A DNA stretch of 64,000 nucleotides, from NCBI GenBank assembly GCA_934444695.1, contig CAKSDF010000001.1, positions 1,446 through 65,445 on the forward strand, in the 5' to 3' direction. The notes beneath the pieces are model-generated. The model searched no databases. It was not told the DNA's origin and saw nothing but the letters and a program-made list of their open reading frames with translations. This DNA is from an uncultured Eubacteriales bacterium. GTDB taxonomy: Bacteria; Bacillota; Clostridia; Oscillospirales; Acutalibacteraceae. A program made the translations under genes and the position numbers. Of the stretch, positions 1 through 64,000 are shown piece by piece; positions within the stretch are counted from its first letter, which is position 1, and every line of letters starts with the position of its first letter.

Positions 1-1
1 A

Positions 2-2152
2 AATGTAGGGGTTATAGCATATATAGCAATTAAGGAATTCGGCGGAGGAAACAGCCGGACCGAGAAGGTGGCCCTTTCCCAGATCAACCTGTTTTTCATC
101 GTGGCGGGTCTTGCCTGCTTTGCGGTCTGCATTCTTATGGAGACCTTTAAATACGAGGCGATGATACGGGCGACGGCCGGAAAAAGCGACAAACAGACCG
201 CCTTTGAGGTGGCGGTGCTGGGAAAATACTACGACAACATCACACCTTTAGGCGCAGGCGGTCAGCCATTTCAGATATTTCATCTCAAAAAGCGGGGATA
301 TACCGGCGGAACGGCCGCTTCTCTTCCCATTGCGGGATTTGTGGTGCTTCAAATGGCCTTTGTTTTCCTTGCCATCGTGGTTTTTTCCTTTAACGGCAAG
401 GCCATTGACGAATACCCCCTTATTAAATATTCGGCATACATAGGTCTTTTGTTTTATGCCTTTGTGCCCACCGTTATCGTGCTCTTTTCCCTTATGCCGA
501 AAACCTTCGGCAAGATAATAAAAGGGTTTCTGTGGCTTTTCCACAAGGTGCACATCGTCAAGAATTTTGAGCAGACCAGTCAGAAGGTCTTTGTTTCCCT
601 TGAGGAATACCGCCAAAGCCTTGTGCTCATTTCAAAGACCCCTATGCTCATTTCAAAGACATTTTTCTTTTCGCTTATCTATGAGATAGCCCTTATGTCC
701 ATGCCCTATTTTGTGCTCAGAGCCTTTGGCGTGCACGAGGGATTTATACATCTTTTCTCGCTTTGCGTTTTCATTTACGCATCCATTTCCTTTATTCCCA
801 CTCCCGGAAACGGCGGTGCGGCCGAAAGTATGTTTTACGCCATATTCTCATCTCTCGCCGGAAATATGCTTTTCTGGGCGGTGCTTGTGTGGCGTTTCCT
901 TTGCTATTATGCCTTTCTCATTATGGGCATTTTCGTCATCTTTACAAATTCCATGCGCGGAAAAGGCAGCGTTAAAAAACGAAAGCTCAGCAGCACCGCT
1001 TCATCGGTGCAGTTTACCGATACCTTTTTCCCGGTTTCGGACGGGGTTTCTCAGACGGTGGACAGTCTTGCCCAGCGTATGAACGAGGCGGGATATTGCT
1101 GCGTTGTTTGTCCCTCCTCCGATACCGCCTTTAAGGATCGCTTTTCCTATGACGTTATACGGGTGCCGTCGGTTAGATTCCCCTTTGCCGGAAAGGTGCC
1201 GCTGCCCTCTCTTGAGCGGGGACTTAAAACCAAGCTCAAGGAAGGGAATTTCACCGCCTTCCACGCCCATTCTCCCTTTGGAATCGGCAAATACGCCCTT
1301 AAAATGGGCAAGAGACTTGGTGTGCCGGTCATTGCATCTTTCCACAGTCAGTATTGCGACGAGCTTATTTCCCTTTCCAAAAACCGTTTTGTAGGAAGAC
1401 TGCTTTCCAACGCCATTGTCAAGTTCTATTGCCAGGCAAACGAGGTGTGGGCTCAAAGCCGCAACACCGCCGAGGTGCTGCAAAGCTACGGCTTTAGGGG
1501 AGACATTAAAATTGTCGGAAAGGGCACCGAGTTTATCGGGGAATATGTTCCCGATGACCGTATTGCCGCCCTTAAAGAGGAGCTGCTCATTCCCGAGGAT
1601 AAAAAGATACTGCTTTATTTCGGAACGCTCAGTCAGAAGAAAAACGTGCGTCTTGTCATCGATACCATGCTTGAGCTTAAGGAAACGGGAGACGAATACA
1701 TCCTGCTTTCGGTTGGCAGAGGGCCGGACGAGGAATACATAAAGAATGTTACCGAAAAATTAGGGCTTAACGGAAGCATTCTTTTCCTCGGTCATATTGC
1801 CGATCGCTCTAAGCTTTTGGCCGTTATTTCCATGGCCGATCTGCTTATTTATCCCTCTCCCGACAACAGTTTCCCCTCGGTGGTGCGGGAAGCGGCGGCC
1901 CTTTCGACACCTTCTCTTGTGGCCGAAGGCTGCGCATCGGAATATATAAGCAACAATGTTAACGGATATTTCGCCGAGGCCAATCCCGAGGCCATGGCCG
2001 GAAGAATCAAGGAGATTTTTGAAAGCGGAAGTCTTGAGGAAGTGGGAGATGTGGCCAAAAACACCCTTCCCACCAGTTGGGACGAGATTGTGAGAGAGTC
2101 TAATATGCGCTATAAAAAGGCGGCGCGGGAGCTGCAAAAGCGCAGGAAATAG
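2..2152 (+). CDS. Fusion protein: N-terminal flippase-like / lysyl-PG-synthase-type TM domain (UPF0104) plus C-terminal GT4-type glycosyltransferase; 5' end probably runs off the window
   Basis: ORF 68..2152. The frame has no stop back to nt 2, so the GTG at 68 is probably internal. The N-terminal half is polytopic with the GAGGQPFQ motif typical of UPF0104. The C-terminal half (FTDTFFPVSDGV..., HSPF..., FPSVVREAAA) looks like a GT-B/GT4 enzyme. Confidence 0.6.
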   Translation, partial: NVGVIAYIAIKEFGGGNSRTEKVALSQINLFFIVAGLACFAVCILMETFKYEAMIRATAGKSDKQTAFEVAVLGKYYDNITPLGAGGQPFQIFHLKKRGYTGGTAASLPIAGFVVLQMAFVFLAIVVFSFNGKAIDEYPLIKYSAYIGLLFYAFVPTVIVLFSLMPKTFGKIIKGFLWLFHKVHIVKNFEQTSQKVFVSLEEYRQSLVLISKTPMLISKTFFFSLIYEIALMSMPYFVLRAFGVHEGFIHLFSLCVFIYASISFIPTPGNGGAAESMFYAIFSSLAGNMLFWAVLVWRFLCYYAFLIMGIFVIFTNSMRGKGSVKKRKLSSTASSVQFTDTFFPVSDGVSQTVDSLAQRMNEAGYCCVVCPSSDTAFKDRFSYDVIRVPSVRFPFAGKVPLPSLERGLKTKLKEGNFTAFHAHSPFGIGKYALKMGKRLGVPVIASFHSQYCDELISLSKNRFVGRLLSNAIVKFYCQANEVWAQSRNTAEVLQSYGFRGDIKIVGKGTEFIGEYVPDDRIAALKEELLIPEDKKILLYFGTLSQKKNVRLVIDTMLELKETGDEYILLSVGRGPDEEYIKNVTEKLGLNGSILFLGHIADRSKLLAVISMADLLIYPSPDNSFPSVVREAAALSTPSLVAEGCASEYISNNVNGYFAEANPEAMAGRIKEIFESGSLEEVGDVAKNTLPTSWDEIVRESNMRYKKAARELQKRRK

Positions 2153-2303
2153 TTTCTGCGGGAAACGACGCTGAAGCTGCAAAAAGCACAGAAACGACCT
2201 TTACGGGACACAGTGCGCAAGCTGCAAAAATGCAGAAAATCTGTTTTTGCGGGAAACGGTGCTAAAGTTGCAAAAATGCAGGAAACTGCTTTTACAGAAA
2301 ATA
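2131..2303 (+). repeat. Tandem repeat, 45-46 bp unit, about 3.8 copies, beginning inside the 3' end of the preceding CDS
   Basis: Units start at 2131, 2176, 2221 and 2267 (last partial). Each begins G(C/T)TGCAAAAA..GCA(G/C)(G/A)AAA and contains GCGGGAAACG or its variants. Read directly from the sequence. Confidence 0.85.
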
Positions 2304-2432
2304 TTACGGCGGAGAAGACGGCGACCCCGTGAAGGGCCGCATAAAACAGCGGGACGGCGCAGGGATACTACCCCATCGACTTAAACGGACGGTGTTAAAA
2401 ATACCGTCATATCACTCTAGAGGTGTTTTTAC

Positions 2433-3623
2433 TTGTCAGATAAATTTTTCAGAAGAACCTGGGCGCAGGTTGATCTTGACGCCCTTAAACATAACTTTGA
2501 AGTGCTGCGTTCCATCGTGCCGGACAGCGCTCAGATAATGGGCATCGTCAAGGCCGACGCATACGGCCACGGGGTCGAGATGATCTCTAAAACCCTTTGT
2601 GATTTAGGGGTCGACCGACTTGGCGTATCATCCATTTCCGAGGCCGAGCAGCTGCGTTCCTTCGGCATAAAAAAGCCGGTGCTCATTTTGGGATATACCC
2701 CCTGCGAGCTTGCAAAGGAGCTTTTTGAAAACGACATTACCCAGGCGGTTTACGATCTCGGTTATGCAAAGGAGCTGTCCGCTGCCGCCGAGGCTGCCGG
2801 TGTACGCATAAAGACCCACATTAAGCTTGATGTGGGAATGGGCAGGCTTGGATTTTTGGCCAAAAACGACAGCTGCATAGACGAGATAAAGCAGGTCGCT
2901 GCCCTCGGCGGGCTTGACATCAAGGGAATTTTCACCCATTTCCCCTCGGCCGACCGGGACGGAGACGACAGCGGAGAGATCACCAAAAAACAGGCGGCGC
3001 TTTTTATAAGCCGCTGCAATACCCTTGAAAGACAAGGGATACATTTTGAGACGCGGCATTGCTGCAACTCGGCAGGATCGCTGACCATCGGCAAGGGTGA
3101 GGCAGGGCTAGACTGCGTTAGAGAGGGCATTACACTTTACGGGCTTTCTCCCTCTGCTGCCCTTAAAGGGGAGGCAAATCTTCGCCCGGTTATGTCCCTT
3201 AAAACGGTGGTTTCTATGGTCAAGACCATCGAAAAGGGCGATACGGTCAGCTACGGAATGACCTTTACGGCCCAGAAAAAAATGAAGCTTGCATCGGTCT
3301 GCATAGGCTATGCCGACGGCTATCCCCGCCGCCTTTCTTCAAAGGGATATATGCTCATAAAGGGGCAGAAGGCTCCCATTGTCGGCAGGGTGTGTATGGA
3401 TCAGCTGATGCTTGACGTAACAGGCATTGAGGACGTTAAAATCGGCGACGAGGTAACGGTTTTCGGAAAGAGCGGAGATGCCGAGCTTTCGGTGGACGAG
3501 GTTGCCGCTGCGGCCGACACCATTAACTATGAGCTGATCTGCATTCTCGGAAAAAGGGTGCCGAGGGTCTTTTTAAAGGACGGAAAGGTGCTTTCGGTGA
3601 CCGATTATATCAGCAGCCGATGA
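2433..3623 (+). CDS. alr: Alanine racemase
   Basis: 396 aa, TTG start. PLP-lysine motif VKADAYGHG near the N-terminus. Length and C-terminal beta-domain motifs (YGxxW-like, CMDQLMLDV) are typical of Alr. Confidence 0.9.
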   Translation: MSDKFFRRTWAQVDLDALKHNFEVLRSIVPDSAQIMGIVKADAYGHGVEMISKTLCDLGVDRLGVSSISEAEQLRSFGIKKPVLILGYTPCELAKELFENDITQAVYDLGYAKELSAAAEAAGVRIKTHIKLDVGMGRLGFLAKNDSCIDEIKQVAALGGLDIKGIFTHFPSADRDGDDSGEITKKQAALFISRCNTLERQGIHFETRHCCNSAGSLTIGKGEAGLDCVREGITLYGLSPSAALKGEANLRPVMSLKTVVSMVKTIEKGDTVSYGMTFTAQKKMKLASVCIGYADGYPRRLSSKGYMLIKGQKAPIVGRVCMDQLMLDVTGIEDVKIGDEVTVFGKSGDAELSVDEVAAAADTINYELICILGKRVPRVFLKDGKVLSVTDYISSR

Positions 3624-3832
3624 TTGCGGAGAGACGGGATCGCCGGGATTTTATAAACAACAACTATAAAAGCAGATAAGAAGTTATGCTTTGAATAAAG
3701 AGAGGACAGACATTTTCGGAAAGGGTTAATTGCCAAGCAACAGATGCTCGAATCCTGCACAGGGCTTCAGTCACGGGATTTATGGGCGATAAGGCTATCT
3801 CGGTACAGTCACAGCCCACCGGGTGCACATCA

Positions 3833-3982
3833 GCCGGCTGAGGCTATCAGCGCAGCTGATCGGAGGGAGGCTGCCGTAAAGATGCAGCTGCGGTTTGCAA
3901 GGTAGGCTTACCTTTCGGGCAAGGGTGCGGGACTGCTGCTCCCTCCGGTCTCGGCCGGGCCGAGACAGCCTCAGCGGCCGGC
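3833..3982 (+). repeat. Four-helix interspersed repeat, copy A
   Basis: GCCGGCTGAGGCT / ATCAGCGCAGCTGAT / CGGAGGGAGG ... CTCCCTCCG / GTCTCGGCCGGGCCGAGAC / AGCCTCAGCGGCCGGC. Intergenic between alr and the GH2-like gene. Confidence 0.8.
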
Positions 3983-4075
3983 CTAAAGCACAGCCCCTGC
4001 CAGCGCATTAAAAGGCGGCAACGGACGGCGGGTTAAGCAACAGCCGAAAAAACAAAGGGAAAAGGAAGAGGAAAA

Positions 4076-6772
4076 ATGAAGGCACAGGATGTTTTTAACG
4101 ATCGGTCGGCGGCTTTTTCCCGCTCGCCCCAAAAACGCAGCCGGTATATTCCGAGAAGTCGGGCTGCCGAGTTTTCCGATCTGACAAAGGGAGCGATGGA
4201 CCGTCGTCTTTCTCTTGGCGGGGCATGGTCTTTTTGTCTTTTTGACGGCATTTCCGAAATCGACGGCCGCCTTCTTGAAGCATCGTATGATCTTTCGGAA
4301 TTTGAAAAAATCGATCTGCCCAAATCCCTTTTAAGGGAGGAAGGACTGCCCTTTTGCTTTCCCGACATTCCCGACACCGCCAAGACAGCCCTCTTTTGCA
4401 GGGATGTTGACGTGGATTTTTCGGGACAAAAGACCTTCCTTGTATTTGAAGGATTTACGGGGGATCTTGCGGTCTTTATCAACGGCATAGAGGCGGGGTT
4501 TTCGTCGGGCAGCGGAAATCTTTGCGAATTTGACGTGACAAGATTTTTATCCCCGGGGAAAAACCGTTTTTGCATTGTGCTTTTGTCGGTTTGCAAACAA
4601 AGCTTTTTTAAATCGGCAAACCAAAGAAAATTTTTTGGAATAACCGAGCCTTTTTATCTTTTGACCCGCGAAAAGAGCCACATCTGCGACCTTGTGCTTG
4701 AGACCTCCCTTTCGGAGGGCTTTGGTCAGGGGACGGTTACGGCTGCCCTTTCGGGGGATTTTTTATCTGCCGGAAAATGCCGCCTTTTCGACGAGTATGG
4801 GACACTGGTTTCGAGCGGCGATTTTGACGAGGACGGAAAGACCGAGCTTTGCCTGAATTACCCTCGTCTGTGGTCGACCGAGCAACCCGATCTTTACCTC
4901 TTTGAGGCCGAGGTTTGCGGAGAATTTATTTATAAATACATCGGATTCAAACACATTGACTTTGACATAAACGAAGGTCTGCGGCTCAACGGGCGGAAAA
5001 TCCGTTTCAACGGAGGGGTTTACGATTCGGTCGGAAGGACCGAGAGTGAGGTCAAAAACGACATTTTAACCCTTAAACAAAACCACGTCGATGCCATTGC
5101 AATTAAGGGCGGGGATCATCTCGACCGCCTGCTTTCGCTGTGCGACCGTTACGGGGTGCTTGCAATTGCCGATGTGGGTATAAGTTCAGAAGCCTTTGAT
5201 CTGGCCGGCAGCCGCCGCATTTACGACGACGGAACAATATTCCCCATTATTGAGGAGGAAATTGCCGGGAGGATCATTCTCATCAGAAGTCACACCTGCC
5301 TTGCGGGAATAGGATTTTTCGATTTCTGCGGAGACGGGAAAAATGTTTATGACGCCATTTCCCTTTGCAGGGAGCTTTGCGGTGCTCCGATATTTTACGC
5401 CGGAGAACCGGCCGACACGGTAAGATCGAGCAGCTTTGAGCAGCGTCCCGACATATATTTTACCGACCGTTCCCTTAAAAGCTTTGACGATCCCTTTGCC
5501 GGCAAAAAGCCGGTGGCGGTTTTAGGAGAGGCTCCCGAGACCGACGACATACGGGTGCTTGGGGCCTTTGACCTTTGTCCCTTTGAGCATCTTTGGCAGC
5601 TTAAGGCCGCTCATCCCTTCTTTAAGGTTGACGAGATCGATGCAGGATCGGGAGATTTTTATATAACCAATCTTTTCGGCTTTTGCTATCTTTCCCACCT
5701 TGAGTGTTCCTTTGAGGTTACAAGCAGGGGAAAGGTTACGGCCAAGGGCTTTGTGGGGGCGCTGCCCCTTTCTCCCGGAAAGTGCGAGAAGGTACACGCC
5801 GATTTTGCGCTTCCCGCAGGGGATGAAAACTACATACGTTTTGAATTTAAGCGGCTGGGCGACTGCAAATGGGCCAAGGACGGATTTTCCGAAGGATCGG
5901 TGCAGTTTAAGCTTCCCGATCGTCCTTTCCACAGGACGCGCGGGACGGAAGAATATGAAACCGACGGCGGGCAGCAAGGGTTTGACCGCTTTGATATGGC
6001 CGACAGCGAGAATGAAGGCTTTGCAGGAAATGCAAGCGGTGCTGCCGATAACACAGCCGGTAATGTCGCTGATAATGCAGCCGATTATGCAGCTGATAAT
6101 ACCGCTGACAATACCGCTGCGCGGTCGGGCGCTCCCAAAACCGATGAAACCGACGGAAAGATCGTTATTTCGGGAAAAGATTTCAGATATGTTTTTTCAA
6201 AGCTTTCGGGCTCGTTTGAGCTTCTCGAGCACAGAGGAAAGAGGGCTTGCTCATCTCCTCTTAAATTAAAAATCTTTTGCAACAAGCGGCTTTTGCCCGC
6301 CTTTTGCTCGTCCGAGCTGTCGGTTGACGGAGAGCTTGCGGTCATAAGAAGCGAGGCGGTTTATATGGCCGAGGGTCAAAGCGGAAAACAGAGCTTTGTG
6401 GCGGTCTGGTGCATCGACAAAAGGGGCAGGATATCCCTCGACTGCTCGGTGCCTTCGGGAGATTTTGAAACCGACGGCGTTGGCCTTGACCTGGGTCTTG
6501 AAAACACCGATTTTGTCTACTTCGGCAGGGGAGAAAAATCGGGATATACCGGCATTTTCAGAACAAAAGGCGATTCCCGCCGACACATACGCTGCTGCCT
6601 GTTCGACAAGATAAAACGGCCGCTCTGCGTTTTCTGCAGCGACCGTATGACGGTTGAAACAAAGGACGGCTTTGCCACCTTTTCGGCAGGTCGTTTTGAC
6701 GGGGAAAGAGGCCTTTGCGAGCTGTCTCTTTGCATATGTCCAAGCAGGGAAGGCCGTTTGCTGTTTGAATAG
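4076..6772 (+). CDS. GH2 beta-galactosidase-like protein with degenerate catalytic motifs and a low-complexity insert
   Basis: 898 aa. LacZ-like sugar-binding domain pattern (FLVFEGFTGDLAVFINGIEAGFSSGSGNLCEFDVTRFLSPGKNRF). LNGRKIRFNGG sits where LNGKxxxxRGVNRHE is expected, followed by a TIM-barrel-like stretch and a C-terminal Bgal_small_N-like region. Insert: ADNTAGNVADNAADYAADNTADNTA. Confidence 0.55.
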   Translation: MKAQDVFNDRSAAFSRSPQKRSRYIPRSRAAEFSDLTKGAMDRRLSLGGAWSFCLFDGISEIDGRLLEASYDLSEFEKIDLPKSLLREEGLPFCFPDIPDTAKTALFCRDVDVDFSGQKTFLVFEGFTGDLAVFINGIEAGFSSGSGNLCEFDVTRFLSPGKNRFCIVLLSVCKQSFFKSANQRKFFGITEPFYLLTREKSHICDLVLETSLSEGFGQGTVTAALSGDFLSAGKCRLFDEYGTLVSSGDFDEDGKTELCLNYPRLWSTEQPDLYLFEAEVCGEFIYKYIGFKHIDFDINEGLRLNGRKIRFNGGVYDSVGRTESEVKNDILTLKQNHVDAIAIKGGDHLDRLLSLCDRYGVLAIADVGISSEAFDLAGSRRIYDDGTIFPIIEEEIAGRIILIRSHTCLAGIGFFDFCGDGKNVYDAISLCRELCGAPIFYAGEPADTVRSSSFEQRPDIYFTDRSLKSFDDPFAGKKPVAVLGEAPETDDIRVLGAFDLCPFEHLWQLKAAHPFFKVDEIDAGSGDFYITNLFGFCYLSHLECSFEVTSRGKVTAKGFVGALPLSPGKCEKVHADFALPAGDENYIRFEFKRLGDCKWAKDGFSEGSVQFKLPDRPFHRTRGTEEYETDGGQQGFDRFDMADSENEGFAGNASGAADNTAGNVADNAADYAADNTADNTAARSGAPKTDETDGKIVISGKDFRYVFSKLSGSFELLEHRGKRACSSPLKLKIFCNKRLLPAFCSSELSVDGELAVIRSEAVYMAEGQSGKQSFVAVWCIDKRGRISLDCSVPSGDFETDGVGLDLGLENTDFVYFGRGEKSGYTGIFRTKGDSRRHIRCCLFDKIKRPLCVFCSDRMTVETKDGFATFSAGRFDGERGLCELSLCICPSREGRLLFE

Positions 6773-6840
6773 GCCATTTTTCCGAAAGACTTTATCGGCA
6801 TCCGAATGATTGGTTTTGTCGGCATTACTTCATTGAGTTT

Positions 6841-6946
6841 GGATGATTTTTTCGATGATTTTTTTCCGGTGATTTTAACCGATGCCTTTATTTGATGCTT
6901 TTACTCGGTGCTTTTATTTGATATTTTAATTTGGTTGTTATTTTTA
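6841..6946 (+). repeat. Degenerate ~12-13 bp stutter repeat with phased T-tracts (about 8 units, G(A/G)TG(A/C)TTTTA-like)
   Basis: ggatgatttttt cgatgattttttt ccggtgatttta accgatgccttta tttgatgctttta ctcggtgctttta tttgatatttta. Lies immediately upstream of trmL. Confidence 0.6.
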
Positions 6947-6961
6947 CAGAAGGTTGATTTT

Positions 6962-7462
6962 ATGTTTAACATAGTTTTGGTCGAGCCGGAAATTCCGCAA
7001 AATACCGGCAACATTGCACGCACCTGCGCCGCCACCGGCAGCAGGCTTCATCTCATAGAGCCGCTGGGATTTAAGATCGACGACAAAAAACTTAAACGGG
7101 CGGGACTGGATTATTGGTGGCTGCTCGACATAAACTATTATAAGAATTTAGACGAATTTTTTGAGAAAAACAAGGGGCGGTTTTTCTTCTTTTCCACCAA
7201 GGCTCGTAAAAATCACTGCCAGGTGGAATATAAGGACGGGGATTATCTGGTTTTCGGCAAGGAAACAAAGGGACTGCCCGAAAAGCTGCTTTTTGAACAC
7301 AAGGACAGCTGCGTGAGGCTGCCCATGCTTTCCGAGGCAAGGAGCCTTAATCTTTCAAATTCGGTGGCGGTGGGGGTTTATGAGGCCCTTCGCCAAACCG
7401 GGTTTAAGAGTCTTGAGCAAGAGGGAAATCTGCGGGATTATTGCTGGGATCAGGCTGAATAA
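6962..7462 (+). CDS. trmL: SpoU-family tRNA 2'-O-methyltransferase (TrmL-like)
   Basis: ORF 6908..7462. I prefer the ATG at 6962 (MFNIVLVEPEIPQNTGNIARTCAATG...), giving 166 aa. N-terminus and size are typical of TrmL. Confidence 0.8.
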   Translation: MFNIVLVEPEIPQNTGNIARTCAATGSRLHLIEPLGFKIDDKKLKRAGLDYWWLLDINYYKNLDEFFEKNKGRFFFFSTKARKNHCQVEYKDGDYLVFGKETKGLPEKLLFEHKDSCVRLPMLSEARSLNLSNSVAVGVYEALRQTGFKSLEQEGNLRDYCWDQAE

Positions 7463-7619
7463 AAAGGGGAACAGGAAGGATTTACTTTGCGATATCGCCG
7501 CCGGACAAATGGGGCAGAGGTTTTTGTCTGCGGATGTTGCATATGTTATCTGTTGTTATCTGTGTTACATACGCTTAGGGTTTGACTGTCGTCGGCCGTT
7601 TATCGGAGGAACTGAATTT

Positions 7620-8486
7620 ATGAAAAAATCATTTTCGTCTGAAAAGCTTTTCGATATGCTGATTTTTATCGCCGGAAGCGTCCTTTACTCCCTTTCGGTC
7701 AATGTTTTCACGCTGCCCAATCACATTGCTCCCGGCGGGCTTACAGGTGTTGGCACCCTCATAAACTATCTTTCGGGATTCCCGGTGGGCGTGTCGGTCA
7801 TTTTAATGAACATCCCTCTGTTCTTTTTCGGGGTAAAGATACTCGGTCGGGAATTTTTTATCAAAACCGTCGCCGCCACCCTGCTTTCGTCGGTATTTAT
7901 CGACATCGGCGGCACATTTCTGCCGGGATACAGCGGGGATCACATACTGGCGGCCATTTACGGCGGAGTGCTTTCGGGAGCGGGAATGTCCCTTATATTT
8001 ATCAGAGGCGGCACCACCGGCGGCACCGACATTTTGGCAAAGCTCATTAAACACGCCTTTCCCCATCTTTCCATCGGGCACATCATCCTGGCCCTTGACG
8101 CGGTTATTCTTATAGGTGCGGCCGTCGTTTACAAAAGCATCGACAGCTCCCTTTACGCCATAATCGTCATTTTCGTTTCGACCACCATTATCGACCGTTC
8201 GATATACGGCGTGGGAAGCGGAAAGGTCGTTTATATCTTTTCAAAAAAATCCGAGCAGATCGCCGATCAAATCACCAAACAGCTCAAACGCGGCGCCACA
8301 CTTCTTAAAACCACCGGTGCCTATTCGGGAGACGATCGGAAGGTGGTTATGTGCGCGCTGCGGCGGCACGAGGTTTTCAGCCTTAAAAAGATCGTGCTCG
8401 ACATCGATCCCGCGGCATTTGTCATTGTGGGGGACGTGGGACAGGTAATGGGCAAAGGATTCAATTCCCTTAAAGACAGCGAATAG
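7620..8486 (+). CDS. YitT-family membrane protein (DUF2179-type C-terminal domain)
   Basis: ORF 7380..8486. ATG at 7620 is preceded by GGAGGA. LPNHIAPGGLTGVGTL and GGTTGGTDI motifs, multi-TM, soluble C-terminal domain. Confidence 0.7.
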   Translation: MKKSFSSEKLFDMLIFIAGSVLYSLSVNVFTLPNHIAPGGLTGVGTLINYLSGFPVGVSVILMNIPLFFFGVKILGREFFIKTVAATLLSSVFIDIGGTFLPGYSGDHILAAIYGGVLSGAGMSLIFIRGGTTGGTDILAKLIKHAFPHLSIGHIILALDAVILIGAAVVYKSIDSSLYAIIVIFVSTTIIDRSIYGVGSGKVVYIFSKKSEQIADQITKQLKRGATLLKTTGAYSGDDRKVVMCALRRHEVFSLKKIVLDIDPAAFVIVGDVGQVMGKGFNSLKDSE

Positions 8487-8617
8487 CGGCAGAATTCCGT
8501 TGGTTGGTTTTTGATTTTTATTTGAATCTTTTTTGCGAAACAAGGCCGGAATTTTTGCCGAAAAACGGTCGGAAAAAATCGCTGCGACCCGCATATTCAC
8601 TGGGTTTTTTAAAGAAA

Positions 8618-8633
8618 TGTTTCACGTGAAACA
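8618..8633. promoter_or_regulatory. parS: parS (ParB-binding centromere-like site), perfect palindrome TGTTTCACGTGAAACA
   Basis: Exact 16/16 match to the palindromic form of the Firmicute parS consensus TGTTNCACGTGAAACA. A-run on the left, T-run on the right. Intergenic. Confidence 0.85.
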
Positions 8634-8752
8634 TTTTTGTTTGCCAAATCTTTCGCCGCTTCTCAGGACGATTTTCCGTTTAAAGGCGGTCGGTTAAAAG
8701 ACACTAAAGGAAAGGCTTTTGCGCCGTTGCTTAACCTCTGCGCGCAGCTGCA

Positions 8753-8900
8753 GCCAGCCGAGGCTATCAGCGCAAGCTGATCGGAGGGCGGCCCCTAAGA
8801 CTGCGGGACTTAAATTTAATTTATAAATTTGATTTATCGGCAAGATTTACGGCTGCTGCTCCCTCCGGTCTCGGCCGGGCCGAGACAGCCTCGGCGGTCG
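8753..8900 (+). repeat. Four-helix interspersed repeat, copy B
   Basis: CCGAGGCT / ATCAGCGCAAGCTGAT / CGGAGGGCGG ... GCTCCCTCCG / GTCTCGGCCGGGCCGAGAC / AGCCTCGG. AT-rich central insert. Confidence 0.8.
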
Positions 8901-9100
8901 GTCGCGGGACACGGTTTCGGCGGCACCACATTTACAAAGCAGCAGACGGTGACGGGCGCGCGGGCCAAAAGAGAGCAAAAAACCTGCGGCGGGTGGGTCT
9001 TGCCAATTTAAGCAACAGCCCGTCCGTCGGATTATATCGGATTACATCATTGGATTACATGGATTTAATCAAAAAACTCGAGGGAAACAAGGAGAGCAAA

Positions 9101-10627
9101 ATGAACAGTAAAATTTTCAGTGCGGGACTTTTCGGAATAGACGCCTTTCTCGTGGAGGTTGAAAGTTTTGTTGCCGAAGGAGTTCCTAAATTCGACATCG
9201 TCGGTCTTCCCGATGCGGCGGTCAGAGAATCGAGAGACAGGGTACGATCGGCAATCGTTTGCTGCGGATATGAATTTTCGGGAGAGCACGTAACCGTCAA
9301 TCTCGCTCCCGCCGACATAAAAAAATCCGGCGTGCTTTATGACGTGCCGATATTTTTATCCCTGCTTATGCAGACAAATCAGCTTTCGGCAAACACGAAT
9401 GATTATATGTTTGTTGGAGAGCTTTCGCTGTCGGGAGACATACGTCCCGCGGCAGGAGTGCTTCCCATGGTCATAAAGGCTCGGGAGCTTGGATTTAAGG
9501 GAATATTCATTCCCGAGAAAAATGCTCCCGAGGGCGCGGTTGTAGACGGCATCGAGGTTTATCCCGCAAACTACATCGGTCAGATCATTGACCACCTGAG
9601 AGGGGCAAAAAAGATACATCCCGTTAAGCAAACGGATTTTCCCAAAAAACCACCGGTCAAATTCCCCGATTTTTCCGAGGTCTGCGGTCAGGAAGCGGCC
9701 AAAAGAGCACTTGAAGTGGCGGCGGCAGGCGGTCATAACGTACTGCTCATCGGCCCGCCCGGTTCGGGAAAAAGTATGCTTGCAAAGCGGCTGCCGGGAA
9801 TACTTCCCGATATGACCTTTGAGGAATCCATCGAAACCACCAAAATACACTCCATAGCCGGGGTTTTGCCCGACAGCACCGGTCTTATAAGTAATCGTCC
9901 CTTCCGCTCGCCCCACCACAGCGTTTCACCGGTGGCCCTTGCCGGAGGAGGAACCTTTCCGAAGCCCGGTGAGGTATCGCTGGCCCACAACGGCGTTCTT
10001 TTCTTGGATGAGCTGCCGGAATTTACCCGCTCGGCCATGGAGGTGCTCCGCCAGCCTCTTGAGGACGGAAAGGTGGTCATTTCCCGTGCGGCGGCATCCC
10101 TTTCCTACCCTTGTGAGGTAATGCTTGTGGCGGCAATGAATCCCTGTCCCTGCGGCAATTTCGGGCATCCCAAAAAGCGGTGCGTCTGTTCGTCGACGGC
10201 CGTTTCAAAATACCTTAATCGGGTCAGCGGCCCTTTGCTCGACCGCATCGACATACATATCGAGGTCCCGCCGGTGGAATTTGAGGAGCTTTCGGCGGTG
10301 CGCACGGCCGAGCCTTCCTCGGCCATAAAGCAGCGGGTCAACGAGGCAAGAGAAATTCAGCGCAAGCGGTTTAAGGGCTGCGGCATTTCCTGCAACGCAT
10401 CCATAACTCCCGATCTTTTGCCCGAAATCTGCAAAATGACCGACGGCGCACGGGACATTCTCGAAAAGGCCTTTGACCGGCTCGGTCTTTCGGGCAGGGC
10501 ATACGACCGCATTCTCAAGGTTGCCCGCACATCTGCCGATCTTGAGCACAAGGATGTTATCGACAAAAACAACATTATGGAGGCCATCCAGTACCGTTCC
10601 CTCGATCGGAAGTATTGGAACAAATAA
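9101..10627 (+). CDS. comM: YifB/ComM-family Mg-chelatase-like AAA+ ATPase
   Basis: ORF 8993..10627. ATG at 9101 follows GGAGAG. Lon-protease-like N-terminal domain, Walker A GPPGSGKS, and a CPCG zinc-like motif typical of ComM. Confidence 0.85.
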   Translation: MNSKIFSAGLFGIDAFLVEVESFVAEGVPKFDIVGLPDAAVRESRDRVRSAIVCCGYEFSGEHVTVNLAPADIKKSGVLYDVPIFLSLLMQTNQLSANTNDYMFVGELSLSGDIRPAAGVLPMVIKARELGFKGIFIPEKNAPEGAVVDGIEVYPANYIGQIIDHLRGAKKIHPVKQTDFPKKPPVKFPDFSEVCGQEAAKRALEVAAAGGHNVLLIGPPGSGKSMLAKRLPGILPDMTFEESIETTKIHSIAGVLPDSTGLISNRPFRSPHHSVSPVALAGGGTFPKPGEVSLAHNGVLFLDELPEFTRSAMEVLRQPLEDGKVVISRAAASLSYPCEVMLVAAMNPCPCGNFGHPKKRCVCSSTAVSKYLNRVSGPLLDRIDIHIEVPPVEFEELSAVRTAEPSSAIKQRVNEAREIQRKRFKGCGISCNASITPDLLPEICKMTDGARDILEKAFDRLGLSGRAYDRILKVARTSADLEHKDVIDKNNIMEAIQYRSLDRKYWNK

Positions 10628-10733
10628 GCCTTTGATAAATTTAGCCCTTATCTTTTTTTAGCATTGCTGTCTTAACGGCGAGCTGCTTTTTGAGGATGTG
10701 GGCTTTTGTTTTGTTAAGCAACGACTTTAGGGA

Positions 10734-10874
10734 GCTGAGGCATTCTCGGCAAAGCCGAGACCGGAGGGAGCGATTTCACGCAATCCTGCCGACAAAGGTA
10801 AGATCGTTTTTTTTAGGTGCATCTTTGTTTTCATCAAAGCCTCCCTCCGATCAGCGCAAGCTGATTGCTTCAGC
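10734..10874 (-). repeat. Four-helix interspersed repeat, copy C (canonical module order on the minus strand)
   Basis: Plus strand reads GCTGAGGCA / TTCTCGGCAAAGCCGAGA / CCGGAGGGAG ... CCTCCCTCCG / ATCAGCGCAAGCTGAT / TGCTTCAGC. Confidence 0.75.
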
Positions 10875-11112
10875 GGCGGGACGGCACACCGCAGCGGCAC
10901 CGTATTTGTAAAGCGGCAATGCAGGCTTAACACATTTTTAACAATAAAGGGCGATAATTATTATTGTTGTTTAATGATAACTTTTGTGTTACAATACTCT
11001 TGTATCGCATCAACCGGGCAAACGATCTGCGGCGGTTCTCTAAATTAACCTTTCTGCCGCGCGGTTGCTCCGCTATATGCTTTTCACAAGCTTTACCGAA
11101 AGGATGATTTCA

Positions 11113-12030
11113 ATGCCCATAAGAATACAGGACGAGCTGCCGGCCGCAAAAACTCTGCACGACGAAAATATATTTGTTATGACCGAGCACCGGGCCTCTC
11201 ATCAGGACATACGTCCATTAAAGATCATCCTGCTCAATCTTATGCCCACCAAGATAACCACCGAGACTCAGATACTGCGCCTGCTCAGTAATTCTCCCCT
11301 GCAGGTTGATGTTGAGCTTCTCCAAACGGTCACCCACAAGGCCAAAAATGTCAGCGCCGAGCATCTTTTTAAATTCTACAAAACCTTCGACGAAATTAAA
11401 AACAACCGCTACGACGGTATGATAATAACCGGTGCGCCTGTGGAGCTTATGAAATTTGAGCATGTGGATTACTGGGACGAGCTTTGCGAAATTATGGACT
11501 GGGCCAAGAAAAACGTCTATTCCACAATGTTTATCTGCTGGGGCGCTCAGGCCGGTCTTTATCACTATTACGGCATAAAAAAACACATTCTCGACAAAAA
11601 GCTTTGCGGCGTTTTTTCCCACGAGATTCTGCTTCCCAGTCACCCTCTCATCAGGGGATTTGACGATTGTTATTTTGCTCCCCATTCCCGCTATACCGGC
11701 GTGGATATCCGGGAGGTGGAGGCAATTCCCGACCTTGACATTATCGGCGTTTCCAAGGAGGCGGGAGTGCACATTGTGGCAAATCGCGACTGCCGCAGAT
11801 TTTTCATTTCCGGCCATTCGGAATATGACCGGGGCACCCTTGCGGGGGAATATGAGCGGGACCTTAAAAAGGGCATAAATCCCGATCTGCCGAAATATTA
11901 TTTCCCCGAAAACGATCCCGACCGCCTGCCCCTTATGAACTGGCGGGCGCACGCCAACCTGCTTTTCTCCAACTGGCTCAACTACTTTGTCTATCAGCGC
12001 ACACCCTATGACCTTGAGGAGCTGGATTAA
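11113..12030 (+). CDS. metA: Homoserine O-acyltransferase (MetA family)
   Basis: ORF 11065..12030. ATG at 11113 ([11 protein letters not shown]...). [16 protein letters not shown] and FICWGAQA motifs are characteristic of MetA. Confidence 0.85.
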
Positions 12031-12274
12031 GTATGTCGGCGCAACGGCCAATCGGCCGATTTGCGGCTTTAATAATCAACAAAAGCGTTACACCCGATTT
12101 ATATATTGTTAACAAAATGACATTATAATAAAATAAATTATTGTAAATAAAACATCACATCTGCGCCATAAGGGGCCGCTAAGGGAACAGGGCTTCTTTG
12201 GGCAGCCTTTTGCGGTGCAGGCATCCGGTTTGGTGCTGTTTTTAAATAAAAAAATTTTAAAAGAGGCGAGAAAA

Positions 12275-12958
12275 ATGTCGGTTAAGGTTCTTATTGTTGA
12301 CGACGATATTAATATTTGCGAGCTGCTGAGGCTCTATCTTGAAAAAGAGGGATATTCCACCGTCATTGCAAACGACGGCGAGGAGGCGGTTGAAGCCTTT
12401 AAAAACAATTCTCCCGACATCATTCTTCTTGATGTTATGCTGCCAAAACTCGACGGTTGGCAGGTCTGCCGCGAGATCAGAAAGACCTCCCAGGTGCCCA
12501 TCATAATGCTGACCGCAAAGGGCGAGACCTTCGACAAGGTTTTCGGACTGGAGCTTGGAGCCGACGATTATGTCACAAAGCCCTTTGAATCAAAAGAGGT
12601 TGTGGCGCGAATCAAGGCAGTTATGCGCCGCGGCGTTAAAGCCCCCGAAAACACCGACAAGGTGGTCAAATACGACAAGCTTGTCATCAATCTCACAAAC
12701 TACGAGCTGTGGGTCGACGGAAAGCAGATCGACACTCCGCCCAAAGAGCTTGAGCTTATATATCATCTGGCCTCCAATCCCAACCGGGTATTTACCAGAG
12801 ATCAGCTGCTGGACGAGGTGTGGAGCTTCGACTATTACGGCGATTCCCGTACGGTCGACGTGCACGTCAAGCGGCTTCGCGAAAAGCTCGAGGGCGTTTC
12901 GGACAAATGGTCGCTCAAGACGGTTTGGGGCGTCGGATACAAGTTTGAAGTGAGATAA
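12275..12958 (+). CDS. OmpR-family response regulator
   Basis: ATG at 12275 (MSVKVLIVDDD). Receiver domain with DVMLPKLDG; winged-helix C-terminus (RTVDVHVKRLREKL). Confidence 0.85.
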   Translation: MSVKVLIVDDDINICELLRLYLEKEGYSTVIANDGEEAVEAFKNNSPDIILLDVMLPKLDGWQVCREIRKTSQVPIIMLTAKGETFDKVFGLELGADDYVTKPFESKEVVARIKAVMRRGVKAPENTDKVVKYDKLVINLTNYELWVDGKQIDTPPKELELIYHLASNPNRVFTRDQLLDEVWSFDYYGDSRTVDVHVKRLREKLEGVSDKWSLKTVWGVGYKFEVR

Positions 12959-12964
12959 AGCTTT

Positions 12965-14407
12965 ATGAAAAAGAGCTTTTTCAAGAAATTTTTTATAACC
13001 TACACATCGGTCATCGTGGTGGCCATTGTGGTGCTGGGATGCATCATCTATTCCTTCACCGGAAGCTATTGGCTTCGCACTAAGCGCTCGGCCCTTGCAG
13101 CCGAGGCAGGCGCCATTGCCACTCAGGCGGGTGCTCTTGGCGGAAACCTGCGGTACACCGTGCAGATAACCGAGATAGTCACAAGCGCCACCGAAAGCTG
13201 CGTGCTTGTCATAGTCGACGACGGCACCATCGCCATTTCCGATCCCCAGCGGGTCAACACCGAAATCACTACCGTTTCGGCCGACATCACAAAGGTGGCT
13301 TTGACCGAGGAATACTCCTCCATCGGCGACCTCGACGGGGTGCTTAAGGAACGCAGCGTCATTGTTTCCGCTCCCATAACTGTGGGGGGAGAAACGGCCG
13401 GCGCGGTTTTCAGTTTTATTCCCTATGCGGGACTGGGCGCCTTTCTTTCAAATATTCTTAAAATCTTTATTTTATCGGCTCTTTGCGTGCTGGCTATAAT
13501 TTTGCTGGTCACATATATGCTGGCCGTAAATATGGTCAGACCCTTGCGGGATATGGCCGATGCGGCACGGAGAATGAGTAAGGGCGACTTTTCCAAATAC
13601 ATCAGGGTCGACCGGGAGGATGAGCTCGGAGAGCTGGCGGTTGCCTTCAACAATATGACCCACTCGCTTTCGGTCAGCGAACAGCAGCACAGAGGCTTCG
13701 TGGCCAACGTTTCCCACGAGCTTAAAACCCCCATGACCACCATTTCCGGCTTTATCGACGGAATACTCGACGGCACCATCTCAAAGGATCGGCAAAAGGA
13801 ATATCTGCAGATCGTTTCGGACGAGGTCAAGCGGCTTTCCCGCCTTGTCACATCCATGCTAAACCTTTCAAAGCTTGAGGCAGGGGAGATAGAGATCAAA
13901 AAGCAGACGGTAAACCTTTCCCGCACCGTGCTCAGCGCCGCCATACAGCTGGAAAATCAGATATTCTCAAAAGATATCACCTTAGAGGGGCTGGACAGTC
14001 TTTCGCCCATGGCCGTAACGGCCGACAGGGACCTTATGTATCAGGTCATTTTCAATCTTTTTGACAATGCCATTAAATACACCCCCGCCGGCGGCACCAT
14101 TACCGTTAAGGACGAGCTGGACAAGGACGGTATGGTCTGCTTTTCCATAACAAATACCGGAGAAGGCATCCCCGAAAAGGATCTTCCTTATATTTTCGAC
14201 AGGTTTTATAAGGTCGATAAATCCCGCGGCGCCGACAACAAGGGCACGGGACTGGGCCTTTATCTTGTCAGAACCATTCTTTCGATGCTCGACGGGCAGA
14301 TAACCGTCAAGAGCAAAGAGGGAGAATATTGCGAATTTATAATATCCATGAAGGGCGGCCCATTACCCGAAACCAACATTTCAACGGAGGAACAGAACAA
14401 TGGATGA
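12965..14407 (+). CDS. Sensor histidine kinase (2 TM, HAMP, HisKA, HATPase_c)
   Basis: H-box FVANVSHELKTPMT, N-box FDNAIKYTP, G-boxes GTGLGL. Lies 6 nt downstream of the response regulator. Confidence 0.85.
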   Translation: MKKSFFKKFFITYTSVIVVAIVVLGCIIYSFTGSYWLRTKRSALAAEAGAIATQAGALGGNLRYTVQITEIVTSATESCVLVIVDDGTIAISDPQRVNTEITTVSADITKVALTEEYSSIGDLDGVLKERSVIVSAPITVGGETAGAVFSFIPYAGLGAFLSNILKIFILSALCVLAIILLVTYMLAVNMVRPLRDMADAARRMSKGDFSKYIRVDREDELGELAVAFNNMTHSLSVSEQQHRGFVANVSHELKTPMTTISGFIDGILDGTISKDRQKEYLQIVSDEVKRLSRLVTSMLNLSKLEAGEIEIKKQTVNLSRTVLSAAIQLENQIFSKDITLEGLDSLSPMAVTADRDLMYQVIFNLFDNAIKYTPAGGTITVKDELDKDGMVCFSITNTGEGIPEKDLPYIFDRFYKVDKSRGADNKGTGLGLYLVRTILSMLDGQITVKSKEGEYCEFIISMKGGPLPETNISTEEQNNG

Positions 14408-16424
14408 GCTTGATAAGACTTCCGCACAAAGCGAAGATACGGCCGGACAAAAAGCATCCGACATCACAGATTTCCCCGACAATACAAATTCCATAAACGA
14501 TGCATATGCCGATGATGCTGCCGACGGCGCAGCCGATACCGCCAATGCAGCTACCGCAAGCAATGCAATTGATGCAGGCAATGCGATTGCTGACGACAGC
14601 GCAGTTACCGACAACGATGCAATTACAGCCACCGGTGCAGTTACAGGCAACGATGCAGTTGCCGGCAGCACGGAAACTGAAAACACGTTTACCGCTCATC
14701 AAACGAGCGGCGCGGAAAACGTCACTGCTGAAAATTTCACCGAGAACGCCGCGGAAAACGGCCAAAGCGCACAGCCGGCCTACCAACAAAACGTGCAAAA
14801 CACCTACCAAGATGCAGCTTATGCACAAAGCGCAAACCTTAGCGGTCAGGGTGTAAACGGACAGGGTGCGGCTCATGGTATGCCCGGCGGCCCGGCGCCT
14901 TGCGGCCAATATACGCCGCCCCGCCATCCCTACGGCGTTCCGCCCTACGGGCAGGGATACGGCGCACCCTACGGTCAGTACGGCAACCGTCCGTACAACG
15001 GATATTACCACACTCCTCCCGTACCCCCTGTATACGGTTACGACCCGGTTCAGGGACAGCAGCCGCAGGGTCAGGGACAGCCATACGGCGGTCAGAACGG
15101 TCAGCATCCTCAGGGTCAGGGATACGGTGCGCCATACGGTCAGCCTTCCGTTAATCCCTATTATCAAAACGCTGCAAACGGGGCAAATTCTTCCGCTCCC
15201 GCAAAGAACGCACAAAAGCCTCCCAAAAAACGTATGAGCAAGGGACTTATTGCCTTTATATGCGTGGCCTGCTGCGTTGCGGTGGGCGTTATCGGCCTTT
15301 CGATCGGAATACTTGCCGGAAAGGCTCTTGGCAACATCGATTTTGACGACAACACCTTTAACATTATAGAGGACGGAAGCGGCTCGGGATCTCCCTCCGA
15401 TTTCGACCTTAACACCGAAGGGGCCACCGACCGCACCATGACCTATGAGCAGGTCATTTCCTCGGTTTCGGACAGCGTGGTCAGCATCACCGTTTACAGC
15501 TCTTCAGGATCGGCCGGCGCCATTGCCTCGGGCATTATTATGGACAAGGACGGATACATCCTCACCAACGACCACATCTATTCCGATGTGCCTAACGCCT
15601 CCTTCCTCATAACCCTCAGTTCGGGCACGGAGTTTAAGGCGTCCTTTGTTTCGGGAGACAAGAAAAGCGACCTTGCCATTCTTAAAATAGACAATCCATC
15701 GGGTCTTTCTCCCGCCACCTTTGCCACCGAATCGGTCAAAACCGGAGAAGAGGTGCTTGCAATCGGCGCATCGGCGGGACTTGACGGAAGCGTTACACAG
15801 GGTATCGTATCGGCCGTCGACCGCAGGGTGTCAAACGGCACATCCTCAGAAAAATTCATCCAGACCACGGCCGCCATCAATCCCGGCACATCGGGCGGAG
15901 CGCTTGTCAATATGAGCGGGCAGGTGGTCGGAATATGCTCGTCCAAATATGCCAGCACCGACATCGACAATGTCTGCTTTGCCATTCCCACCACCCGTGC
16001 TTTAGGGGTCATCGACCAGCTTAAAACCTACGGAAAGGTGACCAATCGGGCGCGGCTCGGTATTACCTACACCTATGTCAACACGGTGGCCGCCGAGCTT
16101 AAAAACGTGCCTACCGGCCTGCTTGTCAACAGCATCGACTCCGACAGCACACTTAAAAACTCCGGCATCAGCAAAAACGACATAATCACCCAGGTTGACG
16201 ACACCGATATTGTGTCGGCCGACCAGGTGCTCGACATTGTTGAAAAGGCGCAGATCGGCGATCAGGTCAAGCTGACCGTTTACAGCAGCGAGACCGGCGC
16301 ATATTTCACCGTCACCGGAAGCTATATACAGTCGGATTCCCAGTCGAGCTATACCACCGAGGATGATACCACCTCTTACAACACACAAAATCCCTATGAC
16401 TTTTTCGAGGATTACGGGAAATAA
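14400..16424 (+). CDS. htrA: HtrA/DegP-family serine protease (trypsin-like domain + PDZ) with a ~280-aa low-complexity N-terminal region and one TM
   Basis: Catalytic-serine motif NPGTSGGALVN and HIYSD/DLAIL catalytic-triad context, with a C-terminal PDZ-like region. Overlaps the HK stop by 8 nt. Confidence 0.8.
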   Translation: MDELDKTSAQSEDTAGQKASDITDFPDNTNSINDAYADDAADGAADTANAATASNAIDAGNAIADDSAVTDNDAITATGAVTGNDAVAGSTETENTFTAHQTSGAENVTAENFTENAAENGQSAQPAYQQNVQNTYQDAAYAQSANLSGQGVNGQGAAHGMPGGPAPCGQYTPPRHPYGVPPYGQGYGAPYGQYGNRPYNGYYHTPPVPPVYGYDPVQGQQPQGQGQPYGGQNGQHPQGQGYGAPYGQPSVNPYYQNAANGANSSAPAKNAQKPPKKRMSKGLIAFICVACCVAVGVIGLSIGILAGKALGNIDFDDNTFNIIEDGSGSGSPSDFDLNTEGATDRTMTYEQVISSVSDSVVSITVYSSSGSAGAIASGIIMDKDGYILTNDHIYSDVPNASFLITLSSGTEFKASFVSGDKKSDLAILKIDNPSGLSPATFATESVKTGEEVLAIGASAGLDGSVTQGIVSAVDRRVSNGTSSEKFIQTTAAINPGTSGGALVNMSGQVVGICSSKYASTDIDNVCFAIPTTRALGVIDQLKTYGKVTNRARLGITYTYVNTVAAELKNVPTGLLVNSIDSDSTLKNSGISKNDIITQVDDTDIVSADQVLDIVEKAQIGDQVKLTVYSSETGAYFTVTGSYIQSDSQSSYTTEDDTTSYNTQNPYDFFEDYGK

Positions 16425-16473
16425 TAAACGGAGCGAAGGAAAATTTCCCCGCGTCCGTCAGCATCGCTTTTAT

Positions 16474-16507
16474 GGGCACGGAAGGCTTTTCCGTGCCCTT
16501 TTTATTT
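16474..16507 (+). terminator. Rho-independent terminator after htrA
   Basis: GGGCACGG aaggcttt CCGTGCCC followed by TTTTTATTT. Confidence 0.8.
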
Positions 16508-16651
16508 GCGGGGATCGGAGAACGCAGCTGAGGCGGAGTTATAATTTTTAATTATATGCATTGACGACCGAGGGGTAGCAGTGATAACAAAGCTTTTATT
16601 AGAGAAGATAGTATTATCATATCACAATCGGTTCTTTGACCGTCAGGATCG

Positions 16652-17085
16652 GTGCACCGCAATGACTGATATGGCACGGCTGAGGCCGCAGGGGGCACTG
16701 AGGTGTCAGCGCAAGCTGACCGGAGGGCGGGCCATCGGAAAACGCAAGGGTATAATCAGAGAAAACAGCGAGGTTTTTGTTGGCACGGCTGCGGTGTGAT
16801 GCGCCCTCCGTATTCTCGGCAGGGCCGAGAATACCTCAGTGCCCCTGCGGCCGGCGTTGTGTGCACCTTTAGCCTTGTGCACGGCTGCGGGTATGCTTTT
16901 GCTTTGTGCAATAACAGAAGGATTATGGTGTGGGAAGGCTTGCGGATGAGTGTTCGTTGACGGTAGAATTTTCATTACAAGAAGTCTTACTACCCCTCAG
17001 TCTCGGCGGTGCCGATCCTGCTCCGATGCCTTGGGGCGCCACGAGCTTAGTGTAAGTTTTTAGCTTTGTGCGTTGACGAAAGCTG
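16652..17085 (+). repeat. Extended (~435 bp) repeat unit containing four-helix repeat copy D (core 16684-16852)
   Basis: Core: GGCCGCAGGGGGCAC TGAGGT / GTCAGCGCAAGCTGAC / CGGAGGGCG ... CGCCCTCCG / TATTCTCGGCAGGGCCGAGAATA / ACCTCA GTGCCCCTGCGGCC. The whole 16652-17085 segment aligns with 25036-25477. Confidence 0.8.
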
Positions 17086-17262
17086 TTTATTGCTATTTGT
17101 GAAATGCTTTTAGTGCGGTTACGGGAAAGGCTTTTCTACGATTTTTTTGTCGGGATTTTTGCCCGCAAATGCCCTTTCTTTTTTCTTTTTTAACATATTA
17201 AGCAGATTTTTTTACATCTGCAAAATTTCTGCATTTTTGACGATTTTTTTGCCCGTAAGCCA

Positions 17263-17291
17263 TTGACAAAAATCCCCTGTCAGTTTATAAT
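17263..17291 (+). promoter_or_regulatory. Consensus housekeeping-sigma promoter upstream of deoR
   Basis: TTGACA (17263-17268), 17-nt spacer, TATAAT (17286-17291). Lies 44 nt upstream of the deoR GTG. Confidence 0.6.
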
Positions 17292-17334
17292 TAACACATA
17301 AGTGTGATTTTGTAACAAAAACTAACAAACAGAG

Positions 17335-18105
17335 GTGAAAGCATTGAGCATTGCCCGAAGAGAAAAAGTCCTTGAGCTGCTCCGTGAAGAGGGAACGGTT
17401 TTTCTTAAAGATCTTGAGAAGCGTTTTCCCGAGGTCTCCAGTATGACACTGCGCCGCGATCTTGAATACTTTGAAAATCTCGGCCAGGCGGTCAGAATAC
17501 GGGGCGGAGCAAAATACCTTCGCACGCTCAGCGAACAGGAGGATGTCTACGCTCTGCGCGCTGCAAAAAACCAGGAAGCAAAAAGCAAAATCTCTAAGCT
17601 TGCCGCTCGTTTTATCGAGCCTCGCCGCTCGGTCTACATCGATGCCGGCTCTACCGGAATGTTCTTGGCAAGAAATCTGCCCGATCTTAACTTCTCGGTG
17701 GTCACATCGGGAATCAACGTGGCCATGGAGCTTTCCAAAAGATATAAACCCTCGGTAACGGTCATAGGCGGGCTTATCAACCGCAGCAATCTGGCCGCTT
17801 CAGGCAACCGTTCGGAATCCCAGATCGATCAGCTCAACATCGATACCGCCCTTGTGGTCAGTTCGGCATTTTCGGTCAAAAACGGATTTACCGTCGGAAA
17901 TTACGATGAAGGGGTGCTTAAAAGAAGCATAATAGAAAAGGCCGAAAAGGTCATTATGCTGCTGGACGGCACAAAGTTCGGAAAAACCATGCCCTTCACC
18001 TTCGCCCATATGGAGGACATCGACATCATCATTACCGACAAGCGTCCTTCGGACGAGATTATGGAGCTTTGCGAAAAATCGCAGGTTAAGGTAATTTATG
18101 AATGA
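17335..18105 (+). CDS. DeoR-family transcriptional regulator
   Basis: 256 aa. N-terminal HTH (VFLKDLEKRFPEVSSMTLRRDLEYFE) and a C-terminal DeoR sugar-phosphate-binding-like domain. Confidence 0.85.
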   Translation: MKALSIARREKVLELLREEGTVFLKDLEKRFPEVSSMTLRRDLEYFENLGQAVRIRGGAKYLRTLSEQEDVYALRAAKNQEAKSKISKLAARFIEPRRSVYIDAGSTGMFLARNLPDLNFSVVTSGINVAMELSKRYKPSVTVIGGLINRSNLAASGNRSESQIDQLNIDTALVVSSAFSVKNGFTVGNYDEGVLKRSIIEKAEKVIMLLDGTKFGKTMPFTFAHMEDIDIIITDKRPSDEIMELCEKSQVKVIYE

Positions 18106-18207
18106 TTAAATCCGGCTGTTTAAGGTTTTTGCCTGACGGCGGATTTACCTTGCTTTCATAAAAAACCTTGATATAAATTTTTAAATCTATTTTAGGAGGA
18201 AATATAA

Positions 18208-19551
18208 ATGGCAACACCTGTAATGATGCCCAATGTAGGTATTTCAGTCGAAAGCTGTATCCTTACCGAGTGGCACAAGAAAAAGGGCGACGCTGTAAAA
18301 AAAGGCGATGTTCTTTTTACCTATGAGACCGACAAATCGACCCTTGAAGAAGAGTCTCCGGTTGACGGTATCATGCTTGAACAGTTCTTTAAAGAGGACG
18401 ACGACATTCCCACAATGACCAACGTTTGCGTTATCGGCGAAGAGGGCGAAAGCACTGCCGAGTTTGCACCAAAGCTTGAAGGCGACGATGCTCCCGCAGA
18501 AGCCCCCGCAGAGGCTCCCGCTGCTGCTCCTGCCGCAGAGGCCGCTCCCGCCGTTCCCACCGCTGCCGCTCCTGCCGCTGCCGGTGAATTTATCAAAATT
18601 TCTCCCCGCGCAAAGGCTCTTGCCGAAAAGACCGGCATTGATCCTCATTTCGCCGCTCCTACCGGTCCTAACGGCCGTATAATCGAGCGCGACGTGCGCA
18701 CCCTCATAGAAAACGGACCTACCGCCACCTATGCCGCCGCAGGCGAGTTTGCCGGCGCAGCAGGTACAGGTCTTGGCGGAAAATTCTCGGTTGCCGATAT
18801 CGGCGCAGCTCCCGCAGCCGCTGCCGCAGCACCCGCAGCTGCCGGTCCCGAGTATGTTGACGAGAAGATGCCCAACATCCGCAAGGCCATTGCCAAGCAG
18901 ATGACATCCTCCCTTTCCACTGCCGCTCAGCTTACCCACACCACCTCCTTCGATGCCACCGAGATTATGGCATTCCGCAAGAAGGTTAAGGCAAACGGCG
19001 AAAAACTGGGTCTTGCCAACATCACCCTTAACGACATCATTCTCTTTGCGGTATCCCGCGTTCTCGCAAAGCCCGAGCATAAGGCTCTTAACGCCCACCT
19101 CATTAACGGCGACACCATGAGATACTTCAACGGTGTTCATCTGGGCGTTGCGGTCGACACCGACAGAGGTCTTGTCGTTCCTACCATTAAAAATGCACAG
19201 AATATGAGCCTTAACGAGATTTCGGCCAAGGCAAAAGAGCTTGCAACCACCTGCAAGAATGGCGGCGCAACTCCCGATATGCTTTCCGGCGCATCCTTCA
19301 CCATCTCCAATCTCGGCTCCTACGGTATCGAGAGCTTTACTCCCGTTATCAACACTCCCCAAACCGGTATTCTCGGTGTTGACACCATCACCACCCGCAT
19401 CCGCGAGGTAGACGGCGAGATCAAGACCTATCCGGCAATGGGACTGTCCCTGACCTACGACCACCGCGCAGTGGACGGAAGCCCCGCTTCCAGATTCCTT
19501 GTTGACCTGAGAAACGCTCTTGAGAACTTTTCTCTCCTGCTTTCCAAATAA
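18208..19551 (+). CDS. Dihydrolipoamide acyltransferase (E2 of a 2-oxoacid/acetoin dehydrogenase complex)
   Basis: Lipoyl domain with ETDKS, Ala/Pro linkers, an E3-binding domain (ISPRAKALAEKTGID) and a catalytic DHRAVDG motif. Confidence 0.9.
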   Translation: MATPVMMPNVGISVESCILTEWHKKKGDAVKKGDVLFTYETDKSTLEEESPVDGIMLEQFFKEDDDIPTMTNVCVIGEEGESTAEFAPKLEGDDAPAEAPAEAPAAAPAAEAAPAVPTAAAPAAAGEFIKISPRAKALAEKTGIDPHFAAPTGPNGRIIERDVRTLIENGPTATYAAAGEFAGAAGTGLGGKFSVADIGAAPAAAAAAPAAAGPEYVDEKMPNIRKAIAKQMTSSLSTAAQLTHTTSFDATEIMAFRKKVKANGEKLGLANITLNDIILFAVSRVLAKPEHKALNAHLINGDTMRYFNGVHLGVAVDTDRGLVVPTIKNAQNMSLNEISAKAKELATTCKNGGATPDMLSGASFTISNLGSYGIESFTPVINTPQTGILGVDTITTRIREVDGEIKTYPAMGLSLTYDHRAVDGSPASRFLVDLRNALENFSLLLSK

Positions 19552-19565
19552 GGAGGAAAATTAAA

Positions 19566-20936
19566 ATGGAAAAATATGATCTTATCGTACTGGGCGGAGG
19601 TCCCGGCGGATACAATGCCGCCGAAAAGGCCGCTGCCGGCGGACTTAAAACCCTCGTTATCGAGAAGCGCGCTTTAGGCGGCGTTTGCCTTAACGAAGGC
19701 TGCATTCCTTCAAAATCCCTGCTTTATTCGGGCAAGGTTTACAATTATGCAATCAACGGCGAGCACTACGGCGTTACCACCACCGGCGCTTCCATCGACC
19801 AGAAAAAGGTTGTTGAGCGCAAGAACAAGGTTGTTAAGACTCTTGTTTCGGGCATCGGCGCACAGATGAAAAAGCTGGGCGTTAAAGTCGTTTATGCCGA
19901 GGGCAAGATTCTCGGCCGCGACGCCGAGGGATTTAAGCTTGAGGCAGATGGCGAGACCTATGTTTCGGACAAGCTGCTTGTGGCTACCGGATCGGCTCCC
20001 GTCGTTCCCCCCATTCCCGGCCTTAGGGAAGGACTTACCGACGGATTTGTTATGACCAACCGTGAGATTCTCGATCTTGAAGAGATCCCCGCAAACCTTG
20101 TGGTCATCGGCGGCGGAGTTATCGGTCTTGAAATGGCCGCATATTTCAGCTCGGTGGGAAGCCACGTTACGGTGGTTGAAATGCTCGACCACATCGCCGG
20201 CAACACCGACCGCGAAATTTCCGAAATACTCAAGAAAAACTATGCCAAGAAGGGCGTTGAGTTCAAGCTTGGCTGCGCAGTTACCGCTGTGGGCGGCGGA
20301 AAGGTCACCTTTACCGAAAACGGCAAAGAGGCATCTGTTCCCGCAGACAAGGTGCTTTGCTCCATCGGCCGCCGCGCAGTGACCTCCGGATACGGTCTTG
20401 AGACACTTAATGTCGAGCTTGACAGAGGCGCCATCAAAACCGACGAGTGCATGAAAACCAACATCGCCGGCCTTTATGCCTGCGGAGACGTTAACGGCAA
20501 GATCATGCTTGCCCACACCGCCTACCGCGAGGGCGAGGTTGCGGTTAACAATATGCTCGGCAAAAAGGACCGTATGCGCTACAATGCCATTCCTTCGGTC
20601 ATTTACACCAATCCCGAGGTCGGCGCAGTAGGCGAGACCGAGGAATCGGCCAAGGCCAAGGGCTATGACGTTGAGTGCGTCAAGCTGCCCATGATGTTCT
20701 CGGGACGCTATGTTGCCGAAAACGAGGGCGGAGACGGTATCGTCAAGGTCATTGTCGATAAAAAATACCGCAGAATTCTTGGCGTTCATATGATCGCCAA
20801 CTATGCCGCCGAAATAATTTACGGCGCCGCTATGATGATAGAGACCGAAATCACCGTGGACAACCTTAAGGAGATCGTATTCCCCCATCCCACCGTCTGC
20901 GAGGTCATCAGAGAAGCGCTGTTTGAAATTAAATAA
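19566..20936 (+). CDS. lpdA: Dihydrolipoyl dehydrogenase (E3)
   Basis: GGGPGGY FAD motif, redox-active GGVCLNEGCIPSK, and an HPT motif near the C-terminus. Confidence 0.9.
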   Translation: MEKYDLIVLGGGPGGYNAAEKAAAGGLKTLVIEKRALGGVCLNEGCIPSKSLLYSGKVYNYAINGEHYGVTTTGASIDQKKVVERKNKVVKTLVSGIGAQMKKLGVKVVYAEGKILGRDAEGFKLEADGETYVSDKLLVATGSAPVVPPIPGLREGLTDGFVMTNREILDLEEIPANLVVIGGGVIGLEMAAYFSSVGSHVTVVEMLDHIAGNTDREISEILKKNYAKKGVEFKLGCAVTAVGGGKVTFTENGKEASVPADKVLCSIGRRAVTSGYGLETLNVELDRGAIKTDECMKTNIAGLYACGDVNGKIMLAHTAYREGEVAVNNMLGKKDRMRYNAIPSVIYTNPEVGAVGETEESAKAKGYDVECVKLPMMFSGRYVAENEGGDGIVKVIVDKKYRRILGVHMIANYAAEIIYGAAMMIETEITVDNLKEIVFPHPTVCEVIREALFEIK

Positions 20937-20956
20937 TAATAAGGAGTTGTTTTAAT

Positions 20957-23425
20957 ATGCCTAAGTCAATGTATGTTAAACCCGAAGACAAATTCGCAAA
21001 ACGTACCATTACCTTCAAAGACATCCCTGTTTGCGAATATGACAAGACCGTTAAGGACGAGAAAAAGAACTTCTCTAAGGAAGATTTCCTCGGAATGTAT
21101 GCCGATATGGTCGCCATCCGTGAGTTTGAGTCGATGCTCCAGAGCATCAAGCTCCAGGGCGAATACAACGGCAAAAAGTTCACCTATCCCGGCCCCTCCC
21201 ACCTTGCAATCGGTGAGGAAGCAACCGCAGTAGGTCAGGCTTATACCCTTGGTGTTGACGATTTCATTTTTGGTACCCACAGAAGCCATCATGAGGTTAT
21301 CGCAAAGGGTCTTTCGGCCATTAAAAAGCTTTCGGATGAAGAGCTCATCAAGATTATGAAGGAGTTCAACGACGGCAAAAACTACGAGATCGTTAAAAAG
21401 CACAACGACACCGACGACGTTAAAGAGCTTGCCCGCGATTTCTTTATGTATGGTCTTACCTGCGAGCTGTTCGCAAAGGATAACGGATTTTCCAGAGGCC
21501 TGGGCGGATCCATGCACGCATTCTTCCTGCCCTTCGGCATTTATCCCAACAACGCCATCGTCGGCGGCAGCGGTCCTATCGCTACCGGTGTTGCTCTTTA
21601 TAAGAAGTGCAACAAAAAGCCCGGCATCGTTGTTGCCAACGCAGGCGACGGCGCAGCCGCAAGAGGTCCTGTTTATGAGGCAATGAACTTTGCTTCCATG
21701 GATCAGTACAACGATCTTTGGGAGGACGGCTATAAGGGCGGCCTTCCCATCATCTATAACTTCAACAACAACCACTATGGCATGGGCGGCCAGACCAAGG
21801 GCGAGACCATGGCATACGGCGACCTTGCAAGACTCGGCTGCATCGCTCAGAATCAGATGAACGCCGAGCGCATCAACGGCTGGAATCCCCTGGCTATGAT
21901 CGACGCTTACCGCCGCGCCCGCAAGACCCTTGAAGAGGGTAAGGGCCCCGTTCTTCTTGATGTTGTTACCTATCGTCTGTCCGGTCACTCGACCTCCGAC
22001 GCTATGTCCTACCGCACCAAGGAAGAGGTTGAAGAGTGGGCAAAGCTCGATCCGCTGACCGTATTCCCCAAGCAGATCATCGACGCAAAGGTTGCCACCA
22101 AGAAGGAAGTAGAAGCCGTTCACGATGCAGTTGTTGACCGCAACCACAGAATGTTTGAGCTTGCTTCCGACCTCGAGATCTCTCCCTACACCGATTATGA
22201 CAAGCATCCCGATCACATCGAGAGCAGAATGTTTTCTAACGGCGTTAAAGAGAAGATGGACGACCGCGAGTGCGAAGTTCGTCAGAAGAAGGAAGACAAC
22301 GAGCGCGTTAAGAAGATCGCCCGTGCCGAGCGCTATGCCTTCGACAAGAACGGCAAGCCCTTCTCCAAGGCCAAGGTTTACAACATCCGCGACGGTCTTT
22401 TCGAGGCCATTATGGATAAATATTATACCGATCCTACCCTTATCTCCTACGGTGAGGATGTCCGTGACTGGAACGGCGCTTTCGCTGTTTACCGCGGACT
22501 GACCGAGGCTCTGCCTTATCATCGTCTCTTCAACTCCCCCATTGCCGAGTCTGCAATTGTCGGCTCCGCAGTAGGTTATGCAATGGCCGGCGGCCGCGTT
22601 ATCGCCGAGCTTATGTATTGCGACTTTATCGTCTGCTCGGGCGACGAGGTATTCAACCAGATGGCCAAATGGCAGGCAATGTCGGCCGGCGGTCTCCAGA
22701 TGCCGGTTGTTCTCCGCGTTCCCGTGGGCTTCAAATACGGCGCACAGCACTCCCAGGATTGGACCTCCCTCTGCGCTCATGTTCCCGGACTTAAGGTTGT
22801 TTACCCCGTAACTCCTTACGACGCCAAGGGTCTTATGAACACCGCCCTCAACGGCACCGACCCGGTTTGCTTCTTCGAGAGCCAGCAGCTCTACGATAAG
22901 GGCGAGGAATTTGTTAAGGAAGGCGTTCCGGAAGGATACTATGAGATCCCCTTCGGCGAGCCCGCCATCCGTACCGAGGGTAAGGACGTTACCATTCTGA
23001 CCATCGGCGCAACCCTTTACACCGCTATGGAAGCCGAGAAGATCCTCCGCGAGCAGTATGGCATTACCGCCGAGGTCATCGACGCCCGTTCGGTCGTTCC
23101 CTTCAACTATGAGAAGGTTATCGAGTCGGTTAAAAAGACCGGCCGCATAGTTCTTGCATCCGACGCAGTAGGCCGCGGAAGCATCCTCAACGATATGGCT
23201 ACCAACATCACCAACCTTGCCTTTGATTATCTTGATGCACCTCCCGTTATTGTCGGTTCCGAAAACTGGATCACTCCCGCTTCGGAATACAAGGAGCAGT
23301 TCTATCCCCAGCCCAGCTGGATCATCGACGCTATTCACGAGCGCCTGATGCCCATCGCCGGCTACACTGCAAAGCACAGCTACACCGATGCTGAGCTTCT
23401 CCGCAGAGCCGAAAAGGGTGTATAA
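20957..23425 (+). CDS. Fused E1 alpha-beta thiamine-diphosphate-dependent 2-oxoacid dehydrogenase component
   Basis: 822 aa. The N-terminal half resembles E1-alpha (TPP-binding GDGAA...N region). The C-terminal half resembles E1-beta (transketolase pyrimidine-binding and C-terminal domains). Confidence 0.8.
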   Translation: MPKSMYVKPEDKFAKRTITFKDIPVCEYDKTVKDEKKNFSKEDFLGMYADMVAIREFESMLQSIKLQGEYNGKKFTYPGPSHLAIGEEATAVGQAYTLGVDDFIFGTHRSHHEVIAKGLSAIKKLSDEELIKIMKEFNDGKNYEIVKKHNDTDDVKELARDFFMYGLTCELFAKDNGFSRGLGGSMHAFFLPFGIYPNNAIVGGSGPIATGVALYKKCNKKPGIVVANAGDGAAARGPVYEAMNFASMDQYNDLWEDGYKGGLPIIYNFNNNHYGMGGQTKGETMAYGDLARLGCIAQNQMNAERINGWNPLAMIDAYRRARKTLEEGKGPVLLDVVTYRLSGHSTSDAMSYRTKEEVEEWAKLDPLTVFPKQIIDAKVATKKEVEAVHDAVVDRNHRMFELASDLEISPYTDYDKHPDHIESRMFSNGVKEKMDDRECEVRQKKEDNERVKKIARAERYAFDKNGKPFSKAKVYNIRDGLFEAIMDKYYTDPTLISYGEDVRDWNGAFAVYRGLTEALPYHRLFNSPIAESAIVGSAVGYAMAGGRVIAELMYCDFIVCSGDEVFNQMAKWQAMSAGGLQMPVVLRVPVGFKYGAQHSQDWTSLCAHVPGLKVVYPVTPYDAKGLMNTALNGTDPVCFFESQQLYDKGEEFVKEGVPEGYYEIPFGEPAIRTEGKDVTILTIGATLYTAMEAEKILREQYGITAEVIDARSVVPFNYEKVIESVKKTGRIVLASDAVGRGSILNDMATNITNLAFDYLDAPPVIVGSENWITPASEYKEQFYPQPSWIIDAIHERLMPIAGYTAKHSYTDAELLRRAEKGV

Positions 23426-23501
23426 TTAAAATAGGTTTTAACCCTAAGAAGGGGCATGTCGCTGCGATGCGCCCCTCGCTTAGGCTTTGACAGCCTGATC
23501 G

Positions 23502-23540
23502 GGGGTTGCTGAAAACTTCTTCGGCAACCCCTTTTGTGAA
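23502..23540 (+). terminator. Rho-independent terminator after the E1 gene
   Basis: GGGGTTGC tgaaaacttcttcg GCAACCCC followed by TTTTGTGAATTTTT. A second GC hairpin (AGGGGC...GCCCCT) sits at about 23447-23480. Confidence 0.6.
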
Positions 23541-23588
23541 TTTTTCCGCGCGGGGAGAGTTTTTCTTTGCAAAAGGGCGATCGGACGA

Positions 23589-23695
23589 TTTTTCGATGGG
23601 ATGGTTTTTCAGTCGATTGTGTTTTCAATCGGATAACTTTTCGACAGGATGGTTTTTTGATCGATTGATCTTCCGATGGGATGACCTTTTTCCCG
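23589..23695 (+). repeat. Direct repeats TTTTCGA(T/C)(G/A)GGATGGTTTTT..TCGATTG (two ~31-bp copies 48 bp apart plus a partial third)
   Basis: 23589-23619 tttttcgatgggatggtttttcagtcgattg; 23637-23668 cttttcgacaggatggttttttgatcgattg; 23670-23695 cttccgatgggatgacctttttcccg. Confidence 0.7.
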
Positions 23696-23745
23696 TTTTA
23701 TTTGCAAAAAAATCTTTGCGCGGACATCTTGAAAGGACGACAAAT

Positions 23746-24915
23746 ATGAAAGCAGTAATGTACGGTGCAGGCAACATCGGCCGCGGTTTTATCGGCCAGC
23801 TCTTTTATCAGTCGGGATACGAGACCTCCTTTATCGACGTTGCTCCCGCCGTTATCGAACAGCTTAACACTCAGCACGAATATCCCGTGCGTATTCTTTA
23901 CAAAGAGGGATACGATGAGTCGATGGTCAAAAACGTTTCCTGCGTTGACGGCAAGGATCCCGAGGCCATCGCAGACGCCATTGCAGAAGCTGACGTTATG
24001 GCCACGGCTGTTGGCGTTAACATTCTCAAATTTATCTTCGGAAATATCGCCGGGGGACTTAGAAAACGTTGGCAGGATCCTGATAAGGCTCCTTTAAACA
24101 TCATCATCTGCGAAAACCTCATCGGCGCAGACAAGTATCTTAAAGAAGAAATCGGCAAGCTTCTTAACGACGACGAAAAGAAGCTGCTTGACGAAAAGGT
24201 TGGTTTTGTTGAGGCTTCCATCGGCCGTATGGTGCCCGTTCAGACCGACGAAATGAAGGGCGACAATCCCCTTAGAGTGTGCGTCGAAAGCTACGGCATT
24301 CTGCCGGTTGACAAGGCGGCATTTAAGGGCGAGATTCCCCCCATCAAGAATATGGTGCCCTTTACTCCCTTTGAGTTTTATATCGAGCGCAAGCTCTTTA
24401 TACACAATATGGGTCACGCATTTACCGCATATCTCGGCAGCATTATGGGCGTGGATTACATCTGGCAGGCAATCGAGAATCCTTATGTCGAGCTGCTTGT
24501 TATGAGAGCCATGCAGCAGTCGGCAATCGCTCTTGCCGCCCGCCACAATGTGCCCTATATCGAGCTTAACGATCACGTTGAGGATCTTCTTTCTCGTTTC
24601 GGCAACCGCCAGCTGGGTGATACCGTTAAGCGGGTGGGCAACGACCTCAACCGCAAGCTCAATCCCAACGACCGCATTATCGGCTCCCTCAATATGTGCG
24701 TTGAGCAGGGCGTTGTTCCTAAATACATCTGCCTTGCAGCCGCTGCGGCTATGAATTTCAAGTATGACGAGGTTTCTAAAAAGCCCGCCGAGGAAATTCT
24801 TGCCGACATCTGCAAGATCGATAAGGATTCCGACGCAGGAAAGCTCATTCTCGAATATGACGCCGCAATAAAGAGCGGAAAGACGGTTGAAGAGCTTTTC
24901 AAAATGATGAAATAA
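23746..24915 (+). CDS. Mannitol-1-phosphate 5-dehydrogenase-like (mannitol dehydrogenase family) protein
   Basis: ORF 23506..24915. ATG at 23746 follows GAAAGGA. N-terminal Rossmann motif MKAVMYGAGNIGRGFIG; about 389 aa. Confidence 0.7.
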   Translation: MKAVMYGAGNIGRGFIGQLFYQSGYETSFIDVAPAVIEQLNTQHEYPVRILYKEGYDESMVKNVSCVDGKDPEAIADAIAEADVMATAVGVNILKFIFGNIAGGLRKRWQDPDKAPLNIIICENLIGADKYLKEEIGKLLNDDEKKLLDEKVGFVEASIGRMVPVQTDEMKGDNPLRVCVESYGILPVDKAAFKGEIPPIKNMVPFTPFEFYIERKLFIHNMGHAFTAYLGSIMGVDYIWQAIENPYVELLVMRAMQQSAIALAARHNVPYIELNDHVEDLLSRFGNRQLGDTVKRVGNDLNRKLNPNDRIIGSLNMCVEQGVVPKYICLAAAAAMNFKYDEVSKKPAEEILADICKIDKDSDAGKLILEYDAAIKSGKTVEELFKMMK

Positions 24916-24981
24916 AGCCGGTTAGGCATTTTAAAACAACAGATGATTGAATAATGTACAGTTGCTCGTCTGTTGGTTAGG

Positions 24982-25012
24982 CACGCTTCGGGAAACCGGG
25001 GCGTGTTTTTTT
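24982..25012 (+). terminator. Rho-independent terminator after the mtlD-like gene
   Basis: CACGCTTCGG GAAA CCGGGGCGTG (10-bp stem including two G-U pairs, GAAA loop) followed by TTTTTTT. Confidence 0.8.
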
Positions 25013-25035
25013 GCGGAGATTTGCTTGCTTTATTA

Positions 25036-25477
25036 GTGCACCGCAACGACCGATATGGCATGGCCCAATGCCGCAGGGGCACCGAGGTGTCAGCGCAGGC
25101 TGACCGGAGGGCGGGCTATCGGAAAATGCAAGGTTTTCATCAGAGAAAGCAGCAAGGTTTTTGTTGGCACGGCTGCGGTGTGATGCGCCCTCCGTATTCT
25201 CGGCAGAGCCGAGAATGCCTCAGTGCCCTTGCGACCGGCGTTGTGTGAACCGTTAGCTTTATGCACGGCTGCGGGTTTGCTTTTGCTTTGCGCAAAGACA
25301 GAAGGATTATGATGTGGGAAGGCTTGCGGAAAACGTGTTCGCTGACAGTAGATTTTCGTTGTAAGAAGCTTTGACTACCCCTCAGTCTCGGTAAAGACGA
25401 TCCAGCTCCTTATGCTTTGGGGCGCCACGGCTTAGCTTAGTTTAAACTTTCAGTCTTGTGCATTGACGAAGGTGCTG
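25036..25477 (+). repeat. Extended (~435 bp) repeat unit containing four-helix repeat copy E (core 25070-25235)
   Basis: Aligns with 16652-17085 in the same orientation. Core: CCGAGGT / GTCAGCGCAGGCTGAC / CGGAGGGCG ... CGCCCTCCG / TATTCTCGGCAGAGCCGAGAATG / CCTCAG. Confidence 0.8.
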
Positions 25478-25590
25478 CGGGAAAATTTTCTTTTTCATTT
25501 ATCTCGGCGGTAAATGATGTTTTTTGCAGCAAATATTTTTCAAACAGCATAAGTAAAAGCCCTCTCCTCGGTTGGGCGATCGGGGAAAGA

Positions 25591-25716
25591 GCTTTTTTGC
25601 TTTTTATGATATTTTATTTGCTTTTATGATTGCCTTATGATTGCTTTTATCATTGCTATGATTGCATTATGATTACGATTACCTTATGAATTACTCTATT
25701 ATTACTTTAAGATTAT
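25591..25716 (+). repeat. Degenerate ~10-12 bp stutter repeat (TTATGATTGC-like, about 10 units)
   Basis: tttttatgata ttttatttgc ttttatgattgc cttatgattgc ttttatcattgc tatgattgc attatgattac gattac cttatgaattac. Lies downstream of the MATE stop. Confidence 0.65.
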
Positions 25717-25756
25717 CCAGAATCTTTTGCGGCCGGTTGCCGACAGTTTGTTTTCG

Positions 25757-27433
25757 CTATTTCGACGGGGTTTCCAGCAGCTTTCGGTGGGCGGTGGATT
25801 TATCCCTCCCCTTTTTGAAAATCACAAGGAAGGCGATAAACTCGGCGATAAATGTCAGTACCCAGGAAATAGGATAGGATATAAACAGGCAGGAGGCCGT
25901 ATGGAAGGCGGGGGTTTGGAAAATGGTATATATCCACACGATTCTCATTCCGCAAACACCTGCCACCGTAATGACCATGGGCACTACCGACGATCCCATT
26001 CCTCTCAAAATGCCGGTCATAACGTCCATAAGGCCGCAGAGGAAATAGGGCAGGCAGACAAAGGACAGCCTGAGTATTCCTTCGGCAATGGCATCAGGAG
26101 AGTCGGTTATATAAATTTTGAGAAGGGTGGGCGAGGCAAGATACATCGACACGCCGCAGATTATTCCGGTAACGGCCACCGAGCAAAGGGCGATGCCCAT
26201 TATCTTTTTTATGCGGTCGAATTTCTTTGCACCGTAGTTTCTTCCGACAAAATTGAGGGCGGTCTGATGGAAGCTGTTCATTGTCAGGTATACAAAGCCT
26301 TCCAGGTTTCCGGCGGCGGCATTGCCCGAAACGGCTACCGATCCGAAGGAGTTTATGGACGACTGGATTATGACGTTTGAAATGGAAAACAGCGAGCCTT
26401 GTATTCCCGCAGGAAGGCCTATCTTAACGATTTTAAGCAGCGGCTTTTTATAGAACCGCAGCTTTGAAAGATACAGGCGGCAGTCGTCTCTTCTTTTCAT
26501 CAGGGCTATAACCACCAGTATGGCCGAGAGGGTCTGGGAAACCGAGGTTGCGATGGCCACGCCGGCCACGTTAAGGTCAAAGAATTTAACGAATATGTAG
26601 TTTAAAATTATGTTGAGCACGCCGGCGACCGAAAGGTAGATAAGAGGGCTTTTTGTATCGCCTGCAGCCCTTAAAATGGCCGCGCCGAAGTTATAAACAA
26701 GGCCGCCGATCATTCCGCAGAAGTATATTTCCATATAGACCGACGAAAGGTCTATAACATCGGCGGGAGTACCCATCATTTCGAGAAAATTGCGGGAAAA
26801 GAGCAGTCCAACAACCGTCAGCACGGCGCCGCCCAAAATGGCCGTAGGAATGGCGGTATGCACCGTTTCAAAGACGGTTTTGCTTTTCTTTGCGCCGAGG
26901 GCATGGGCAACGGCCACGCCTGCTCCTACCGACAGTCCGATAAATAAGTTGACCAGCAAGTTTATGAGCGCTCCGGTGGCTCCCACCGCCGCAACCGACA
27001 GGCTTCCGCAAAAATTGCCCACCATTATAAGGTCGGCGGCGTTGAAAAGCAGCTGCAGTATACCGGTCAGCACAATGGGAATGGTGTATATTATCATTTT
27101 TTTGAAAAGGCCGCCTTCGAGCATTGGGTCGCCGGAAGCAACCTCCTTTGTTTTTGAGCCTGCCTTTACAGCACCCTGGACCGCTTGCCCTTCTTTTTCT
27201 GCCTGACTTTCGCCCGTTTCCACCGCTGCGATTTCGATTGCGCTTTCGGCTATACCTTCTTCCGTACCCTCTTCTGCGGTTGCCGCTGCCGTTTCGGCAA
27301 TACTGTCGGCTGAGTTTTCGGCGTCGGTTATGATGGCTGTTTGCTCTGCTTTTTCGTCCGCTTTTTCACGGTTTTTTTCGGTGGTTGCCTCATTTATTTT
27401 TTCTTCTTTTTTTTTCATTTTTTTATTTTCCAA
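25757..27433 (-). CDS. MATE-family efflux transporter with a ~100-aa acidic low-complexity N-terminal extension
   Basis: 12-TM MATE pattern from LFKKMIIYTIPIVLTGILQLLFNAADL onward. The extension is Glu/Ala/Thr-rich. An alternative start is the ATG at 27124 (MLEGGLFKK). Confidence 0.8.
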   Translation of the reverse strand: MENKKMKKKEEKINEATTEKNREKADEKAEQTAIITDAENSADSIAETAAATAEEGTEEGIAESAIEIAAVETGESQAEKEGQAVQGAVKAGSKTKEVASGDPMLEGGLFKKMIIYTIPIVLTGILQLLFNAADLIMVGNFCGSLSVAAVGATGALINLLVNLFIGLSVGAGVAVAHALGAKKSKTVFETVHTAIPTAILGGAVLTVVGLLFSRNFLEMMGTPADVIDLSSVYMEIYFCGMIGGLVYNFGAAILRAAGDTKSPLIYLSVAGVLNIILNYIFVKFFDLNVAGVAIATSVSQTLSAILVVIALMKRRDDCRLYLSKLRFYKKPLLKIVKIGLPAGIQGSLFSISNVIIQSSINSFGSVAVSGNAAAGNLEGFVYLTMNSFHQTALNFVGRNYGAKKFDRIKKIMGIALCSVAVTGIICGVSMYLASPTLLKIYITDSPDAIAEGILRLSFVCLPYFLCGLMDVMTGILRGMGSSVVPMVITVAGVCGMRIVWIYTIFQTPAFHTASCLFISYPISWVLTFIAEFIAFLVIFKKGRDKSTAHRKLLETPSK

Positions 27434-27929
27434 ATTTCTTACCGTTCTTTCTTAAACATGTCCGATATTTTACTGTGTGTCGTTTGTTTTTTCTGACATT
27501 GGGTCGTAATTTTTTTTCGTCGTCTGTTTTGACCGTTTTTCTTTTTTTCTTATAAAATATTTTTTTCTCGTTCATTTATGTATTTGCAAGATAGATTTTA
27601 TCACACCCATTTTTCCTTTTCAAGACAAATGAAAATTTTTATCTTTTTGCCCCGTTTTATTAGTATTTTTATAATGTTTTTTAGGGGCTTTTTACTTGAT
27701 TTTTAAGGGGTTTTATGGTATTATATACAGGTAAAATTATATTTTGGGTTTTTAGCGTTTTCAATCTTTTTTGAGCGAATTTTCCCTTTTAATTTTTATT
27801 GTATTTTTTCCCTTTAAAACCAAAATTTTCGGGAAAAATTATCTTTATATTTTACAATGCCGTCGACCGAAAATTTTCCTTTAACGGTGTTTTCACAAGA
27901 CTATGACGGTTGAAAGAAGAGGAAGGTTT
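27434..27929. other. oriC: AT-rich non-coding region upstream of dnaA; candidate oriC part / dnaA promoter
   Basis: The position is canonical for Firmicutes and the region is very T/A-rich. Only weak DnaA-box-like 9-mers are present (TTTATCACA 27597-27605, GTTTTCACA 27889-27897); there is no perfect TTATCCACA. Confidence 0.35.
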
Positions 27930-29216
27930 ATGAACACATTTGAAGAGGTATGGGAGAATGTTTGTGCTCTTTGCCGGGAGGAAATTTCCAGCGTGGCTTA
28001 TAACTGCTGGATAAACACCTTATCGCCGGTTAAATTAAAGGGCAATGTGGCTGTTGTTTCTGCTCCCACAAATTATCAGAAAAATCTCACTATGAGCCAC
28101 TATAAGGATCTTCTCGAACGGGCATTTTCCGAGGTTTTCGGATTTAATGTCACGCTGGAGGTCATTTCGGATGAAAACAAGCCGGTAAGGCCCATCGAAA
28201 ATATTACCGAGAGCTTTACCTTTGACAATTTCATTGTCGGTCCGTCCAACGATTTTGCCCACGCTGCAGCGGTGGCGGTGGCAAAAAATCCCGGCAAGCA
28301 GTATAATCCCCTTTTCATTTACGGAAAGCCGGGCCTTGGTAAGACACACCTTTTAAACGCCATTAAAAACTATGTTTTGGACAAAAATCCCGGGTTTAAC
28401 ATTGTTTATACCCAAGGCGAGGCCTTTGCCAACGAGATAATCGACGCTATCCATTCGGGAAGCACACCTGATTTCAGGGAAAAGTTCCGCAACACCGATA
28501 TGCTTTTTGTGGACGATATTCAGTTCATTTCGGGCAAGGATTCCACACAGACCGAGTTTTTCAACACCTTTAATTCCCTTCACGAGGCCGGAAAGCAAAT
28601 CGTGCTGACCTCCGACCGTCCGCCAAAGGAGATTAACGCCCTGACCGAGAGACTTCGCCAGCGGTTTGAAATGGGTCTTTTGGCCGACATTAAGGAGCCG
28701 GATTACGAAACCCGCGTGGCCATCATCCGCCAGAAGGCCGAGGAGCTTAACTTTGAAATTTCCGACGCGGTGGCTCAGTGCATCGCCAATCAGATAAAGA
28801 CCAACGTCCGCCAGATTGAAGGGGTGCTCAACAAGCTCAAGGCATACACCGACCTTACCAGCGAAAAGCCCTCAATTTTCAGCGTTATAACGGTCATAAA
28901 CGAGATACGCAGGGACGAGATTGACAATACCATTACGGTTGAGAAGATAATCGACGCGGTGGCCAACGCCTATGACGTTACACCGGCCGACATCTGCTCT
29001 AAAAAGCAGCATATGGACATTTCCAATGCCCGCCATATCGTCATTTACATAGCAAGCCAGATGACCGGCCTGACCCTTAAGCAGATCGGCGACAAAATCA
29101 ACCGCAATCATTCCACCATTTCCGCCTCCCTTAACAAGATGGAAAAAGATCTAAAGAAAAATTCCCGTCTTAAGGCCAACATCGAGGACATTATGAAAAA
29201 CCTCAAGAACAAGTAA
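27930..29216 (+). CDS. dnaA: Chromosomal replication initiator DnaA
   Basis: ATG at 27930 follows AGAAGAGGAAGG. Walker A GKPGLGKTHL, and the domain IV signature (ISNARHIVIYIASQMTGLTLKQIGDKINRNHSTI). Confidence 0.95.
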   Translation: MNTFEEVWENVCALCREEISSVAYNCWINTLSPVKLKGNVAVVSAPTNYQKNLTMSHYKDLLERAFSEVFGFNVTLEVISDENKPVRPIENITESFTFDNFIVGPSNDFAHAAAVAVAKNPGKQYNPLFIYGKPGLGKTHLLNAIKNYVLDKNPGFNIVYTQGEAFANEIIDAIHSGSTPDFREKFRNTDMLFVDDIQFISGKDSTQTEFFNTFNSLHEAGKQIVLTSDRPPKEINALTERLRQRFEMGLLADIKEPDYETRVAIIRQKAEELNFEISDAVAQCIANQIKTNVRQIEGVLNKLKAYTDLTSEKPSIFSVITVINEIRRDEIDNTITVEKIIDAVANAYDVTPADICSKKQHMDISNARHIVIYIASQMTGLTLKQIGDKINRNHSTISASLNKMEKDLKKNSRLKANIEDIMKNLKNK

Positions 29217-29752
29217 ACAGGATATCTACATAGGACTTTATGGGGTTTTATGGCAAGCGGTTCTTTTCAGCTTTTAAAGGTCACGGCTGATTTTAGAAAA
29301 AGCGGCGGCAAAAAGATTTAAACATTAGTATTAATTTACAGCGAGTTAAATATACGCTGAATTTTCCTCTTTTTCAACATTTTATGAAATTAAAATTGCT
29401 TAAATCGGCTTGAAAGCAAAAAAAGAGACAGTTTAAAAGTTTCAACGGCTGTTTAAAATTTTTTCGCGATTTCGGTTGCGCAGGATTACATAATGACTGA
29501 AATTTTAAACACAAATTTCGAAAACTTTCAACTTTCAACTTTTAAATCTTTTTTCATTTGTTTTTGTTATGTTTTTCGAAAAAAATTTCGACGGCTTGTG
29601 TTGATGCGGAAACGGCTTGTACACTTGGTGAAGTATTGATTTCAACATTTCAATGTCCCCTATTACTCTTACTGAATTAAATATTTATATTTGTTTGTTT
29701 TAAGAGCAAACTTTCAGCGAAATTTTTATTATCAATAACGGAAGTGAAAATT
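29217..29752. other. oriC: AT-rich dnaA-dnaN intergenic region; candidate second oriC part
   Basis: 536 bp non-coding, with repeated TTTCAAC words (about 6 copies). The best DnaA-box-like 9-mer is TTAAACACA at 29505-29513 (8/9 to TTWTNCACA). Confidence 0.3.
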
Positions 29753-30853
29753 ATGAAGTTAACCTGCGAAAAAAATAAACTGACCGAAGCGGTCTCAAAG
29801 GTGCAGATAGCTACCAGCTCATCTTCTCTGCCGGCCCTTGAAGGAATATTTTTTGAATGCAAGGACGGATACCTTACCCTTACGGGATATAATCTTGAAA
29901 TGGGCATAACCACCGCCATCGACGCCAAGACCGAGCAAAACGGCCTTGTTATTATGTCGGCCAGATATTTTTCCGAGATAGTTCGGAAAATTCCCGGAAA
30001 TATTATTTCCATTGAAACCGATGAAAAATATATATGCACAATCAAAAGCGGTGAAACTAAGTTTTCCATCATCGGTATGCCTCCCGAGGAATATCCCGAT
30101 CTTCCCACCGTTAATGCCGGAGAGAGCTTTGAGATTGAGGGAAACACCCTTTGCAGTATGATCAGGCAGACAAGGTTTGCCGTTTCCAAAAAGGAAGATA
30201 AGCCCATTTACAACGGCATTTGCTTTTATCTTAAGGATGGGGTTATTACCCTTGCGGCTCTGGACGGATACCGCCTTGCAATACGCAAGGAAAAAACCGA
30301 TTTTGAGGGACAGCTTAAATTTGTTGTGCCCGAAAAGACCCTGACCGAGATAACCAAAATCATCGGAGAGGGCGAGAATAAGGTTAAGATATCGGTCGAG
30401 AGAAAACATATTATTTTTGAAATTGGCGGCGTTGTGGTGGTATCAAGGCTGCTTGAAGGGGAGTTTATGGACTGGGAAACGGCCGTTCCGCAAAAGATAA
30501 CCTCCACGGTTATGGCCGATACTCATATGATTCGCTCCTGCATCGATCGCGTTTCGCTGGTCGTTAACGACAGGGACAGGGTGTTTGTGCGCTGCTTCTT
30601 CGAGCAAAGCGAGTTTAAGGCAATGTGCGATTCGACGGTGGGTAATGCCGTTGATAAGGTGCCGGTAAACCTTGAGGGTGACCGGGTGGAAATAGGTTTT
30701 AACAGCCGCTATCTTATTGATGCACTGCGCGCCGTTGAGGACGATGTTATTAAAATTGAGCTTAACGGACCGTTTTCGCCCATTAAAATTGTGCCTAAAG
30801 AGGGCGACAGCTTTATGTTTATAGTGCTGCCGGTGAGAATTACAAAGGCTTAA
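29753..30853 (+). CDS. dnaN: DNA polymerase III beta sliding clamp
   Basis: ORF 29744..30853. ATG at 29753 (MKLTCEKNKL) lies 9 nt after GGAAG. About 366 aa with a three-domain clamp pattern. Confidence 0.9.
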   Translation: MKLTCEKNKLTEAVSKVQIATSSSSLPALEGIFFECKDGYLTLTGYNLEMGITTAIDAKTEQNGLVIMSARYFSEIVRKIPGNIISIETDEKYICTIKSGETKFSIIGMPPEEYPDLPTVNAGESFEIEGNTLCSMIRQTRFAVSKKEDKPIYNGICFYLKDGVITLAALDGYRLAIRKEKTDFEGQLKFVVPEKTLTEITKIIGEGENKVKISVERKHIIFEIGGVVVVSRLLEGEFMDWETAVPQKITSTVMADTHMIRSCIDRVSLVVNDRDRVFVRCFFEQSEFKAMCDSTVGNAVDKVPVNLEGDRVEIGFNSRYLIDALRAVEDDVIKIELNGPFSPIKIVPKEGDSFMFIVLPVRITKA

Positions 30854-30892
30854 AAACCCGTAAAATAAATTAACAAAATGTAATGTGAAAAA

Positions 30893-30908
30893 TGTTTCAC
30901 GTGAAACA
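30893..30908. promoter_or_regulatory. parS: parS, perfect TGTTTCACGTGAAACA
   Basis: Exact 16-mer. Intergenic between dnaN and yaaA. Confidence 0.85.
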
Positions 30909-31014
30909 TTTTATCAGTGCACATCGCCGCAAAGCCAGTAAAAATGCGGGTTTTGGACGACTGAAGAAATCGATAAAATGACAAAAATCAAATGAAAAAG
31001 GGGGCGGAAGAGCC

Positions 31015-31245
31015 GTGAAAATAAAGCTGACGCAGGTGAGAGAAAAAATAAAAATAACCACCGATTTTATAAAGCTCGACGCCTTTTTGAAATTTGCAAA
31101 CGCCGTGCCCTCGGGAGGAGCCGCAAAGGATCTTGTTTTGGACGGCAAGGTAAAGGTCAACGGAGAAGTGTGCCTGCAAAGAGGGAAAAAGCTTTTTAAG
31201 GGCGACAGGGTTGAAATAGGCCGAAAGATTTTTGAGGTGGCATAA
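31015..31245 (+). CDS. yaaA: S4-domain RNA-binding protein (YaaA-like)
   Basis: 76 aa, GTG start. Pattern [34 protein letters not shown]. Sits at the conserved position between dnaN and recF. Confidence 0.8.
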
Positions 31246-31250
31246 GAAAA

Positions 31251-32351
31251 ATGTATGTCAAAAGCCTTGAAATGGAAAATTTCCGCAACATCGAAAGTGC
31301 AAAAATCGATCCTGCAAACGGGGTCAATGTAATATTCGGCAACAACGCCCAGGGAAAAACCAATCTTATTGAAGGAATATATTTCTGCTCGGGAATGGGG
31401 TCTTTTCGCGGGGCAAAGGAAAGCGAGCTTTTGCAGTTTGAAAAGGAATATTTTTCGATTTGCTGCGGTTTTCATTCCTTTGAACGGGATCGGAAAATAT
31501 TCATCAGAAGCTCAATGCAAAAACGAAAAATAAGCCTTTCGGATGTGGAGATGAAATCCTATTCGGCCCTTTGCGAGCACTTTAAATGCGTTGTGTTTTT
31601 CCCCGACGATTTAAGTCTTATAAAGCGGTCGCCCGACAATCGGAGAAGGTTTTTGGACAATGCCCTTTGCACCCTCAAACCGGGCTATAAAAAGCTGATT
31701 TCAAACTATAAACGGGCGCTTTTGCAGAAAAATTCTCTGCTCAAAGGAATTTTTAAATTTGACAAACAGACCGCCGACAATATGCTGGACGGATTCGACA
31801 GGTTTCTTGCTCACTACGGGGCGGCAATTGCCAATCAGCGGAGCATCTATACAAAAAAGCTTTGCGTCTTTGCCGATGAGTTCTTTTCGGGACTGACCCT
31901 TGGCAAGGAACAGCTGACACTTAATTATACCGGCGAAAAGCTTTTTGAAGGGGACGCCGAGCAGCAGCTTTTTAATAGCTTGAGAGAAAAAAGAGATGAA
32001 GACATCAAAAATCTATCCACATCGGTTGGGCCTCACCGCCACGATCTGGAGGTTTTGATAAACGGCATATCGGCCAGGGAATTCGGATCCCAGGGACAGC
32101 AGCGGTCGGCCGCCATTGCGCTCAAGCTTTCGGAAGCAGAGGTGCTTAAGGAATATACCGGGGAAAAGCCGGTGGTTATTCTGGACGACGTTATGAGCGA
32201 GCTTGACAGCGAGCGGCAGGAATATATTTTAAACAAAATAAGCGGCGGGCAGGTTTTTATAACCTGCTGCGATCCCAAACAAATCGCCGGACTAAAGGGC
32301 GGAAAGGCTTTTTTCGCCGAAAACGGGCGGTTTTTTGAACGGGAAATATAG
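31251..32351 (+). CDS. recF: DNA replication/repair protein RecF
   Basis: Walker A GNNAQGKTNL, signature GSQGQQRS and Walker B VILDDV. Confidence 0.9.
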   Translation: MYVKSLEMENFRNIESAKIDPANGVNVIFGNNAQGKTNLIEGIYFCSGMGSFRGAKESELLQFEKEYFSICCGFHSFERDRKIFIRSSMQKRKISLSDVEMKSYSALCEHFKCVVFFPDDLSLIKRSPDNRRRFLDNALCTLKPGYKKLISNYKRALLQKNSLLKGIFKFDKQTADNMLDGFDRFLAHYGAAIANQRSIYTKKLCVFADEFFSGLTLGKEQLTLNYTGEKLFEGDAEQQLFNSLREKRDEDIKNLSTSVGPHRHDLEVLINGISAREFGSQGQQRSAAIALKLSEAEVLKEYTGEKPVVILDDVMSELDSERQEYILNKISGGQVFITCCDPKQIAGLKGGKAFFAENGRFFEREI

Positions 32352-32402
32352 CGGAAACGCGGCAAAAAGGCAAAACTCAAAAATGAACGCCAAGGTGAAA
32401 AT

Positions 32403-32756
32403 GTGACAAAGCTTAATAGATATATCGTAATCGGAGAGCGTGCCATGCTCTGCCGGGACATTGTTGGAATATTCGATCTGGACAAAACCACCGTAAAAAA
32501 GGACACCCGGGAGTTTTTAAATAAAAACGAAGCTAAGGGATTGGTTGAAACGGTGGGATACGACATTCCCCTTTCCTTTATCGTAACCGGAAAAAAAGAG
32601 TTTCCGCAAAGGTTAAAAGAGCAAAAAAAGAATGGCATTATTCTTTCCCCCATTTCTCCCGCAACCCTCGGGCAGCGTGCCCGGGGTAAAAAGGAAGCGG
32701 CAAGGGACGAGACGGCCGACATTATCGGCAGGAGACAGATGGGAAAAACGGTTTAA
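32403..32756 (+). CDS. remB: DUF370-family protein (RemB/YaaB-like)
   Basis: 117 aa. IVGIFDLD...LSPISPATL pattern, at the conserved position between recF and gyrB. The start codon is uncertain (GTG 32403). Confidence 0.6.
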   Translation: MTKLNRYIVIGERAMLCRDIVGIFDLDKTTVKKDTREFLNKNEAKGLVETVGYDIPLSFIVTGKKEFPQRLKEQKKNGIILSPISPATLGQRARGKKEAARDETADIIGRRQMGKTV

Positions 32757-32860
32757 AACAAGCATAAGGTCAAGCATAATGCACACATACGAAAAAGTGT
32801 CGCACAAAAAAATGACGAGCGAAACCTATCGATACTCGAATACTGAATGCTTATAAAAAA

Positions 32861-32876
32861 TGTTTCACGTGAAACA
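32861..32876. promoter_or_regulatory. parS: parS, perfect TGTTTCACGTGAAACA
   Basis: Exact 16-mer. Intergenic between remB and gyrB. Confidence 0.85.
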
Positions 32877-33273
32877 TTATTGTTAAAAAAATGACAAAGT
32901 CGCTGTTTAAGGAATGTAAAGCCCTTTGAAATGCGAAAAAACTGAATGAGAAAAATCTAAAAAGACGGCTATAGGATTAAAAATCCTTTCTACATAAAAA
33001 TTTTAAAATAAATTTATTTAAAGTTGCACGGTTTTGTGCAACAAAGGGCGTTTTTCGGACCGTTAATCAGAAGGGGAAAACTCGCCAAATGCCGGAAATG
33101 CGATGAAGCGATGGCTGTTTGTCATGTCGCGGGCTGCGGTAATGTGCGTGTTACGCTTATGCAGTTTTGGTGCGATTTGCGGCGGTAAACGCTGTGACAG
33201 GCCGCAGGTATTTAATCAGGTTTAAAAAATATTAAAAGTATAAAGTGAAAAGCAACCGTCAGGAGGTTATAAA

Positions 33274-35223
33274 ATGGAAAACGAACAGATGCCCAACCTT
33301 AAGGTAAATGAGGAGTACGACGCCGAACAAATTCAGGTGCTCGAAGGGCTGGAGGCTGTGCGCAAACGCCCCGGTATGTACATCGGATCGACCGGTGAGC
33401 GGGGTCTGCACCACCTTGTTTACGAAATTGTCGACAACTCTATCGACGAGGCTCTTGCAGGCTATTGCACCCACATCGAGGTGGACATTTTAGAGGGAGA
33501 CATTATCCGCGTTACCGACAACGGCCGCGGTATCCCCACCGGCATCAACAAAAAATACAATATGCCGGCCGTCACAATGGTATTTACCATGCTCCATGCC
33601 GGCGGTAAATTCGGCGGCAGCGGATACAAGGTGTCGGGCGGACTGCACGGCGTCGGATCGTCGGTTGTTAACGCCCTTTCTACCTGGCTTGAAGTGGAAG
33701 TTAAAAACGGAAAAGAGATACTTAAACAAAGATATGAACGGGGCGCCATCGTTTCCGACCTTGAAAAGATCGGAGATACGGCCGAGACCGGCACAAAGGT
33801 CACCTTTAAGCCCGATCCCGACGTTTTCACCGACACCACCGAATACGATTATAACACCCTGCTCACCCGCCTGAGAGAACAGGCTTTCCTCAATGCAGGC
33901 GTTAAGATAACCCTTACCGATTACCGTCCCGACGAGGAAGGAAACGAGCAGTTCAGGCAGGACGTTCTTCACTATGAAGGCGGAATCAAGAGCTATGTCG
34001 ACTTTATTCTTGAAAAATCCAAGAAGGAGGCCATGCTTCCCGAGGTCGTTTATATAAACGGCGTTAAGGGAGATTCATCGGCCGAAATCGCCTTCCAATA
34101 CAGCAGCGGATACGATACAAAGATAATCAGCTTTGCGAATAACATCCATACGGTTGACGGCGGTACCCACGAAAGCGCCTTTAAAATGGCCCTCACTCGC
34201 GTTGTCAACGCATATGCCAGAAAGTTTGGTATGCTTAAGGAAAAGGATCCAAACCTTAAGGGCGAGGACATTCAGGAAGGTATTGCGGCGGTTATATCGG
34301 TCAAGCTGACCGACGCTCAGTTTGAGGGACAGACCAAGGCTAAGCTTGGCAACACCTCTATGGGATCTATGGTTACGGCCATGATGGGCGAAAAGCTGGC
34401 CGAATATCTTGAGGAAAATCCCAATCCCGCCAAAATCATCGTTACAAAGGCCATTGCCGCTTCGGCCGCACGAGAGGCCGCACAAAAGGCAAGAGATCTG
34501 ACCAGAAAACAGGGCGGAAGCAAGTTTAAAAAGCCCGAAAAGCTGGCCGACTGCATTTCCAGAGATCCTTCCGAGACCGAGATATTCATCGTCGAGGGAG
34601 ACAGCGCCGGCGGATCGGCGGTTAAGGGAAGAGATTCCCGCACTCAGGCCATACTGCCCCTTTGGGGAAAGATGCTCAACGTTGAAAAGGCAAGAGCAGA
34701 CAAGGTTTACGGCAACGACAAGCTTACCCCCGTGGTGCTTGCTCTGGGCACCGGAATCGGCGAGGAATTTGACATTACAAAGCTCCGTTACGGCAAGATT
34801 TTCATTATGGCCGATGCCGATGTTGACGGTTCTCATATCCGCACCCTGCTGCTGACCTTCTTCTTCAAATATATGCCCCAGCTTATCGAAAACGGCAACA
34901 TCTACATTGCTCAGCCGCCCCTCTTCAAGGTTTCCAAGGGAAAGAAATTTTTCTATGCCTTTTCGGACGAGGAGCGGGATATGTACATCGAGACGCTGGG
35001 CGGAAATGCCGACGTTCAGCGGTATAAAGGTCTTGGTGAGATGGACGGAAAACAGCTTAACGAAACCACCATGGATCCGAGATTCCGCACCACCCTTAAG
35101 GTCACAATGGCCGACGCACAAAAGGCGGCCGAGACCATTACCCTGCTTATGGGAGACGAGGTTGAGCCCCGCCGCCAGTTTATCGAAGAAAATGCCACAT
35201 ATGTTCAGAACCTTGACGTGTGA
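33274..35223 (+). CDS. gyrB: DNA gyrase subunit B
   Basis: 649 aa. GHKL ATPase motifs (LHHLVYEIVDNSIDE, GGLHGVG), Toprim EGDSAGG and PLxGKxLNVEKA. Confidence 0.95.
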   Translation: MENEQMPNLKVNEEYDAEQIQVLEGLEAVRKRPGMYIGSTGERGLHHLVYEIVDNSIDEALAGYCTHIEVDILEGDIIRVTDNGRGIPTGINKKYNMPAVTMVFTMLHAGGKFGGSGYKVSGGLHGVGSSVVNALSTWLEVEVKNGKEILKQRYERGAIVSDLEKIGDTAETGTKVTFKPDPDVFTDTTEYDYNTLLTRLREQAFLNAGVKITLTDYRPDEEGNEQFRQDVLHYEGGIKSYVDFILEKSKKEAMLPEVVYINGVKGDSSAEIAFQYSSGYDTKIISFANNIHTVDGGTHESAFKMALTRVVNAYARKFGMLKEKDPNLKGEDIQEGIAAVISVKLTDAQFEGQTKAKLGNTSMGSMVTAMMGEKLAEYLEENPNPAKIIVTKAIAASAAREAAQKARDLTRKQGGSKFKKPEKLADCISRDPSETEIFIVEGDSAGGSAVKGRDSRTQAILPLWGKMLNVEKARADKVYGNDKLTPVVLALGTGIGEEFDITKLRYGKIFIMADADVDGSHIRTLLLTFFFKYMPQLIENGNIYIAQPPLFKVSKGKKFFYAFSDEERDMYIETLGGNADVQRYKGLGEMDGKQLNETTMDPRFRTTLKVTMADAQKAAETITLLMGDEVEPRRQFIEENATYVQNLDV

Positions 35224-35293
35224 TAATATTTTTTGCAAAGCACTTTATTTGCAAAAGGTTTGACGACAGGTTTTAAAGAGAGGATGATTTGAT

Positions 35294-36037
35294 TTGGCCA
35301 TTAAAACGGTTAAGTGTCCGAAATGCGACAGCGAAACGGCCGTTATTAAAAACGACGAGGGAAAGGTACTTTGCCCGTTTTGCGGCGAGGAAATAACCGA
35401 CGTTCCCGAGGTTGGCGAGGGTGAGCAGTTTGAATATTCCGATACCCCTAATGATGAGCAGGAAAACAAAAAAATCGTGCCTTCCGGTGAAGAAATAGAC
35501 GTAAGCTTTGTGCTTTCGGAAATCGAGGTGGGCAATGCCCTTGAAACCTCGGGAAAGCTTAAAAAGCGCAAGATCATTCCCTATATTGAGGCTGCGCTTT
35601 TCGGATTGCTGGGACTTTTTACCCTGCTTTCGATAATATTCAGCTATGCCGGTCTTTTCGGAATGGGCGAAAACAAGCCTCAGGTGTCCCACTATCTTGT
35701 GACGGTGGTGTGCTTTTGTATGGTGCCGGCGGTATTTAAATTACCCGAGCAGCAAAAGAAAAAATACGTCCGCGCCGCCACATCCGGCAACGATGTCAAC
35801 CTTAAAATATTCGATAATGTGCTTGAGGTTTGCGTGCTCGGCAATGAGGACGAGGGCTGGCAGCTTGAGCTTAACGGCGATTACGGCATAAACTACGAAA
35901 AGGAACAGATCGTTTTAAGCCTTAAAACCGGTCAGATACTTGTCATTCCCGACCGTGCGGTGCGTGAGGATCAGCTTGAAAAGCTGCACGGCCGTTTCGG
36001 CGTTGCAAAGCAGCAGCAAGAGCTGCAAAAGGCGTAA
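35294..36037 (+). CDS. Zinc-ribbon + two-TM + YcxB-like C-terminal domain protein of unknown function
   Basis: 247 aa, TTG start. CPKC...CPFC ribbon, acidic linker, two hydrophobic helices and a C-terminal bPH-like region. Sits between gyrB and gyrA. Confidence 0.5.
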   Translation: MAIKTVKCPKCDSETAVIKNDEGKVLCPFCGEEITDVPEVGEGEQFEYSDTPNDEQENKKIVPSGEEIDVSFVLSEIEVGNALETSGKLKKRKIIPYIEAALFGLLGLFTLLSIIFSYAGLFGMGENKPQVSHYLVTVVCFCMVPAVFKLPEQQKKKYVRAATSGNDVNLKIFDNVLEVCVLGNEDEGWQLELNGDYGINYEKEQIVLSLKTGQILVIPDRAVREDQLEKLHGRFGVAKQQQELQKA

Positions 36038-36151
36038 GCGGCTGCTTTCGTATAATTTTAATTAAGCATTGATCGCTTTAAAAAAGATCCGTTTAAAGAT
36101 ATCCCTTTAAAAAACAAACAAATGAAATTACATCCGAAAGGATAGGATAAT

Positions 36152-38722
36152 ATGAGTGAAAACGAATTTCAGCCCCATGCCAAGCAATTGGATGTGGAAC
36201 TGGTTGATGAAATGCGCAAGGCCTACCTTGACTATTCAATGTCGGTCATCGTGGGACGCGCCCTTCCCGACGTGCGGGACGGCCTCAAGCCGGTTCACCG
36301 CCGTATTCTTTACACAATGTATGAAAACGGGCTGACCCCCGATAAGGCATACCGTAAATGCGCCGATACCGTCGGTGCGGTGCTCGGTCGTTACCATCCC
36401 CACGGCGACGCCAGCGTTTACGATGCACTGGTTAGAATGGCCCAGGATTTCTCCCTTAGATATATGATGATCGACGGCCACGGAAACTTCGGTTCGGTGG
36501 ACGGTTATCCCGCCGCCGCATACCGATACACCGAGGCAAAGCTGGCCAAGATATCCATGGAAATGCTCCGGGATATCGACAAGGAAACGGTTGATTTCCA
36601 GTCAAACTACGACGACCGTTTAAAGGAGCCCACCGTTCTTCCTTCGAGAATTCCCAGCCTTCTGGTCAACGGATCGTCGGGTATCGCAGTCGGTATGGCT
36701 ACCGAGATTCCTCCACACAATTTAGGCGAAGTGGTCGACGGAATGTGCTATCTTATCGACAATCCCGAGGCCGAGGTCTCGGATCTTATGGAGCACATCA
36801 AGGGACCCGACTTCCCCACCGGCGGAATTATTATGGGATATTCGGGAATACGCGCGGCATACGCCACCGGCCGCGGAAAGATCGTCCTTCGCGGAAAGGC
36901 CGAAATTGAGGAAACAAGAACGGGATATTACCGCATTGTTATAACCGAGATTCCCTATAAGGTCAACAAGCAGGAACTTGTTAAGTCCTTTATCAACCTT
37001 ATGAAGGACAAAAAGGTCGAAGGAATCGACGACGTGGTCGACTATTCCGGTCAGGACGGAATGAAGATAGTGGTCGACCTTAAAAGGGACGCCAATCCCC
37101 AGGTGGTGCTTAATCAGCTTTATTCCTATACACAGCTTCAGGTCACCTTCGGCGCAATACTTTTAGCCCTGGACAAGGGCCGCCCGAGGATTATGACCCT
37201 TAAGGAAATGCTTCAGTGCTACATCGATTTCCAGTGCGAAGTGGTTACCCGCCGCACCATTTACGATCTGAAAAAGGCAAAAGACCGCGCCCACATTTTA
37301 GAGGCCCTTATAAAGGCCATCGATTTTATCGACGAGGTCATACGCATAATCCGCGGATCCAAGACCATTCCCGATTCTAAAATTGCTCTTGCCGAGCGCT
37401 TCGGTTTTGACGATGTTCAGACCACCGCTATTGTGCAGATGCCTTTAGGCCGTCTTGCAGGTCTTGAAAAAATGAAGCTTGAGGATGAGCTGGCCGGCCT
37501 TCACGCCAAAATTGCCGAGCTTGAAGCAATTCTCGGCGACGAGCACAAGATCAAAGAAATCGTTAAGGACGAGGCATATGCCATCCGCGATCGTTATGTT
37601 GACGACCGCCGCACCGAGATCACTATGGTTTCGGGCGAGGTGGACATTGAGGATCTTATTCCCGATGAGGAAAGCATACTGACCCTCACCCACAACGGCT
37701 ATATAAAGAGGCTTCCGGCCGACACCTATCGCCTGCAAAACCGCGGCGGCAGAGGTGTTACCGGTCTTGCCAAGAAGGACGACGATTTTGCCGAGTATAT
37801 GTTTACCTGCACATCCCACGAATATGTGCTCTTCTTCTCTAACCTCGGCAGGGTCTATCGGCTTAAGGCATATCAGGTGCCCGAGGGCAGCCGTACCTCC
37901 AAGGGACTTAACATTGTCAACCTCCTGCCCCTTGTGGAAAACGAAAAGATTACCGCCATGCTGCACATCCGCTCCATGGAGGAGCCCCTTAACCTTTGTA
38001 TGCTCACAAAGAAGGGTATAATCAAGCGCACCCCCATTTCTGCATACAATACGGCCAGAAAGGGCGGAATCATCGCCATCGACCTTGATGAGGACGACGA
38101 GCTTTGCTTTACGGCGCTGACCACCGGCGAGGACGAGATCGTTGTCGCCACAAAGAAGGGTATGGCCATCCGCTTTAAGGAAACCGATGCAAGACTTCTC
38201 GGCCGCACGGCCAGAGGCGTCAGAGCCATTAACCTTTCGGACGAAAAGGACGACAGCGTTATCGGATGCGCCGTTGTGGAGGACGGAAAGAGCATTCTGA
38301 CCGTTACCGAGACCGGCTTCGGACGGGTGAGCGATTTCGATAACTACCGTCTCCAGTCGAGAGGCGGAAAGGGCCTTATCAACTACCATACCGAGAAATT
38401 CGGCGATGTGGCCGCCGTGGCTGCCGTTTCGGGCGAAGAGGATGCCATTCTTATCTCTTCCGACGGTATTGTCATACGCATTCCCACCATCAGCATCAGC
38501 AAGTTTGCCCGTCCCTCCAAGGGAGTTAGGGTTATGAGAACGGCCGAGCAGGATAAGGTTATTACCCTTGCTTTGACCCCCCACGAGGAAGAAGAGCAAA
38601 CCGATGAGACCGCCGATGTTGACGAAATCGCAGAAAACGGTGAAAACGGCGCAGAGGGTACAGCCAATGTGACCGATGCAGTCGATACACAGGAAGATAG
38701 TGGCGAGGATTCCGATAACTGA
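36152..38722 (+). CDS. gyrA: DNA gyrase subunit A
   Basis: 856 aa. [16 protein letters not shown], the active-site region AAYRYTEA and C-terminal beta-pinwheel repeats, ending in an acidic tail. Confidence 0.95.
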
Positions 38723-38780
38723 AATGTTGTCGCTGCTGAATAAACCGCCAATTGTATAATTTTCTTATATATAAAAGAGA

Positions 38781-38818
38781 AATCTCCCGGGCAAAAACGC
38801 TCGGGAGATTTATTTATT
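38781..38818. terminator. Bidirectional rho-independent terminator between gyrA and the convergent gene
   Basis: AATCTCCCG ggcaaaaacgct CGGGAGATT. Followed by TATTTATT on plus, and by a T-rich run on minus. Confidence 0.6.
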
Positions 38819-38860
38819 ATGCAGAAAACAAATTGTATGTAGGTTGGTATGGCCGATCGG

Positions 38861-39397
38861 TCAATACTCCTTTTTTGCTTTGACGATACCTTTTAGGTAG
38901 GCAAAGGTTTTTTGCTCGCCCTTTTGCGCAAGCATTTTTAAAAGAAACTCGAGAAAGGCCGCCGTTTCGGGATGCATAGTGCGGGAATCGATGCCCTTCA
39001 TATAGTATTCGAGGGGATAGTTGTCGGTATAATCCTCTCCGCGGTATATCTTGCTGGCCGCTACCCTGTCGCAGAACATCTCGGCCGCATACCGAAGGGG
39101 CATTTTTACCGGACAGACCTGCTGCTTTTTAATGTCGAAATCGGTCCAGTATTCAAAATGATGCTTGTTTCTGCCCTTGTGGTGCATCCAGGCCGAGGAA
39201 TAGCCGAAAAGCTCGCGCTCGGTGACGTTGGGACTGCGTTTGCCGTTATAGTACTTTGCGCCGGGAATAAATTCGGCGGGAGAATATTTAGAAAGGTCGT
39301 GCAAAAGGCCGCGAAAGCCAAGCCCCGCTTTAAAGCAGTGGGATATGACCTTGTGGCGGTGTTTTGTTATTGTGCGAAAGTGCTTTAAGGGGTGCAA
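38861..39397 (-). CDS. Conserved hypothetical protein (resembles the DUF5662 family, from memory)
   Basis: 178 aa. HRHKVISHCFKAG...LLHDLSKYSPAEF...WMHHKGRNKHHFEYW is a His-rich conserved pattern. Confidence 0.45.
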   Translation of the reverse strand: MHPLKHFRTITKHRHKVISHCFKAGLGFRGLLHDLSKYSPAEFIPGAKYYNGKRSPNVTERELFGYSSAWMHHKGRNKHHFEYWTDFDIKKQQVCPVKMPLRYAAEMFCDRVAASKIYRGEDYTDNYPLEYYMKGIDSRTMHPETAAFLEFLLKMLAQKGEQKTFAYLKGIVKAKKEY

Positions 39398-39517
39398 AAA
39401 GGGTCCTCTCCTTGCTTAAGCTTTTGTGGCTGTTTTTTTGCTTTTGTTAAAATCCCGGCAAAGCTTTTTGTCAAAGGGGGATTTCCGTCCCTAAAAGGGG
39501 TTTCTTTTCGGGAAAAT

Positions 39518-40822
39518 TTATTCCTTCCCTTTTCTGACCAGCTTTTGAAAGAGAAAGCGGGAGGTATCCTCCACACGCTGCATGGCAATGTTGATTTCGC
39601 TGAAGGCGCGGCACATTTCGTCAAAACGCACCCTTTCCCTTTTGTGCTCGTCGCTTTTGAACCGTTCGGCCACATGCTCATACCGTTTTACCGCCTTTTC
39701 GACGGCATCGTCCCAGGAGATGTATATCTCGTCCATGGCGGTTTGGCCTAAAACCTTCAGTTTATCGCGATTGTCGCAGGCATAGGAAAGACATTTTGCC
39801 ATAGATTCGCCGTTTTCGTCGATCAAAAGGCCGGTTTTTCGGTCCTCGATGCCTTCCGAAGCGCAGCTGTCCTTAAGCAGAACGCTGGCCTTGCCGCAGG
39901 CTGCCGCTTCACGCACGACTATGCCGTTTGTGTCGAAAGAGGAAGGAAAAAGGAAAAGATCCGAAAGGGTGAAGTATCCGCGGATGGTCTCACGGTTATG
40001 TATGGCGCCGGTGAAAATGCATCGGTCGGAAATGCCCAAGGTTTTGGCGTAGGCCTCTATTTCCGGCCGCTCGACGCTGTCTCCCACAAAGATCATACGG
40101 AAGTCTTTTCCCTCTGCGGCAATTTCCTTTAATCCGTCGAGAATGATCCTTGCGCCTTTATACCACATCAGCCGTCCCACAAAGAGGAACACCGGGACAT
40201 CGGGCGAAAGATTATGCTTTGCCCGCAGCTCCTCCACAAGCTCATCGGAGGCAAGGCCCTTTGAAAGGTCAACGCCGTTTTCCATAACCACGTAGTCCCC
40301 TTCATATCCGAGACCGCGCAGATTTTCTCCGGCCCCCTTGCTCACCACCCACACCTCATCGCAGGCAGAAATGTTGTTTACAAGGAACTTTTTGGCGGTT
40401 TTGCGGAGGAAATTCATCTCCACCGCCTTGTTTATTTCGATGTCGAATTTTGTGTGGTAGGTGAAAACAATGGGAGCGTCGACCTCCTGCTGAACCATAC
40501 GTGCCAGAAAGGTTGAGGAAAAGGGACAATGGGTATGCAGCAGCACGGGATGCGACGATTTTATGGCATTTATGGCCTTTTTTCCGAAGGGATAGCCAAG
40601 GCGGTAGCCAAACCGCTTTGTTGTGTTTAAGCTTGAATACCGGATGACCGGAAAGTCGAAATTGCTGTCGTCGGCTCCGGGGTATGATGGTGTGGCCACC
40701 GTCACGTCGATGTCTTTGCCGGTCATATATTTTGCATAATTAACTACGGCGTTTTCCACCCCGTCGATAAGGGGCGGGAAAGAATCGTTTAAAAGACAAA
40801 CCGAGCCGTTTTTAAACATCAA
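39518..40822 (-). CDS. GT4-family glycosyltransferase
   Basis: 434 aa. N-terminus LLNDSFPPLIDGVENAV; C-terminal FPSSFDTNGIVVREAAACG (EX7E-like region). Confidence 0.75.
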   Translation of the reverse strand: MMFKNGSVCLLNDSFPPLIDGVENAVVNYAKYMTGKDIDVTVATPSYPGADDSNFDFPVIRYSSLNTTKRFGYRLGYPFGKKAINAIKSSHPVLLHTHCPFSSTFLARMVQQEVDAPIVFTYHTKFDIEINKAVEMNFLRKTAKKFLVNNISACDEVWVVSKGAGENLRGLGYEGDYVVMENGVDLSKGLASDELVEELRAKHNLSPDVPVFLFVGRLMWYKGARIILDGLKEIAAEGKDFRMIFVGDSVERPEIEAYAKTLGISDRCIFTGAIHNRETIRGYFTLSDLFLFPSSFDTNGIVVREAAACGKASVLLKDSCASEGIEDRKTGLLIDENGESMAKCLSYACDNRDKLKVLGQTAMDEIYISWDDAVEKAVKRYEHVAERFKSDEHKRERVRFDEMCRAFSEINIAMQRVEDTSRFLFQKLVRKGKE

Positions 40823-40862
40823 ATCACCTTATCTTAAATGATTAAACGATTATATGCGGAAA

Positions 40863-42134
40863 TTATCCGATAATGTCGGTGTTCATATACTTTCTAAGCA
40901 CCTCGGGAACGGTAACGGTACCGTCGGCGTTCTGATAGTTTTCAAGAATTGCGGCCACCGTTCTGCCAACGGCAAGGCCCGATCCGTTGAGGGTGTGTAC
41001 AAACTTGGCTTTATCACCGGCTCCGTCCTTATAGCGGATGGCGGCGCGGCGGGCCTGATAATCCTCGAAATTGGAGCAGCTGGAGATCTCGCAATAGCGG
41101 TTGTAGCTGGGCAGCCATACCTCGATGTCGTAGGTCATTGCCGAGGAAAATCCAAGATCTCCGGCCGACAGGCAGACAACACGATAGGGCAGTCCAAGCA
41201 TCTGAAGCAGCTTTTCGGCGTCGTTTGTAAGGGTTTCAAGCTCGTCGTAAGAATGCTCGGGCTTTACGAATTTAACAAGCTCGACCTTGTGGAACTGGTG
41301 CTGGCGAATAAGGCCTCTTGTGTCCCTTCCGGCAGAGCCTGCCTCGGCGCGGAAACAGGCCGAGAATGCGCAATATTTAAGGGGAAGCTTGCTGCCGTCG
41401 AGAATGTCGTCACGATACATATTCGTTACCGGAACCTCGGCGGTGGGGATAAGGAACTCGTCCGAGCCGTGGATGCGATAGGCATCCTCCTCAAACTTGG
41501 GAAGCTGGCCGGTGCCGGTCATGGATGCGCGGTTGACGAGATAGGGCGGGATGATCTCCTCATAGCCGTTGTCGGCGTGGGTGTCCATAAAGAAGCAGAA
41601 AACGGCGCGCTCAAGACGTGCGCCCAGTCCTCTGTAAAAATGGAAGCGCGCGCCCGATACCTTGGCTGCGGTTTCGGGATCGAGAATGCCCAGATCCTTG
41701 CCCAGATCCCAGTGAGCCTTGGCTTCAAAATCAAACTTTCTCGGCTCGCCCCAACGGCGCAGTTCGCGGTTTTCCTTGTCGTCCTCACCGTCGGGAATGG
41801 TGGGGTTGGGCATATTGGGAATGGAAAGAAGGATGTTTCTCTGCTTTTCGGTCAGCTCGGAAATCTCCTTGTCGCATTCCTTAACATCGTCGGAAAGGGT
41901 CTTCATGCGGGCCATAATCTCCGAAAGATCGCCGCCCTCCTTTTTGATGCGGGGGATTTCCTTTGATGCGGCGTTTTGCTCGGCCTTGAATTTATCGGCC
42001 TTACTGCTGATTACACGGCGCTGCTCGTCGATTTTAAGCAGCTCGTCGATGGCGGCGGAATAATCTCCGTTGCGGCGGTTGACGGCCGCTTTGACCGCCT
42101 CGGGATTTTGTCTTATAAGTTTAATATCTAACAT
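40863..42134 (-). CDS. serS: Seryl-tRNA synthetase
   Basis: 423 aa. N-terminal coiled-coil arm ([12 protein letters not shown]...) and class II motifs ([29 protein letters not shown]). Confidence 0.95.
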
Positions 42135-42149
42135 AAATTACCAACCTTT

Positions 42150-42995
42150 CTATTCTCCCAGCTTGTTTGCCAGATCCTTTAATTCGTTGACGTTGTAAAA
42201 TTCTATTTGAAGTGTGCCCTTACCCTTGTTGGCCAGCACCTTTACCCTACGGCCGAGGTTTTCCGAAAGCGAAAGCTCAACCTCGTCGTAAATGCTGGGG
42301 CGGGAACGCAGTTTCGCCATTTTTTTACGTTTATCGGCTTCGTTTGCGTTTTTGGCCATATCCTCGATGGTGCGGACGTTTGCGCCGGTGGATGCAGCCT
42401 TTGCCGCCTTGCGAAGTGCGCGTTTATCGGTAAAGGCAAGCAATGCACGGCCATGGCTGGCCGAAATGATGCCGGTTTTCATCAGCTCGAGAATGTCGTC
42501 GGGAAGCTCGAGCAGACGGATGGAATTGGCCACCGCCGAACGGGATTTGCCCATTCGCTCGGAAACCTCCTCCTGAGTCAGGCCGAAGTCGTCCATAAGG
42601 CTTTTATATCCGGCCGCCTCTTCAACCGGATTAAGATCCTCTCTCTGGAGGTTTTCCACAAGGGCTATTTCGGCCGTTTGGGAATTGCTCAGCTCCTTTA
42701 TGACCACCGGAACGGTGGAAAGGCCGGCAATGCGGGAGGCCCGCCAACGACGCTCACCTGCCACAAGCTGATAGCGGTCGCCCTTTACCGGACGCACCAC
42801 AAGGGGCTGAAGCAGGCCGTATCTTTTGATGCTGTCGGCCAGCTCCTCAAGAGCCTCCTGATCGAAGTCTTTACGGGGCTGATCCCGGTTAGGTTCGATA
42901 TCCATAATGGAAATTTCGGCGGGAGAATTGGGTTCTGTGGTGTTTTCGGCAAAAAGCGAGCCGAGACCTTTATTGAGTCCGCCTTTCTTGGCCAT
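42150..42995 (-). CDS. parB: Chromosome partitioning protein ParB/Spo0J
   Basis: 281 aa. LGKGLGSLF-like N-terminus, the ParB box GERRWRA, and the HTH region LTQEEVSERMGKSRSAVANSIRLL. Confidence 0.9.
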   Translation of the reverse strand: MAKKGGLNKGLGSLFAENTTEPNSPAEISIMDIEPNRDQPRKDFDQEALEELADSIKRYGLLQPLVVRPVKGDRYQLVAGERRWRASRIAGLSTVPVVIKELSNSQTAEIALVENLQREDLNPVEEAAGYKSLMDDFGLTQEEVSERMGKSRSAVANSIRLLELPDDILELMKTGIISASHGRALLAFTDKRALRKAAKAASTGANVRTIEDMAKNANEADKRKKMAKLRSRPSIYDEVELSLSENLGRRVKVLANKGKGTLQIEFYNVNELKDLANKLGE

Positions 42996-43078
42996 TTAAC
43001 TCATCCTTTCTTTTTTGAACATAAATATGTATGAAGATTGCTGCCGATAATGGGGGCGTTTATAATGCTTAGAAAAAA

Positions 43079-43310
43079 TGTTTCACGTGAAACATTTTTA
43101 AAAACATATCGCCCGAAGGCCTTTATTTCAAGGGCGTGCAGCCTTTTGAAACGGGTGGATTTAAGCCTGTTCGGCGTCCGGTTTAAACGATCGGATGGGC
43201 AGCAAAATCAATTGAATCCGTTTTGGGAAATAAATTGTTTCACGTGAAACAATTTTTAAGATAAAATGGGATGACGCGGAATTTAACAACAAAATGTTTC
43301 ACGTGAAACA
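43079..43310. promoter_or_regulatory. parS: Three perfect parS sites in the parB-parA spacer (43079-43094, 43236-43251, 43295-43310)
   Basis: Each is an exact TGTTTCACGTGAAACA. The last two are 59 bp apart. Confidence 0.85.
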
Positions 43311-43320
43311 TTTTTTCGCT

Positions 43321-44088
43321 TTATTTTTTGTTGCGCTTTAAAAGCTCCTTTGAAAGCTCGCTGTATGCTCTGGCGCCCTTGGAGGATTTATCGTAGTACA
43401 TTATGGGCAGGCCGTAGCTGGGGGCTTCGGAAATTCTGACCGCACGGGGAATGGCGGTTTTAAAGAGCTTTTTGGGGAAGAACTTTTTGACCTCCGAAAC
43501 CACCTGACGGGTAAGGTTGAGGCGGTTGTCGTACATGGTCAGCACGATTCCCTCAATTTCAAGAGAGGGGTTGTAAAGCCGCTTTATCTGCTTTGTTGAC
43601 GATACAAGCTGAGAAAGTCCTTCGAGAGCGTAATATTCGCACTGAATGGGGACGATCATGGTGTCGGCGGCGCAAAGGCAGTTTATTGTAATGAGGCCGA
43701 GGGAGGGCGGACAATCGATGAAGATGTAGCTGTATTTGTCGACGATGGGAGCAAGCGAGCGTCGAAGGCGGGAATCCCGCTGTTCCATAGCGCAAAGCTC
43801 GATTTCGGCGCCTGCAAGATCAATGCTGGAGGGAATGATGTCCACTCCCTGAAATTTTGTGTGAACTATGGCCTTTTTAACCGGCTCGGAGCCTATCAAA
43901 AGGTCATAACTGCTTACTTTAACATCTCTTTTGTCGATTCCGTAGCCGCTGGTGGCGTTTCCCTGAGGATCAAGGTCCACAAGAAGCACCTTTTTGCCCA
44001 GCTTTCCCACTCCCGCCGCAAGGTTGACCGCCGTTGTGGTTTTTCCGACGCCTCCCTTTTGGTTGGCAATGGCAATGGTTTTAGACAA
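43321..44088 (-). CDS. parA: Chromosome partitioning ATPase ParA/Soj
   Basis: The ORF extends to a GTG at 44097. I prefer the TTG at 44088, 6 nt after GAGGTG, which gives MSKTIAIANQKGGVGKTT (deviant Walker A). Confidence 0.9.
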   Translation of the reverse strand: MSKTIAIANQKGGVGKTTTAVNLAAGVGKLGKKVLLVDLDPQGNATSGYGIDKRDVKVSSYDLLIGSEPVKKAIVHTKFQGVDIIPSSIDLAGAEIELCAMEQRDSRLRRSLAPIVDKYSYIFIDCPPSLGLITINCLCAADTMIVPIQCEYYALEGLSQLVSSTKQIKRLYNPSLEIEGIVLTMYDNRLNLTRQVVSEVKKFFPKKLFKTAIPRAVRISEAPSYGLPIMYYDKSSKGARAYSELSKELLKRNKK

Positions 44089-44272
44089 GCATAACACCTC
44101 TTATTTGTCTGAAAATGCAGATTTGTGTGCATCCTGCGCCGCAGCAAGCGGGTTTTGGAACGCATCTTTTTAAATCATATTATATAATCATATTATATAT
44201 TGTAAGTATATCACAATGTCGGACAAAATAAAAGGGGTTTTTATCCGTTAGGGCATATTTTTTGCTGCAAAT

Positions 44273-44409
44273 TGTTTCACGTGAAACAATTTGCAGTCCA
44301 AAAAAGAAAACAGCCCGGTTTTCCGCAAAAAAATGTTTCACGTGAAACAATTATTGCGGTCAAATAGATCGCGGTAAAAAATATCCGAAGAAATGTTTCA
44401 CGTGAAACA
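44273..44409. promoter_or_regulatory. parS: parS triplet (44273-44288, 44334-44349, 44394-44409)
   Basis: Exact 16-mers with 61- and 60-bp spacing. Confidence 0.85.
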
Positions 44410-44644
44410 TTCCGAAGGTCAATATGGTTTGCGGGATTTTCGACTGCCGTGTTATTTGATGAGGCAGCGAAGCATTAATATTGCACATATTTCTGTTGCG
44501 ATATATATTTTGGCAGAGGCGTATGGTATACAATACGGTTACATCTCGATTATATCAGTCGTCCGCAAAAGCCAAATATATAGGCTTGCAAAGTGATTAA
44601 ACAATGCGCTGCATCTGATCGGCAAAGAAATATAGCTAATAAAT

Positions 44645-44721
44645 TGTTTCACGTGAAACAATTATTGTTGTCAAAAGCGATGCGGCTTGAATTTTCCGAA
44701 AAAAATGTTTCACGTGAAACA
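44645..44721. promoter_or_regulatory. parS: parS doublet (44645-44660, 44706-44721)
   Basis: Exact 16-mers with 61-bp spacing. Confidence 0.85.
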
Positions 44722-44953
44722 TTTTATAAATACATTATAAATGCAATGCTCTATCGGCTTTGTTGCAAAGACCGACTGCTGCCTTGTGGGACGTGGTACA
44801 CAGGCGGTGAGGTGGCAATTGTGCCTTGTAAAGCGCAGCGAAATATGCTACAATAATGAAGAAAAAACATATGGCACTTTCGGAATAAATGGTCAATCTA
44901 TCTATGGCGAGGCAGCGCCTGCGCTCCGATATGTGCAAAGACGGATTAAAAAT

Positions 44954-45091
44954 TGTTTCACGTGAAACAATTTTAACCCACAAATCGAATGCATCCCGGA
45001 ATTTTCGCAAAATAATGTTTCACGTGAAACAATTATGACCGAAAAACAATAATCCGGGGAAAAACAAAGAAAAAATGTTTCACGTGAAACA
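44954..45091. promoter_or_regulatory. parS: parS triplet (44954-44969, 45016-45031, 45076-45091)
   Basis: Exact 16-mers with 62- and 60-bp spacing. The last site ends 14 nt before the next CDS. Confidence 0.85.
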
Positions 45092-45105
45092 TTGGCGGTG
45101 AAAAA

Positions 45106-46338
45106 ATGAAGGAAAGATACGATTTAATCATAGTGGGCGGCGGTGCGGCAGGACTGTTTGCGGCTGCATATATCAGCGACAAAGCTCCCGAGTTGTCGGT
45201 TTTGGTTCTTGAGGGCAACGACAGGGTGGGCAAAAAGCTGCTGACCACCGGCAACGGACGGTGCAACATCTCAAACGCCTCCAATTTGGAAGGGAAGTAT
45301 CACGGCGGGGTTGATTTTGCACGGGATGTCTTTAAAGGCTTTACACGGGAAGAAACGCTGGAATTTTTCAAAAAAATCGGCATACCGACGGTTGAAGAGG
45401 AACAGGGGAAGCTTTTCCCCATGTCCCTCCAGGCGGGATCGGTGGTGGATGCCCTGCGATTCAAGGCCGATGAGAGTGCCGACATAATCTGCGGGGGACG
45501 TGTTTCGGCCATATCCTATGATAAAGACATCTTTGTAACAAGCGATAAGGGTGTTTTTTGCTGCAGCAACGTGCTTGTGGCCTGTGGAGGCAGAGCGGCG
45601 GCCAATACCGGCTCCGACGGCAGCGGTTATGAGCTTTTAGAGGCCTTCGGACATCGCTGCAATCGGTCATTTCCTGCCATAGTTCAGCTTATAACCGACA
45701 CCAAAAAGACCAAGCCCCTTGCCGGAATCAAGTGGATCTGCAAGGTCACCGCAAGGGCAGGCAATCAAAAGCGTGATGAAAAGGGTGAGGTGCTTTTTAC
45801 CGATTACGGTCTTTCGGGGCCTCCCGTTCTTCAGATTTCCAGGCTGATATCCATGCGGGGCAAGGGAGAAATATCCCTCGACCTCTTTGACGGGACCGAC
45901 AAACAGGATATTTTCGGCGAAATCTCCCGAAGAAGGGCGGAATTTGCCGACAGAGAGTGTATGGAGCTGCTGACCGGCCTCATAAACAAGCGGCTTGGCC
46001 AGACGGCCGTTAAATCGGCGGGAATATCCCTTTCGAGAAAATGCGGCTCGCTGACCGATGCCGAAATCGATCGAATTGCCGAAACCCTTAAGAATTTTAC
46101 CCTTACGGCCATCGGGACAAAGGGCTGGAATATGGCTCAGGTTACGGCAGGAGGAATCGATCCATTCGATTTTTATTCCGACAGTATGGAATCCCGCCTT
46201 TACGAGGGAATTTATGCCGCCGGAGAGATACTGGATATCGACGGAGACTGCGGCGGATATAATCTTCAATGGGCATGGTCGACGGCGGGACTTGCCGCCC
46301 GGGCGGTCATTAAAAAGGTGAGAGAAAACAATGCTTAA
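45106..46338 (+). CDS. HI0933/YhiN-family FAD-dependent flavoprotein (BaiN-like / aminoacetone-oxidase family)
   Basis: YDLIIVGGGAAGLFAA and GKKLLTTGNGRCNISN, with a C-terminal GGYNLQWAWSTG motif. Confidence 0.8.
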   Translation: MKERYDLIIVGGGAAGLFAAAYISDKAPELSVLVLEGNDRVGKKLLTTGNGRCNISNASNLEGKYHGGVDFARDVFKGFTREETLEFFKKIGIPTVEEEQGKLFPMSLQAGSVVDALRFKADESADIICGGRVSAISYDKDIFVTSDKGVFCCSNVLVACGGRAAANTGSDGSGYELLEAFGHRCNRSFPAIVQLITDTKKTKPLAGIKWICKVTARAGNQKRDEKGEVLFTDYGLSGPPVLQISRLISMRGKGEISLDLFDGTDKQDIFGEISRRRAEFADRECMELLTGLINKRLGQTAVKSAGISLSRKCGSLTDAEIDRIAETLKNFTLTAIGTKGWNMAQVTAGGIDPFDFYSDSMESRLYEGIYAAGEILDIDGDCGGYNLQWAWSTAGLAARAVIKKVRENNA

Positions 46339-47938
46339 AATAACCGGAGTAAAAATTCCCACAACGGCAGATTTTTCGCAGCCGAGCAAACTGGTGGCCG
46401 ATATTTTCGGCATCAAGGGAAATGCTGTAAACAGCGCAAGCCTTGTCCGCCGTTCTCTCGATGCGCGCAAAAAGAACGACATACATTATGTCTGTTGCTT
46501 TGAATTTGAAATCGCGGGCGATGAGAGGGCATTTATCAAAAAATACGGCTCAAAAAAATCGGTCATTACAGCCGATAGCAAGAATGAAAACGATGCATTA
46601 CACGACAAAAATATTTCTATCGGCTGTAAAGGCAAGGTTTACATAATCGGAAGCGGACCGGCAGGCCTCTTTGCCGCATTAACACTGGGGAAAGCGGGGT
46701 TTTGCCCCATTATTTTAGAACGGGGCGAAAATGTTGAAAATCGTGTTGAAACCGTTAACAATTTATGGAACAATGGCGTTTTTTGTCCTGAATCTAACAT
46801 TCAGTTCGGTGAAGGGGGCGCCGGCACCTTTTCGGACGGAAAATTAAATTCCGGCATAAAGGACAGACGCTGCCGTGAGGTTTTAAAAATATTTTCGGAA
46901 AACGGCGGCGGTGATGACATTCTTTATGAGGCCAAGCCCCACATTGGAAGCGACCGTCTTTTTCATACCGTCAGAAACATAAGAAAGCAGATTGAGAATT
47001 TCGGCGAGGTCAGGTTCCGCCACAAGCTGACCGACATCATTGTCGAGCAGGGCGCCCTGCGTGCCATAAAGGTCGAGACCGAAAAGGGTGAACACACCAT
47101 AGACTGCGACCGCCTTGTACTTGCGGTGGGACACAGCGCCCGTGATACCTTTGAAATGTTAAAATTCCGCGGTCTTTCAATCGAGCCTAAGCCCTTTGCT
47201 ATGGGGGTGCGGATTGAGCATCCTCAGGAACTGATAAACAAGGGGCAGTACGGCGACCATTACGATAAAAAGCACCTGCCCCCCGCTGATTATAAGCTTT
47301 CTACCCACCTGAAAAACGGGCGAGGAGTTTTCAGCTTTTGTATGTGTCCCGGCGGGCAGGTGGTGGCTGCAGGATCGGAGATCGGCGGCGTTTGCACCAA
47401 CGGAATGAGCCTTTCGGCCAGGGACGGCGAAAACGCCAACAGTGCACTGCTTGTGGGCATTTCTCCTGCCGATTTCGGCAAAAGCGGTGATGTGCTTGCG
47501 GGAATGTATCTTCAGCGAAAGATCGAGCAGGCAGCCTTTAAAGCAGCGGGAAGCAATTATTTTGCACCGGTGCAGCGGGTGGGCGATGCCCTTAAAAACC
47601 GCCCGTCCGAGGTGCTTGGCAGCGTTAGACCTACCTATCTTCCGGGGGTCAGTCTTGTACCCATATGGGACTATCTCCCGAAATTTATGGCCGATTCGAT
47701 AATCGAGGCGCTGCCGATTTTTGCAAATAAAATCAAGGGATTTGATATGCCGGATGCCTTGCTTACAGGACCGGAGGCTCGTTCCTCCAGTCCCGTAAGA
47801 CTTTTGAGAAACGACCGGGGCATTGCAAATATCGGCGGGATCTACCCTTGCGGAGAGGGCGCAGGATATGCCGGCGGAATAATGTCGGCGGCGGTGGACG
47901 GAATTAAAACGGCCGAAAAAATAATTGAAAACGCCTGA
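46331..47938 (+). CDS. Uncharacterised FAD-dependent dehydrogenase (COG2509-like)
   Basis: 535 aa. VYIIGSGPAGLFAA dinucleotide motif and C-terminal GEGAGYAGGIMSAAVDG. Overlaps the previous CDS by 8 nt. Confidence 0.7.
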   Translation: MLKITGVKIPTTADFSQPSKLVADIFGIKGNAVNSASLVRRSLDARKKNDIHYVCCFEFEIAGDERAFIKKYGSKKSVITADSKNENDALHDKNISIGCKGKVYIIGSGPAGLFAALTLGKAGFCPIILERGENVENRVETVNNLWNNGVFCPESNIQFGEGGAGTFSDGKLNSGIKDRRCREVLKIFSENGGGDDILYEAKPHIGSDRLFHTVRNIRKQIENFGEVRFRHKLTDIIVEQGALRAIKVETEKGEHTIDCDRLVLAVGHSARDTFEMLKFRGLSIEPKPFAMGVRIEHPQELINKGQYGDHYDKKHLPPADYKLSTHLKNGRGVFSFCMCPGGQVVAAGSEIGGVCTNGMSLSARDGENANSALLVGISPADFGKSGDVLAGMYLQRKIEQAAFKAAGSNYFAPVQRVGDALKNRPSEVLGSVRPTYLPGVSLVPIWDYLPKFMADSIIEALPIFANKIKGFDMPDALLTGPEARSSSPVRLLRNDRGIANIGGIYPCGEGAGYAGGIMSAAVDGIKTAEKIIENA

Positions 47939-48159
47939 TAGCTATAAAATCAGTGGATTGGAAGTGTTAAAGGGGTCGGCCGGATGTTATATGCAGCGGG
48001 ATTGACAGCGGCAGATAATCGCAATTCGCACTGTGCCGTTCCGGCTGAACTGCTGCATATTATTGCTGCGCTGCATAATGCCGCAGCGGTTTGCTATCAT
48101 ATATATTATGGCCGCCATGCCGGCGACGGTTGGACAAATTGCCTGAAAGGAGCCTTTAA

Positions 48160-48594
48160 ATGAGCAAACAAAACAATTTGAAACCTCTGTCCGAGCAGGA
48201 TGTAATATCCGTTTGCAAGGAGCTTTTCGGTGGGCAGGCTGTTATCGACAACCCCTTTTCCACCACTGATGCCACGGTTTTGCGCCATCGGCAGAGCCGC
48301 AAATGGTTTGGGTTGCTGATGAATGTGCCTCTAAAAAAGCTGGAAGGGCGCGATAACGGCCTCAAAGGGCAAGAATCGGGAGAAAAAGCGCAAAACAGCC
48401 CTACGGCCTCGATTCTAAATTTAAAGGCCGATCCTCTGCTCGAGAGGGATGGCAGGGTTGTTCTTCCCGCCTATCATATGAGCAAAAAGCATTGGATTTC
48501 TGTGGTGCTCGGGAGGGTCGAAAGGAATCAGCTTGAGTATCTGCTTTGCCAAAGCTTTGAGCTGACAAAGGCAAAATCTAAAAGGCAGATGTGA
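48160..48594 (+). CDS. MmcQ/YjbR-family protein
   Basis: 144 aa. RKWFGLLMNV...PAYHMSKKHWISVVL is the characteristic YjbR pattern. Confidence 0.7.
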   Translation: MSKQNNLKPLSEQDVISVCKELFGGQAVIDNPFSTTDATVLRHRQSRKWFGLLMNVPLKKLEGRDNGLKGQESGEKAQNSPTASILNLKADPLLERDGRVVLPAYHMSKKHWISVVLGRVERNQLEYLLCQSFELTKAKSKRQM

Positions 48595-48787
48595 TGGGAA
48601 AAGCGGTTTTGTCCGTTAATCCCGGCATACGTTTTGCCGATCCGATAAACATAACTGTTCTGAATTACGATGCTGATACCTTAAACCCGACGGTTTATCC
48701 GTCGGTTATTTTTTTGCAGAAACTGATTTTTCGCTATAGCCTAAGTCCCTTGTTTTATGCGGGTTTCAGCAATTTTAAAATCAAAAA

Positions 48788-48880
48788 TGTTTCACGTGAA
48801 ACATTTTTTAAAGCGTTTTTGGAGAAGCAGCCGATACCGCCGAAATTGTAAAAACCATAATAATTGTTTCACGTGAAACA
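48788..48880. promoter_or_regulatory. parS: Two perfect parS sites (48788-48803, 48865-48880)
   Basis: Exact 16-mers with 77-bp spacing, intergenic. Confidence 0.85.
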
Positions 48881-48991
48881 TTTCATAAAGAAGTTTGTGC
48901 GGTGTGCTGTATAGTTGCTATGGTATCTGGTCTTTTTCGGCTGTTCGGAATCCCGATTGAGTGCGATTAAATTAAGGCTGTTTTTTCATTC

Positions 48992-49135
48992 GGCCGCTGA
49001 GGCGGTCTCGGCGGGGCCGAGACCGGAGGGAGCAGTGATTTGAAAAATTTACGATAAAGCAAAGCCTTCATTTTAAATTATGCCTGCGGTTTTATCATAG
49101 CCTCCCTCCGATCAGCTTGCGCTGATAGCCTCAGC
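48992..49135 (-). repeat. Four-helix interspersed repeat, copy F (canonical order on the minus strand)
   Basis: Plus strand: GGCCGCTGAGGC / GGTCTCGGCGGGGCCGAGACC / GGAGGGAGC ... GCCTCCCTCCG / ATCAGCTTGCGCTGAT / AGCCTCAGC, followed by TTTTTTT. Confidence 0.8.
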
Positions 49136-49254
49136 TTTTTTGCAGCCCGCCACGATTTGTTCCTTTTTGATTTGGAGATATAGCAGGGTTTATTGTTGCT
49201 GCAAAATGGCAATATTATACAATATATCTGACTTTAAAAGCGGTAGACGGCGTA

Positions 49255-49281
49255 ACATCGGCGGCGGGGCGGCATACAATA
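49255..49281 (+). promoter_or_regulatory. Possible sigma-K-type (mother-cell) promoter upstream of dpaAB
   Basis: AC (49255-49256), 16-nt spacer, CATACAATA (49273-49281). This fits the B. subtilis sigma-K consensus AC-N16/17-CATANNNTA, and spoVF is sigma-K dependent in B. subtilis. Confidence 0.3.
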
Positions 49282-49301
49282 TATTAAAATAAAAAAATGA
49301 G

Positions 49302-50144
49302 GTGAAGCCTTTGGACGATAAAATATATGCTGCCGTCTTCGGTCTTGACGATAGAACAAAACATATTAAAAATGCTCTTGAACAAAGAGGATATGAGGTA
49401 ATTTTGGGTGATCTGTGCGATGGCCGGAAAGACGTCGGGCGATGGATAAACAGCTGCGATATGATATTTTTGCCTGCCCCGTTAACGGCCGACGGGCGCA
49501 GTATTCGGTCGGTCAAAAGCCGGGAGGAGCTGTCGAAATTCTTTCGTTCCCTGCCCAAGGTTCCGATTTTTTGCGGGCGCGCCGACAAAGAAATTATGAA
49601 AGCGGCAGCCGATGCAGGTCTAGAGATATACGACTGCTTTGAGCAGGAAAGCTTTAAGATCAAAAATGCGATTCCCACTGCCGAGGCCGCCATCGGGCTG
49701 GCCATATCCTACACCAAAAACACCCTTTGGAACAGCAAAATCCTCATACTCGGCTATGGCAAAATCGGAAGAGCTCTTGCCTTCAGACTCAAAAATTTCA
49801 CAAGCAGCAGGGTTGGAGTTTGTGCCCGAAAGCAGCACACGAGGACGCAAATCACTTGCGACGGATTGTCCGCAATTGACGATTTGAACGGAGATTTCGG
49901 CAATTTCAACATAGTTTTCAACACTGTTCCGTCCATAATTATCACCAAGGAAATCCTAAAAAACGCAAGGGATGACTGTCTTATTATCGATCTTGCATCC
50001 CGCCCGGGAGGCACCGATTTTGAGGCTGCAAAGGATTTTTCGGTGACTGCCGTGCACGCACTTGCCCTTCCTTCAAAGACCGCGCCTCTTGCTGCGGCCG
50101 ATATTTTTGTTGACACGGCCCTGAAAATTTTTAATGGGAGGTGA
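49302..50144 (+). CDS. dpaA: Dipicolinate synthase subunit A
   Basis: 280 aa. The start is GTG 49302 or TTG 49311. Rossmann motif ILGYGKIGRALAFRL, and it is adjacent to dpaB. Confidence 0.8.
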   Translation: MKPLDDKIYAAVFGLDDRTKHIKNALEQRGYEVILGDLCDGRKDVGRWINSCDMIFLPAPLTADGRSIRSVKSREELSKFFRSLPKVPIFCGRADKEIMKAAADAGLEIYDCFEQESFKIKNAIPTAEAAIGLAISYTKNTLWNSKILILGYGKIGRALAFRLKNFTSSRVGVCARKQHTRTQITCDGLSAIDDLNGDFGNFNIVFNTVPSIIITKEILKNARDDCLIIDLASRPGGTDFEAAKDFSVTAVHALALPSKTAPLAAADIFVDTALKIFNGR

Positions 50145-50148
50145 TAAA

Positions 50149-50721
50149 ATGAACAAGCTGAAAATAGGTTTTGGCATATGCGGTTCCTTTTGTACATTCC
50201 ACCGCATTTTCCCCATTCTGCAGCAGCTTAAAGAGGCGGGATACGACATCTATCCCATAATGTCAAAAGCGGCCTTTACCACCGATACGAGGTTTGGAAA
50301 AAGCGCCGAAATAAACCAAAAAATCGAGGAAATATGCGGGAGAGAGATAATTTCCACACTGTCGGCCGCCGAGCCCATCGGTCCCAAAAAAATGCTTGAT
50401 ATAATGGCCGTGGTGCCCTGTACCGGCAACACCCTTGGCAAGCTTTCCTGCGGCATAACCGACACCCCCGTTACCCTTGCCGTCAAGGCTCATCTGCGCA
50501 ATTCCCGCCCGGTGGTCATAGCCGTTTCAACCAACGACGCACTGGCCGCATCGGCGCAAAATATCGGCAGGCTGCTCAACAATCGCAACATCTTCTTTGT
50601 GCCCATGAAGGAGGATGATCCGCAAAACAAACCCACCTCCCTTGTGGCCGATTTTTCGAGGGTTGCCGAGGCCATTGAGAGGGCGCAGTACGGTCAGCAG
50701 CTCCATCCGTTGTTTGCATAG
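50149..50721 (+). CDS. dpaB: Dipicolinate synthase subunit B (flavoprotein)
   Basis: ATG at 50149 (MNKLKIGFGICGSFCTF). About 190 aa, flavoprotein fold pattern. Confidence 0.85.
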   Translation: MNKLKIGFGICGSFCTFHRIFPILQQLKEAGYDIYPIMSKAAFTTDTRFGKSAEINQKIEEICGREIISTLSAAEPIGPKKMLDIMAVVPCTGNTLGKLSCGITDTPVTLAVKAHLRNSRPVVIAVSTNDALAASAQNIGRLLNNRNIFFVPMKEDDPQNKPTSLVADFSRVAEAIERAQYGQQLHPLFA

Positions 50722-50817
50722 CAAGGTTGATCGTGCTGCCTTGCGGTTTAATCATCTTTTTTTGCATCGATAGTGTTTCTTTATAAAGAAAATGCTTATG
50801 GCTTTATCCCCCGTCCC

Positions 50818-50966
50818 GCCGCCGAGGCCAGTCCCGGCAAGACCGGGACCGGAGGGAGCAGCTATTTGCAGACTTACCAACAAAGCAAGACCTGCCTAAA
50901 AAAACACATCCACAGATTTAGCGCAGCCTCCCTCCGATCAGCTTGCGCTGATTGCCTCGGCTGGGC
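50818..50966 (-). repeat. Four-helix interspersed repeat, copy G (canonical order on the minus strand)
   Basis: Plus strand: GCCGCCGAGGCC / AGTCCCGGCAAGACCGGGAC / CGGAGGGAGC ... GCCTCCCTCCG / ATCAGCTTGCGCTGAT / TGCCTCGGCTGGGC. Confidence 0.8.
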
Positions 50967-51300
50967 TGTGCGTTAACCCATATGGTTTCAGATCCCGTAA
51001 GCCTTTGGCCGATCCTGTCCAATTTTCATTATTCTCATTATGGCTGCGATGCCCGGCGTGCGGTCTCGCATTTTCCGCAAAAAAGCTTCACTAAAAAACG
51101 CAAAAAAATAACAGGTTGGGATAAACGTGCTTTGTAATAAAGCGGTTTTTCTCAACCTGTTTAAAATTTAATTGATGGGATGTTGTCCCGTTTGATTTTG
51201 CCTGTCGGTCGGTTCGGCGAGTCGGTCGGTTTTTGGTAATCGGTCGATTTTCCGACTATCTGCCGATTCCCCGGCTGCCGGCCGGTATTTTGATTAAGCC

Positions 51301-52854
51301 TTACTTTGCGTAATCAACGGCGCGGCTTTCGCGGATGACGTTTACCTTGACCTGACCGGGATAATCAAGCTCGTTTTCGATCTTCTTGACGATATCCCTG
51401 GCCGTAATGACCATCTGATCGTCGGAAATGACCTCGGGCTTGACCATTATGCGTATCTCGCGGCCGGCCTGAATGGCGTAGGAGGATTCAACTCCGTTAA
51501 AGGAATTGGCGATCTCCTCGAGCTTTTCGAGACGCTTGATGTAGTTTTCGATGTTCTCTCTTCTGGCGCCGGGTCGGGCTGCCGAAATGGCATCGGCCGC
51601 CTGAACCAAGCAGGCAATGACCGTTTTGGCCTCAACGTCGCCGTGGTGGGCGTGTATTGCGTGTACCACCGCTTCGCTTTCGCGGTATCTCTTGGCCACT
51701 TCAACGCCCAGCTGAATGTGGGAGCCTTCCATCTCGTGGTCGAGAGCCTTACCGATATCGTGGAGCAGTCCTGCGCGGCGGGCAAGGGTTTCATCCTCGC
51801 CAAGCTCTGCCGCAAGCAGTCCGGCAAGATATGCAACCTCAAGAGAGTGGTTAAGCACATTCTGACCGTAGCTTGTGCGGTAGTGCAACTTTCCGAGCAG
51901 CTTGACAAGCTCGGGATGTATGTTGTGTATTCCCACCTCGAGGATGGCACGCTCGCCTTCCTTCTTGATGGTGTGTTCAACCTCACGCTTGGCCTTTTCA
52001 ACCATATCCTCAATGCGGGCGGGATGGATGCGTCCGTCGGCAATGAGTTTTTCAAGGGTCAGTCTTGCGATCTCGCGGCGCACCGGTTCAAAGCAGGAAA
52101 GGGTTATGGCCTCGGGTGTGTCGTCGATGATTAGGTCGACGCCGGTAGCGGTTTCGATTGCACGGATATTTCGTCCTTCGCGGCCGATTATGCGGCCTTT
52201 CATATCATCGTTGGGCAGCGGAACCACCGAAACGGTTGCCTCGGAGGAATGGTCGGCTGCACAGCGTTGTATGCACTGGGATAAAATGTGACGGCTCTTT
52301 TCGTCCGCCTCGTCTTTGAGTCTTTGCTCGTAGTTACGGATGAGCACGGCCTTGTCGTGGTCAAGCTCGCCCTCAAGATTTTTAAGCAGGTAATCCTTGG
52401 CCTGCTCGGTGGTCAGTCCGGAAATGCGTTCGAGCATTTCAAACTGGCGTTTTTTAAGTTCCTCGGCCTCGTTCATACGGCTTTCAATTTCCTTCTGACG
52501 GGCGCGGAGGGCCTCCTCTTTCTTCTCGATGTTATCGGTTTTCTTATCGAGAGATTCTTCCTTTTGCTGGAGCCTGCGCTCCTGGCGCTGCAGCTCGCTG
52601 CGGCGCTCGCGGTTTTCCTTTTCGGATTCGGTTCGCAAACGATGAATTTCATCCTTTGCCTCAAGAATGGTTTCCTTCTTCTTAGCTTCGGCGTTTTTGA
52701 GAGCGTCGTTAAGTATCCGCTTGGATTCCTCCTCGGCGGAACCAAGTATGCCCTCGGCTTTTTTCTTGCGGTGACTTATTCCGGCGAAAAAACATACAAT
52801 GCCGAGCACAAGTCCGCCGACCGCAAAGCCGATCAATAGCGATACAATGTCCAT
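51301..52854 (-). CDS. rny: Ribonuclease Y
   Basis: 517 aa. N-terminal TM, Lys/Glu coiled coil, KH domain ([15 protein letters not shown]) and HD domain (LLHDIGKA). Confidence 0.95.
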
Positions 52855-53030
52855 GGGTTTTTAACCTCCTATATATTAACCGCAATTTTTTCGGCAAAAT
52901 TCGTCAAGATGTTTACGCCGTAAACGGGCCTGCGGTCGATGCCCGGTCAAATGGGTGCTGCGACAGAAGGGAGTATCGCCTGAACACAATTCCCGATACT
53001 ACCGCAACATACATATATAATAATATAAAA

Positions 53031-53087
53031 AACAGAAAAAGTCAAGGAGAATAGCGGCAAGTCGCACAAATTACCCTTGACTTTTTT
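53031..53087 (-). terminator. Rho-independent (bidirectional-looking) terminator downstream of mtaB
   Basis: GTCAAGG ...27 nt... CCTTGAC, flanked by an A-run (53036-53040) and a T-run (53082-53087). On minus it is followed by TTTTTCTGTTTTTT. Confidence 0.55.
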
Positions 53088-53274
53088 ATAGAAGTGTTAT
53101 AAAAATTTGATTTCTTAATGTCGGTATGTTCTAAAACATTTAAATTGTTCTTTTGCGGCCGTTTTTTGTTGCAGAAAGTCTTACTGCGGCTCGGTCAAAA
53201 CTGCCTTTTGCCGGCTCCTTATGCCTTGGGCGCCGCGCCTGGTTAAGGCTTTTACCTTTAGTGTGCAAAGCCGG

Positions 53275-54564
53275 TCATTTTACTATCTCGCCAAAACATC
53301 CTTCTTCGTTACTTTCGGTTATTTTAACCGGCACAATCTCGCCTTTAAGGCCATCATCGGCCTTTACCTTAACGGGAGTGTAATTCTCGGTGTATCCTTC
53401 AAAAAATCCGTCCTTTTGCTGCTCGAAAAGCACATTTTCGATTCTTCCGACCTGGGCGGCGAAAAATTCTTCTGCACACTTTGCCGCAACCTTTGAAAGC
53501 GCCTTGCTTCGGGCGGTTTTAACCTGCTCATCCACCTGATTTTCCATTTGGGCGGCGGGGGTGCCCTCCCTTCTCGAATAGCAGAAGATGTGCACCTTTG
53601 AAAATCCTATTTCCTTTACAAAATCCAACGTCTCGTTAAATTCTTGCTCGGTCTCTCCGGGAAAGCCGGTCATTATGTCGGTGGTTACTGAACAGTTTTC
53701 AAAGCGGGCGCGTATGTCGGAAATTATGCGGCGGTAGAGGGCGGTGTCGTATTTGCGGTTCATCCGTTTGAGCACGCCGTCGCTGCCCGATTGGAGCGAA
53801 AGATGAAACTGGCCGCACAGCTTTTTGACCGATTTAAGGCCGTCAAGTACATCGGGTGTCAGCTGATCGGGCTCGAGAGAACCGAGTCTTAACCGTTCGA
53901 TACCCTCAACGTCGGCCGCCTTTATTCCGTCGGGAAGGGTCAGGCCGATGTCGCTTCCGTAAGCCGAAAGGTTTATGCCGGCAATAACCGCCTCTTTATA
54001 TCCTGCCGCTGCAAAAGCGGTCAGTTCTTCTGTTATGCGCTCGGGAGATTTTGAACGCACCCTGCCCCTTGCATATGGCACGATGCAGTAGCTGCAAAAG
54101 CGGTTGCATCCGTCCTCGATCTTTACAAAGGCTCTGGTTCTTCCCTCAAAGCTGTGGGAGCTTAGGGGGGATATCTTTTCGTGCGGCTGGTGGGGTTTGC
54201 TTTCGACGATCTTGTCCCGTTTTGCTATAAATTTTTTAACAAGGGCGGGAAGCTCGGAATTTAGGGCGTTTCCGATGATTATGTCGGCATCGGTCAGGGT
54301 TTTGGCCTTTTCGGGACGGGCCTGGGGCATACATCCGGTGACGGCTATAACGGCGGCGGGATACTGCCGGCGCATTTTTCTTACCGTCTGGCGGGTCTTT
54401 CGGTCGCTTTCGGCCGTTACGGTGCAGGAATTTACCACGACAATGTCGGGAATGTCCTCCCCTTCGTTAACCGAAAGAATGTCGTCGCAGGCAAAAAGCT
54501 CCCGCAGCGTCTCGGTGTCGTACCGATTGACCTTGCAGCCCAAGGTTTTAAAAAGCACCTTCAT
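53275..54564 (-). CDS. mtaB: Radical-SAM tRNA methylthiotransferase, MtaB-like
   Basis: N-terminal TLGCKVNRYDTE, radical-SAM CNRFCSYCIVP, and a C-terminal TRAM-like domain. Confidence 0.75.
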   Translation of the reverse strand: MKVLFKTLGCKVNRYDTETLRELFACDDILSVNEGEDIPDIVVVNSCTVTAESDRKTRQTVRKMRRQYPAAVIAVTGCMPQARPEKAKTLTDADIIIGNALNSELPALVKKFIAKRDKIVESKPHQPHEKISPLSSHSFEGRTRAFVKIEDGCNRFCSYCIVPYARGRVRSKSPERITEELTAFAAAGYKEAVIAGINLSAYGSDIGLTLPDGIKAADVEGIERLRLGSLEPDQLTPDVLDGLKSVKKLCGQFHLSLQSGSDGVLKRMNRKYDTALYRRIISDIRARFENCSVTTDIMTGFPGETEQEFNETLDFVKEIGFSKVHIFCYSRREGTPAAQMENQVDEQVKTARSKALSKVAAKCAEEFFAAQVGRIENVLFEQQKDGFFEGYTENYTPVKVKADDGLKGEIVPVKITESNEEGCFGEIVK

Positions 54565-54869
54565 CTGATTTTAAGCTCCTTTGCCGAAAGAAGCTTAGGT
54601 TCCTTTTCGTCGGGACGGAAAAGCACAAAGCGGGAGCCGATTACCTGCACCACGTCGGCACCGGTGGCATCGGCAAGGCTGTCGGCCGCCTCTCTGGCGG
54701 TTACGGGAGAGCTTTCCAGCACCCGCATTTTTATCATTTCCCGCTTTTTAAGGGCTTCGTCGGCCTGCTTTATTGTTTGGTCGGTGATTCCGCCGTGGCC
54801 TATCTGAAAAATGGTTTCGTATTTGTTGGCGATGCCGCGCAGGGCGGCTCTTTGTTTACTTGTAAGCAT
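54561..54869 (-). CDS. yhbY: YhbY-family (CRM domain) RNA-binding protein
   Basis: 102 aa. LTSKQRAALRGIANKYETIFQIGHGGIT pattern. Has a 4-nt overlap with mtaB. Confidence 0.8.
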   Translation of the reverse strand: MLTSKQRAALRGIANKYETIFQIGHGGITDQTIKQADEALKKREMIKMRVLESSPVTAREAADSLADATGADVVQVIGSRFVLFRPDEKEPKLLSAKELKIR

Positions 54870-54904
54870 TGTTATCTTTCCTTGTGTTTTATTTTTTGTG
54901 GATT

Positions 54905-55516
54905 TTATTTTTCAGCCAAGAAGCTTTTAAGCTCTTTAAGGCATTTGTCAAGGGCCTTGCCCCTATGGCTGACGGCGTCCTTTTGTTCGCCGGTCATTTT
55001 GCCGAAGCTTTTGCCCTCGTATAAAAAGACGGGATCATATCCGAATCCGCCTTCGCCCTCTTTTTCAAAGGCGATTTTGCCGGCTGTCTCTCCCCTGACC
55101 GTAAACTGCCGTCCGTCTGGGAAAACGCAGGCGATGGCCGAAACGAATTTCGCTCCTCTGTCGGATTCCTTTACCCCGTCAAGCTCTTTAAGGAGCTTTG
55201 AAATGCGCTCGTCGTCGGTGTCGGCGTATCTTGCAGAATATATGCCCGGGCGGCCGTCGAGAGCGTCGACGCACAGCCCCGAGTCGTCGGCAAAGGCGGC
55301 AAGCCCGCTCTGCTCGCAGGCGTATTTTGCCTTTATGAGGGCGTTTTGTTCGAAGGTTTGGCCGTTTTCGACCGCCCCTTCCATATCTATGGAAAGCTCT
55401 TTTGCCGATACGGCGCAAAAGTCACGGGTGCTGTCCGATTGCTCGGAAAGCCGTTTTAGCATTCGGGAAAATTCCTCAACCTTGTGGGAATTTCCGGTGG
55501 CGATAACAAATTTCAT
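54905..55516 (-). CDS. rdgB: Non-canonical purine NTP pyrophosphatase (RdgB/HAM1 family)
   Basis: The ORF extends to 55594. ATG at 55516 (MKFVIATGNSHKVEEF) follows an AGGAAAGGTG RBS. FGYDPVF motif. Confidence 0.85.
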   Translation of the reverse strand: MKFVIATGNSHKVEEFSRMLKRLSEQSDSTRDFCAVSAKELSIDMEGAVENGQTFEQNALIKAKYACEQSGLAAFADDSGLCVDALDGRPGIYSARYADTDDERISKLLKELDGVKESDRGAKFVSAIACVFPDGRQFTVRGETAGKIAFEKEGEGGFGYDPVFLYEGKSFGKMTGEQKDAVSHRGKALDKCLKELKSFLAEK

Positions 55517-55521
55517 AAGCT

Positions 55522-56184
55522 TCACCTTTCCTCGGGGTCGAAGGAGGTCAAAAAGAGCACGCTGCGTTCCAGCGAATCTCTTGAATTTCCCCAATCGGCA
55601 TCCTCGCCGTTGTTGCGGTAGTCAAACATATCGCAAAAGTGCTTAACATCCTTGTGAAGCTCCTCTATGGACGAAAGGGTCAGCTTTTTGGCCGCGTCCT
55701 TGAATTCTCCCTTAAATCTGCGGCCCATTTTCTTGTCGGCCGCGGCGGTCAGCTCGTAATAATGCTTTAAGCAGAGGGTTTCCTGCTGCTCAAAAAGCTT
55801 GCGGAAGTCCATATCGGCCTCGTATTTTTTTATGGTGTTGGAAATGAGGGAGGCCATATTGCGATCCACCTCGTCGCATATAAAGCAGCTGTCCTTTTCG
55901 GCCGATTTAAGGGGAGATTTAATGCTCTTTTCCACCTCTTTAAGATGGCTTTCGAGCATTAAAGCCACCGAAAGCCGCCGCTGCTGCTTGAGGATCATTT
56001 TAAAGTGGCGAAAGCAAAATCCCTTTTGGTTGGTCACCTTTCTGACCTCCGGCTCCATCATTGCCGCGCCGGTTATGTAGTCGGCCATACGCTTTTCGAG
56101 CATATCTCTCATTCGGCAGACGGGGCAGCCCTCTTTAGGTTCAAAGACCTCCTCAACGGGTATCGAGCAAATATCCGATCTCAT
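55522..56184 (-). CDS. Cys-rich conserved hypothetical protein (DUF6062-like, from memory)
   Basis: The ORF extends to 56289. ATG at 56184 follows GAGGTG. CPVC, FCFRH, CFIC and LCLKH motifs suggest two zinc sites. Confidence 0.45.
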   Translation of the reverse strand: MRSDICSIPVEEVFEPKEGCPVCRMRDMLEKRMADYITGAAMMEPEVRKVTNQKGFCFRHFKMILKQQRRLSVALMLESHLKEVEKSIKSPLKSAEKDSCFICDEVDRNMASLISNTIKKYEADMDFRKLFEQQETLCLKHYYELTAAADKKMGRRFKGEFKDAAKKLTLSSIEELHKDVKHFCDMFDYRNNGEDADWGNSRDSLERSVLFLTSFDPEER

Positions 56185-56304
56185 AAAATCACCTCGTTTT
56201 GATGTGGGAATAAAAATGTATTTAATATAATTTTTGCTTTTAAGTCGGTCGGCGGCGGGCTGTTTGGCGATTAAAGTCCGCTGTCGCAACCGCTGCAGCG
56301 CTTA

Positions 56305-57306
56305 TTAAAGCTCCCCGTCGTAAAGGGTTGCGGCAAGCACCGCTTTTATGGTGTGCATACGGTTTTCGGCCTCGGTGAAAACCACCGAGCGGGGACTTTC
56401 AAACACCTCGTCGGTGACCTCCATTTCCTCACGGCCGAATTTTTCGCACATTTCCTTGCCGATGGTGGTTTTCTTGTCGTGATATGAGGGCAGGCAGTGC
56501 ATAAACACGCCGTCCTCGGCCGCAAGGCTCATAATTTCCGAATTGACCTGATAGGGTGCGAGATCGTTGATTCTCTCCTGCCATACCTCCACCGGCTCGC
56601 CCATGGAAACCCATATGTCGGTGTAGATGACGTTGGCGCCTTTTGCCGCGATTTTTGGATTTGTCTCAAAGGTTATGCTGCCGCCGCTTTGAGCCGCAAG
56701 GGCCTTGCACTGCTCGATAAGATCTTTTTCGGGCATATATTTTTCGGGGCAGCAGCCGACGAAATCCAGTCCCATTTTGGCGCAGCCCACCATCAGGGAA
56801 TTGCCCATATTGTATCTGGCGTCTCCCATATAAACGAATTTGATGCCCTTAAGACGGCCGAAAATCTCCTTAACGGTCAGAAAATCGGCAAGTATCTGGG
56901 TGGGATGAAATTCGTTTGTAAGGCCGTTCCATACCGGCACCTTTGCGTAATCGGCCAGCTGTTCAACAATGGCCTGACCGTATCCTCTATATTCTATGCC
57001 GTCGAAAATTCCCGAAAGAACACGGGCGGTGTCGGCGATGCTTTCCTTTTTGCCGATTTGGGAGCCGGTGGGATCGAGATAGGTGGTTCTCATACCGAGA
57101 TCTCCCGCCGCCACCTCAAAGCTGCATCTCGTGCGGGTGCTGGTTTTTTCAAAAATGAGGGCTATGTGCTTTCCCTTTAAAACGTCGTGGGCAATGCCCT
57201 CTTTCTTTTGCTTTTTAAGCCGCGCCGCAAGATCGATGAGATATCCGATCTCTTCGGACGAAAAATCCAGCAGCTTTAAAAAGTCTCTTCCCTTTAAATT
57301 GTACAT
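56305..57306 (-). CDS. argF: Ornithine carbamoyltransferase
   Basis: 333 aa. STRTR carbamoyl-phosphate motif ([13 protein letters not shown]), DxxRxMG-like region and HCLP motif. Confidence 0.85.
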
Positions 57307-57426
57307 AATATCCTTCCTTTCGGGAGATTGTTTAAGTTTTTGTTTGTATTTAAAATCGGTTTTTGATGGTTGGTTTTTTGTTTAAAACAGGGCAGGTTTT
57401 GCGGCCGAAAAATATGCTTTAAAAAA

Positions 57427-57442
57427 TGTTTCACGTGAAACA
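57427..57442. promoter_or_regulatory. parS: parS, perfect TGTTTCACGTGAAACA
   Basis: Exact 16-mer, intergenic upstream of argF. Confidence 0.85.
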
Positions 57443-57647
57443 TCGATCGCTGAACCCCGCATTTTTACTGGGTAAATCGACATTCGACCGTACACTTTTC
57501 GACCGTTTTTGCAAGTTCAAATCGGTGCTTTAACCGTCGGCTTTCGTCGGCTGATTTTAATTATTATAATCGTTTTTTTGCCGTTTTTACCTGCCCGTCG
57601 GTCATCGCGGGTTTGAGACGGCATCAACCGGGCCTTTCCGGCAGGCT

Positions 57648-58409
57648 TTAAAACTGGGAATAATAATCCCCGTTGTCCTTTTTCTTTTTGGTCTCCCTGC
57701 GCCTTGTGGCTATGGCAAAGACCGCCACCCCGATTATGGCGATAACAACCACAACAATGGCGATGGTCGAGTATCTTACCCGCGCATCGGCCTGCTCCTG
57801 GGTCTCGGTGTTGGAGATGGTCTTTGTTATATAGGCCGTGTCGAATATCGATTGGGCCTGCGCTTTATCCTGCTCGGTCATTTCGGGAGCGTAGTACATA
57901 ATGGAATACTGCAGGCCGTTTTTGACGGTGGTCATAAATATGGTGTCGGTGGTTCTGCTGCCCGAAGAGGCAAGCTCAATGTATATGTAGTGGCCGTCCC
58001 CCTGGTCGACCTCGGTTTTGGAGGTTACCTCATAGCCGTTGCCGTTGAAGGAAGATGCAAGGGTCTTGTAAACCTCTACAATCCTGTCGCTGTCGGAAGC
58101 TTTAAGCTCCCATATGTCGATGGTGACCTCGCTGCCGAAGATGGCCACGCTGCAGGTGCGCCCGCTTTGGTCCTTGGCATAATAAACCCCGCCGTCATCA
58201 TTCTTAAAGGTGGTGAGCACATCGGGGTCTATGTTATATTCCGAAAGGGCAGGATCGTCGGTCGAAAGGTCGGCCATTTCAAAGACCCTCATGCTTTCGG
58301 GAAAGGAAATTTTAAAGTAGCTTTCGGCATCTTCATACTGGGTCATCCCGCAGGACGAAAGACAAAGCAGCATTACCGCCGCCGTCAGCAGACATAAAAA
58401 TCGTTTCAT
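57648..58409 (-). CDS. Putative lipoprotein with a C-terminal TM anchor, unknown function
   Basis: Signal peptide with lipobox-like LSSC, plus a C-terminal hydrophobic helix and basic tail (IAIVVVVIAIIGVAVFAIATRRRETKKKK). Confidence 0.5.
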   Translation of the reverse strand: MKRFLCLLTAAVMLLCLSSCGMTQYEDAESYFKISFPESMRVFEMADLSTDDPALSEYNIDPDVLTTFKNDDGGVYYAKDQSGRTCSVAIFGSEVTIDIWELKASDSDRIVEVYKTLASSFNGNGYEVTSKTEVDQGDGHYIYIELASSGSRTTDTIFMTTVKNGLQYSIMYYAPEMTEQDKAQAQSIFDTAYITKTISNTETQEQADARVRYSTIAIVVVVIAIIGVAVFAIATRRRETKKKKDNGDYYSQF

Positions 58410-58514
58410 TTTTTAAAGCTCCTTTTGAGTTTTTAAGGGTGTTTTTGATTTCGGACGGAATGTGCAATGTGCAGAGGGCTTTTGTCAACGCTCAAGAAGG
58501 AAAGTCTTAACCAA

Positions 58515-58668
58515 GCCGCCGACGCTGAGGCTGTCAGCGCAAGCTGACCGAAGAGCAGCCTGCCTGCAAAACCGCAGCCCATAAGAAATGGTCGGTCTTC
58601 CGCTTTTAGAAAGAATGACGAAAGGCTGTGCTCTTCTGTCTCGGCGGGGCCGAGACGGCCTCAGCGGC
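58515..58668 (+). repeat. Four-helix interspersed repeat, copy H (divergent P3)
   Basis: GCTGAGGCT / GTCAGCGCAAGCTGAC / CGAAGAGCAGCC ... GGCTGTGCTCTTCTG / TCTCGGCGGGGCCGAGAC / GGCCTCAGCGGC. Confidence 0.75.
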
Positions 58669-58759
58669 CTTCCCGCACCGCAAATCTTCCGTCAATGCAC
58701 ACTTCTGAAAGTCGCAGCCGTGTAAAAATGCCGTTTAGGTATAAGAAACAGAAAATCTC

Positions 58760-60184
58760 CTACCTCACCCGATCGTGCTTTGTATAATATTTTTGCTTTT
58801 GCTCATACATCCTCTGCTCGGCTGTGCGAAGAAGCTCATCTATGCTGCTGCACTCTTTCTCAAAGGCTGCTCCGACCGACACGCTGACGCCTTTTTGTTC
58901 CATCTGCTCCTTAAGACTGTCAAGCTTTTTGTCAAACTTGTCCTTTTCGATGGGATAGGCCAGCACCACAAACTCGTCTCCGCCGACCCGGTAGCTTTGA
59001 CCGGTAAATAGCCCATTTATGATGTCGGCCGCCGTGCAGATATACTTGTCGCCTTCGGTGTGGGATTTAAGGTCGTTTATGCTTTTAAGCCCGTTCATAT
59101 CAACATAAACCGCACCGATATTTTCAAGACTTTGCCCCGAAAGGCGGTCGGTCGTTTCGATGTATTTGTTGCGGTTGAACGTTGAAGTGAGCATATCCTT
59201 ATAGCTGAGCGCTTTAAGATGTTCCCGCTGGTTTGCAATTTCGTCGTTTTGAAGCTCGAGAACCTTGAGAATCCTTAAATTCCACAGGAAGTATACCAGC
59301 AGCGCAATAATTTCTACTCCGGCCGTGACAAGAAGCAAGATTTTCATATAGTTGAAATTTTGAAAGATAACATCGTCTTCAACAAAAAGCATCATTTGCC
59401 AGTTGTAAATACCGACAGGGGTATAGTACATATATATGGCCTTGCCGGTGGTTTTTGATTTAAAGGCAATAACGCCGGTTTTAAGGTCTTTTGTTTCCTG
59501 CTTGAGGTCTATATCTTCATATCCTCGAATTCTTTCCCGCTCATCGGTATCGTAGGCATTGCCAAGCTCACTGTGCCAGCTGTCCACAACATAATTGCCG
59601 TCGTAGCTGTCGACCACGCAGTAGTTTGAGCGCCCTTTGTACAGACGAGATACAAAAACCTCGCTGAGCTTGTCGGCGTCGATAACACCGATAAGCAGGG
59701 CCGATGAACCTTTTTGGTCGCTAAGGGGGATAAAATAGTAAAGTACCTGCCTGCCGGTAATAAAATCTGTCATACGGTGAGACATATGCTCTCCCATTGC
59801 AACAAGCTTTTCATAATCCTCGTTGTAGCCCCCGGTGTCTTGGTTGCCGTTTGTTATGAAGGAACCGTTGGGATAAAGAACATCTATGCGGGAGAAAAAT
59901 GTGGAGTTTTTAAGCGTGTCGATATGGAGATAAACCATCTGCTCGCTGTCAAGGTTTCCGTCGGTTGAAAGCAGGTCTCCGATGGTGTGAAGCTTCTCGG
60001 TCTCATCTTCAAATTTTGTGGTTATTTCATGATTAAAGGTGCTGATGTATTCCCCCATTCTGCTGAAACACCGTTCCTTTTCGTGGGCAATTATTCGTGT
60101 GTACAGAACCGCACATACAAGAATGGTGATACAGGTCATACATACTATGGGGAGCATCTTTTTTGCTTTGTTCATTATTTTCAC
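58760..60184 (-). CDS. Diguanylate cyclase (GGDEF) with an N-terminal TM-flanked extracellular sensor domain
   Basis: 474 aa. RVGGDEFVVL active-site motif. Two TMs flank a ~250-aa periplasmic-type (Cache-like) region. Confidence 0.8.
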   Translation of the reverse strand: MKIMNKAKKMLPIVCMTCITILVCAVLYTRIIAHEKERCFSRMGEYISTFNHEITTKFEDETEKLHTIGDLLSTDGNLDSEQMVYLHIDTLKNSTFFSRIDVLYPNGSFITNGNQDTGGYNEDYEKLVAMGEHMSHRMTDFITGRQVLYYFIPLSDQKGSSALLIGVIDADKLSEVFVSRLYKGRSNYCVVDSYDGNYVVDSWHSELGNAYDTDERERIRGYEDIDLKQETKDLKTGVIAFKSKTTGKAIYMYYTPVGIYNWQMMLFVEDDVIFQNFNYMKILLLVTAGVEIIALLVYFLWNLRILKVLELQNDEIANQREHLKALSYKDMLTSTFNRNKYIETTDRLSGQSLENIGAVYVDMNGLKSINDLKSHTEGDKYICTAADIINGLFTGQSYRVGGDEFVVLAYPIEKDKFDKKLDSLKEQMEQKGVSVSVGAAFEKECSSIDELLRTAEQRMYEQKQKYYTKHDRVR

Positions 60185-60605
60185 CTGATATATTTTATTT
60201 CTTCAAAGGGGAATTTAATCGCCCCGCCTTGTGAGCGACCCGACAAAAATCTTAATGGTAATTGTTCGGTTTTTGCAAGAATAAAAACTCGCGGCATAAA
60301 TAAGGCCAAATTAATTTTATTATACATTTAAGTCGTGAATTTTTCAAGGCTAAAAAGTCTTTAAATGAGGTCGGCCCAAATATTTATTCAAATGCAAGAA
60401 AAGACCGACGATTTTGAAAAAACGGCGGCAAAAAGGAGCAAAACGATGGGGCTGATAAATAGAAACAACAGCCGAAAGGAACAAAACAATGCATGATACG
60501 CAAACAACGGCCGAAGGGGATCGGCCGTTGCATTATAATTACCGTTGAAACTTTTTGCCAAAAGTGTTGTTAAAAGCACCCTTAAATGTGCCGTCTTAAG
60601 AAGAA

Positions 60606-61268
60606 TCATACCCCGATTATGCGAATGGAAAGCAGCATTGCCACAACCGGGATAATGCTCCCGAGAACCAGCTGAACGGGGGTGTGACGCTTGATTTTAA
60701 GGGAAGCCCATACCACCGCGCCCAGCAGCGCATAAAGGGCAATGTAAGGCAGCCCCAGCACATAAATCATCATTGCAATGGGCCCCGATACCCCGCAGGC
60801 ATGGCCGCTGGCCTTAACGCCGAACACAAAGGACGAAAGGGCAATGGAAACTCCCGAAAGCAGGTAGGTCATAAATATGAGCAGCTCGATTCTCCCGGCC
60901 CCGAAAAGCACCGACCCGAGAATGCCGGCGATATATCCCACCACCGAAAAGACAATGGCAAGGTTTCTCTGGCCGTCTCTGCCCTTTTTGCGAAGGGCGG
61001 GAATGATGGCACAAACGGGGTAAGAAAGCAGCGGAAAAACGGTCAGCGCGCATAATGCGTAAAGATAGTGTCCGAAGCCTAAATACGAATCGGGACGGGC
61101 AAACCATATAACCGTCAGCATAAAGGCGGCCATAAAGGGAGCAACGGTTATGACCCTAACGATTTTTGCGGCCACCGTTTCCTTGGTGATTTTTCCATCG
61201 GATTTTTTGTTTTCTTTTATTTTGTTATCGTTTCTTTCGGCAGTTTGAATGTTGATTTTGTCTTGCAT
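60606..61268 (-). CDS. Polytopic membrane protein, possibly a divergent PAP2-like phosphatase
   Basis: 220 aa. ASGHACG and KRHTPVQLVLG loosely resemble PAP2 motifs C2/C3. The call is weak. Confidence 0.35.
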   Translation of the reverse strand: MQDKINIQTAERNDNKIKENKKSDGKITKETVAAKIVRVITVAPFMAAFMLTVIWFARPDSYLGFGHYLYALCALTVFPLLSYPVCAIIPALRKKGRDGQRNLAIVFSVVGYIAGILGSVLFGAGRIELLIFMTYLLSGVSIALSSFVFGVKASGHACGVSGPIAMMIYVLGLPYIALYALLGAVVWASLKIKRHTPVQLVLGSIIPVVAMLLSIRIIGV

Positions 61269-61521
61269 GTTTAAAACCTCCCAAAACGGATAATGGATTT
61301 TTTCAGTTTAATTTTCGCAAAAACTCAAAGGAGTTTTTGCCCGGCGGGAAGGAAAATTTTTTGCTCCCGCCCTGTCTGTCATCATTCTATCTTTTGCCGC
61401 CCGATTTGTCACCCTATTGCCGCTTTGATTTCTCCTACGAAAGAGTTTTGCCCGGTAGAGTTTAAAAAAATTCCCTCTACCCACGGTAGAAAACCGCATA
61501 AACACTGGGTTTTTAGGGGGG

Positions 61522-61550
61522 TTGATTTTTGCAGAGCAATGGTTTATAAT
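61522..61550 (+). promoter_or_regulatory. Near-consensus promoter placing the TSS at or next to the ATG of the XRE gene (leaderless candidate)
   Basis: TTGATT (61522-61527), 17-nt spacer, TATAAT (61545-61550). The ATG at 61557 is 7 nt after the -10, and I see no RBS. Confidence 0.45.
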
Positions 61551-61556
61551 AAAAGT

Positions 61557-62150
61557 ATGAATGAAGAAACTTTGAGAAAAAATATCTCGCAAAAAATCAC
61601 TTTTTACAGAAAGGCGGCCGGCCTGACCCAGTTGGAACTTGCCGAAAAACTCAATTATTCGGACAAATCGGTTTCAAAATGGGAGAGGGGAGACGGGCTG
61701 CCCGACATAACCGTGCTCAGCAATATGGCCGAGCTTTTCGGAATTTCGGTGGACGATTTTATATCCTCGGCCGCTCCCAAAAAGCCCATAAAGCTGACCA
61801 AAAAACATACGCTCGTCCCTGCTCTTTCGGTGGGACTTGTTTGGCTTGTGGTGACATTTGTTTATTTCGTGCTGGCGGTGGCTGCTCCCGGCCTTTCGAG
61901 AAAATGGCTGGTCTTTATATACGGCTGCCCGGTCAGCTTTATAGTCACCACCGTTTTCAGCTGCCTTTGGTGGAAGACTCCCTACCGTATCGTCTCCATC
62001 AGCGGCATAATCTGGACCCTTGCCGCCTGCGTGGACATCACCCTTAAAATCCCCAACATATACCTTATATATGCCGTGGCGGCGGTGCTTCAGATATTGG
62101 TCTTTCTCTGGTTCTGGCTTATGTCCGACCGCCGGAAAGCCGGGAAATAA
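61557..62150 (+). CDS. Membrane-tethered XRE-family HTH regulator
   Basis: The ORF starts at 61293. ATG at 61557 gives MNEETLRKNISQKITFYRKAAGLTQLELAEKLNYSDKSVSKWERG, followed by about 4 TM helices. Confidence 0.75.
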   Translation: MNEETLRKNISQKITFYRKAAGLTQLELAEKLNYSDKSVSKWERGDGLPDITVLSNMAELFGISVDDFISSAAPKKPIKLTKKHTLVPALSVGLVWLVVTFVYFVLAVAAPGLSRKWLVFIYGCPVSFIVTTVFSCLWWKTPYRIVSISGIIWTLAACVDITLKIPNIYLIYAVAAVLQILVFLWFWLMSDRRKAGK

Positions 62151-62165
62151 TTTCTAAGGAGCCAT

Positions 62166-63080
62166 ATGAAAAGTATGAAAAAACTTTTTTGCGCCATACT
62201 TGCCCTTTGCTTGTCGTCGGCCCTTTTGCTGTCGGCTTTTGCCGAAACGGCGGTCACGGCGGGGGGGATAACGGCCCATTTTTCCGATGTTTTCACGGTT
62301 TTCACAAAGGATAATATTGAGGATAAGGCCGATCGGGCAGCCGAGCTTTCGGAGGATTTTTCCGAGCTTGAAGGCAAGCTTTCAAAGGACTATCTTTTCT
62401 ACGCCGTCGCTCCCGATATGGGTTGGACGGCTTTTATGACCGCAGGCGAGACCGACGTTTCAAAGGCCATTGTCGATCTGGCCGATTATTCCGATGGACA
62501 AACGGCCGAGCAGGCCCTTATCGGCGGCATAAAAGACCGGGCATCGGAGATTAAGGAAATAAGAAAGGGCGCAGCCCTCTTTTTAAAACTGACCTTTGAA
62601 AAGAGGCAGGACGCAAGCGGTGCGGGCGACAATAACGCTATCGACAGCACTGCATCAATCGACGGCCAAAGCACGGTCGGTCAGAGTACAAAAGACGGGA
62701 GTGCAGTCGGTCAAAGCACGGTCGACCAAGGCGCGGATAGGGCGGGTGCTTCCGATAATACCGACAACCGCATTATGTATGTAACGGTTATGAACGGCAA
62801 GGTTTATACCCTCGTTTTCATCGAGCAGTCGGCCGAGCTTTCGACCAATGCCGAGCAGTCGGCCGAATATATTTTCAATTCCCTCGAATACGCGGTTGAT
62901 TCCGAAACGGCACGGGTCAAGGAGCATAAAAAAACAACCTTCAACATTCTGCTTGCCGTTTGTGCGCCTCTGGCCGCAGTGGCGGTGTTCTTCATTATCC
63001 GCTCGATAAAAAGGGATGTGGAAAGGGCAAAGCAGGAGCAAAACCTAAGAAAAAATATGAGAAAAAAGCCGAGGAGATAG
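62166..63080 (+). CDS. Secreted / C-terminally anchored protein of unknown function
   Basis: Signal peptide, low-complexity Gln/Ser/Thr repeats (GQSTVGQSTKDGSAVGQSTVDQG), and a C-terminal TM plus basic tail. Same architecture as the 57648..58409 product. Confidence 0.5.
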   Translation: MKSMKKLFCAILALCLSSALLLSAFAETAVTAGGITAHFSDVFTVFTKDNIEDKADRAAELSEDFSELEGKLSKDYLFYAVAPDMGWTAFMTAGETDVSKAIVDLADYSDGQTAEQALIGGIKDRASEIKEIRKGAALFLKLTFEKRQDASGAGDNNAIDSTASIDGQSTVGQSTKDGSAVGQSTVDQGADRAGASDNTDNRIMYVTVMNGKVYTLVFIEQSAELSTNAEQSAEYIFNSLEYAVDSETARVKEHKKTTFNILLAVCAPLAAVAVFFIIRSIKRDVERAKQEQNLRKNMRKKPRR

Positions 63081-63081
63081 T

Positions 63082-63795
63082 ATGGAATTTTTGGACAGCC
63101 GCATGCTTTTGTCGGCGGCCGAGAATCTCGGCATCGAGATAAACGATCAGCAGCTCGAAAAGTTTGAAATTTACGCGCGCCTTTTATGCGAGTGGAACGA
63201 GAAGATGAATCTGACCGCCATAACCTCTCCCGAGGGCATTGCGCTGCTCCATTTTGCAGACAGTTTAACCTTGCTTTGCGCGGCGGATTTTAAAGAAGGG
63301 GCAAGCTTTGCCGATGTCGGCACGGGAGCGGGATTTCCGTCCATTCCCCTTGCCATAATGCGGCCGGATATGCGCTTTACCCTTATCGACAGCTTGAATA
63401 AACGGCTGACCTTTCTCGACGCGGTGAAATCCGAGCTTGGCCTTAATTTTGAAACGGTGCACGGCCGTGCCGAGGAACTGGGACGTGCGGTCGAGTTTAG
63501 GGAAAAATACGATTTCGCCGCTGCCAGAGCGGTGGCGGGGCTTAACGTGCTTTGCGAATACTGCCTGCCCTTTGTGAGGTTAGGCGGAAGCTTTTTGGCC
63601 ATGAAAGGGCCTTCGGGAAAAGAGGAGGCAAAGCAGGCCGAAAGCGCGGTAAAGATACTCGGCGGAAAAATCGGTGAGATAAAGGAATTTTCCTTAGAGC
63701 AAAACGCCCGCCGGGTGGTAATTATCCAAAAGATTTCTTTATCCCCCGCAAAATACCCCCGCCAATCGGGAAAGATAAAGAAATCTCCACTTTAA
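63082..63795 (+). CDS. rsmG: 16S rRNA (guanine527-N7)-methyltransferase RsmG/GidB
   Basis: 237 aa. WNEKMNLTAI and DVGTGAGFPSIPLAI SAM motif. Confidence 0.9.
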   Translation: MEFLDSRMLLSAAENLGIEINDQQLEKFEIYARLLCEWNEKMNLTAITSPEGIALLHFADSLTLLCAADFKEGASFADVGTGAGFPSIPLAIMRPDMRFTLIDSLNKRLTFLDAVKSELGLNFETVHGRAEELGRAVEFREKYDFAAARAVAGLNVLCEYCLPFVRLGGSFLAMKGPSGKEEAKQAESAVKILGGKIGEIKEFSLEQNARRVVIIQKISLSPAKYPRQSGKIKKSPL

Positions 63796-63830
63796 AAGTA
63801 GATTTAAAGGACATTTATATAATGAGAAAA

Positions 63831-63877
63831 CCCTCCTTGCGACTGTAAAGCCGTAAGGAGGGTCGTTTGTTTTTTGT
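63831..63877. terminator. Terminator hairpin between convergent rsmG and lepA
   Basis: CCCTCCTT gcgactgtaaagccgt AAGGAGGG followed by TCGTTTGTTTTTTG on plus. Confidence 0.65.
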
Positions 63878-64000
63878 TTATTCGTCCAGCTTGAGGACGG
63901 CCATAAATGCTTCCTGGGGGACCTCCACCGAGCCGAGGCTGCGCATACGCTTCTTGCCTTCCTTCTGCTTTTCAAGCAGCTTTTTCTTTCGGGTAATGTC
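63878..64000 (-). CDS. lepA: Elongation factor 4 (LepA), C-terminal 40 codons; the rest is beyond the window
   Basis: Minus-strand translation [40 protein letters not shown] matches the conserved LepA C-terminus (E. coli ...[32 protein letters not shown]...). It is not in the ORF track because it is short and truncated. Confidence 0.8.

Follow-up and report, generated by a model that had tools for sequence, protein, structure and literature searches.

The intergenic spacers of this uncultured gut Clostridia genome contain many copies of a GC-rich repeat of about 150 bases, eight of which (A to H) fall within the window, the whole 64-kb stretch of DNA analysed here. This is about one copy per 8 kb, a density similar to that of REPs in E. 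coli. A covariance model (R1), built as the first-pass annotation had suggested and run on the window with filters off and a cut-off of E<0.1, returned exactly the eight copies which that annotation had located, on the same strands and at 113-149 bits; on the opposite strand the same copies score 24-52 bits. Each arm pattern has six matches at no more than three mismatches, where shuffles expect 0.00. The window is an oriC/parS-rich region, and parS sites lie within about 120 nt of copies B and F and of the copy in locus L047.

Architecture and copies of the repeat

The element has a pair of conserved arms, each about 35 nt long and inverted relative to each other, with about 70 nt of fast-evolving spacer between them. 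Each arm is made of GCTGAGGCN, a short palindrome and then CGGAGGGAG; once reverse-complemented, the 3' arm has GCTGAGGCT...CGGAGGGAG (GCTGAGGCN...CGGAGGGAG) in common with the 5' arm, enclosing a different hairpin. The helix order P1, P2, P3, P4 and the paired differences between copies were correctly described in the first-pass annotation, to which mismatched positions in copies B, C and E are added below.

Copy A (core 3837..3975, + strand; R1 match 3827-3985, 134.5 bits; ortholog L073) has, in the covariance-model alignment, P1 at 3837-3845/3967-3975, P2 at 3846-3860 with a three-nucleotide loop, GCA, P3 at 3861-3869/3939-3947, P4 at 3948-3966 and the centre at 3870-3938; an outer stem and tail extend it to about 3826-4040. 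Copy B (core 8757..8895, + strand; R1 match 8747-8905, 130.8 bits), aligned in the same way, has P2 at 8766-8781, P3, which contains a C.T mismatch, at 8782-8790/8859-8867, and P4 at 8868-8886, and is followed by the 3' tail motif TTTACAAAGCAGCAGACGG. Copy C (core 10734..10874, - strand; R1 match 10724-10884, 123.6 bits; ortholog L043) has an A.C mismatch within P1. Its flanking motifs stand in the + orientation of the window, so that the interior is inverted relative to the flanks, and on the + strand the sequence of its P2 loop is GCAA, a flipped loop that it has in common with its ortholog.

Copies D (16675..16861, core 16697-16840, + strand; R1 match 16687-16850, 131.9 bits; ortholog L010) and E (25059..25245, core 25081-25224, + strand; R1 match 25071-25234, 130.8 bits; repeat family D4; orthologs L005 and L009, with L027 also compared as such) belong to a long-stem subtype and are paralogs, with 91% identity across 255 nt. 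Copy D has, in its predicted fold, an additional outer stem formed by GGCCGCAGGGGGCAC/GTGCCCCTGCGGCC plus CACGGC/GUUGUG; copy E has C.A plus U.G in P1. Both are followed by a second repeat of about 250 nt, module X (D4, D12), at 16853..17100 and 25236..25490 on the + strand, which has no Rfam match. At D it includes another GCACGGCTGCGG motif and, at 16989-17024, a stretch that resembles a degenerate 3' arm. The ortholog of D is without module X despite flanks that are 96% identical, and in the orthologs of E the module is truncated (L005 and L009) or longer (L027).

The remaining copies are F (core 48996..49135, - strand; R1 match 48986-49145, 149.2 bits; orthologs L006:443-602 and L015), G (core 50821..50961, - strand; R1 match 50811-50971, 140.7 bits; orthologs L006:2544-2702 and L011:10358-10516) and H (core 58524..58665, + strand; R1 match 58514-58675, 113.3 bits; ortholog L011:2553-2714). 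In F the alignment places P2 at 49111-49126, P3 at 49102-49110/49024-49032 and P4 at 49005-49023 on the - strand, and an outer helix, GGCTG/CAGCC, spans A-rich internal loops. Copy H has the P3 variant GAAGAGC/GCTCTTC.

Fold, covariation and strand asymmetry

The four-way junction is the minimum free energy fold of every copy with RNA parameters, and with DNA parameters it is the minimum on both strands (z about -4). P1 and P3 are 9 bp each, with P2 and P4 as side hairpins; the single bases that separate P1 from P2 on one side and from P4 on the other also form a covarying pair (AU 13, UA 12, CG 3), from which it follows that P1 is 9 bp long and that the helices meet without unpaired linkers. 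P2 mostly ends in a GNRA-like loop, with GCAA as the commonest sequence and GCAA, GUAA or GUGA together accounting for most copies, the three-nucleotide P4 loop is free, and the semi-conserved flanks beyond P1 form additional outer helices. In a set of 47 copies, comprising the eight in the window and 39 found in gut metagenomes and a sister MAG, pairing is present in 97.0% of stem cells (36-48% in slid controls), and double-sided changes occur at 16 of the 32 pairs; none of 500 shuffles reached the observed values. P1 and P3 are paired in 96-97% of cells, with covariation, and copy H differs from its ortholog by three double compensatory changes. The fold is therefore under selection, kept through compensatory change both among paralogs and between orthologs, which bears out the initial proposal that the fold and not the sequence alone is maintained. 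No conserved structure or covariation was detected in the central region.

The covariation bears on whether the element acts as a duplex. P2 (ATCAGC-N4-GCTGAT) and P4 (GTCTCGGC-N3-GCCGAGAC) are palindromes that could be bound in double-stranded DNA, as operator-like sites, by nucleoid proteins or dimeric DNA-binding proteins, perhaps in connection with organization of the origin region, and the near-invariant half-sites around a free P4 spacer, arm sequence conserved beyond the needs of pairing, the oriC/parS-rich setting and the three copies close to parS are consistent with such a platform. However, compensatory covariation of P1 and P3 across about 100 nt has no explanation in duplex DNA, and copies are spread over many contigs of the MAG, beyond the vicinity of the origin; we regard this reading as most improbable.

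The two strands are not equivalent. Of the 14 families whose two strands differ by an absolute ddG of 8 kcal/mol or more, 12 have the better fold on the listed strand (P=0.013), and G.U pairs exceed A.C pairs (33 vs 15); together with the GNRA-like P2 loop, this would be expected of a strand-specific RNA or of a strand-specific single-stranded DNA substrate. HUH endonucleases recognize a folded single strand strand-specifically. The better fold of the listed strand agrees with such recognition in HUH systems (PMC6006769). The same asymmetry, the G.U excess, a constrained P2 loop beside a free P4 loop and a conserved scaffold around a variable centre, as in the layout of guide-type RNAs, would also suit small RNAs transcribed independently from the listed strand, with the four-way junction and GNRA loop as scaffold and the centre of about 70 nt as variable part. 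We consider such RNAs improbable: a conserved upstream promoter and downstream terminator were not found on the listed strand, the centre is without conserved structure or covariation and evolves faster than synonymous sites, no Rfam family matches, eight such genes per 64 kb would be unprecedented, and the asymmetry could simply go back to a founder copy that was rich in G+T. At the DNA level, P4 loops are found as reverse-complement pairs (AAA/TTT, AGG/CCT, AAG/CTT, AGA/TCT and GGG/CCC); these and the inverted interior of copy C are rearrangements typical of palindromes.

Genomic context, inheritance and selection

All 47 copies are intergenic, in co-directional (22), convergent (12) or divergent (3) neighbour-gene contexts, and their orientation relative to the flanking genes is random (10 same vs 12 opposite), in keeping with the intergenic location and mixed orientation first described. 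They usually lie 3' of intrinsic terminators and ahead of promoters, and this placement agrees with the earlier argument against a classical cis-regulatory leader. An intrinsic terminator was considered and rejected as the identity of the element: a U-tract adjoins F only, and separate canonical terminators precede D, E and F. The T-run at 49136-49141 was rightly assigned to copy F alone, but it does not follow the copy; it is on the + strand of the window and thus 5' of F on the listed strand of F.

A structure acting in cis within transcripts, at 3' ends or in read-through RNA, might stop 3'-5' exonucleases, cause RNA polymerase to pause or terminate, or insulate neighbouring operons, and would do so in either orientation, since the reverse complement makes the same junction. 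Copies are found downstream of genes and are enriched at convergent pairs (12 convergent vs 3 divergent), selection in situ keeps arms that lie about 100 nt from each other paired, which RNA would most naturally supply, and the flipped P2 loop of the inverted-core copy C places GCAA on the transcribed + strand. Transcript-level effects of the stabilizer or terminator type are documented for REP, ERIC and Correia elements (PMC10969869), which also speaks for this possibility. We nevertheless hold it to be rather unlikely: recognizable terminators separate the upstream gene from the element at D (16474-16498), E and F, with a T-run at F only; the more stable strand is independent of the local direction of transcription (6 vs 5 families); and a role in stability alone would select pairing, not the near-invariant arms described next.

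Seven of the eight window copies (A and C-H) have orthologs in related genomes, with flanks 81-96% identical. The alr-GH2 spacer is 452 nt with copy A in the window and 21 nt without an element in relatives, and the YitT-yifB spacer is 506 nt with copy B and 11-44 nt without an element in relatives; the YifB proteins of relatives with empty spacers are 66-88% identical. Sites A, B and C are empty among relatives L101-L107 (site B in L101-L106 and site C in L106). Among genomes 88-96% identical no gain or loss of copies was seen. Comparison of the same intergenic sites across relatives, as proposed at the outset, thus found copies present in close relatives and absent in more distant ones. These comparisons show a history in which the copies were, as judged from sequence, gained in the ancestor of a small uncultured Oscillospirales clade (nearest named genus, Caproiciproducens) and thereafter vertically inherited at fixed sites. 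Apart from the pair D and E, no paralogs are near-identical, and so nothing indicates that the family is mobile at present.

When the window is set against the sister MAG, 241 of 248 arm positions are identical (97.2%), compared with 1699 of 1964 fourfold-degenerate sites (86.5%; P=7e-9), whereas the central insert is identical at 215 of 283 (76%) and evolves faster than synonymous sites. Arm variants specific to a locus recur in the orthologs of that locus, among them the P4 variant of copy G (TCCCGG/CCGGGA); arm identity is therefore not due to concerted evolution or gene conversion. These observations point to purifying selection on arm sequence at each locus. Three findings go beyond what the first-pass annotation had described: the arms are under strong purifying selection, copies persist vertically at orthologous sites, and conservation extends into the flanks past P1.

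Relation to known repeats and a proposed mechanism

The first reading of the family as an unnamed REP/BOX/MITE-like repeat holds: a scan of the whole window with Rfam 15 gave no match at gathering thresholds, scans around A and D at permissive settings gave chance-level matches only (E>=2), the family was not found in plasmids, phages or viral contigs, and no described match was found in the literature. No Y1_Tnp or any other transposase gene is present in the window. A RAYT/IS200-type gene was found neither in the window nor in about 720 kb of other loci, related and unrelated, and a validated IS608 TnpA probe gave no tblastn match across the window and 107 loci, both being weak tests because RAYTs are single-copy.

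An internally deleted insertion sequence, with P0/P1 as its termini, moved by a DDE transposase encoded elsewhere and with hairpins and junction incidental, would account for 150-250 bp, terminal inverted repeats, intergenic location, mixed orientation and presence or absence that differs between relatives. Such an ordinary MITE has little probability in our view, as the element is GC-rich rather than AT-rich, the copies are intact at orthologous sites under purifying selection, and the internal P2, P3 and P4 covary and are conserved above the termini, which constraint on terminal repeats alone does not predict. Neither a target-site duplication nor a clean boundary of the insertion could be made out; when aligned, the flanks have motifs in common and not locus-specific direct repeats, and the empty sites in relatives are too diverged for alignment across the boundary. 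No parent insertion sequence was found: each of the ten 5'-arm matches in the genome collection is accompanied by a 3' arm no more than 140 nt away, and although inverted termini (P0/P1) exist, no long version with a coding region occurs among the ten. The Correia, ERIC, RUP, BOX and bcr1 MITEs and mosaic repeats are usually AT-rich, with defined terminal inverted repeats and target-site duplications (TA in Correia), and decay after insertion, whereas the arms described here are GC-rich, without detectable target-site duplication and better kept than synonymous sites. The likeness lies in a size of 100-250 bp, intergenic location in both orientations, predicted stable stem-loops in transcripts and variable presence among related genomes (PMC10969869).

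REPINs are inverted REP doublets, vertically inherited and long-persisting (PMC3116915; bioRxiv 10.1101/2021.07.10.451892). Like REPINs and BIMEs, the family has two conserved inverted units around a spacer, each with its own palindrome, forms a long hairpin in single strand, is strictly extragenic, and is vertically inherited and persistent at orthologous sites (PMC3116915; 10.1101/2021.07.10.451892). Typical REPs carry a tetranucleotide foot beside each hairpin, GT[AG]G, or CnGA in class 3 (PMC6006769). Here no conserved GTAG/GTGG foot adjoins P2 or P4; GGTAGG is found 3' of P1 in a few families only, where the window copies have GGCCGG, GGTCGG or GGCGGG. The units, of about 35 nt, differ further in their two different internal hairpins, in the fully paired four-way junction supported by covariation and in lacking clouds of near-identical copies, and the host is a Firmicute (Oscillospirales) with no RAYT gene in the loci searched, unlike the Proteobacteria, in which RAYT HUH-Y1 enzymes mobilize these repeats. 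With the single-stranded substrates of HUH enzymes (IS200/IS605 ends, PATEs and parvovirus/AAV ITRs) the family shares small palindromes branching from a larger one and flip/flop-type inversions of loops or arms. However, the two ends of an IS200/IS605 element lack complementarity and enclose a transposase gene or what is left of one, AAV ITRs form T-shaped three-way junctions at genome ends rather than four-way junctions, and no linked HUH gene was found in the loci searched for this family.

We therefore favour, at about even probability, a lineage-restricted, REPIN/BIME-like palindromic intergenic repeat that would act as a folded single strand, DNA or RNA, bound by a putative protein. In single-stranded DNA, or in a transcript in either direction, the arms would pair together to form P1 and P3, and the palindrome of each arm would form a side hairpin, P2 with its G..A tetraloop and P4 with its free three-nucleotide loop, giving a fully base-paired four-way junction atop a long rod. 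The folded junction would be the recognition site of a trans-acting protein specific for both sequence and structure, by analogy with REPs and REPINs perhaps a single-copy HUH-Y1 (RAYT-like) or comparable enzyme, which may once have spread the element, may act on it still, or both. The host would tolerate or use the copies in untranscribed or 3' spacers. The family looks like a new relative of REP, REPIN and MITE repeats and not like a system of a new kind; selfish spread alone does not explain the selection on arms at each locus, for which a role at the level of the host or in situ is needed.

A repeat family in the origin region

The first-pass annotation had listed eight copies of the repeat, A, B, D, E and H on the forward strand and C, F and G on the reverse. 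A covariance model (R1) built from 37 copies, with locus L086 excluded from the seed because it matched by chance, recovers exactly these eight in the window with filters off, on the listed strands and at 113-149 bits, and finds no further match there at E<0.1. The opposite strands of the same copies score 24-52 bits because the element is a quasi-palindrome. The eight copies align across ~150-165 nt, with the 5' arm consensus GCTGAGGC-N-RTCAGC-GCAA-GCTGAY-CGGAGGGMG and the 3' arm consensus CKCCCTCCG-GTCTCGGC-NNN-GCCGAGAC-N-GCCTCAGC; the ~70-nt insert between the arms aligns poorly. Each arm pattern has six matches at <=3 mismatches in the window, where shuffles lead one to expect 0.00.

Only two species-representative genomes contain the 23-mer of the 5' arm: CAJJNV01 (nine loci), the MAG "uncultured Ruminococcaceae bacterium ERR1600611-bin.79" and hereafter the sister MAG, and CAKSPR01 (one locus), a Hadza gut MAG. 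A gapped two-arm pattern returned 90 loci from metagenomes, ~24 of them genuine by R1 and mainly from assembly ERZ857629; the remainder, from soil, freshwater and similar sources, were discarded as chance matches by the same model. R1 serves as a marker for the clade and points to a probable reason for breaks in assemblies.

The window spans the origin region in the chromosome of a spore-former from the Clostridia (dnaA-dnaN-recF-gyrB-gyrA, parAB, dpaAB, rny). Among named taxa, Caproiciproducens/Caproicibacter come nearest by YifB (62-66% identity), and more than 100 Logan runs contain a 99%-identical YifB. For a Firmicute, the genes near the origin are in an unusual order: between 27903 and 44097, serS-parB-parA comes after dnaA-dnaN-recF-gyrB-gyrA and on the other strand, instead of parAB sitting upstream of dnaA. 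Cumulative GC skew reaches a local minimum near 24 kb. The palindrome TGTTTCACGTGAAACA, which matches the Firmicute parS consensus TGTTNCACGTGAAACA, occurs in seventeen copies, a number unusually high for 64 kb. Sites lie at 8617-8640, 30892-30911, 32860-32879 and 57426-57445, and clusters at 43078-43300 (three), 44272-45095 (nine, ~60 nt apart within groups) and 48787-48885 (two); they include an array that fills the ~1-kb spacer beside parA/parB. Three junction copies (B, F and L047) lie within ~120 nt of such a site. Other short repeats were also seen, namely three tandem ~45-nt units (CGGGAAACGACGCTGAAGCTGCAAAAA...) at 2159-2276, between a glycosyltransferase/flippase gene and alr, and four to five direct repeats resembling TTATGATTGC at 25616-25715, in an AT-rich spacer beside a MatE gene ~2 kb upstream of dnaA.

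A covarying four-way junction

The proposed four-helix junction is confirmed: every window copy forms the P1/P2/P3/P4 fold with RNA parameters, and copy F also forms it with DNA parameters, on both strands (z ~ -4). That paired changes maintain the fold, as had been suggested from the window copies, is borne out in an alignment of 47 copies, in which 97.0% of stem cells are standard pairs and only 36-48% remain paired when partner columns are slid by 1-3. Both sides have changed in 16 of the 32 pairs (108 cells), and none of 500 shuffles reaches the observed value of any of five covariation measures. This alignment was fitted to the model and so favours the structure; a MAFFT alignment folded with RNAalifold still gave the same P2, P3 and P4. 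The single nucleotides between P1 and P2/P4 themselves form a covarying pair (AU 13, UA 12, CG 3, UG 1), and C70-G164 closes P3 in 41 of 47 copies; the junction is therefore fully paired, without linkers. Pairing of the purine with the pyrimidine strand of P3 persists across the variants GGAGGGAG, GGAGGGCG, GAAGAGC, GGAGAGCG, GGGAGGA and GGAGGAGG. RNAalifold found no conserved structure for the central insert on either strand, and individual folds vary between families. One copy (L055:10765-10956) has its P2 loop interrupted, at exactly that position, by 30 inserted nt that themselves form a small hairpin (AACCGATG...CATCGGTT); the remaining junction is intact.

Paralogs also have flanking motifs in common, GCAC(G/A)GCTG 12-22 nt 5' of P1 and GG...GCACAGCC on the 3' side, within which CGGCTG is complementary to CAGCCG, giving an outer helix. 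Copies A, B and C and two further loci (L017, L073) carry a 3' tail, TTTACA(A/G)AGCGGCAACGG. D and E form a long-stem subtype with an extra 14-bp stem and a CACGGC/GUUGUG helix, and have a ~450-nt composite in common. This includes a second, downstream repeat of ~250 nt (module X; 16853-17100 after D, 25236-25490 after E), which contains an extra GCACGGCTGCGG motif, plus a stretch at 16989-17024 that resembles a degenerate arm, and has no Rfam match. D's ortholog L010 lacks module X; L005 and L009 have a truncated version and L027 one with an internal duplication. A long-range helix around D plus module X, seen in a 471-nt fold, was dropped as it is not conserved in E.

The core of copy C (10734-10925) runs opposite to the motifs that flank it, which keep the forward orientation of the window, and the P2 loop is flipped, reading GCAA on the forward strand and TTGC on the listed strand; its ortholog (L043:1571-1726) is in the same state. 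This points to an inversion between the inverted repeats of the element and a later flip of the hairpin. Almost all P4 loops are homopurine or homopyrimidine, and they come in reverse-complement pairs, as would be expected from repeated hairpin flipping at the DNA level.

Gain of copies and selection on the arms

Contig CAJJNV010000014 of the sister MAG is collinear with the window; the orthologous loci are L010 for D, L005 for E and L006 for both F and G on this contig, L011 for G and H, L073 for A and L043 for C, and E has an ortholog (L009) in the more distant Hadza MAG. Comparison of orthologous sites, as the first-pass annotation had proposed, found the element lacking in relatives whose YifB is 88, 80, 79, 72 and 66% identical. 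In those relatives whose retrieved contig includes the upstream genes, the order alr-GH2-SpoU-YitT-yifB is kept, with spacers of 21 nt for alr-GH2 (L101) and 11-44 nt for YitT-yifB; the corresponding window spacers measure 452 nt (3624-4075) and 506 nt (8487-8992). Besides the repeat, the expanded spacers hold terminator-like hairpins and a parS site, the arrangement in relatives L101, L102, L104 and L106 being operon-like. Intergenic DNA in this lineage has expanded far beyond the repeat's own length. Copy C is likewise absent from the yifB-metA spacer of L106. Given orthologs in near genomes and empty sites in farther relatives, the copies were gained in a recent common ancestor, and the genomes compared show no turnover since then. 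Filled and empty sites yielded neither a clean boundary nor a target-site duplication, because their spacers do not align.

In nine orthologous pairs, identity is 94.4% over the 62 stem positions and 76.3% over the insert, and flanking intergenic DNA is ~79% identical where alignable. Between the window and the sister MAG, the arms agree at 241 of 248 positions (97.2%), fourfold-degenerate sites of ten flanking genes at 1699 of 1964 (86.5%) and the central insert at 215 of 283 (76%). The difference between arms and synonymous sites is significant (P = 7e-9); the 62-position arm set is kept ~5x better than synonymous sites, and the centre evolves freely. Gene conversion was considered as a source of this conservation and is ruled out by locus-specific arm variants that orthologs have in common, namely the TCCCGG/CCGGGA of G, the 3-nt P2 loop of A and the flipped P2 loop of C, so that the arms have not been homogenised among paralogs. 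H differs from its ortholog by three pairs altered on both sides. The simplest reading of these comparisons is purifying selection on arm sequence and pairing, locus by locus.

Strand, proposed recognition and kinship of the element

Compared with its complement, the listed strand forms the more stable fold in 30 of 47 copies, by a mean of 7 kcal/mol, and in 12 of the 14 families where the two clearly differ (P=0.013). G.U outnumber A.C pairs in the modelled stems (33 vs 15), and the P2 loop is mainly GCAA, GUAA or GUGA; all three features speak in favour of a strand-specific single strand. Replication skew was rejected as the source of the asymmetry, since in 6 of 8 window copies the listed strand does not coincide with the G+T-rich leading strand (GC-skew reading, with oriC placed near dnaA).

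All 47 copies are intergenic, as had been reported for the eight, by a codon-usage gene caller trained on the window's Pfam-supported genes; neighbouring genes over the 47 copies are co-directional in 22 cases, convergent in 12 and divergent in 3. Three observations speak against an RNA carried in mRNAs. Orientation relative to genes, already described as mixed, is random (10 same, 12 opposite in co-directional contexts). The better-folding strand does not follow transcription direction (6 vs 5 families); in the window copies the G.U-rich strand had seemed to track local transcription (5 of 6), but this broke down over all loci with the codon-usage gene caller. The copies sit behind terminators: where intrinsic terminators are recognisable, they separate the element from the gene upstream, as at copy D (terminator 16474-16498, element 16684-16852, perfect TTGACA-17-TATAAT promoter 17263-17291), which E and F resemble. 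The alternative of an independent RNA gene is opposed by the lack of a conserved promoter or terminator, no conserved -35/-10 being present on the listed strand in the aligned flanks, and by the unconstrained centre without a consensus fold. Duplex-only DNA models, in turn, leave covariation between positions ~100 nt apart unexplained. On these grounds together we favour a folded single strand (ssDNA or RNA) that would be recognised by a putative protein, as in REP/REPIN-RAYT and other HUH substrates. A search with a validated IS608 TnpA probe detected no Y1 transposase in the window or the 107 loci; this negative carries little weight, since genes of this type occur once per genome and the searched loci are part of the genomes. 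The window contains no transposase.

The first-pass annotation had recognised no named family, and Rfam 15 likewise gave no match over the whole window at gathering thresholds; permissive scans of the A and D regions gave chance-level matches only. Viral contigs (exact arm pattern) and plasmids and phages (blastn) yielded no match, and in the full-text papers searched the arm sequences were nowhere found printed, with nothing relevant on four-way-junction or Clostridiales repeats. Like REPINs and BIMEs, the repeat has two inverted units around a spacer and is extragenic, dense and vertically inherited over long periods (PMC3116915, PMC3337134, 10.1101/2021.07.10.451892). It lacks the GT[AG]G foot that defines typical REPs, and any RAYT association is putative (PMC6006769); it agrees with the MITE criteria (PMC10969869) in part: inverted termini and insertion polymorphism are present, and neither a target-site duplication nor a parent IS was found. 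We therefore file it under neither REP/REPIN nor MITE; it is a new, lineage-restricted variant of interspersed palindromic repeats, unusual in its covariation-supported, fully paired four-way junction and in the strength of arm selection. A bolder proposal, to which we give only a slim chance, is that the repeat is not a decaying mobile remnant but a host-maintained module, a fully paired Holliday-junction-like structure with sequence-specific arms and a putative dedicated reader protein, and as such a new class of strand-specific structured RNA (a GNRA-capped scaffold with a variable centre) or an ssDNA junction in replication, recombination or chromosome organisation of this Clostridia lineage.

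Much work exists on the interspersed palindromic repeats of Proteobacteria, Neisseria and streptococci; to our knowledge such repeats have hardly been described in the uncultured Oscillospirales that are dominant in gut metagenomes. The junction offers a defined substrate for finding the putative recognising protein, and the orthologous copies, with arms kept, centre free and pairing restored by compensatory change, amount to a clean experiment of nature that gives direct evidence of per-locus selection on a repeat of this class. This signal bears on the debate over REPIN-like elements, as to whether they live as parasites or have become domesticated parts of the genome. With this signal and a putative reader protein, the family is a good test case, though the kind of repeat is familiar.

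Follow-up and report, generated by a model that had tools for sequence, protein, structure and literature searches.

Why would a chromosome carry eight perfect parS sites in a 1-kb gap next to parA? It has been asked more generally why parS number varies between species when one site is sufficient, and what drives parS clustering (PMC7333895). In the window (the whole 64-kb stretch of DNA that we analysed, in whose coordinates all positions are given), an exact match scan places eight perfect copies of TGTTTCACGTGAAACA at starts 44273, 44334, 44394, 44645, 44706, 44954, 45016 and 45076, in agreement with the first-pass annotation of this DNA. The start-to-start steps are 61 and 60 bp in a first cluster of three sites, 61 bp in a second cluster of two, and 62 and 60 bp in a third cluster of three, which bears out the 60-62 bp spacing that had been claimed within clusters; the clusters themselves are set apart by 251 and 248 bp. 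TGTTTCACGTGAAACA is a match to the 16-bp palindromic parS consensus tGTTNCACGTGAAACa, and the same string serves as the parS consensus in PMC10197239.

The array is part of a larger set of sites. Altogether we observe 17 perfect copies of TGTTTCACGTGAAACA in the 64-kb window, where dinucleotide-preserving shuffles give an expectation of 0.03, and no copies with 1-4 mismatches. The other nine perfect sites (8618, 30893, 32861, 43079, 43236, 43295, 48788, 48865 and 57427) are distributed as follows.

8618..8633: single perfect parS, intergenic
30893..30908: single perfect parS, intergenic, 40 nt past the end of dnaN
32861..32876: single perfect parS, intergenic, upstream of gyrB and retained in the relative L124
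43079..43310: three perfect parS (43079, 43236, 43295) in the 325-bp gap separating parA from parB
48788..48880: parS pair (48788 and 48865) in the gap between yjbR and dpaA
57427..57442: single perfect parS, intergenic

The pair at 43236 and 43295 had been reported with a spacing of about 59 bp. That pair is real and the spacing is exactly 59 bp, although the third site at 43079 in the same gap was overlooked. The density of perfect sites is 8 per kb in the array, 11 within 2.0 kb around parA and 17 within 49 kb, with 13-14 of the 17 falling within a 5.8-kb span (43.0-48.9 kb) less than 6 kb from parAB.

The genes that flank the array encode a complete partition pair and a divergent flavoprotein.

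42150..42995, minus strand: parB, Spo0J-type, 281 aa (Pfam ParB_N, HTH_ParB, ParB_C)
43321..44088, minus strand: parA, Soj-type Walker ATPase, 255 aa, TTG start (Pfam AAA_31, CbiA, ParA)
45106..46338, plus strand: HI0933-like FAD flavoprotein gene, divergent from parA, with cluster 3 of the array in its leader

The ParB matches the Spo0J proteins of T. thermophilus (1vz0, E = 2.5e-56) and B. subtilis (6sdk, 7e-54), and when aligned to both it shows the GERRWRA box and ENLQREDLNPVEEA. With its N-terminal CTP-binding region, HTH and C-terminal dimerisation domain, it is a canonical cognate ParB encoded near parS. An exact look-up of its sequence gave no match. The ParA carries a deviant Walker A motif (KGGVGKTT); its ORF extends to a GTG at 44097, and the protein is annotated with 255 aa in L124 and in L251, a second assembly of the locus. 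On the minus strand the order is a glycosyltransferase gene, serS, parB and parA, followed by the 1-kb gap, and beyond it lie the divergent flavoprotein gene, a second FAD protein, yjbR and dpaA/dpaB. On the plus strand, dnaA (27903-29216), dnaN, recF, gyrB and gyrA (to 38722) lie 5-16 kb from the array. This gene context (the dnaA-gyrA set, parAB and dpaA/dpaB) identifies the window as the origin region of a spore-forming Clostridia bacterium. The cumulative GC-skew has its minimum near 24 kb; a search of the window for a perfect DnaA box found none, so that the exact position of oriC is not fixed. The closest named relative among the matches listed is an Acutalibacteraceae MAG with a 66% identical ParA. 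Every relative, at flavoprotein identities of 53-100%, retains serS-parB-parA with the flavoprotein gene running divergently. The array locus is thus chromosomal and origin-proximal.

This context bears on the idea, put forward when the array was first noticed, that its architecture is that of a plasmid centromere. Iterated sites beside parA do recall sopC of plasmid F, and paired perfect parS occur on 41 contigs of a viral collection. Against an integrated plasmid or phage partition locus stand the housekeeping neighbours with their conserved synteny, the chromosomal Spo0J type of the ParB and a BLAST search of 72,556 plasmids in which the interval had no match. An assembly artefact that inflates the copy count fares no better. 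L251, taken from a separate ENA metagenome assembly, has 3 SNPs relative to the window over 13,233 bp (in its parB the ATG start is mutated, and the gene is called shorter there), and its eight-site array is identical, so the array is no assembly artefact. Additionally, exact direct repeats in the gap reach 24 nt at most, no two spacers are identical, and three independent assemblies of a relative (L121-L123) agree on an allele with five sites. We consider a mobile-element origin or an inflated copy number extremely improbable, and both readings are contradicted by this evidence.

The gap between parA and the flavoprotein gene is composed of alternating parS clusters and inserted segments, with one promoter-like element at its parA end.

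44206..44216, minus strand: putative parA promoter, a promoter-like extended -10 element TGTGATATACT
44273..44409: cluster 1 (parS 44273, 44334, 44394), with alpha- and beta-type spacers
44410..44644: segment A, 235 nt, lineage-specific, without homologue in relatives
44645..44721: cluster 2 (parS 44645, 44706), with a beta-type spacer
44722..44953, plus strand: segment B, 232 nt, conserved non-coding, carrying the flavoprotein promoter TTGTAA-N17-TACAAT (44826-44854)
44954..45091: cluster 3 (parS 44954, 45016, 45076), with alpha- and gamma-type spacers, ending 14 nt ahead of the flavoprotein ATG

The TGTGnTATACT motif of the putative parA promoter is kept in the window and in L121, L124, L125, L126, L129, L171 and L172, and the TTGTAA-N17-TACAAT promoter is conserved in all eight genomes compared. 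The first parS of cluster 1 (44273) is embedded in a 32-bp perfect palindrome. Segment B has orthologues between the parS clusters of L121 (z = 33) and of L124 (z = 17). Segment A has no homologue in all of the comparison sequence, where its sole match is a weak one (z = 6.3) to the reverse-complemented promoter segment of L121. The two segments are not copies of one another (z = 0.5).

The interval had been called gene-free, and we find no conserved ORF in it, although promoters are present. Its only long ORF (44735-45010, minus strand, 91 aa) was rejected as a gene since the DNA under it aligns to relatives with gaps that are not multiples of three. The small ORFs are not conserved and are artefacts; many of them begin MFHVK because an A followed by TGTTTCACGTGAAACA reads ATG TTT CAC GTG AAA. 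Searches of the gap against Rfam at gathering and permissive thresholds gave only chance microRNA-type matches, tRNA and tmRNA scans of the gap returned nothing, and a terminator scan of the gap found 0 sites.

All 17 sites in the window are intergenic and are spread over seven separate gaps. A crude ORF model puts the coding share of this DNA at about 82%, and seven independent gaps would take in every parS by chance with a probability of about 0.18^7, or about 6e-6. A strictly intergenic distribution would also be expected of REP-like hairpins, that is, of extragenic palindromes that act as bidirectional terminators or RNA-stability hairpins and coincide with the parS sequence. Many sites are bordered by a run of A and, on the opposite side, a run of T, lengthening the palindrome to 20-32 bp, and several sit shortly past the end of a gene (dnaN by 40 nt, the parA stop by 10 nt), as this explanation would have it. 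The sequence is nevertheless exactly the universal parS consensus with a cognate ParB encoded alongside, the RNA hairpins predicted for the sites have little stability (mostly -5 to -12 kcal/mol), the terminator scan was empty, and the concentration of 13-14 of 17 sites close to parAB is not the scatter after genes that such elements would show. We consider a REP-like identity very unlikely.

How was the array built? The annotation had noted that the spacers resemble each other. The resemblance is real but weak overall: pairwise identity across all spacers is 54-72%, compared to 51 ± 6% for shuffles with a shuffle maximum of 65%. A clear excess over chance is confined to comparisons within three families, namely alpha (after 44273 and 44954), beta (after 44334 and 44645) and gamma (after 45016). 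Within families the identity is 71-88%, including 71-74% inside the window and 73-84% to the L121 counterparts, and the families are common to different clusters and different genomes. Because the families stand at 71-88% against 51 ± 6% for shuffles, the array was built from duplicated parS-spacer units, as had been proposed, and it arose by duplication and reshuffling of units that consist of one parS and a spacer of about 44 nt. The units themselves are old and diverged rather than recent head-to-tail copies. Tandem Repeats Finder made no call on the array, even at a score of 30, and the description of a uniform phased array does not hold for a locus with three clusters and three spacer families interrupted by segments of 235 and 232 nt. 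Helical phasing was also considered as a source of the spacing of about 60 bp. Over 144 loci with paired parS we found no 10.5-bp periodicity (Rayleigh R = 0.058, p = 0.62), and the regularity is therefore ascribed to unit duplication, as its by-product, rather than to phasing on the helix.

A comparison of the orthologous parA-upstream interval in related genomes had been recommended as a check for copy-number variation. We carried it out using the flavoprotein as a handle, so that the identities below refer to this protein, and found alleles with 2, 3, 5 and 8 sites.

L129, L126, L125, L172 and L171: 53, 61, 62, 71 and 72% identity, gap of about 160-180 bp where measured, 2 parS
L124: 89% identity, gap of 497 bp, 3 parS
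L121, L122 and L123 (three independent assemblies): 96% identity, gap of about 605 bp, 5 parS (3 + 2)
Window and L251: 100% identity, gap of 1008 bp, 8 parS

In the two-site relatives, one of the two parS often has 1 mismatch. The other gaps have changed as well. The parB and parA genes overlap in L126 and are 8 bp apart in L129, while the gap between them is 165 bp in L125 and 168 bp in L124, with one parS each, and 322 bp in L121 and 325 bp in the window, with three parS; it grows in parallel with the parA-flavoprotein gap. A block of about 530 bp with parS, which L124 is without, has been added to the yjbR-dpaA gap, and L122 has one extra 61-bp unit there.

Comparison of these alleles shows the course of events. 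The ancestor had two parS within a divergent promoter region of about 170 bp that served parA and the flavoprotein operon, one site abutting the parA promoter and the other lying between the flavoprotein -10 element and the ribosome-binding site. In the clade with at least 89% flavoprotein identity, both sites then multiplied through duplication and reshuffling of the unit of parS plus about 44 nt of spacer. Unrelated DNA was inserted as well, taking the interval from about 170 to 497, 605 and 1008 bp and the sites from 2 to 3, 5 and 8. The growth from a two-site module to eight sites is recent.

The positions of the sites in the relatives raise the possibility, which we regard as rather doubtful, that they serve mainly or additionally as operators through which ParB, as repressor or roadblock, controls the two divergent promoters (those of parA and of the flavoprotein operon); such a role is compatible with that of a centromere. 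Apart from the conservation of the TTGTAA-N17-TACAAT promoter in 8/8 genomes, it draws on the two-site relatives, in which one parS lies upstream of the flavoprotein promoter and the other begins 0-22 nt past the -10 element, and thereby overlies the start of transcription. In all eight genomes 12-16 nt lie between the end of the last parS and the flavoprotein ATG, about 32 nt separate the other parS of L126 from the parA extended -10 element, and ParB of P. aeruginosa represses promoters adjoining parS3 and parS4 (PMC5521831). The strict operator geometry is lost in the expanded clade, window included, where 93-99 nt separate the flavoprotein -10 element from the nearest downstream parS. Moreover, loss of Spo0J in B. 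subtilis leaves the expression of parS-adjacent genes unchanged (PMC7022226), repression needs no multiplication of sites, and the sites at 8618, 30893, 32861, 48788, 48865 and 57427 are without such a promoter context. ParB regulation of the two promoters is thus plausible in the two-site relatives and weaker in the window, and the operator-like positions in those relatives suggest an original role that included control of transcription.

The multiplication of sites might alternatively bring no benefit at all. Palindrome-spacer units could multiply by slippage or unequal recombination and be harmless near the origin, a neutral or self-propagating expansion. Copy number does shift fast among close relatives, in the parB-parA, parA-flavoprotein and yjbR-dpaA gaps at once, and regular young tandem arrays have emerged independently in other lineages. 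Extra parS may indeed bring no benefit because one site is enough for segregation in several model species (PMC7022226, PMC7333895), and cells tolerate additional sites only close to the native locus or to the origin (PMC7333895). Yet the 16-mers have not drifted with their surroundings. Between the window and L121, non-parS DNA is 73% identical and the shared 16-mers are all identical, an outcome with a neutral probability of about 5e-18. Because the spacers have drifted to about 70% while the 16-mers stayed perfect, purifying selection is required on each parS copy and not on just one, and the window holds no sites with 1-4 mismatches. The drift of the spacers to about 70-80% identity beside perfect 16-mers suggests that the units were duplicated long ago and that ParB binding has been selected for. 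A purely neutral expansion is disfavoured on these grounds, and we consider it unlikely.

From the observed identity of the sites, their genomic context, the comparative series and the selection on the 16-mers, we conclude that the array is probably the core of the host's own chromosomal centromere, an amplified multi-site platform for ParB-CTP loading beside parAB. Established knowledge of the ParABS family provides the mechanism. Each 16-mer would be a loading site for the adjacent Spo0J-type ParB, whose dimers would bind parS, close as CTP-dependent clamps and slide onto the flanking DNA; ParA would move the resulting partition complex, and the complex would load SMC. With 11 perfect parS in 2 kb and 17 in 49 kb, the flux of clamp loading would be much higher than from one site. 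In vitro, ParB-dependent condensation force and clamp-loading rate increase with parS number (PMC8299390). The array most likely serves as a platform that loads ParB strongly; any gain from its extra copies would, like the mechanism, follow from what is known of the family. More speculatively, the lineage may capture the birth of a high-copy centromere, in which an ancestral operator pair on the two divergent promoters is being turned, through repeated duplication of parS-spacer units, into a multi-site loading hub with selection on every copy and a loosened geometry; we regard this fuller account as less likely than not.

Other genomes indicate how far the locus is out of the ordinary. We scanned one genome per species for two perfect parS with a gap of 31-61 nt between them and obtained at least 120 loci from many phyla; the matches listed are examples and give no frequencies. 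Among these matches listed (at least 120), 62 contain parA, and in 49 of the 62 the 1 kb upstream of the parA start includes at least two perfect parS; close pairs in this position are common among the matches listed. Perfect parS per 8-kb locus among the matches listed number 2 (69 loci), 3 (30), 4 (9), 5-7 (11) and 10 (1). With 13 perfect parS in a 5.8-kb span, the window stands at the top of this conditional sample when set against the matches listed. Regular arrays occur in three other genomes. An uncultured Bacilli MAG (L071) has a 55-bp unit in 9.4 copies with 88% matches, between a deaminase gene/gyrA and dnaX-recR. One Lachnospiraceae MAG (L106) has five 57-bp units between gidA and gidB, and in a Lachnospiraceae genome (L040) an array of 46-bp units, 7 of its sites perfect and 1 imperfect, lies upstream of parA-parB-serS. 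These arrays are like that of the window in having the same perfect 16-mer and in lying in gene-free gaps of chromosomal origin regions; they differ in that their units are young, near-identical and detected by Tandem Repeats Finder, whereas the units of the window are old, diverged and mixed with inserted DNA. Given the independent emergence of such younger tandem arrays in other Firmicutes origin regions, the series may reflect a recurrent route of tuning parS dosage. Tight iteration had been taken as a hallmark of plasmids and phages; the Firmicutes arrays, the 49 of 62 listed parA loci and the M. xanthus cluster (PMC3899335) show that it is not confined to them.

The main value of the locus lies in its natural alleles with 2, 3, 5 and 8 sites in the same interval, and it also gives evidence that selection keeps each parS copy while the spacers drift. 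If the lineage does record the birth of a high-copy centromere, these alleles would be a direct handle on the question of parS number and clustering posed in PMC7333895. The conserved parS between promoter and ribosome-binding site additionally offers a simple test case for a chromosomal ParB regulating a neighbouring operon. The allele series aside, the element is an ordinary chromosomal centromere.

Known ParABS systems provide the frame for this assessment. Our literature search, the coverage of which was incomplete, found no papers on parS amplification or on natural tandem chromosomal parS arrays. The number of parS per species ranges from one to more than 20, with 20-23 in S. coelicolor and L. 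innocua (PMC7333895); origin-proximal sets comprise 10 sites in B. subtilis and 10 in C. glutamicum (PMC7022226, PMC7333895, PMC7083940), and gut Clostridia of the OMM12 consortium have 1-10 (PMC10197239). The window shares with B. subtilis, S. coelicolor, L. innocua and C. glutamicum the same ParB/Spo0J-parS system, the 16-bp consensus and origin-proximal sites for ParB and SMC loading. In those four species the sites are dispersed across tens to hundreds of kb, often within genes. The window differs from such sets in packing 11 parS into 2.0 kb and in having every site intergenic.

The centromere sopC of plasmid F consists of twelve 43-bp direct repeats, each with a 16-bp inverted repeat that is bound by SopB. 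Like it, the array iterates a palindromic ParB-family site plus a spacer near a parA/parB-type operon, presumably as a result of duplication. Unlike sopC, which is regular, head-to-tail, plasmid-borne and downstream of sopB, the array lies on a chromosome, upstream of parA. By comparison it is also irregular, with three clusters, three spacer families, two inserted segments, no Tandem Repeats Finder call and the chromosomal parS consensus; it has neither the regular, near-identical units of fixed length nor the plasmid or phage replicon of a sopC-type element.

A close parallel in architecture is M. xanthus, where 22 parS form a 3-kb cluster about 4 kb upstream of parA and are bound by ParB in vitro (PMC3899335), out of a total given as 24 in PMC3778016, and where dense parS clusters near parAB act as centromeres (PMC3899335, PMC3778016). 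Both loci have a dense parS cluster beside chromosomal parAB, some tens of kb from the origin, at similar densities (about one parS per 140 bp in M. xanthus; 8 per kb or 11 per 2 kb in the window). The M. xanthus sites are variable around the consensus TGTTCCACGTGGAACG, whereas those of the window are all perfect and follow another consensus. Unlike the M. xanthus cluster, the array lies inside a divergent promoter region, parS also split parA from parB, and close relatives provide the series of 2, 3, 5 and 8 sites. Dense chromosomal parS clusters are thus already known, and the array in the window is an unusually dense example of them rather than a new type of element.

All 17 perfect parS sites in the window are intergenic. 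At most of them the palindrome is lengthened to 20-26 bp by an upstream A-run and a downstream T-run, and several lie close behind stop codons, 40 nt past dnaN and 10 nt past parA, for example; the sites may have a secondary role as weak hairpins that terminate transcription in both directions. Numerous spurious ORFs with an MFHVK start or an internal VSRET were found across all frames of the parA-flavoprotein gap (44098-45105) because A+TGTTTCACGTGAAACA translates as ATG TTT CAC GTG AAA. Small false genes in parS arrays may be a risk from gene callers, as exemplified by the 33-aa and 61-62-aa calls in the 96% relatives L121-L123.

Two further sequence features were observed in the same gap, where the parS sites fall into clusters of three, two and three.

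44173-44199: AATCATATTATAT x 2.1, a tandem duplication of 13 bp where the parA leader is predicted to begin
44265-44296: 32-bp perfect palindrome CTGCAAATTGTTTCACGTGAAACAATTTGCAG, enclosing the first parS of cluster 1

The duplication is missing in L121, L122 and the 89% relative L124, and the TATAAT that arises from it has the top score in the promoter scan. The palindrome is predicted to form an RNA hairpin of -20 kcal/mol, and its extension around the parS is not present in L121 or L124. Between clusters 1 and 2, a segment of 235 nt (44410-44644) has no homologue among the relatives or the other loci compared, showing only a weak inverted likeness to the promoter segment of L121 (z = 6.3).

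Additional parS sites separate the partition genes themselves.

42996-43320: parA-parB gap, 325 bp, with three perfect parS inside

In the more distant relatives, parA and parB either overlap (L126) or are 8 bp apart (L129), and we therefore infer that the parA-parB operon of the window was opened up by parS-bearing insertions. Given this split, a separate promoter for parB may be required. The start of parB also differs between the window and L251, an independent assembly: the ATG at window 42993 is ATT at L251 3888, where the gene call is 30 codons shorter, which means either that ParB initiation is altered in that strain or that the base was misread in sequencing. The base immediately 5′ of the parS at 43295 is a second SNP between the two assemblies.

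The gap between yjbR and dpaA also carries parS sites and varies among relatives.

window 48595-49301: yjbR-dpaA gap
L122 4690-5600: yjbR-dpaA gap of a 96% relative
L124 13345-13513: yjbR-dpaA gap of the 89% relative

In the window this gap holds a block of ~530 bp, missing from L124, in which the gap's two parS lie together with a strong G+C hairpin, GGTCTCGGCGGGGCCGAGACC; the block matches no family in Rfam. The gap of L122 has one extra 61-bp unit whose parS carries one mismatch.

On a larger scale, a 12-kb segment (window 38861-50721, L124 4512-14924) is inverted relative to its flanks in L124. It runs from the DUF5662 gene to dpaB, including parAB and the arrays, with gyrA flanking one side and rny the other, and no parS was found at the breakpoints. 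Although dnaA is present, the 64,000-nt window has no perfect DnaA box (TTATCCACA); one-mismatch boxes number 21, compared to 10.6 expected, and the cumulative GC-skew minimum is near 24 kb.

No description of regular tandem parS arrays of chromosomal origin regions was found in the literature searched. Among the matches listed, we observed regular tandem arrays of the window's perfect parS in chromosomal origin regions of other uncultured lineages, and a compound repeat on a Paceibacterota chromosome.

L071 5382-5896: tandem parS array, 55-bp units x 9.4 (uncultured Bacilli)
L106 6466-6710: tandem parS array, 57-bp units x 5 (Lachnospiraceae)
L040 1014-1353: tandem parS array, 46-bp units x 8, seven parS perfect and one imperfect (Lachnospiraceae)
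L066 1473-1842: compound repeat with seven parS sites (Paceibacterota chromosome)

Additionally, 41 contigs of the viral collection (L130-L170) each hold a pair of perfect parS of the chromosomal type, the two sites being separated by 47-77 bp. These could be phage-plasmids, mis-binned pieces of chromosome, or phages that borrow the host centromere.
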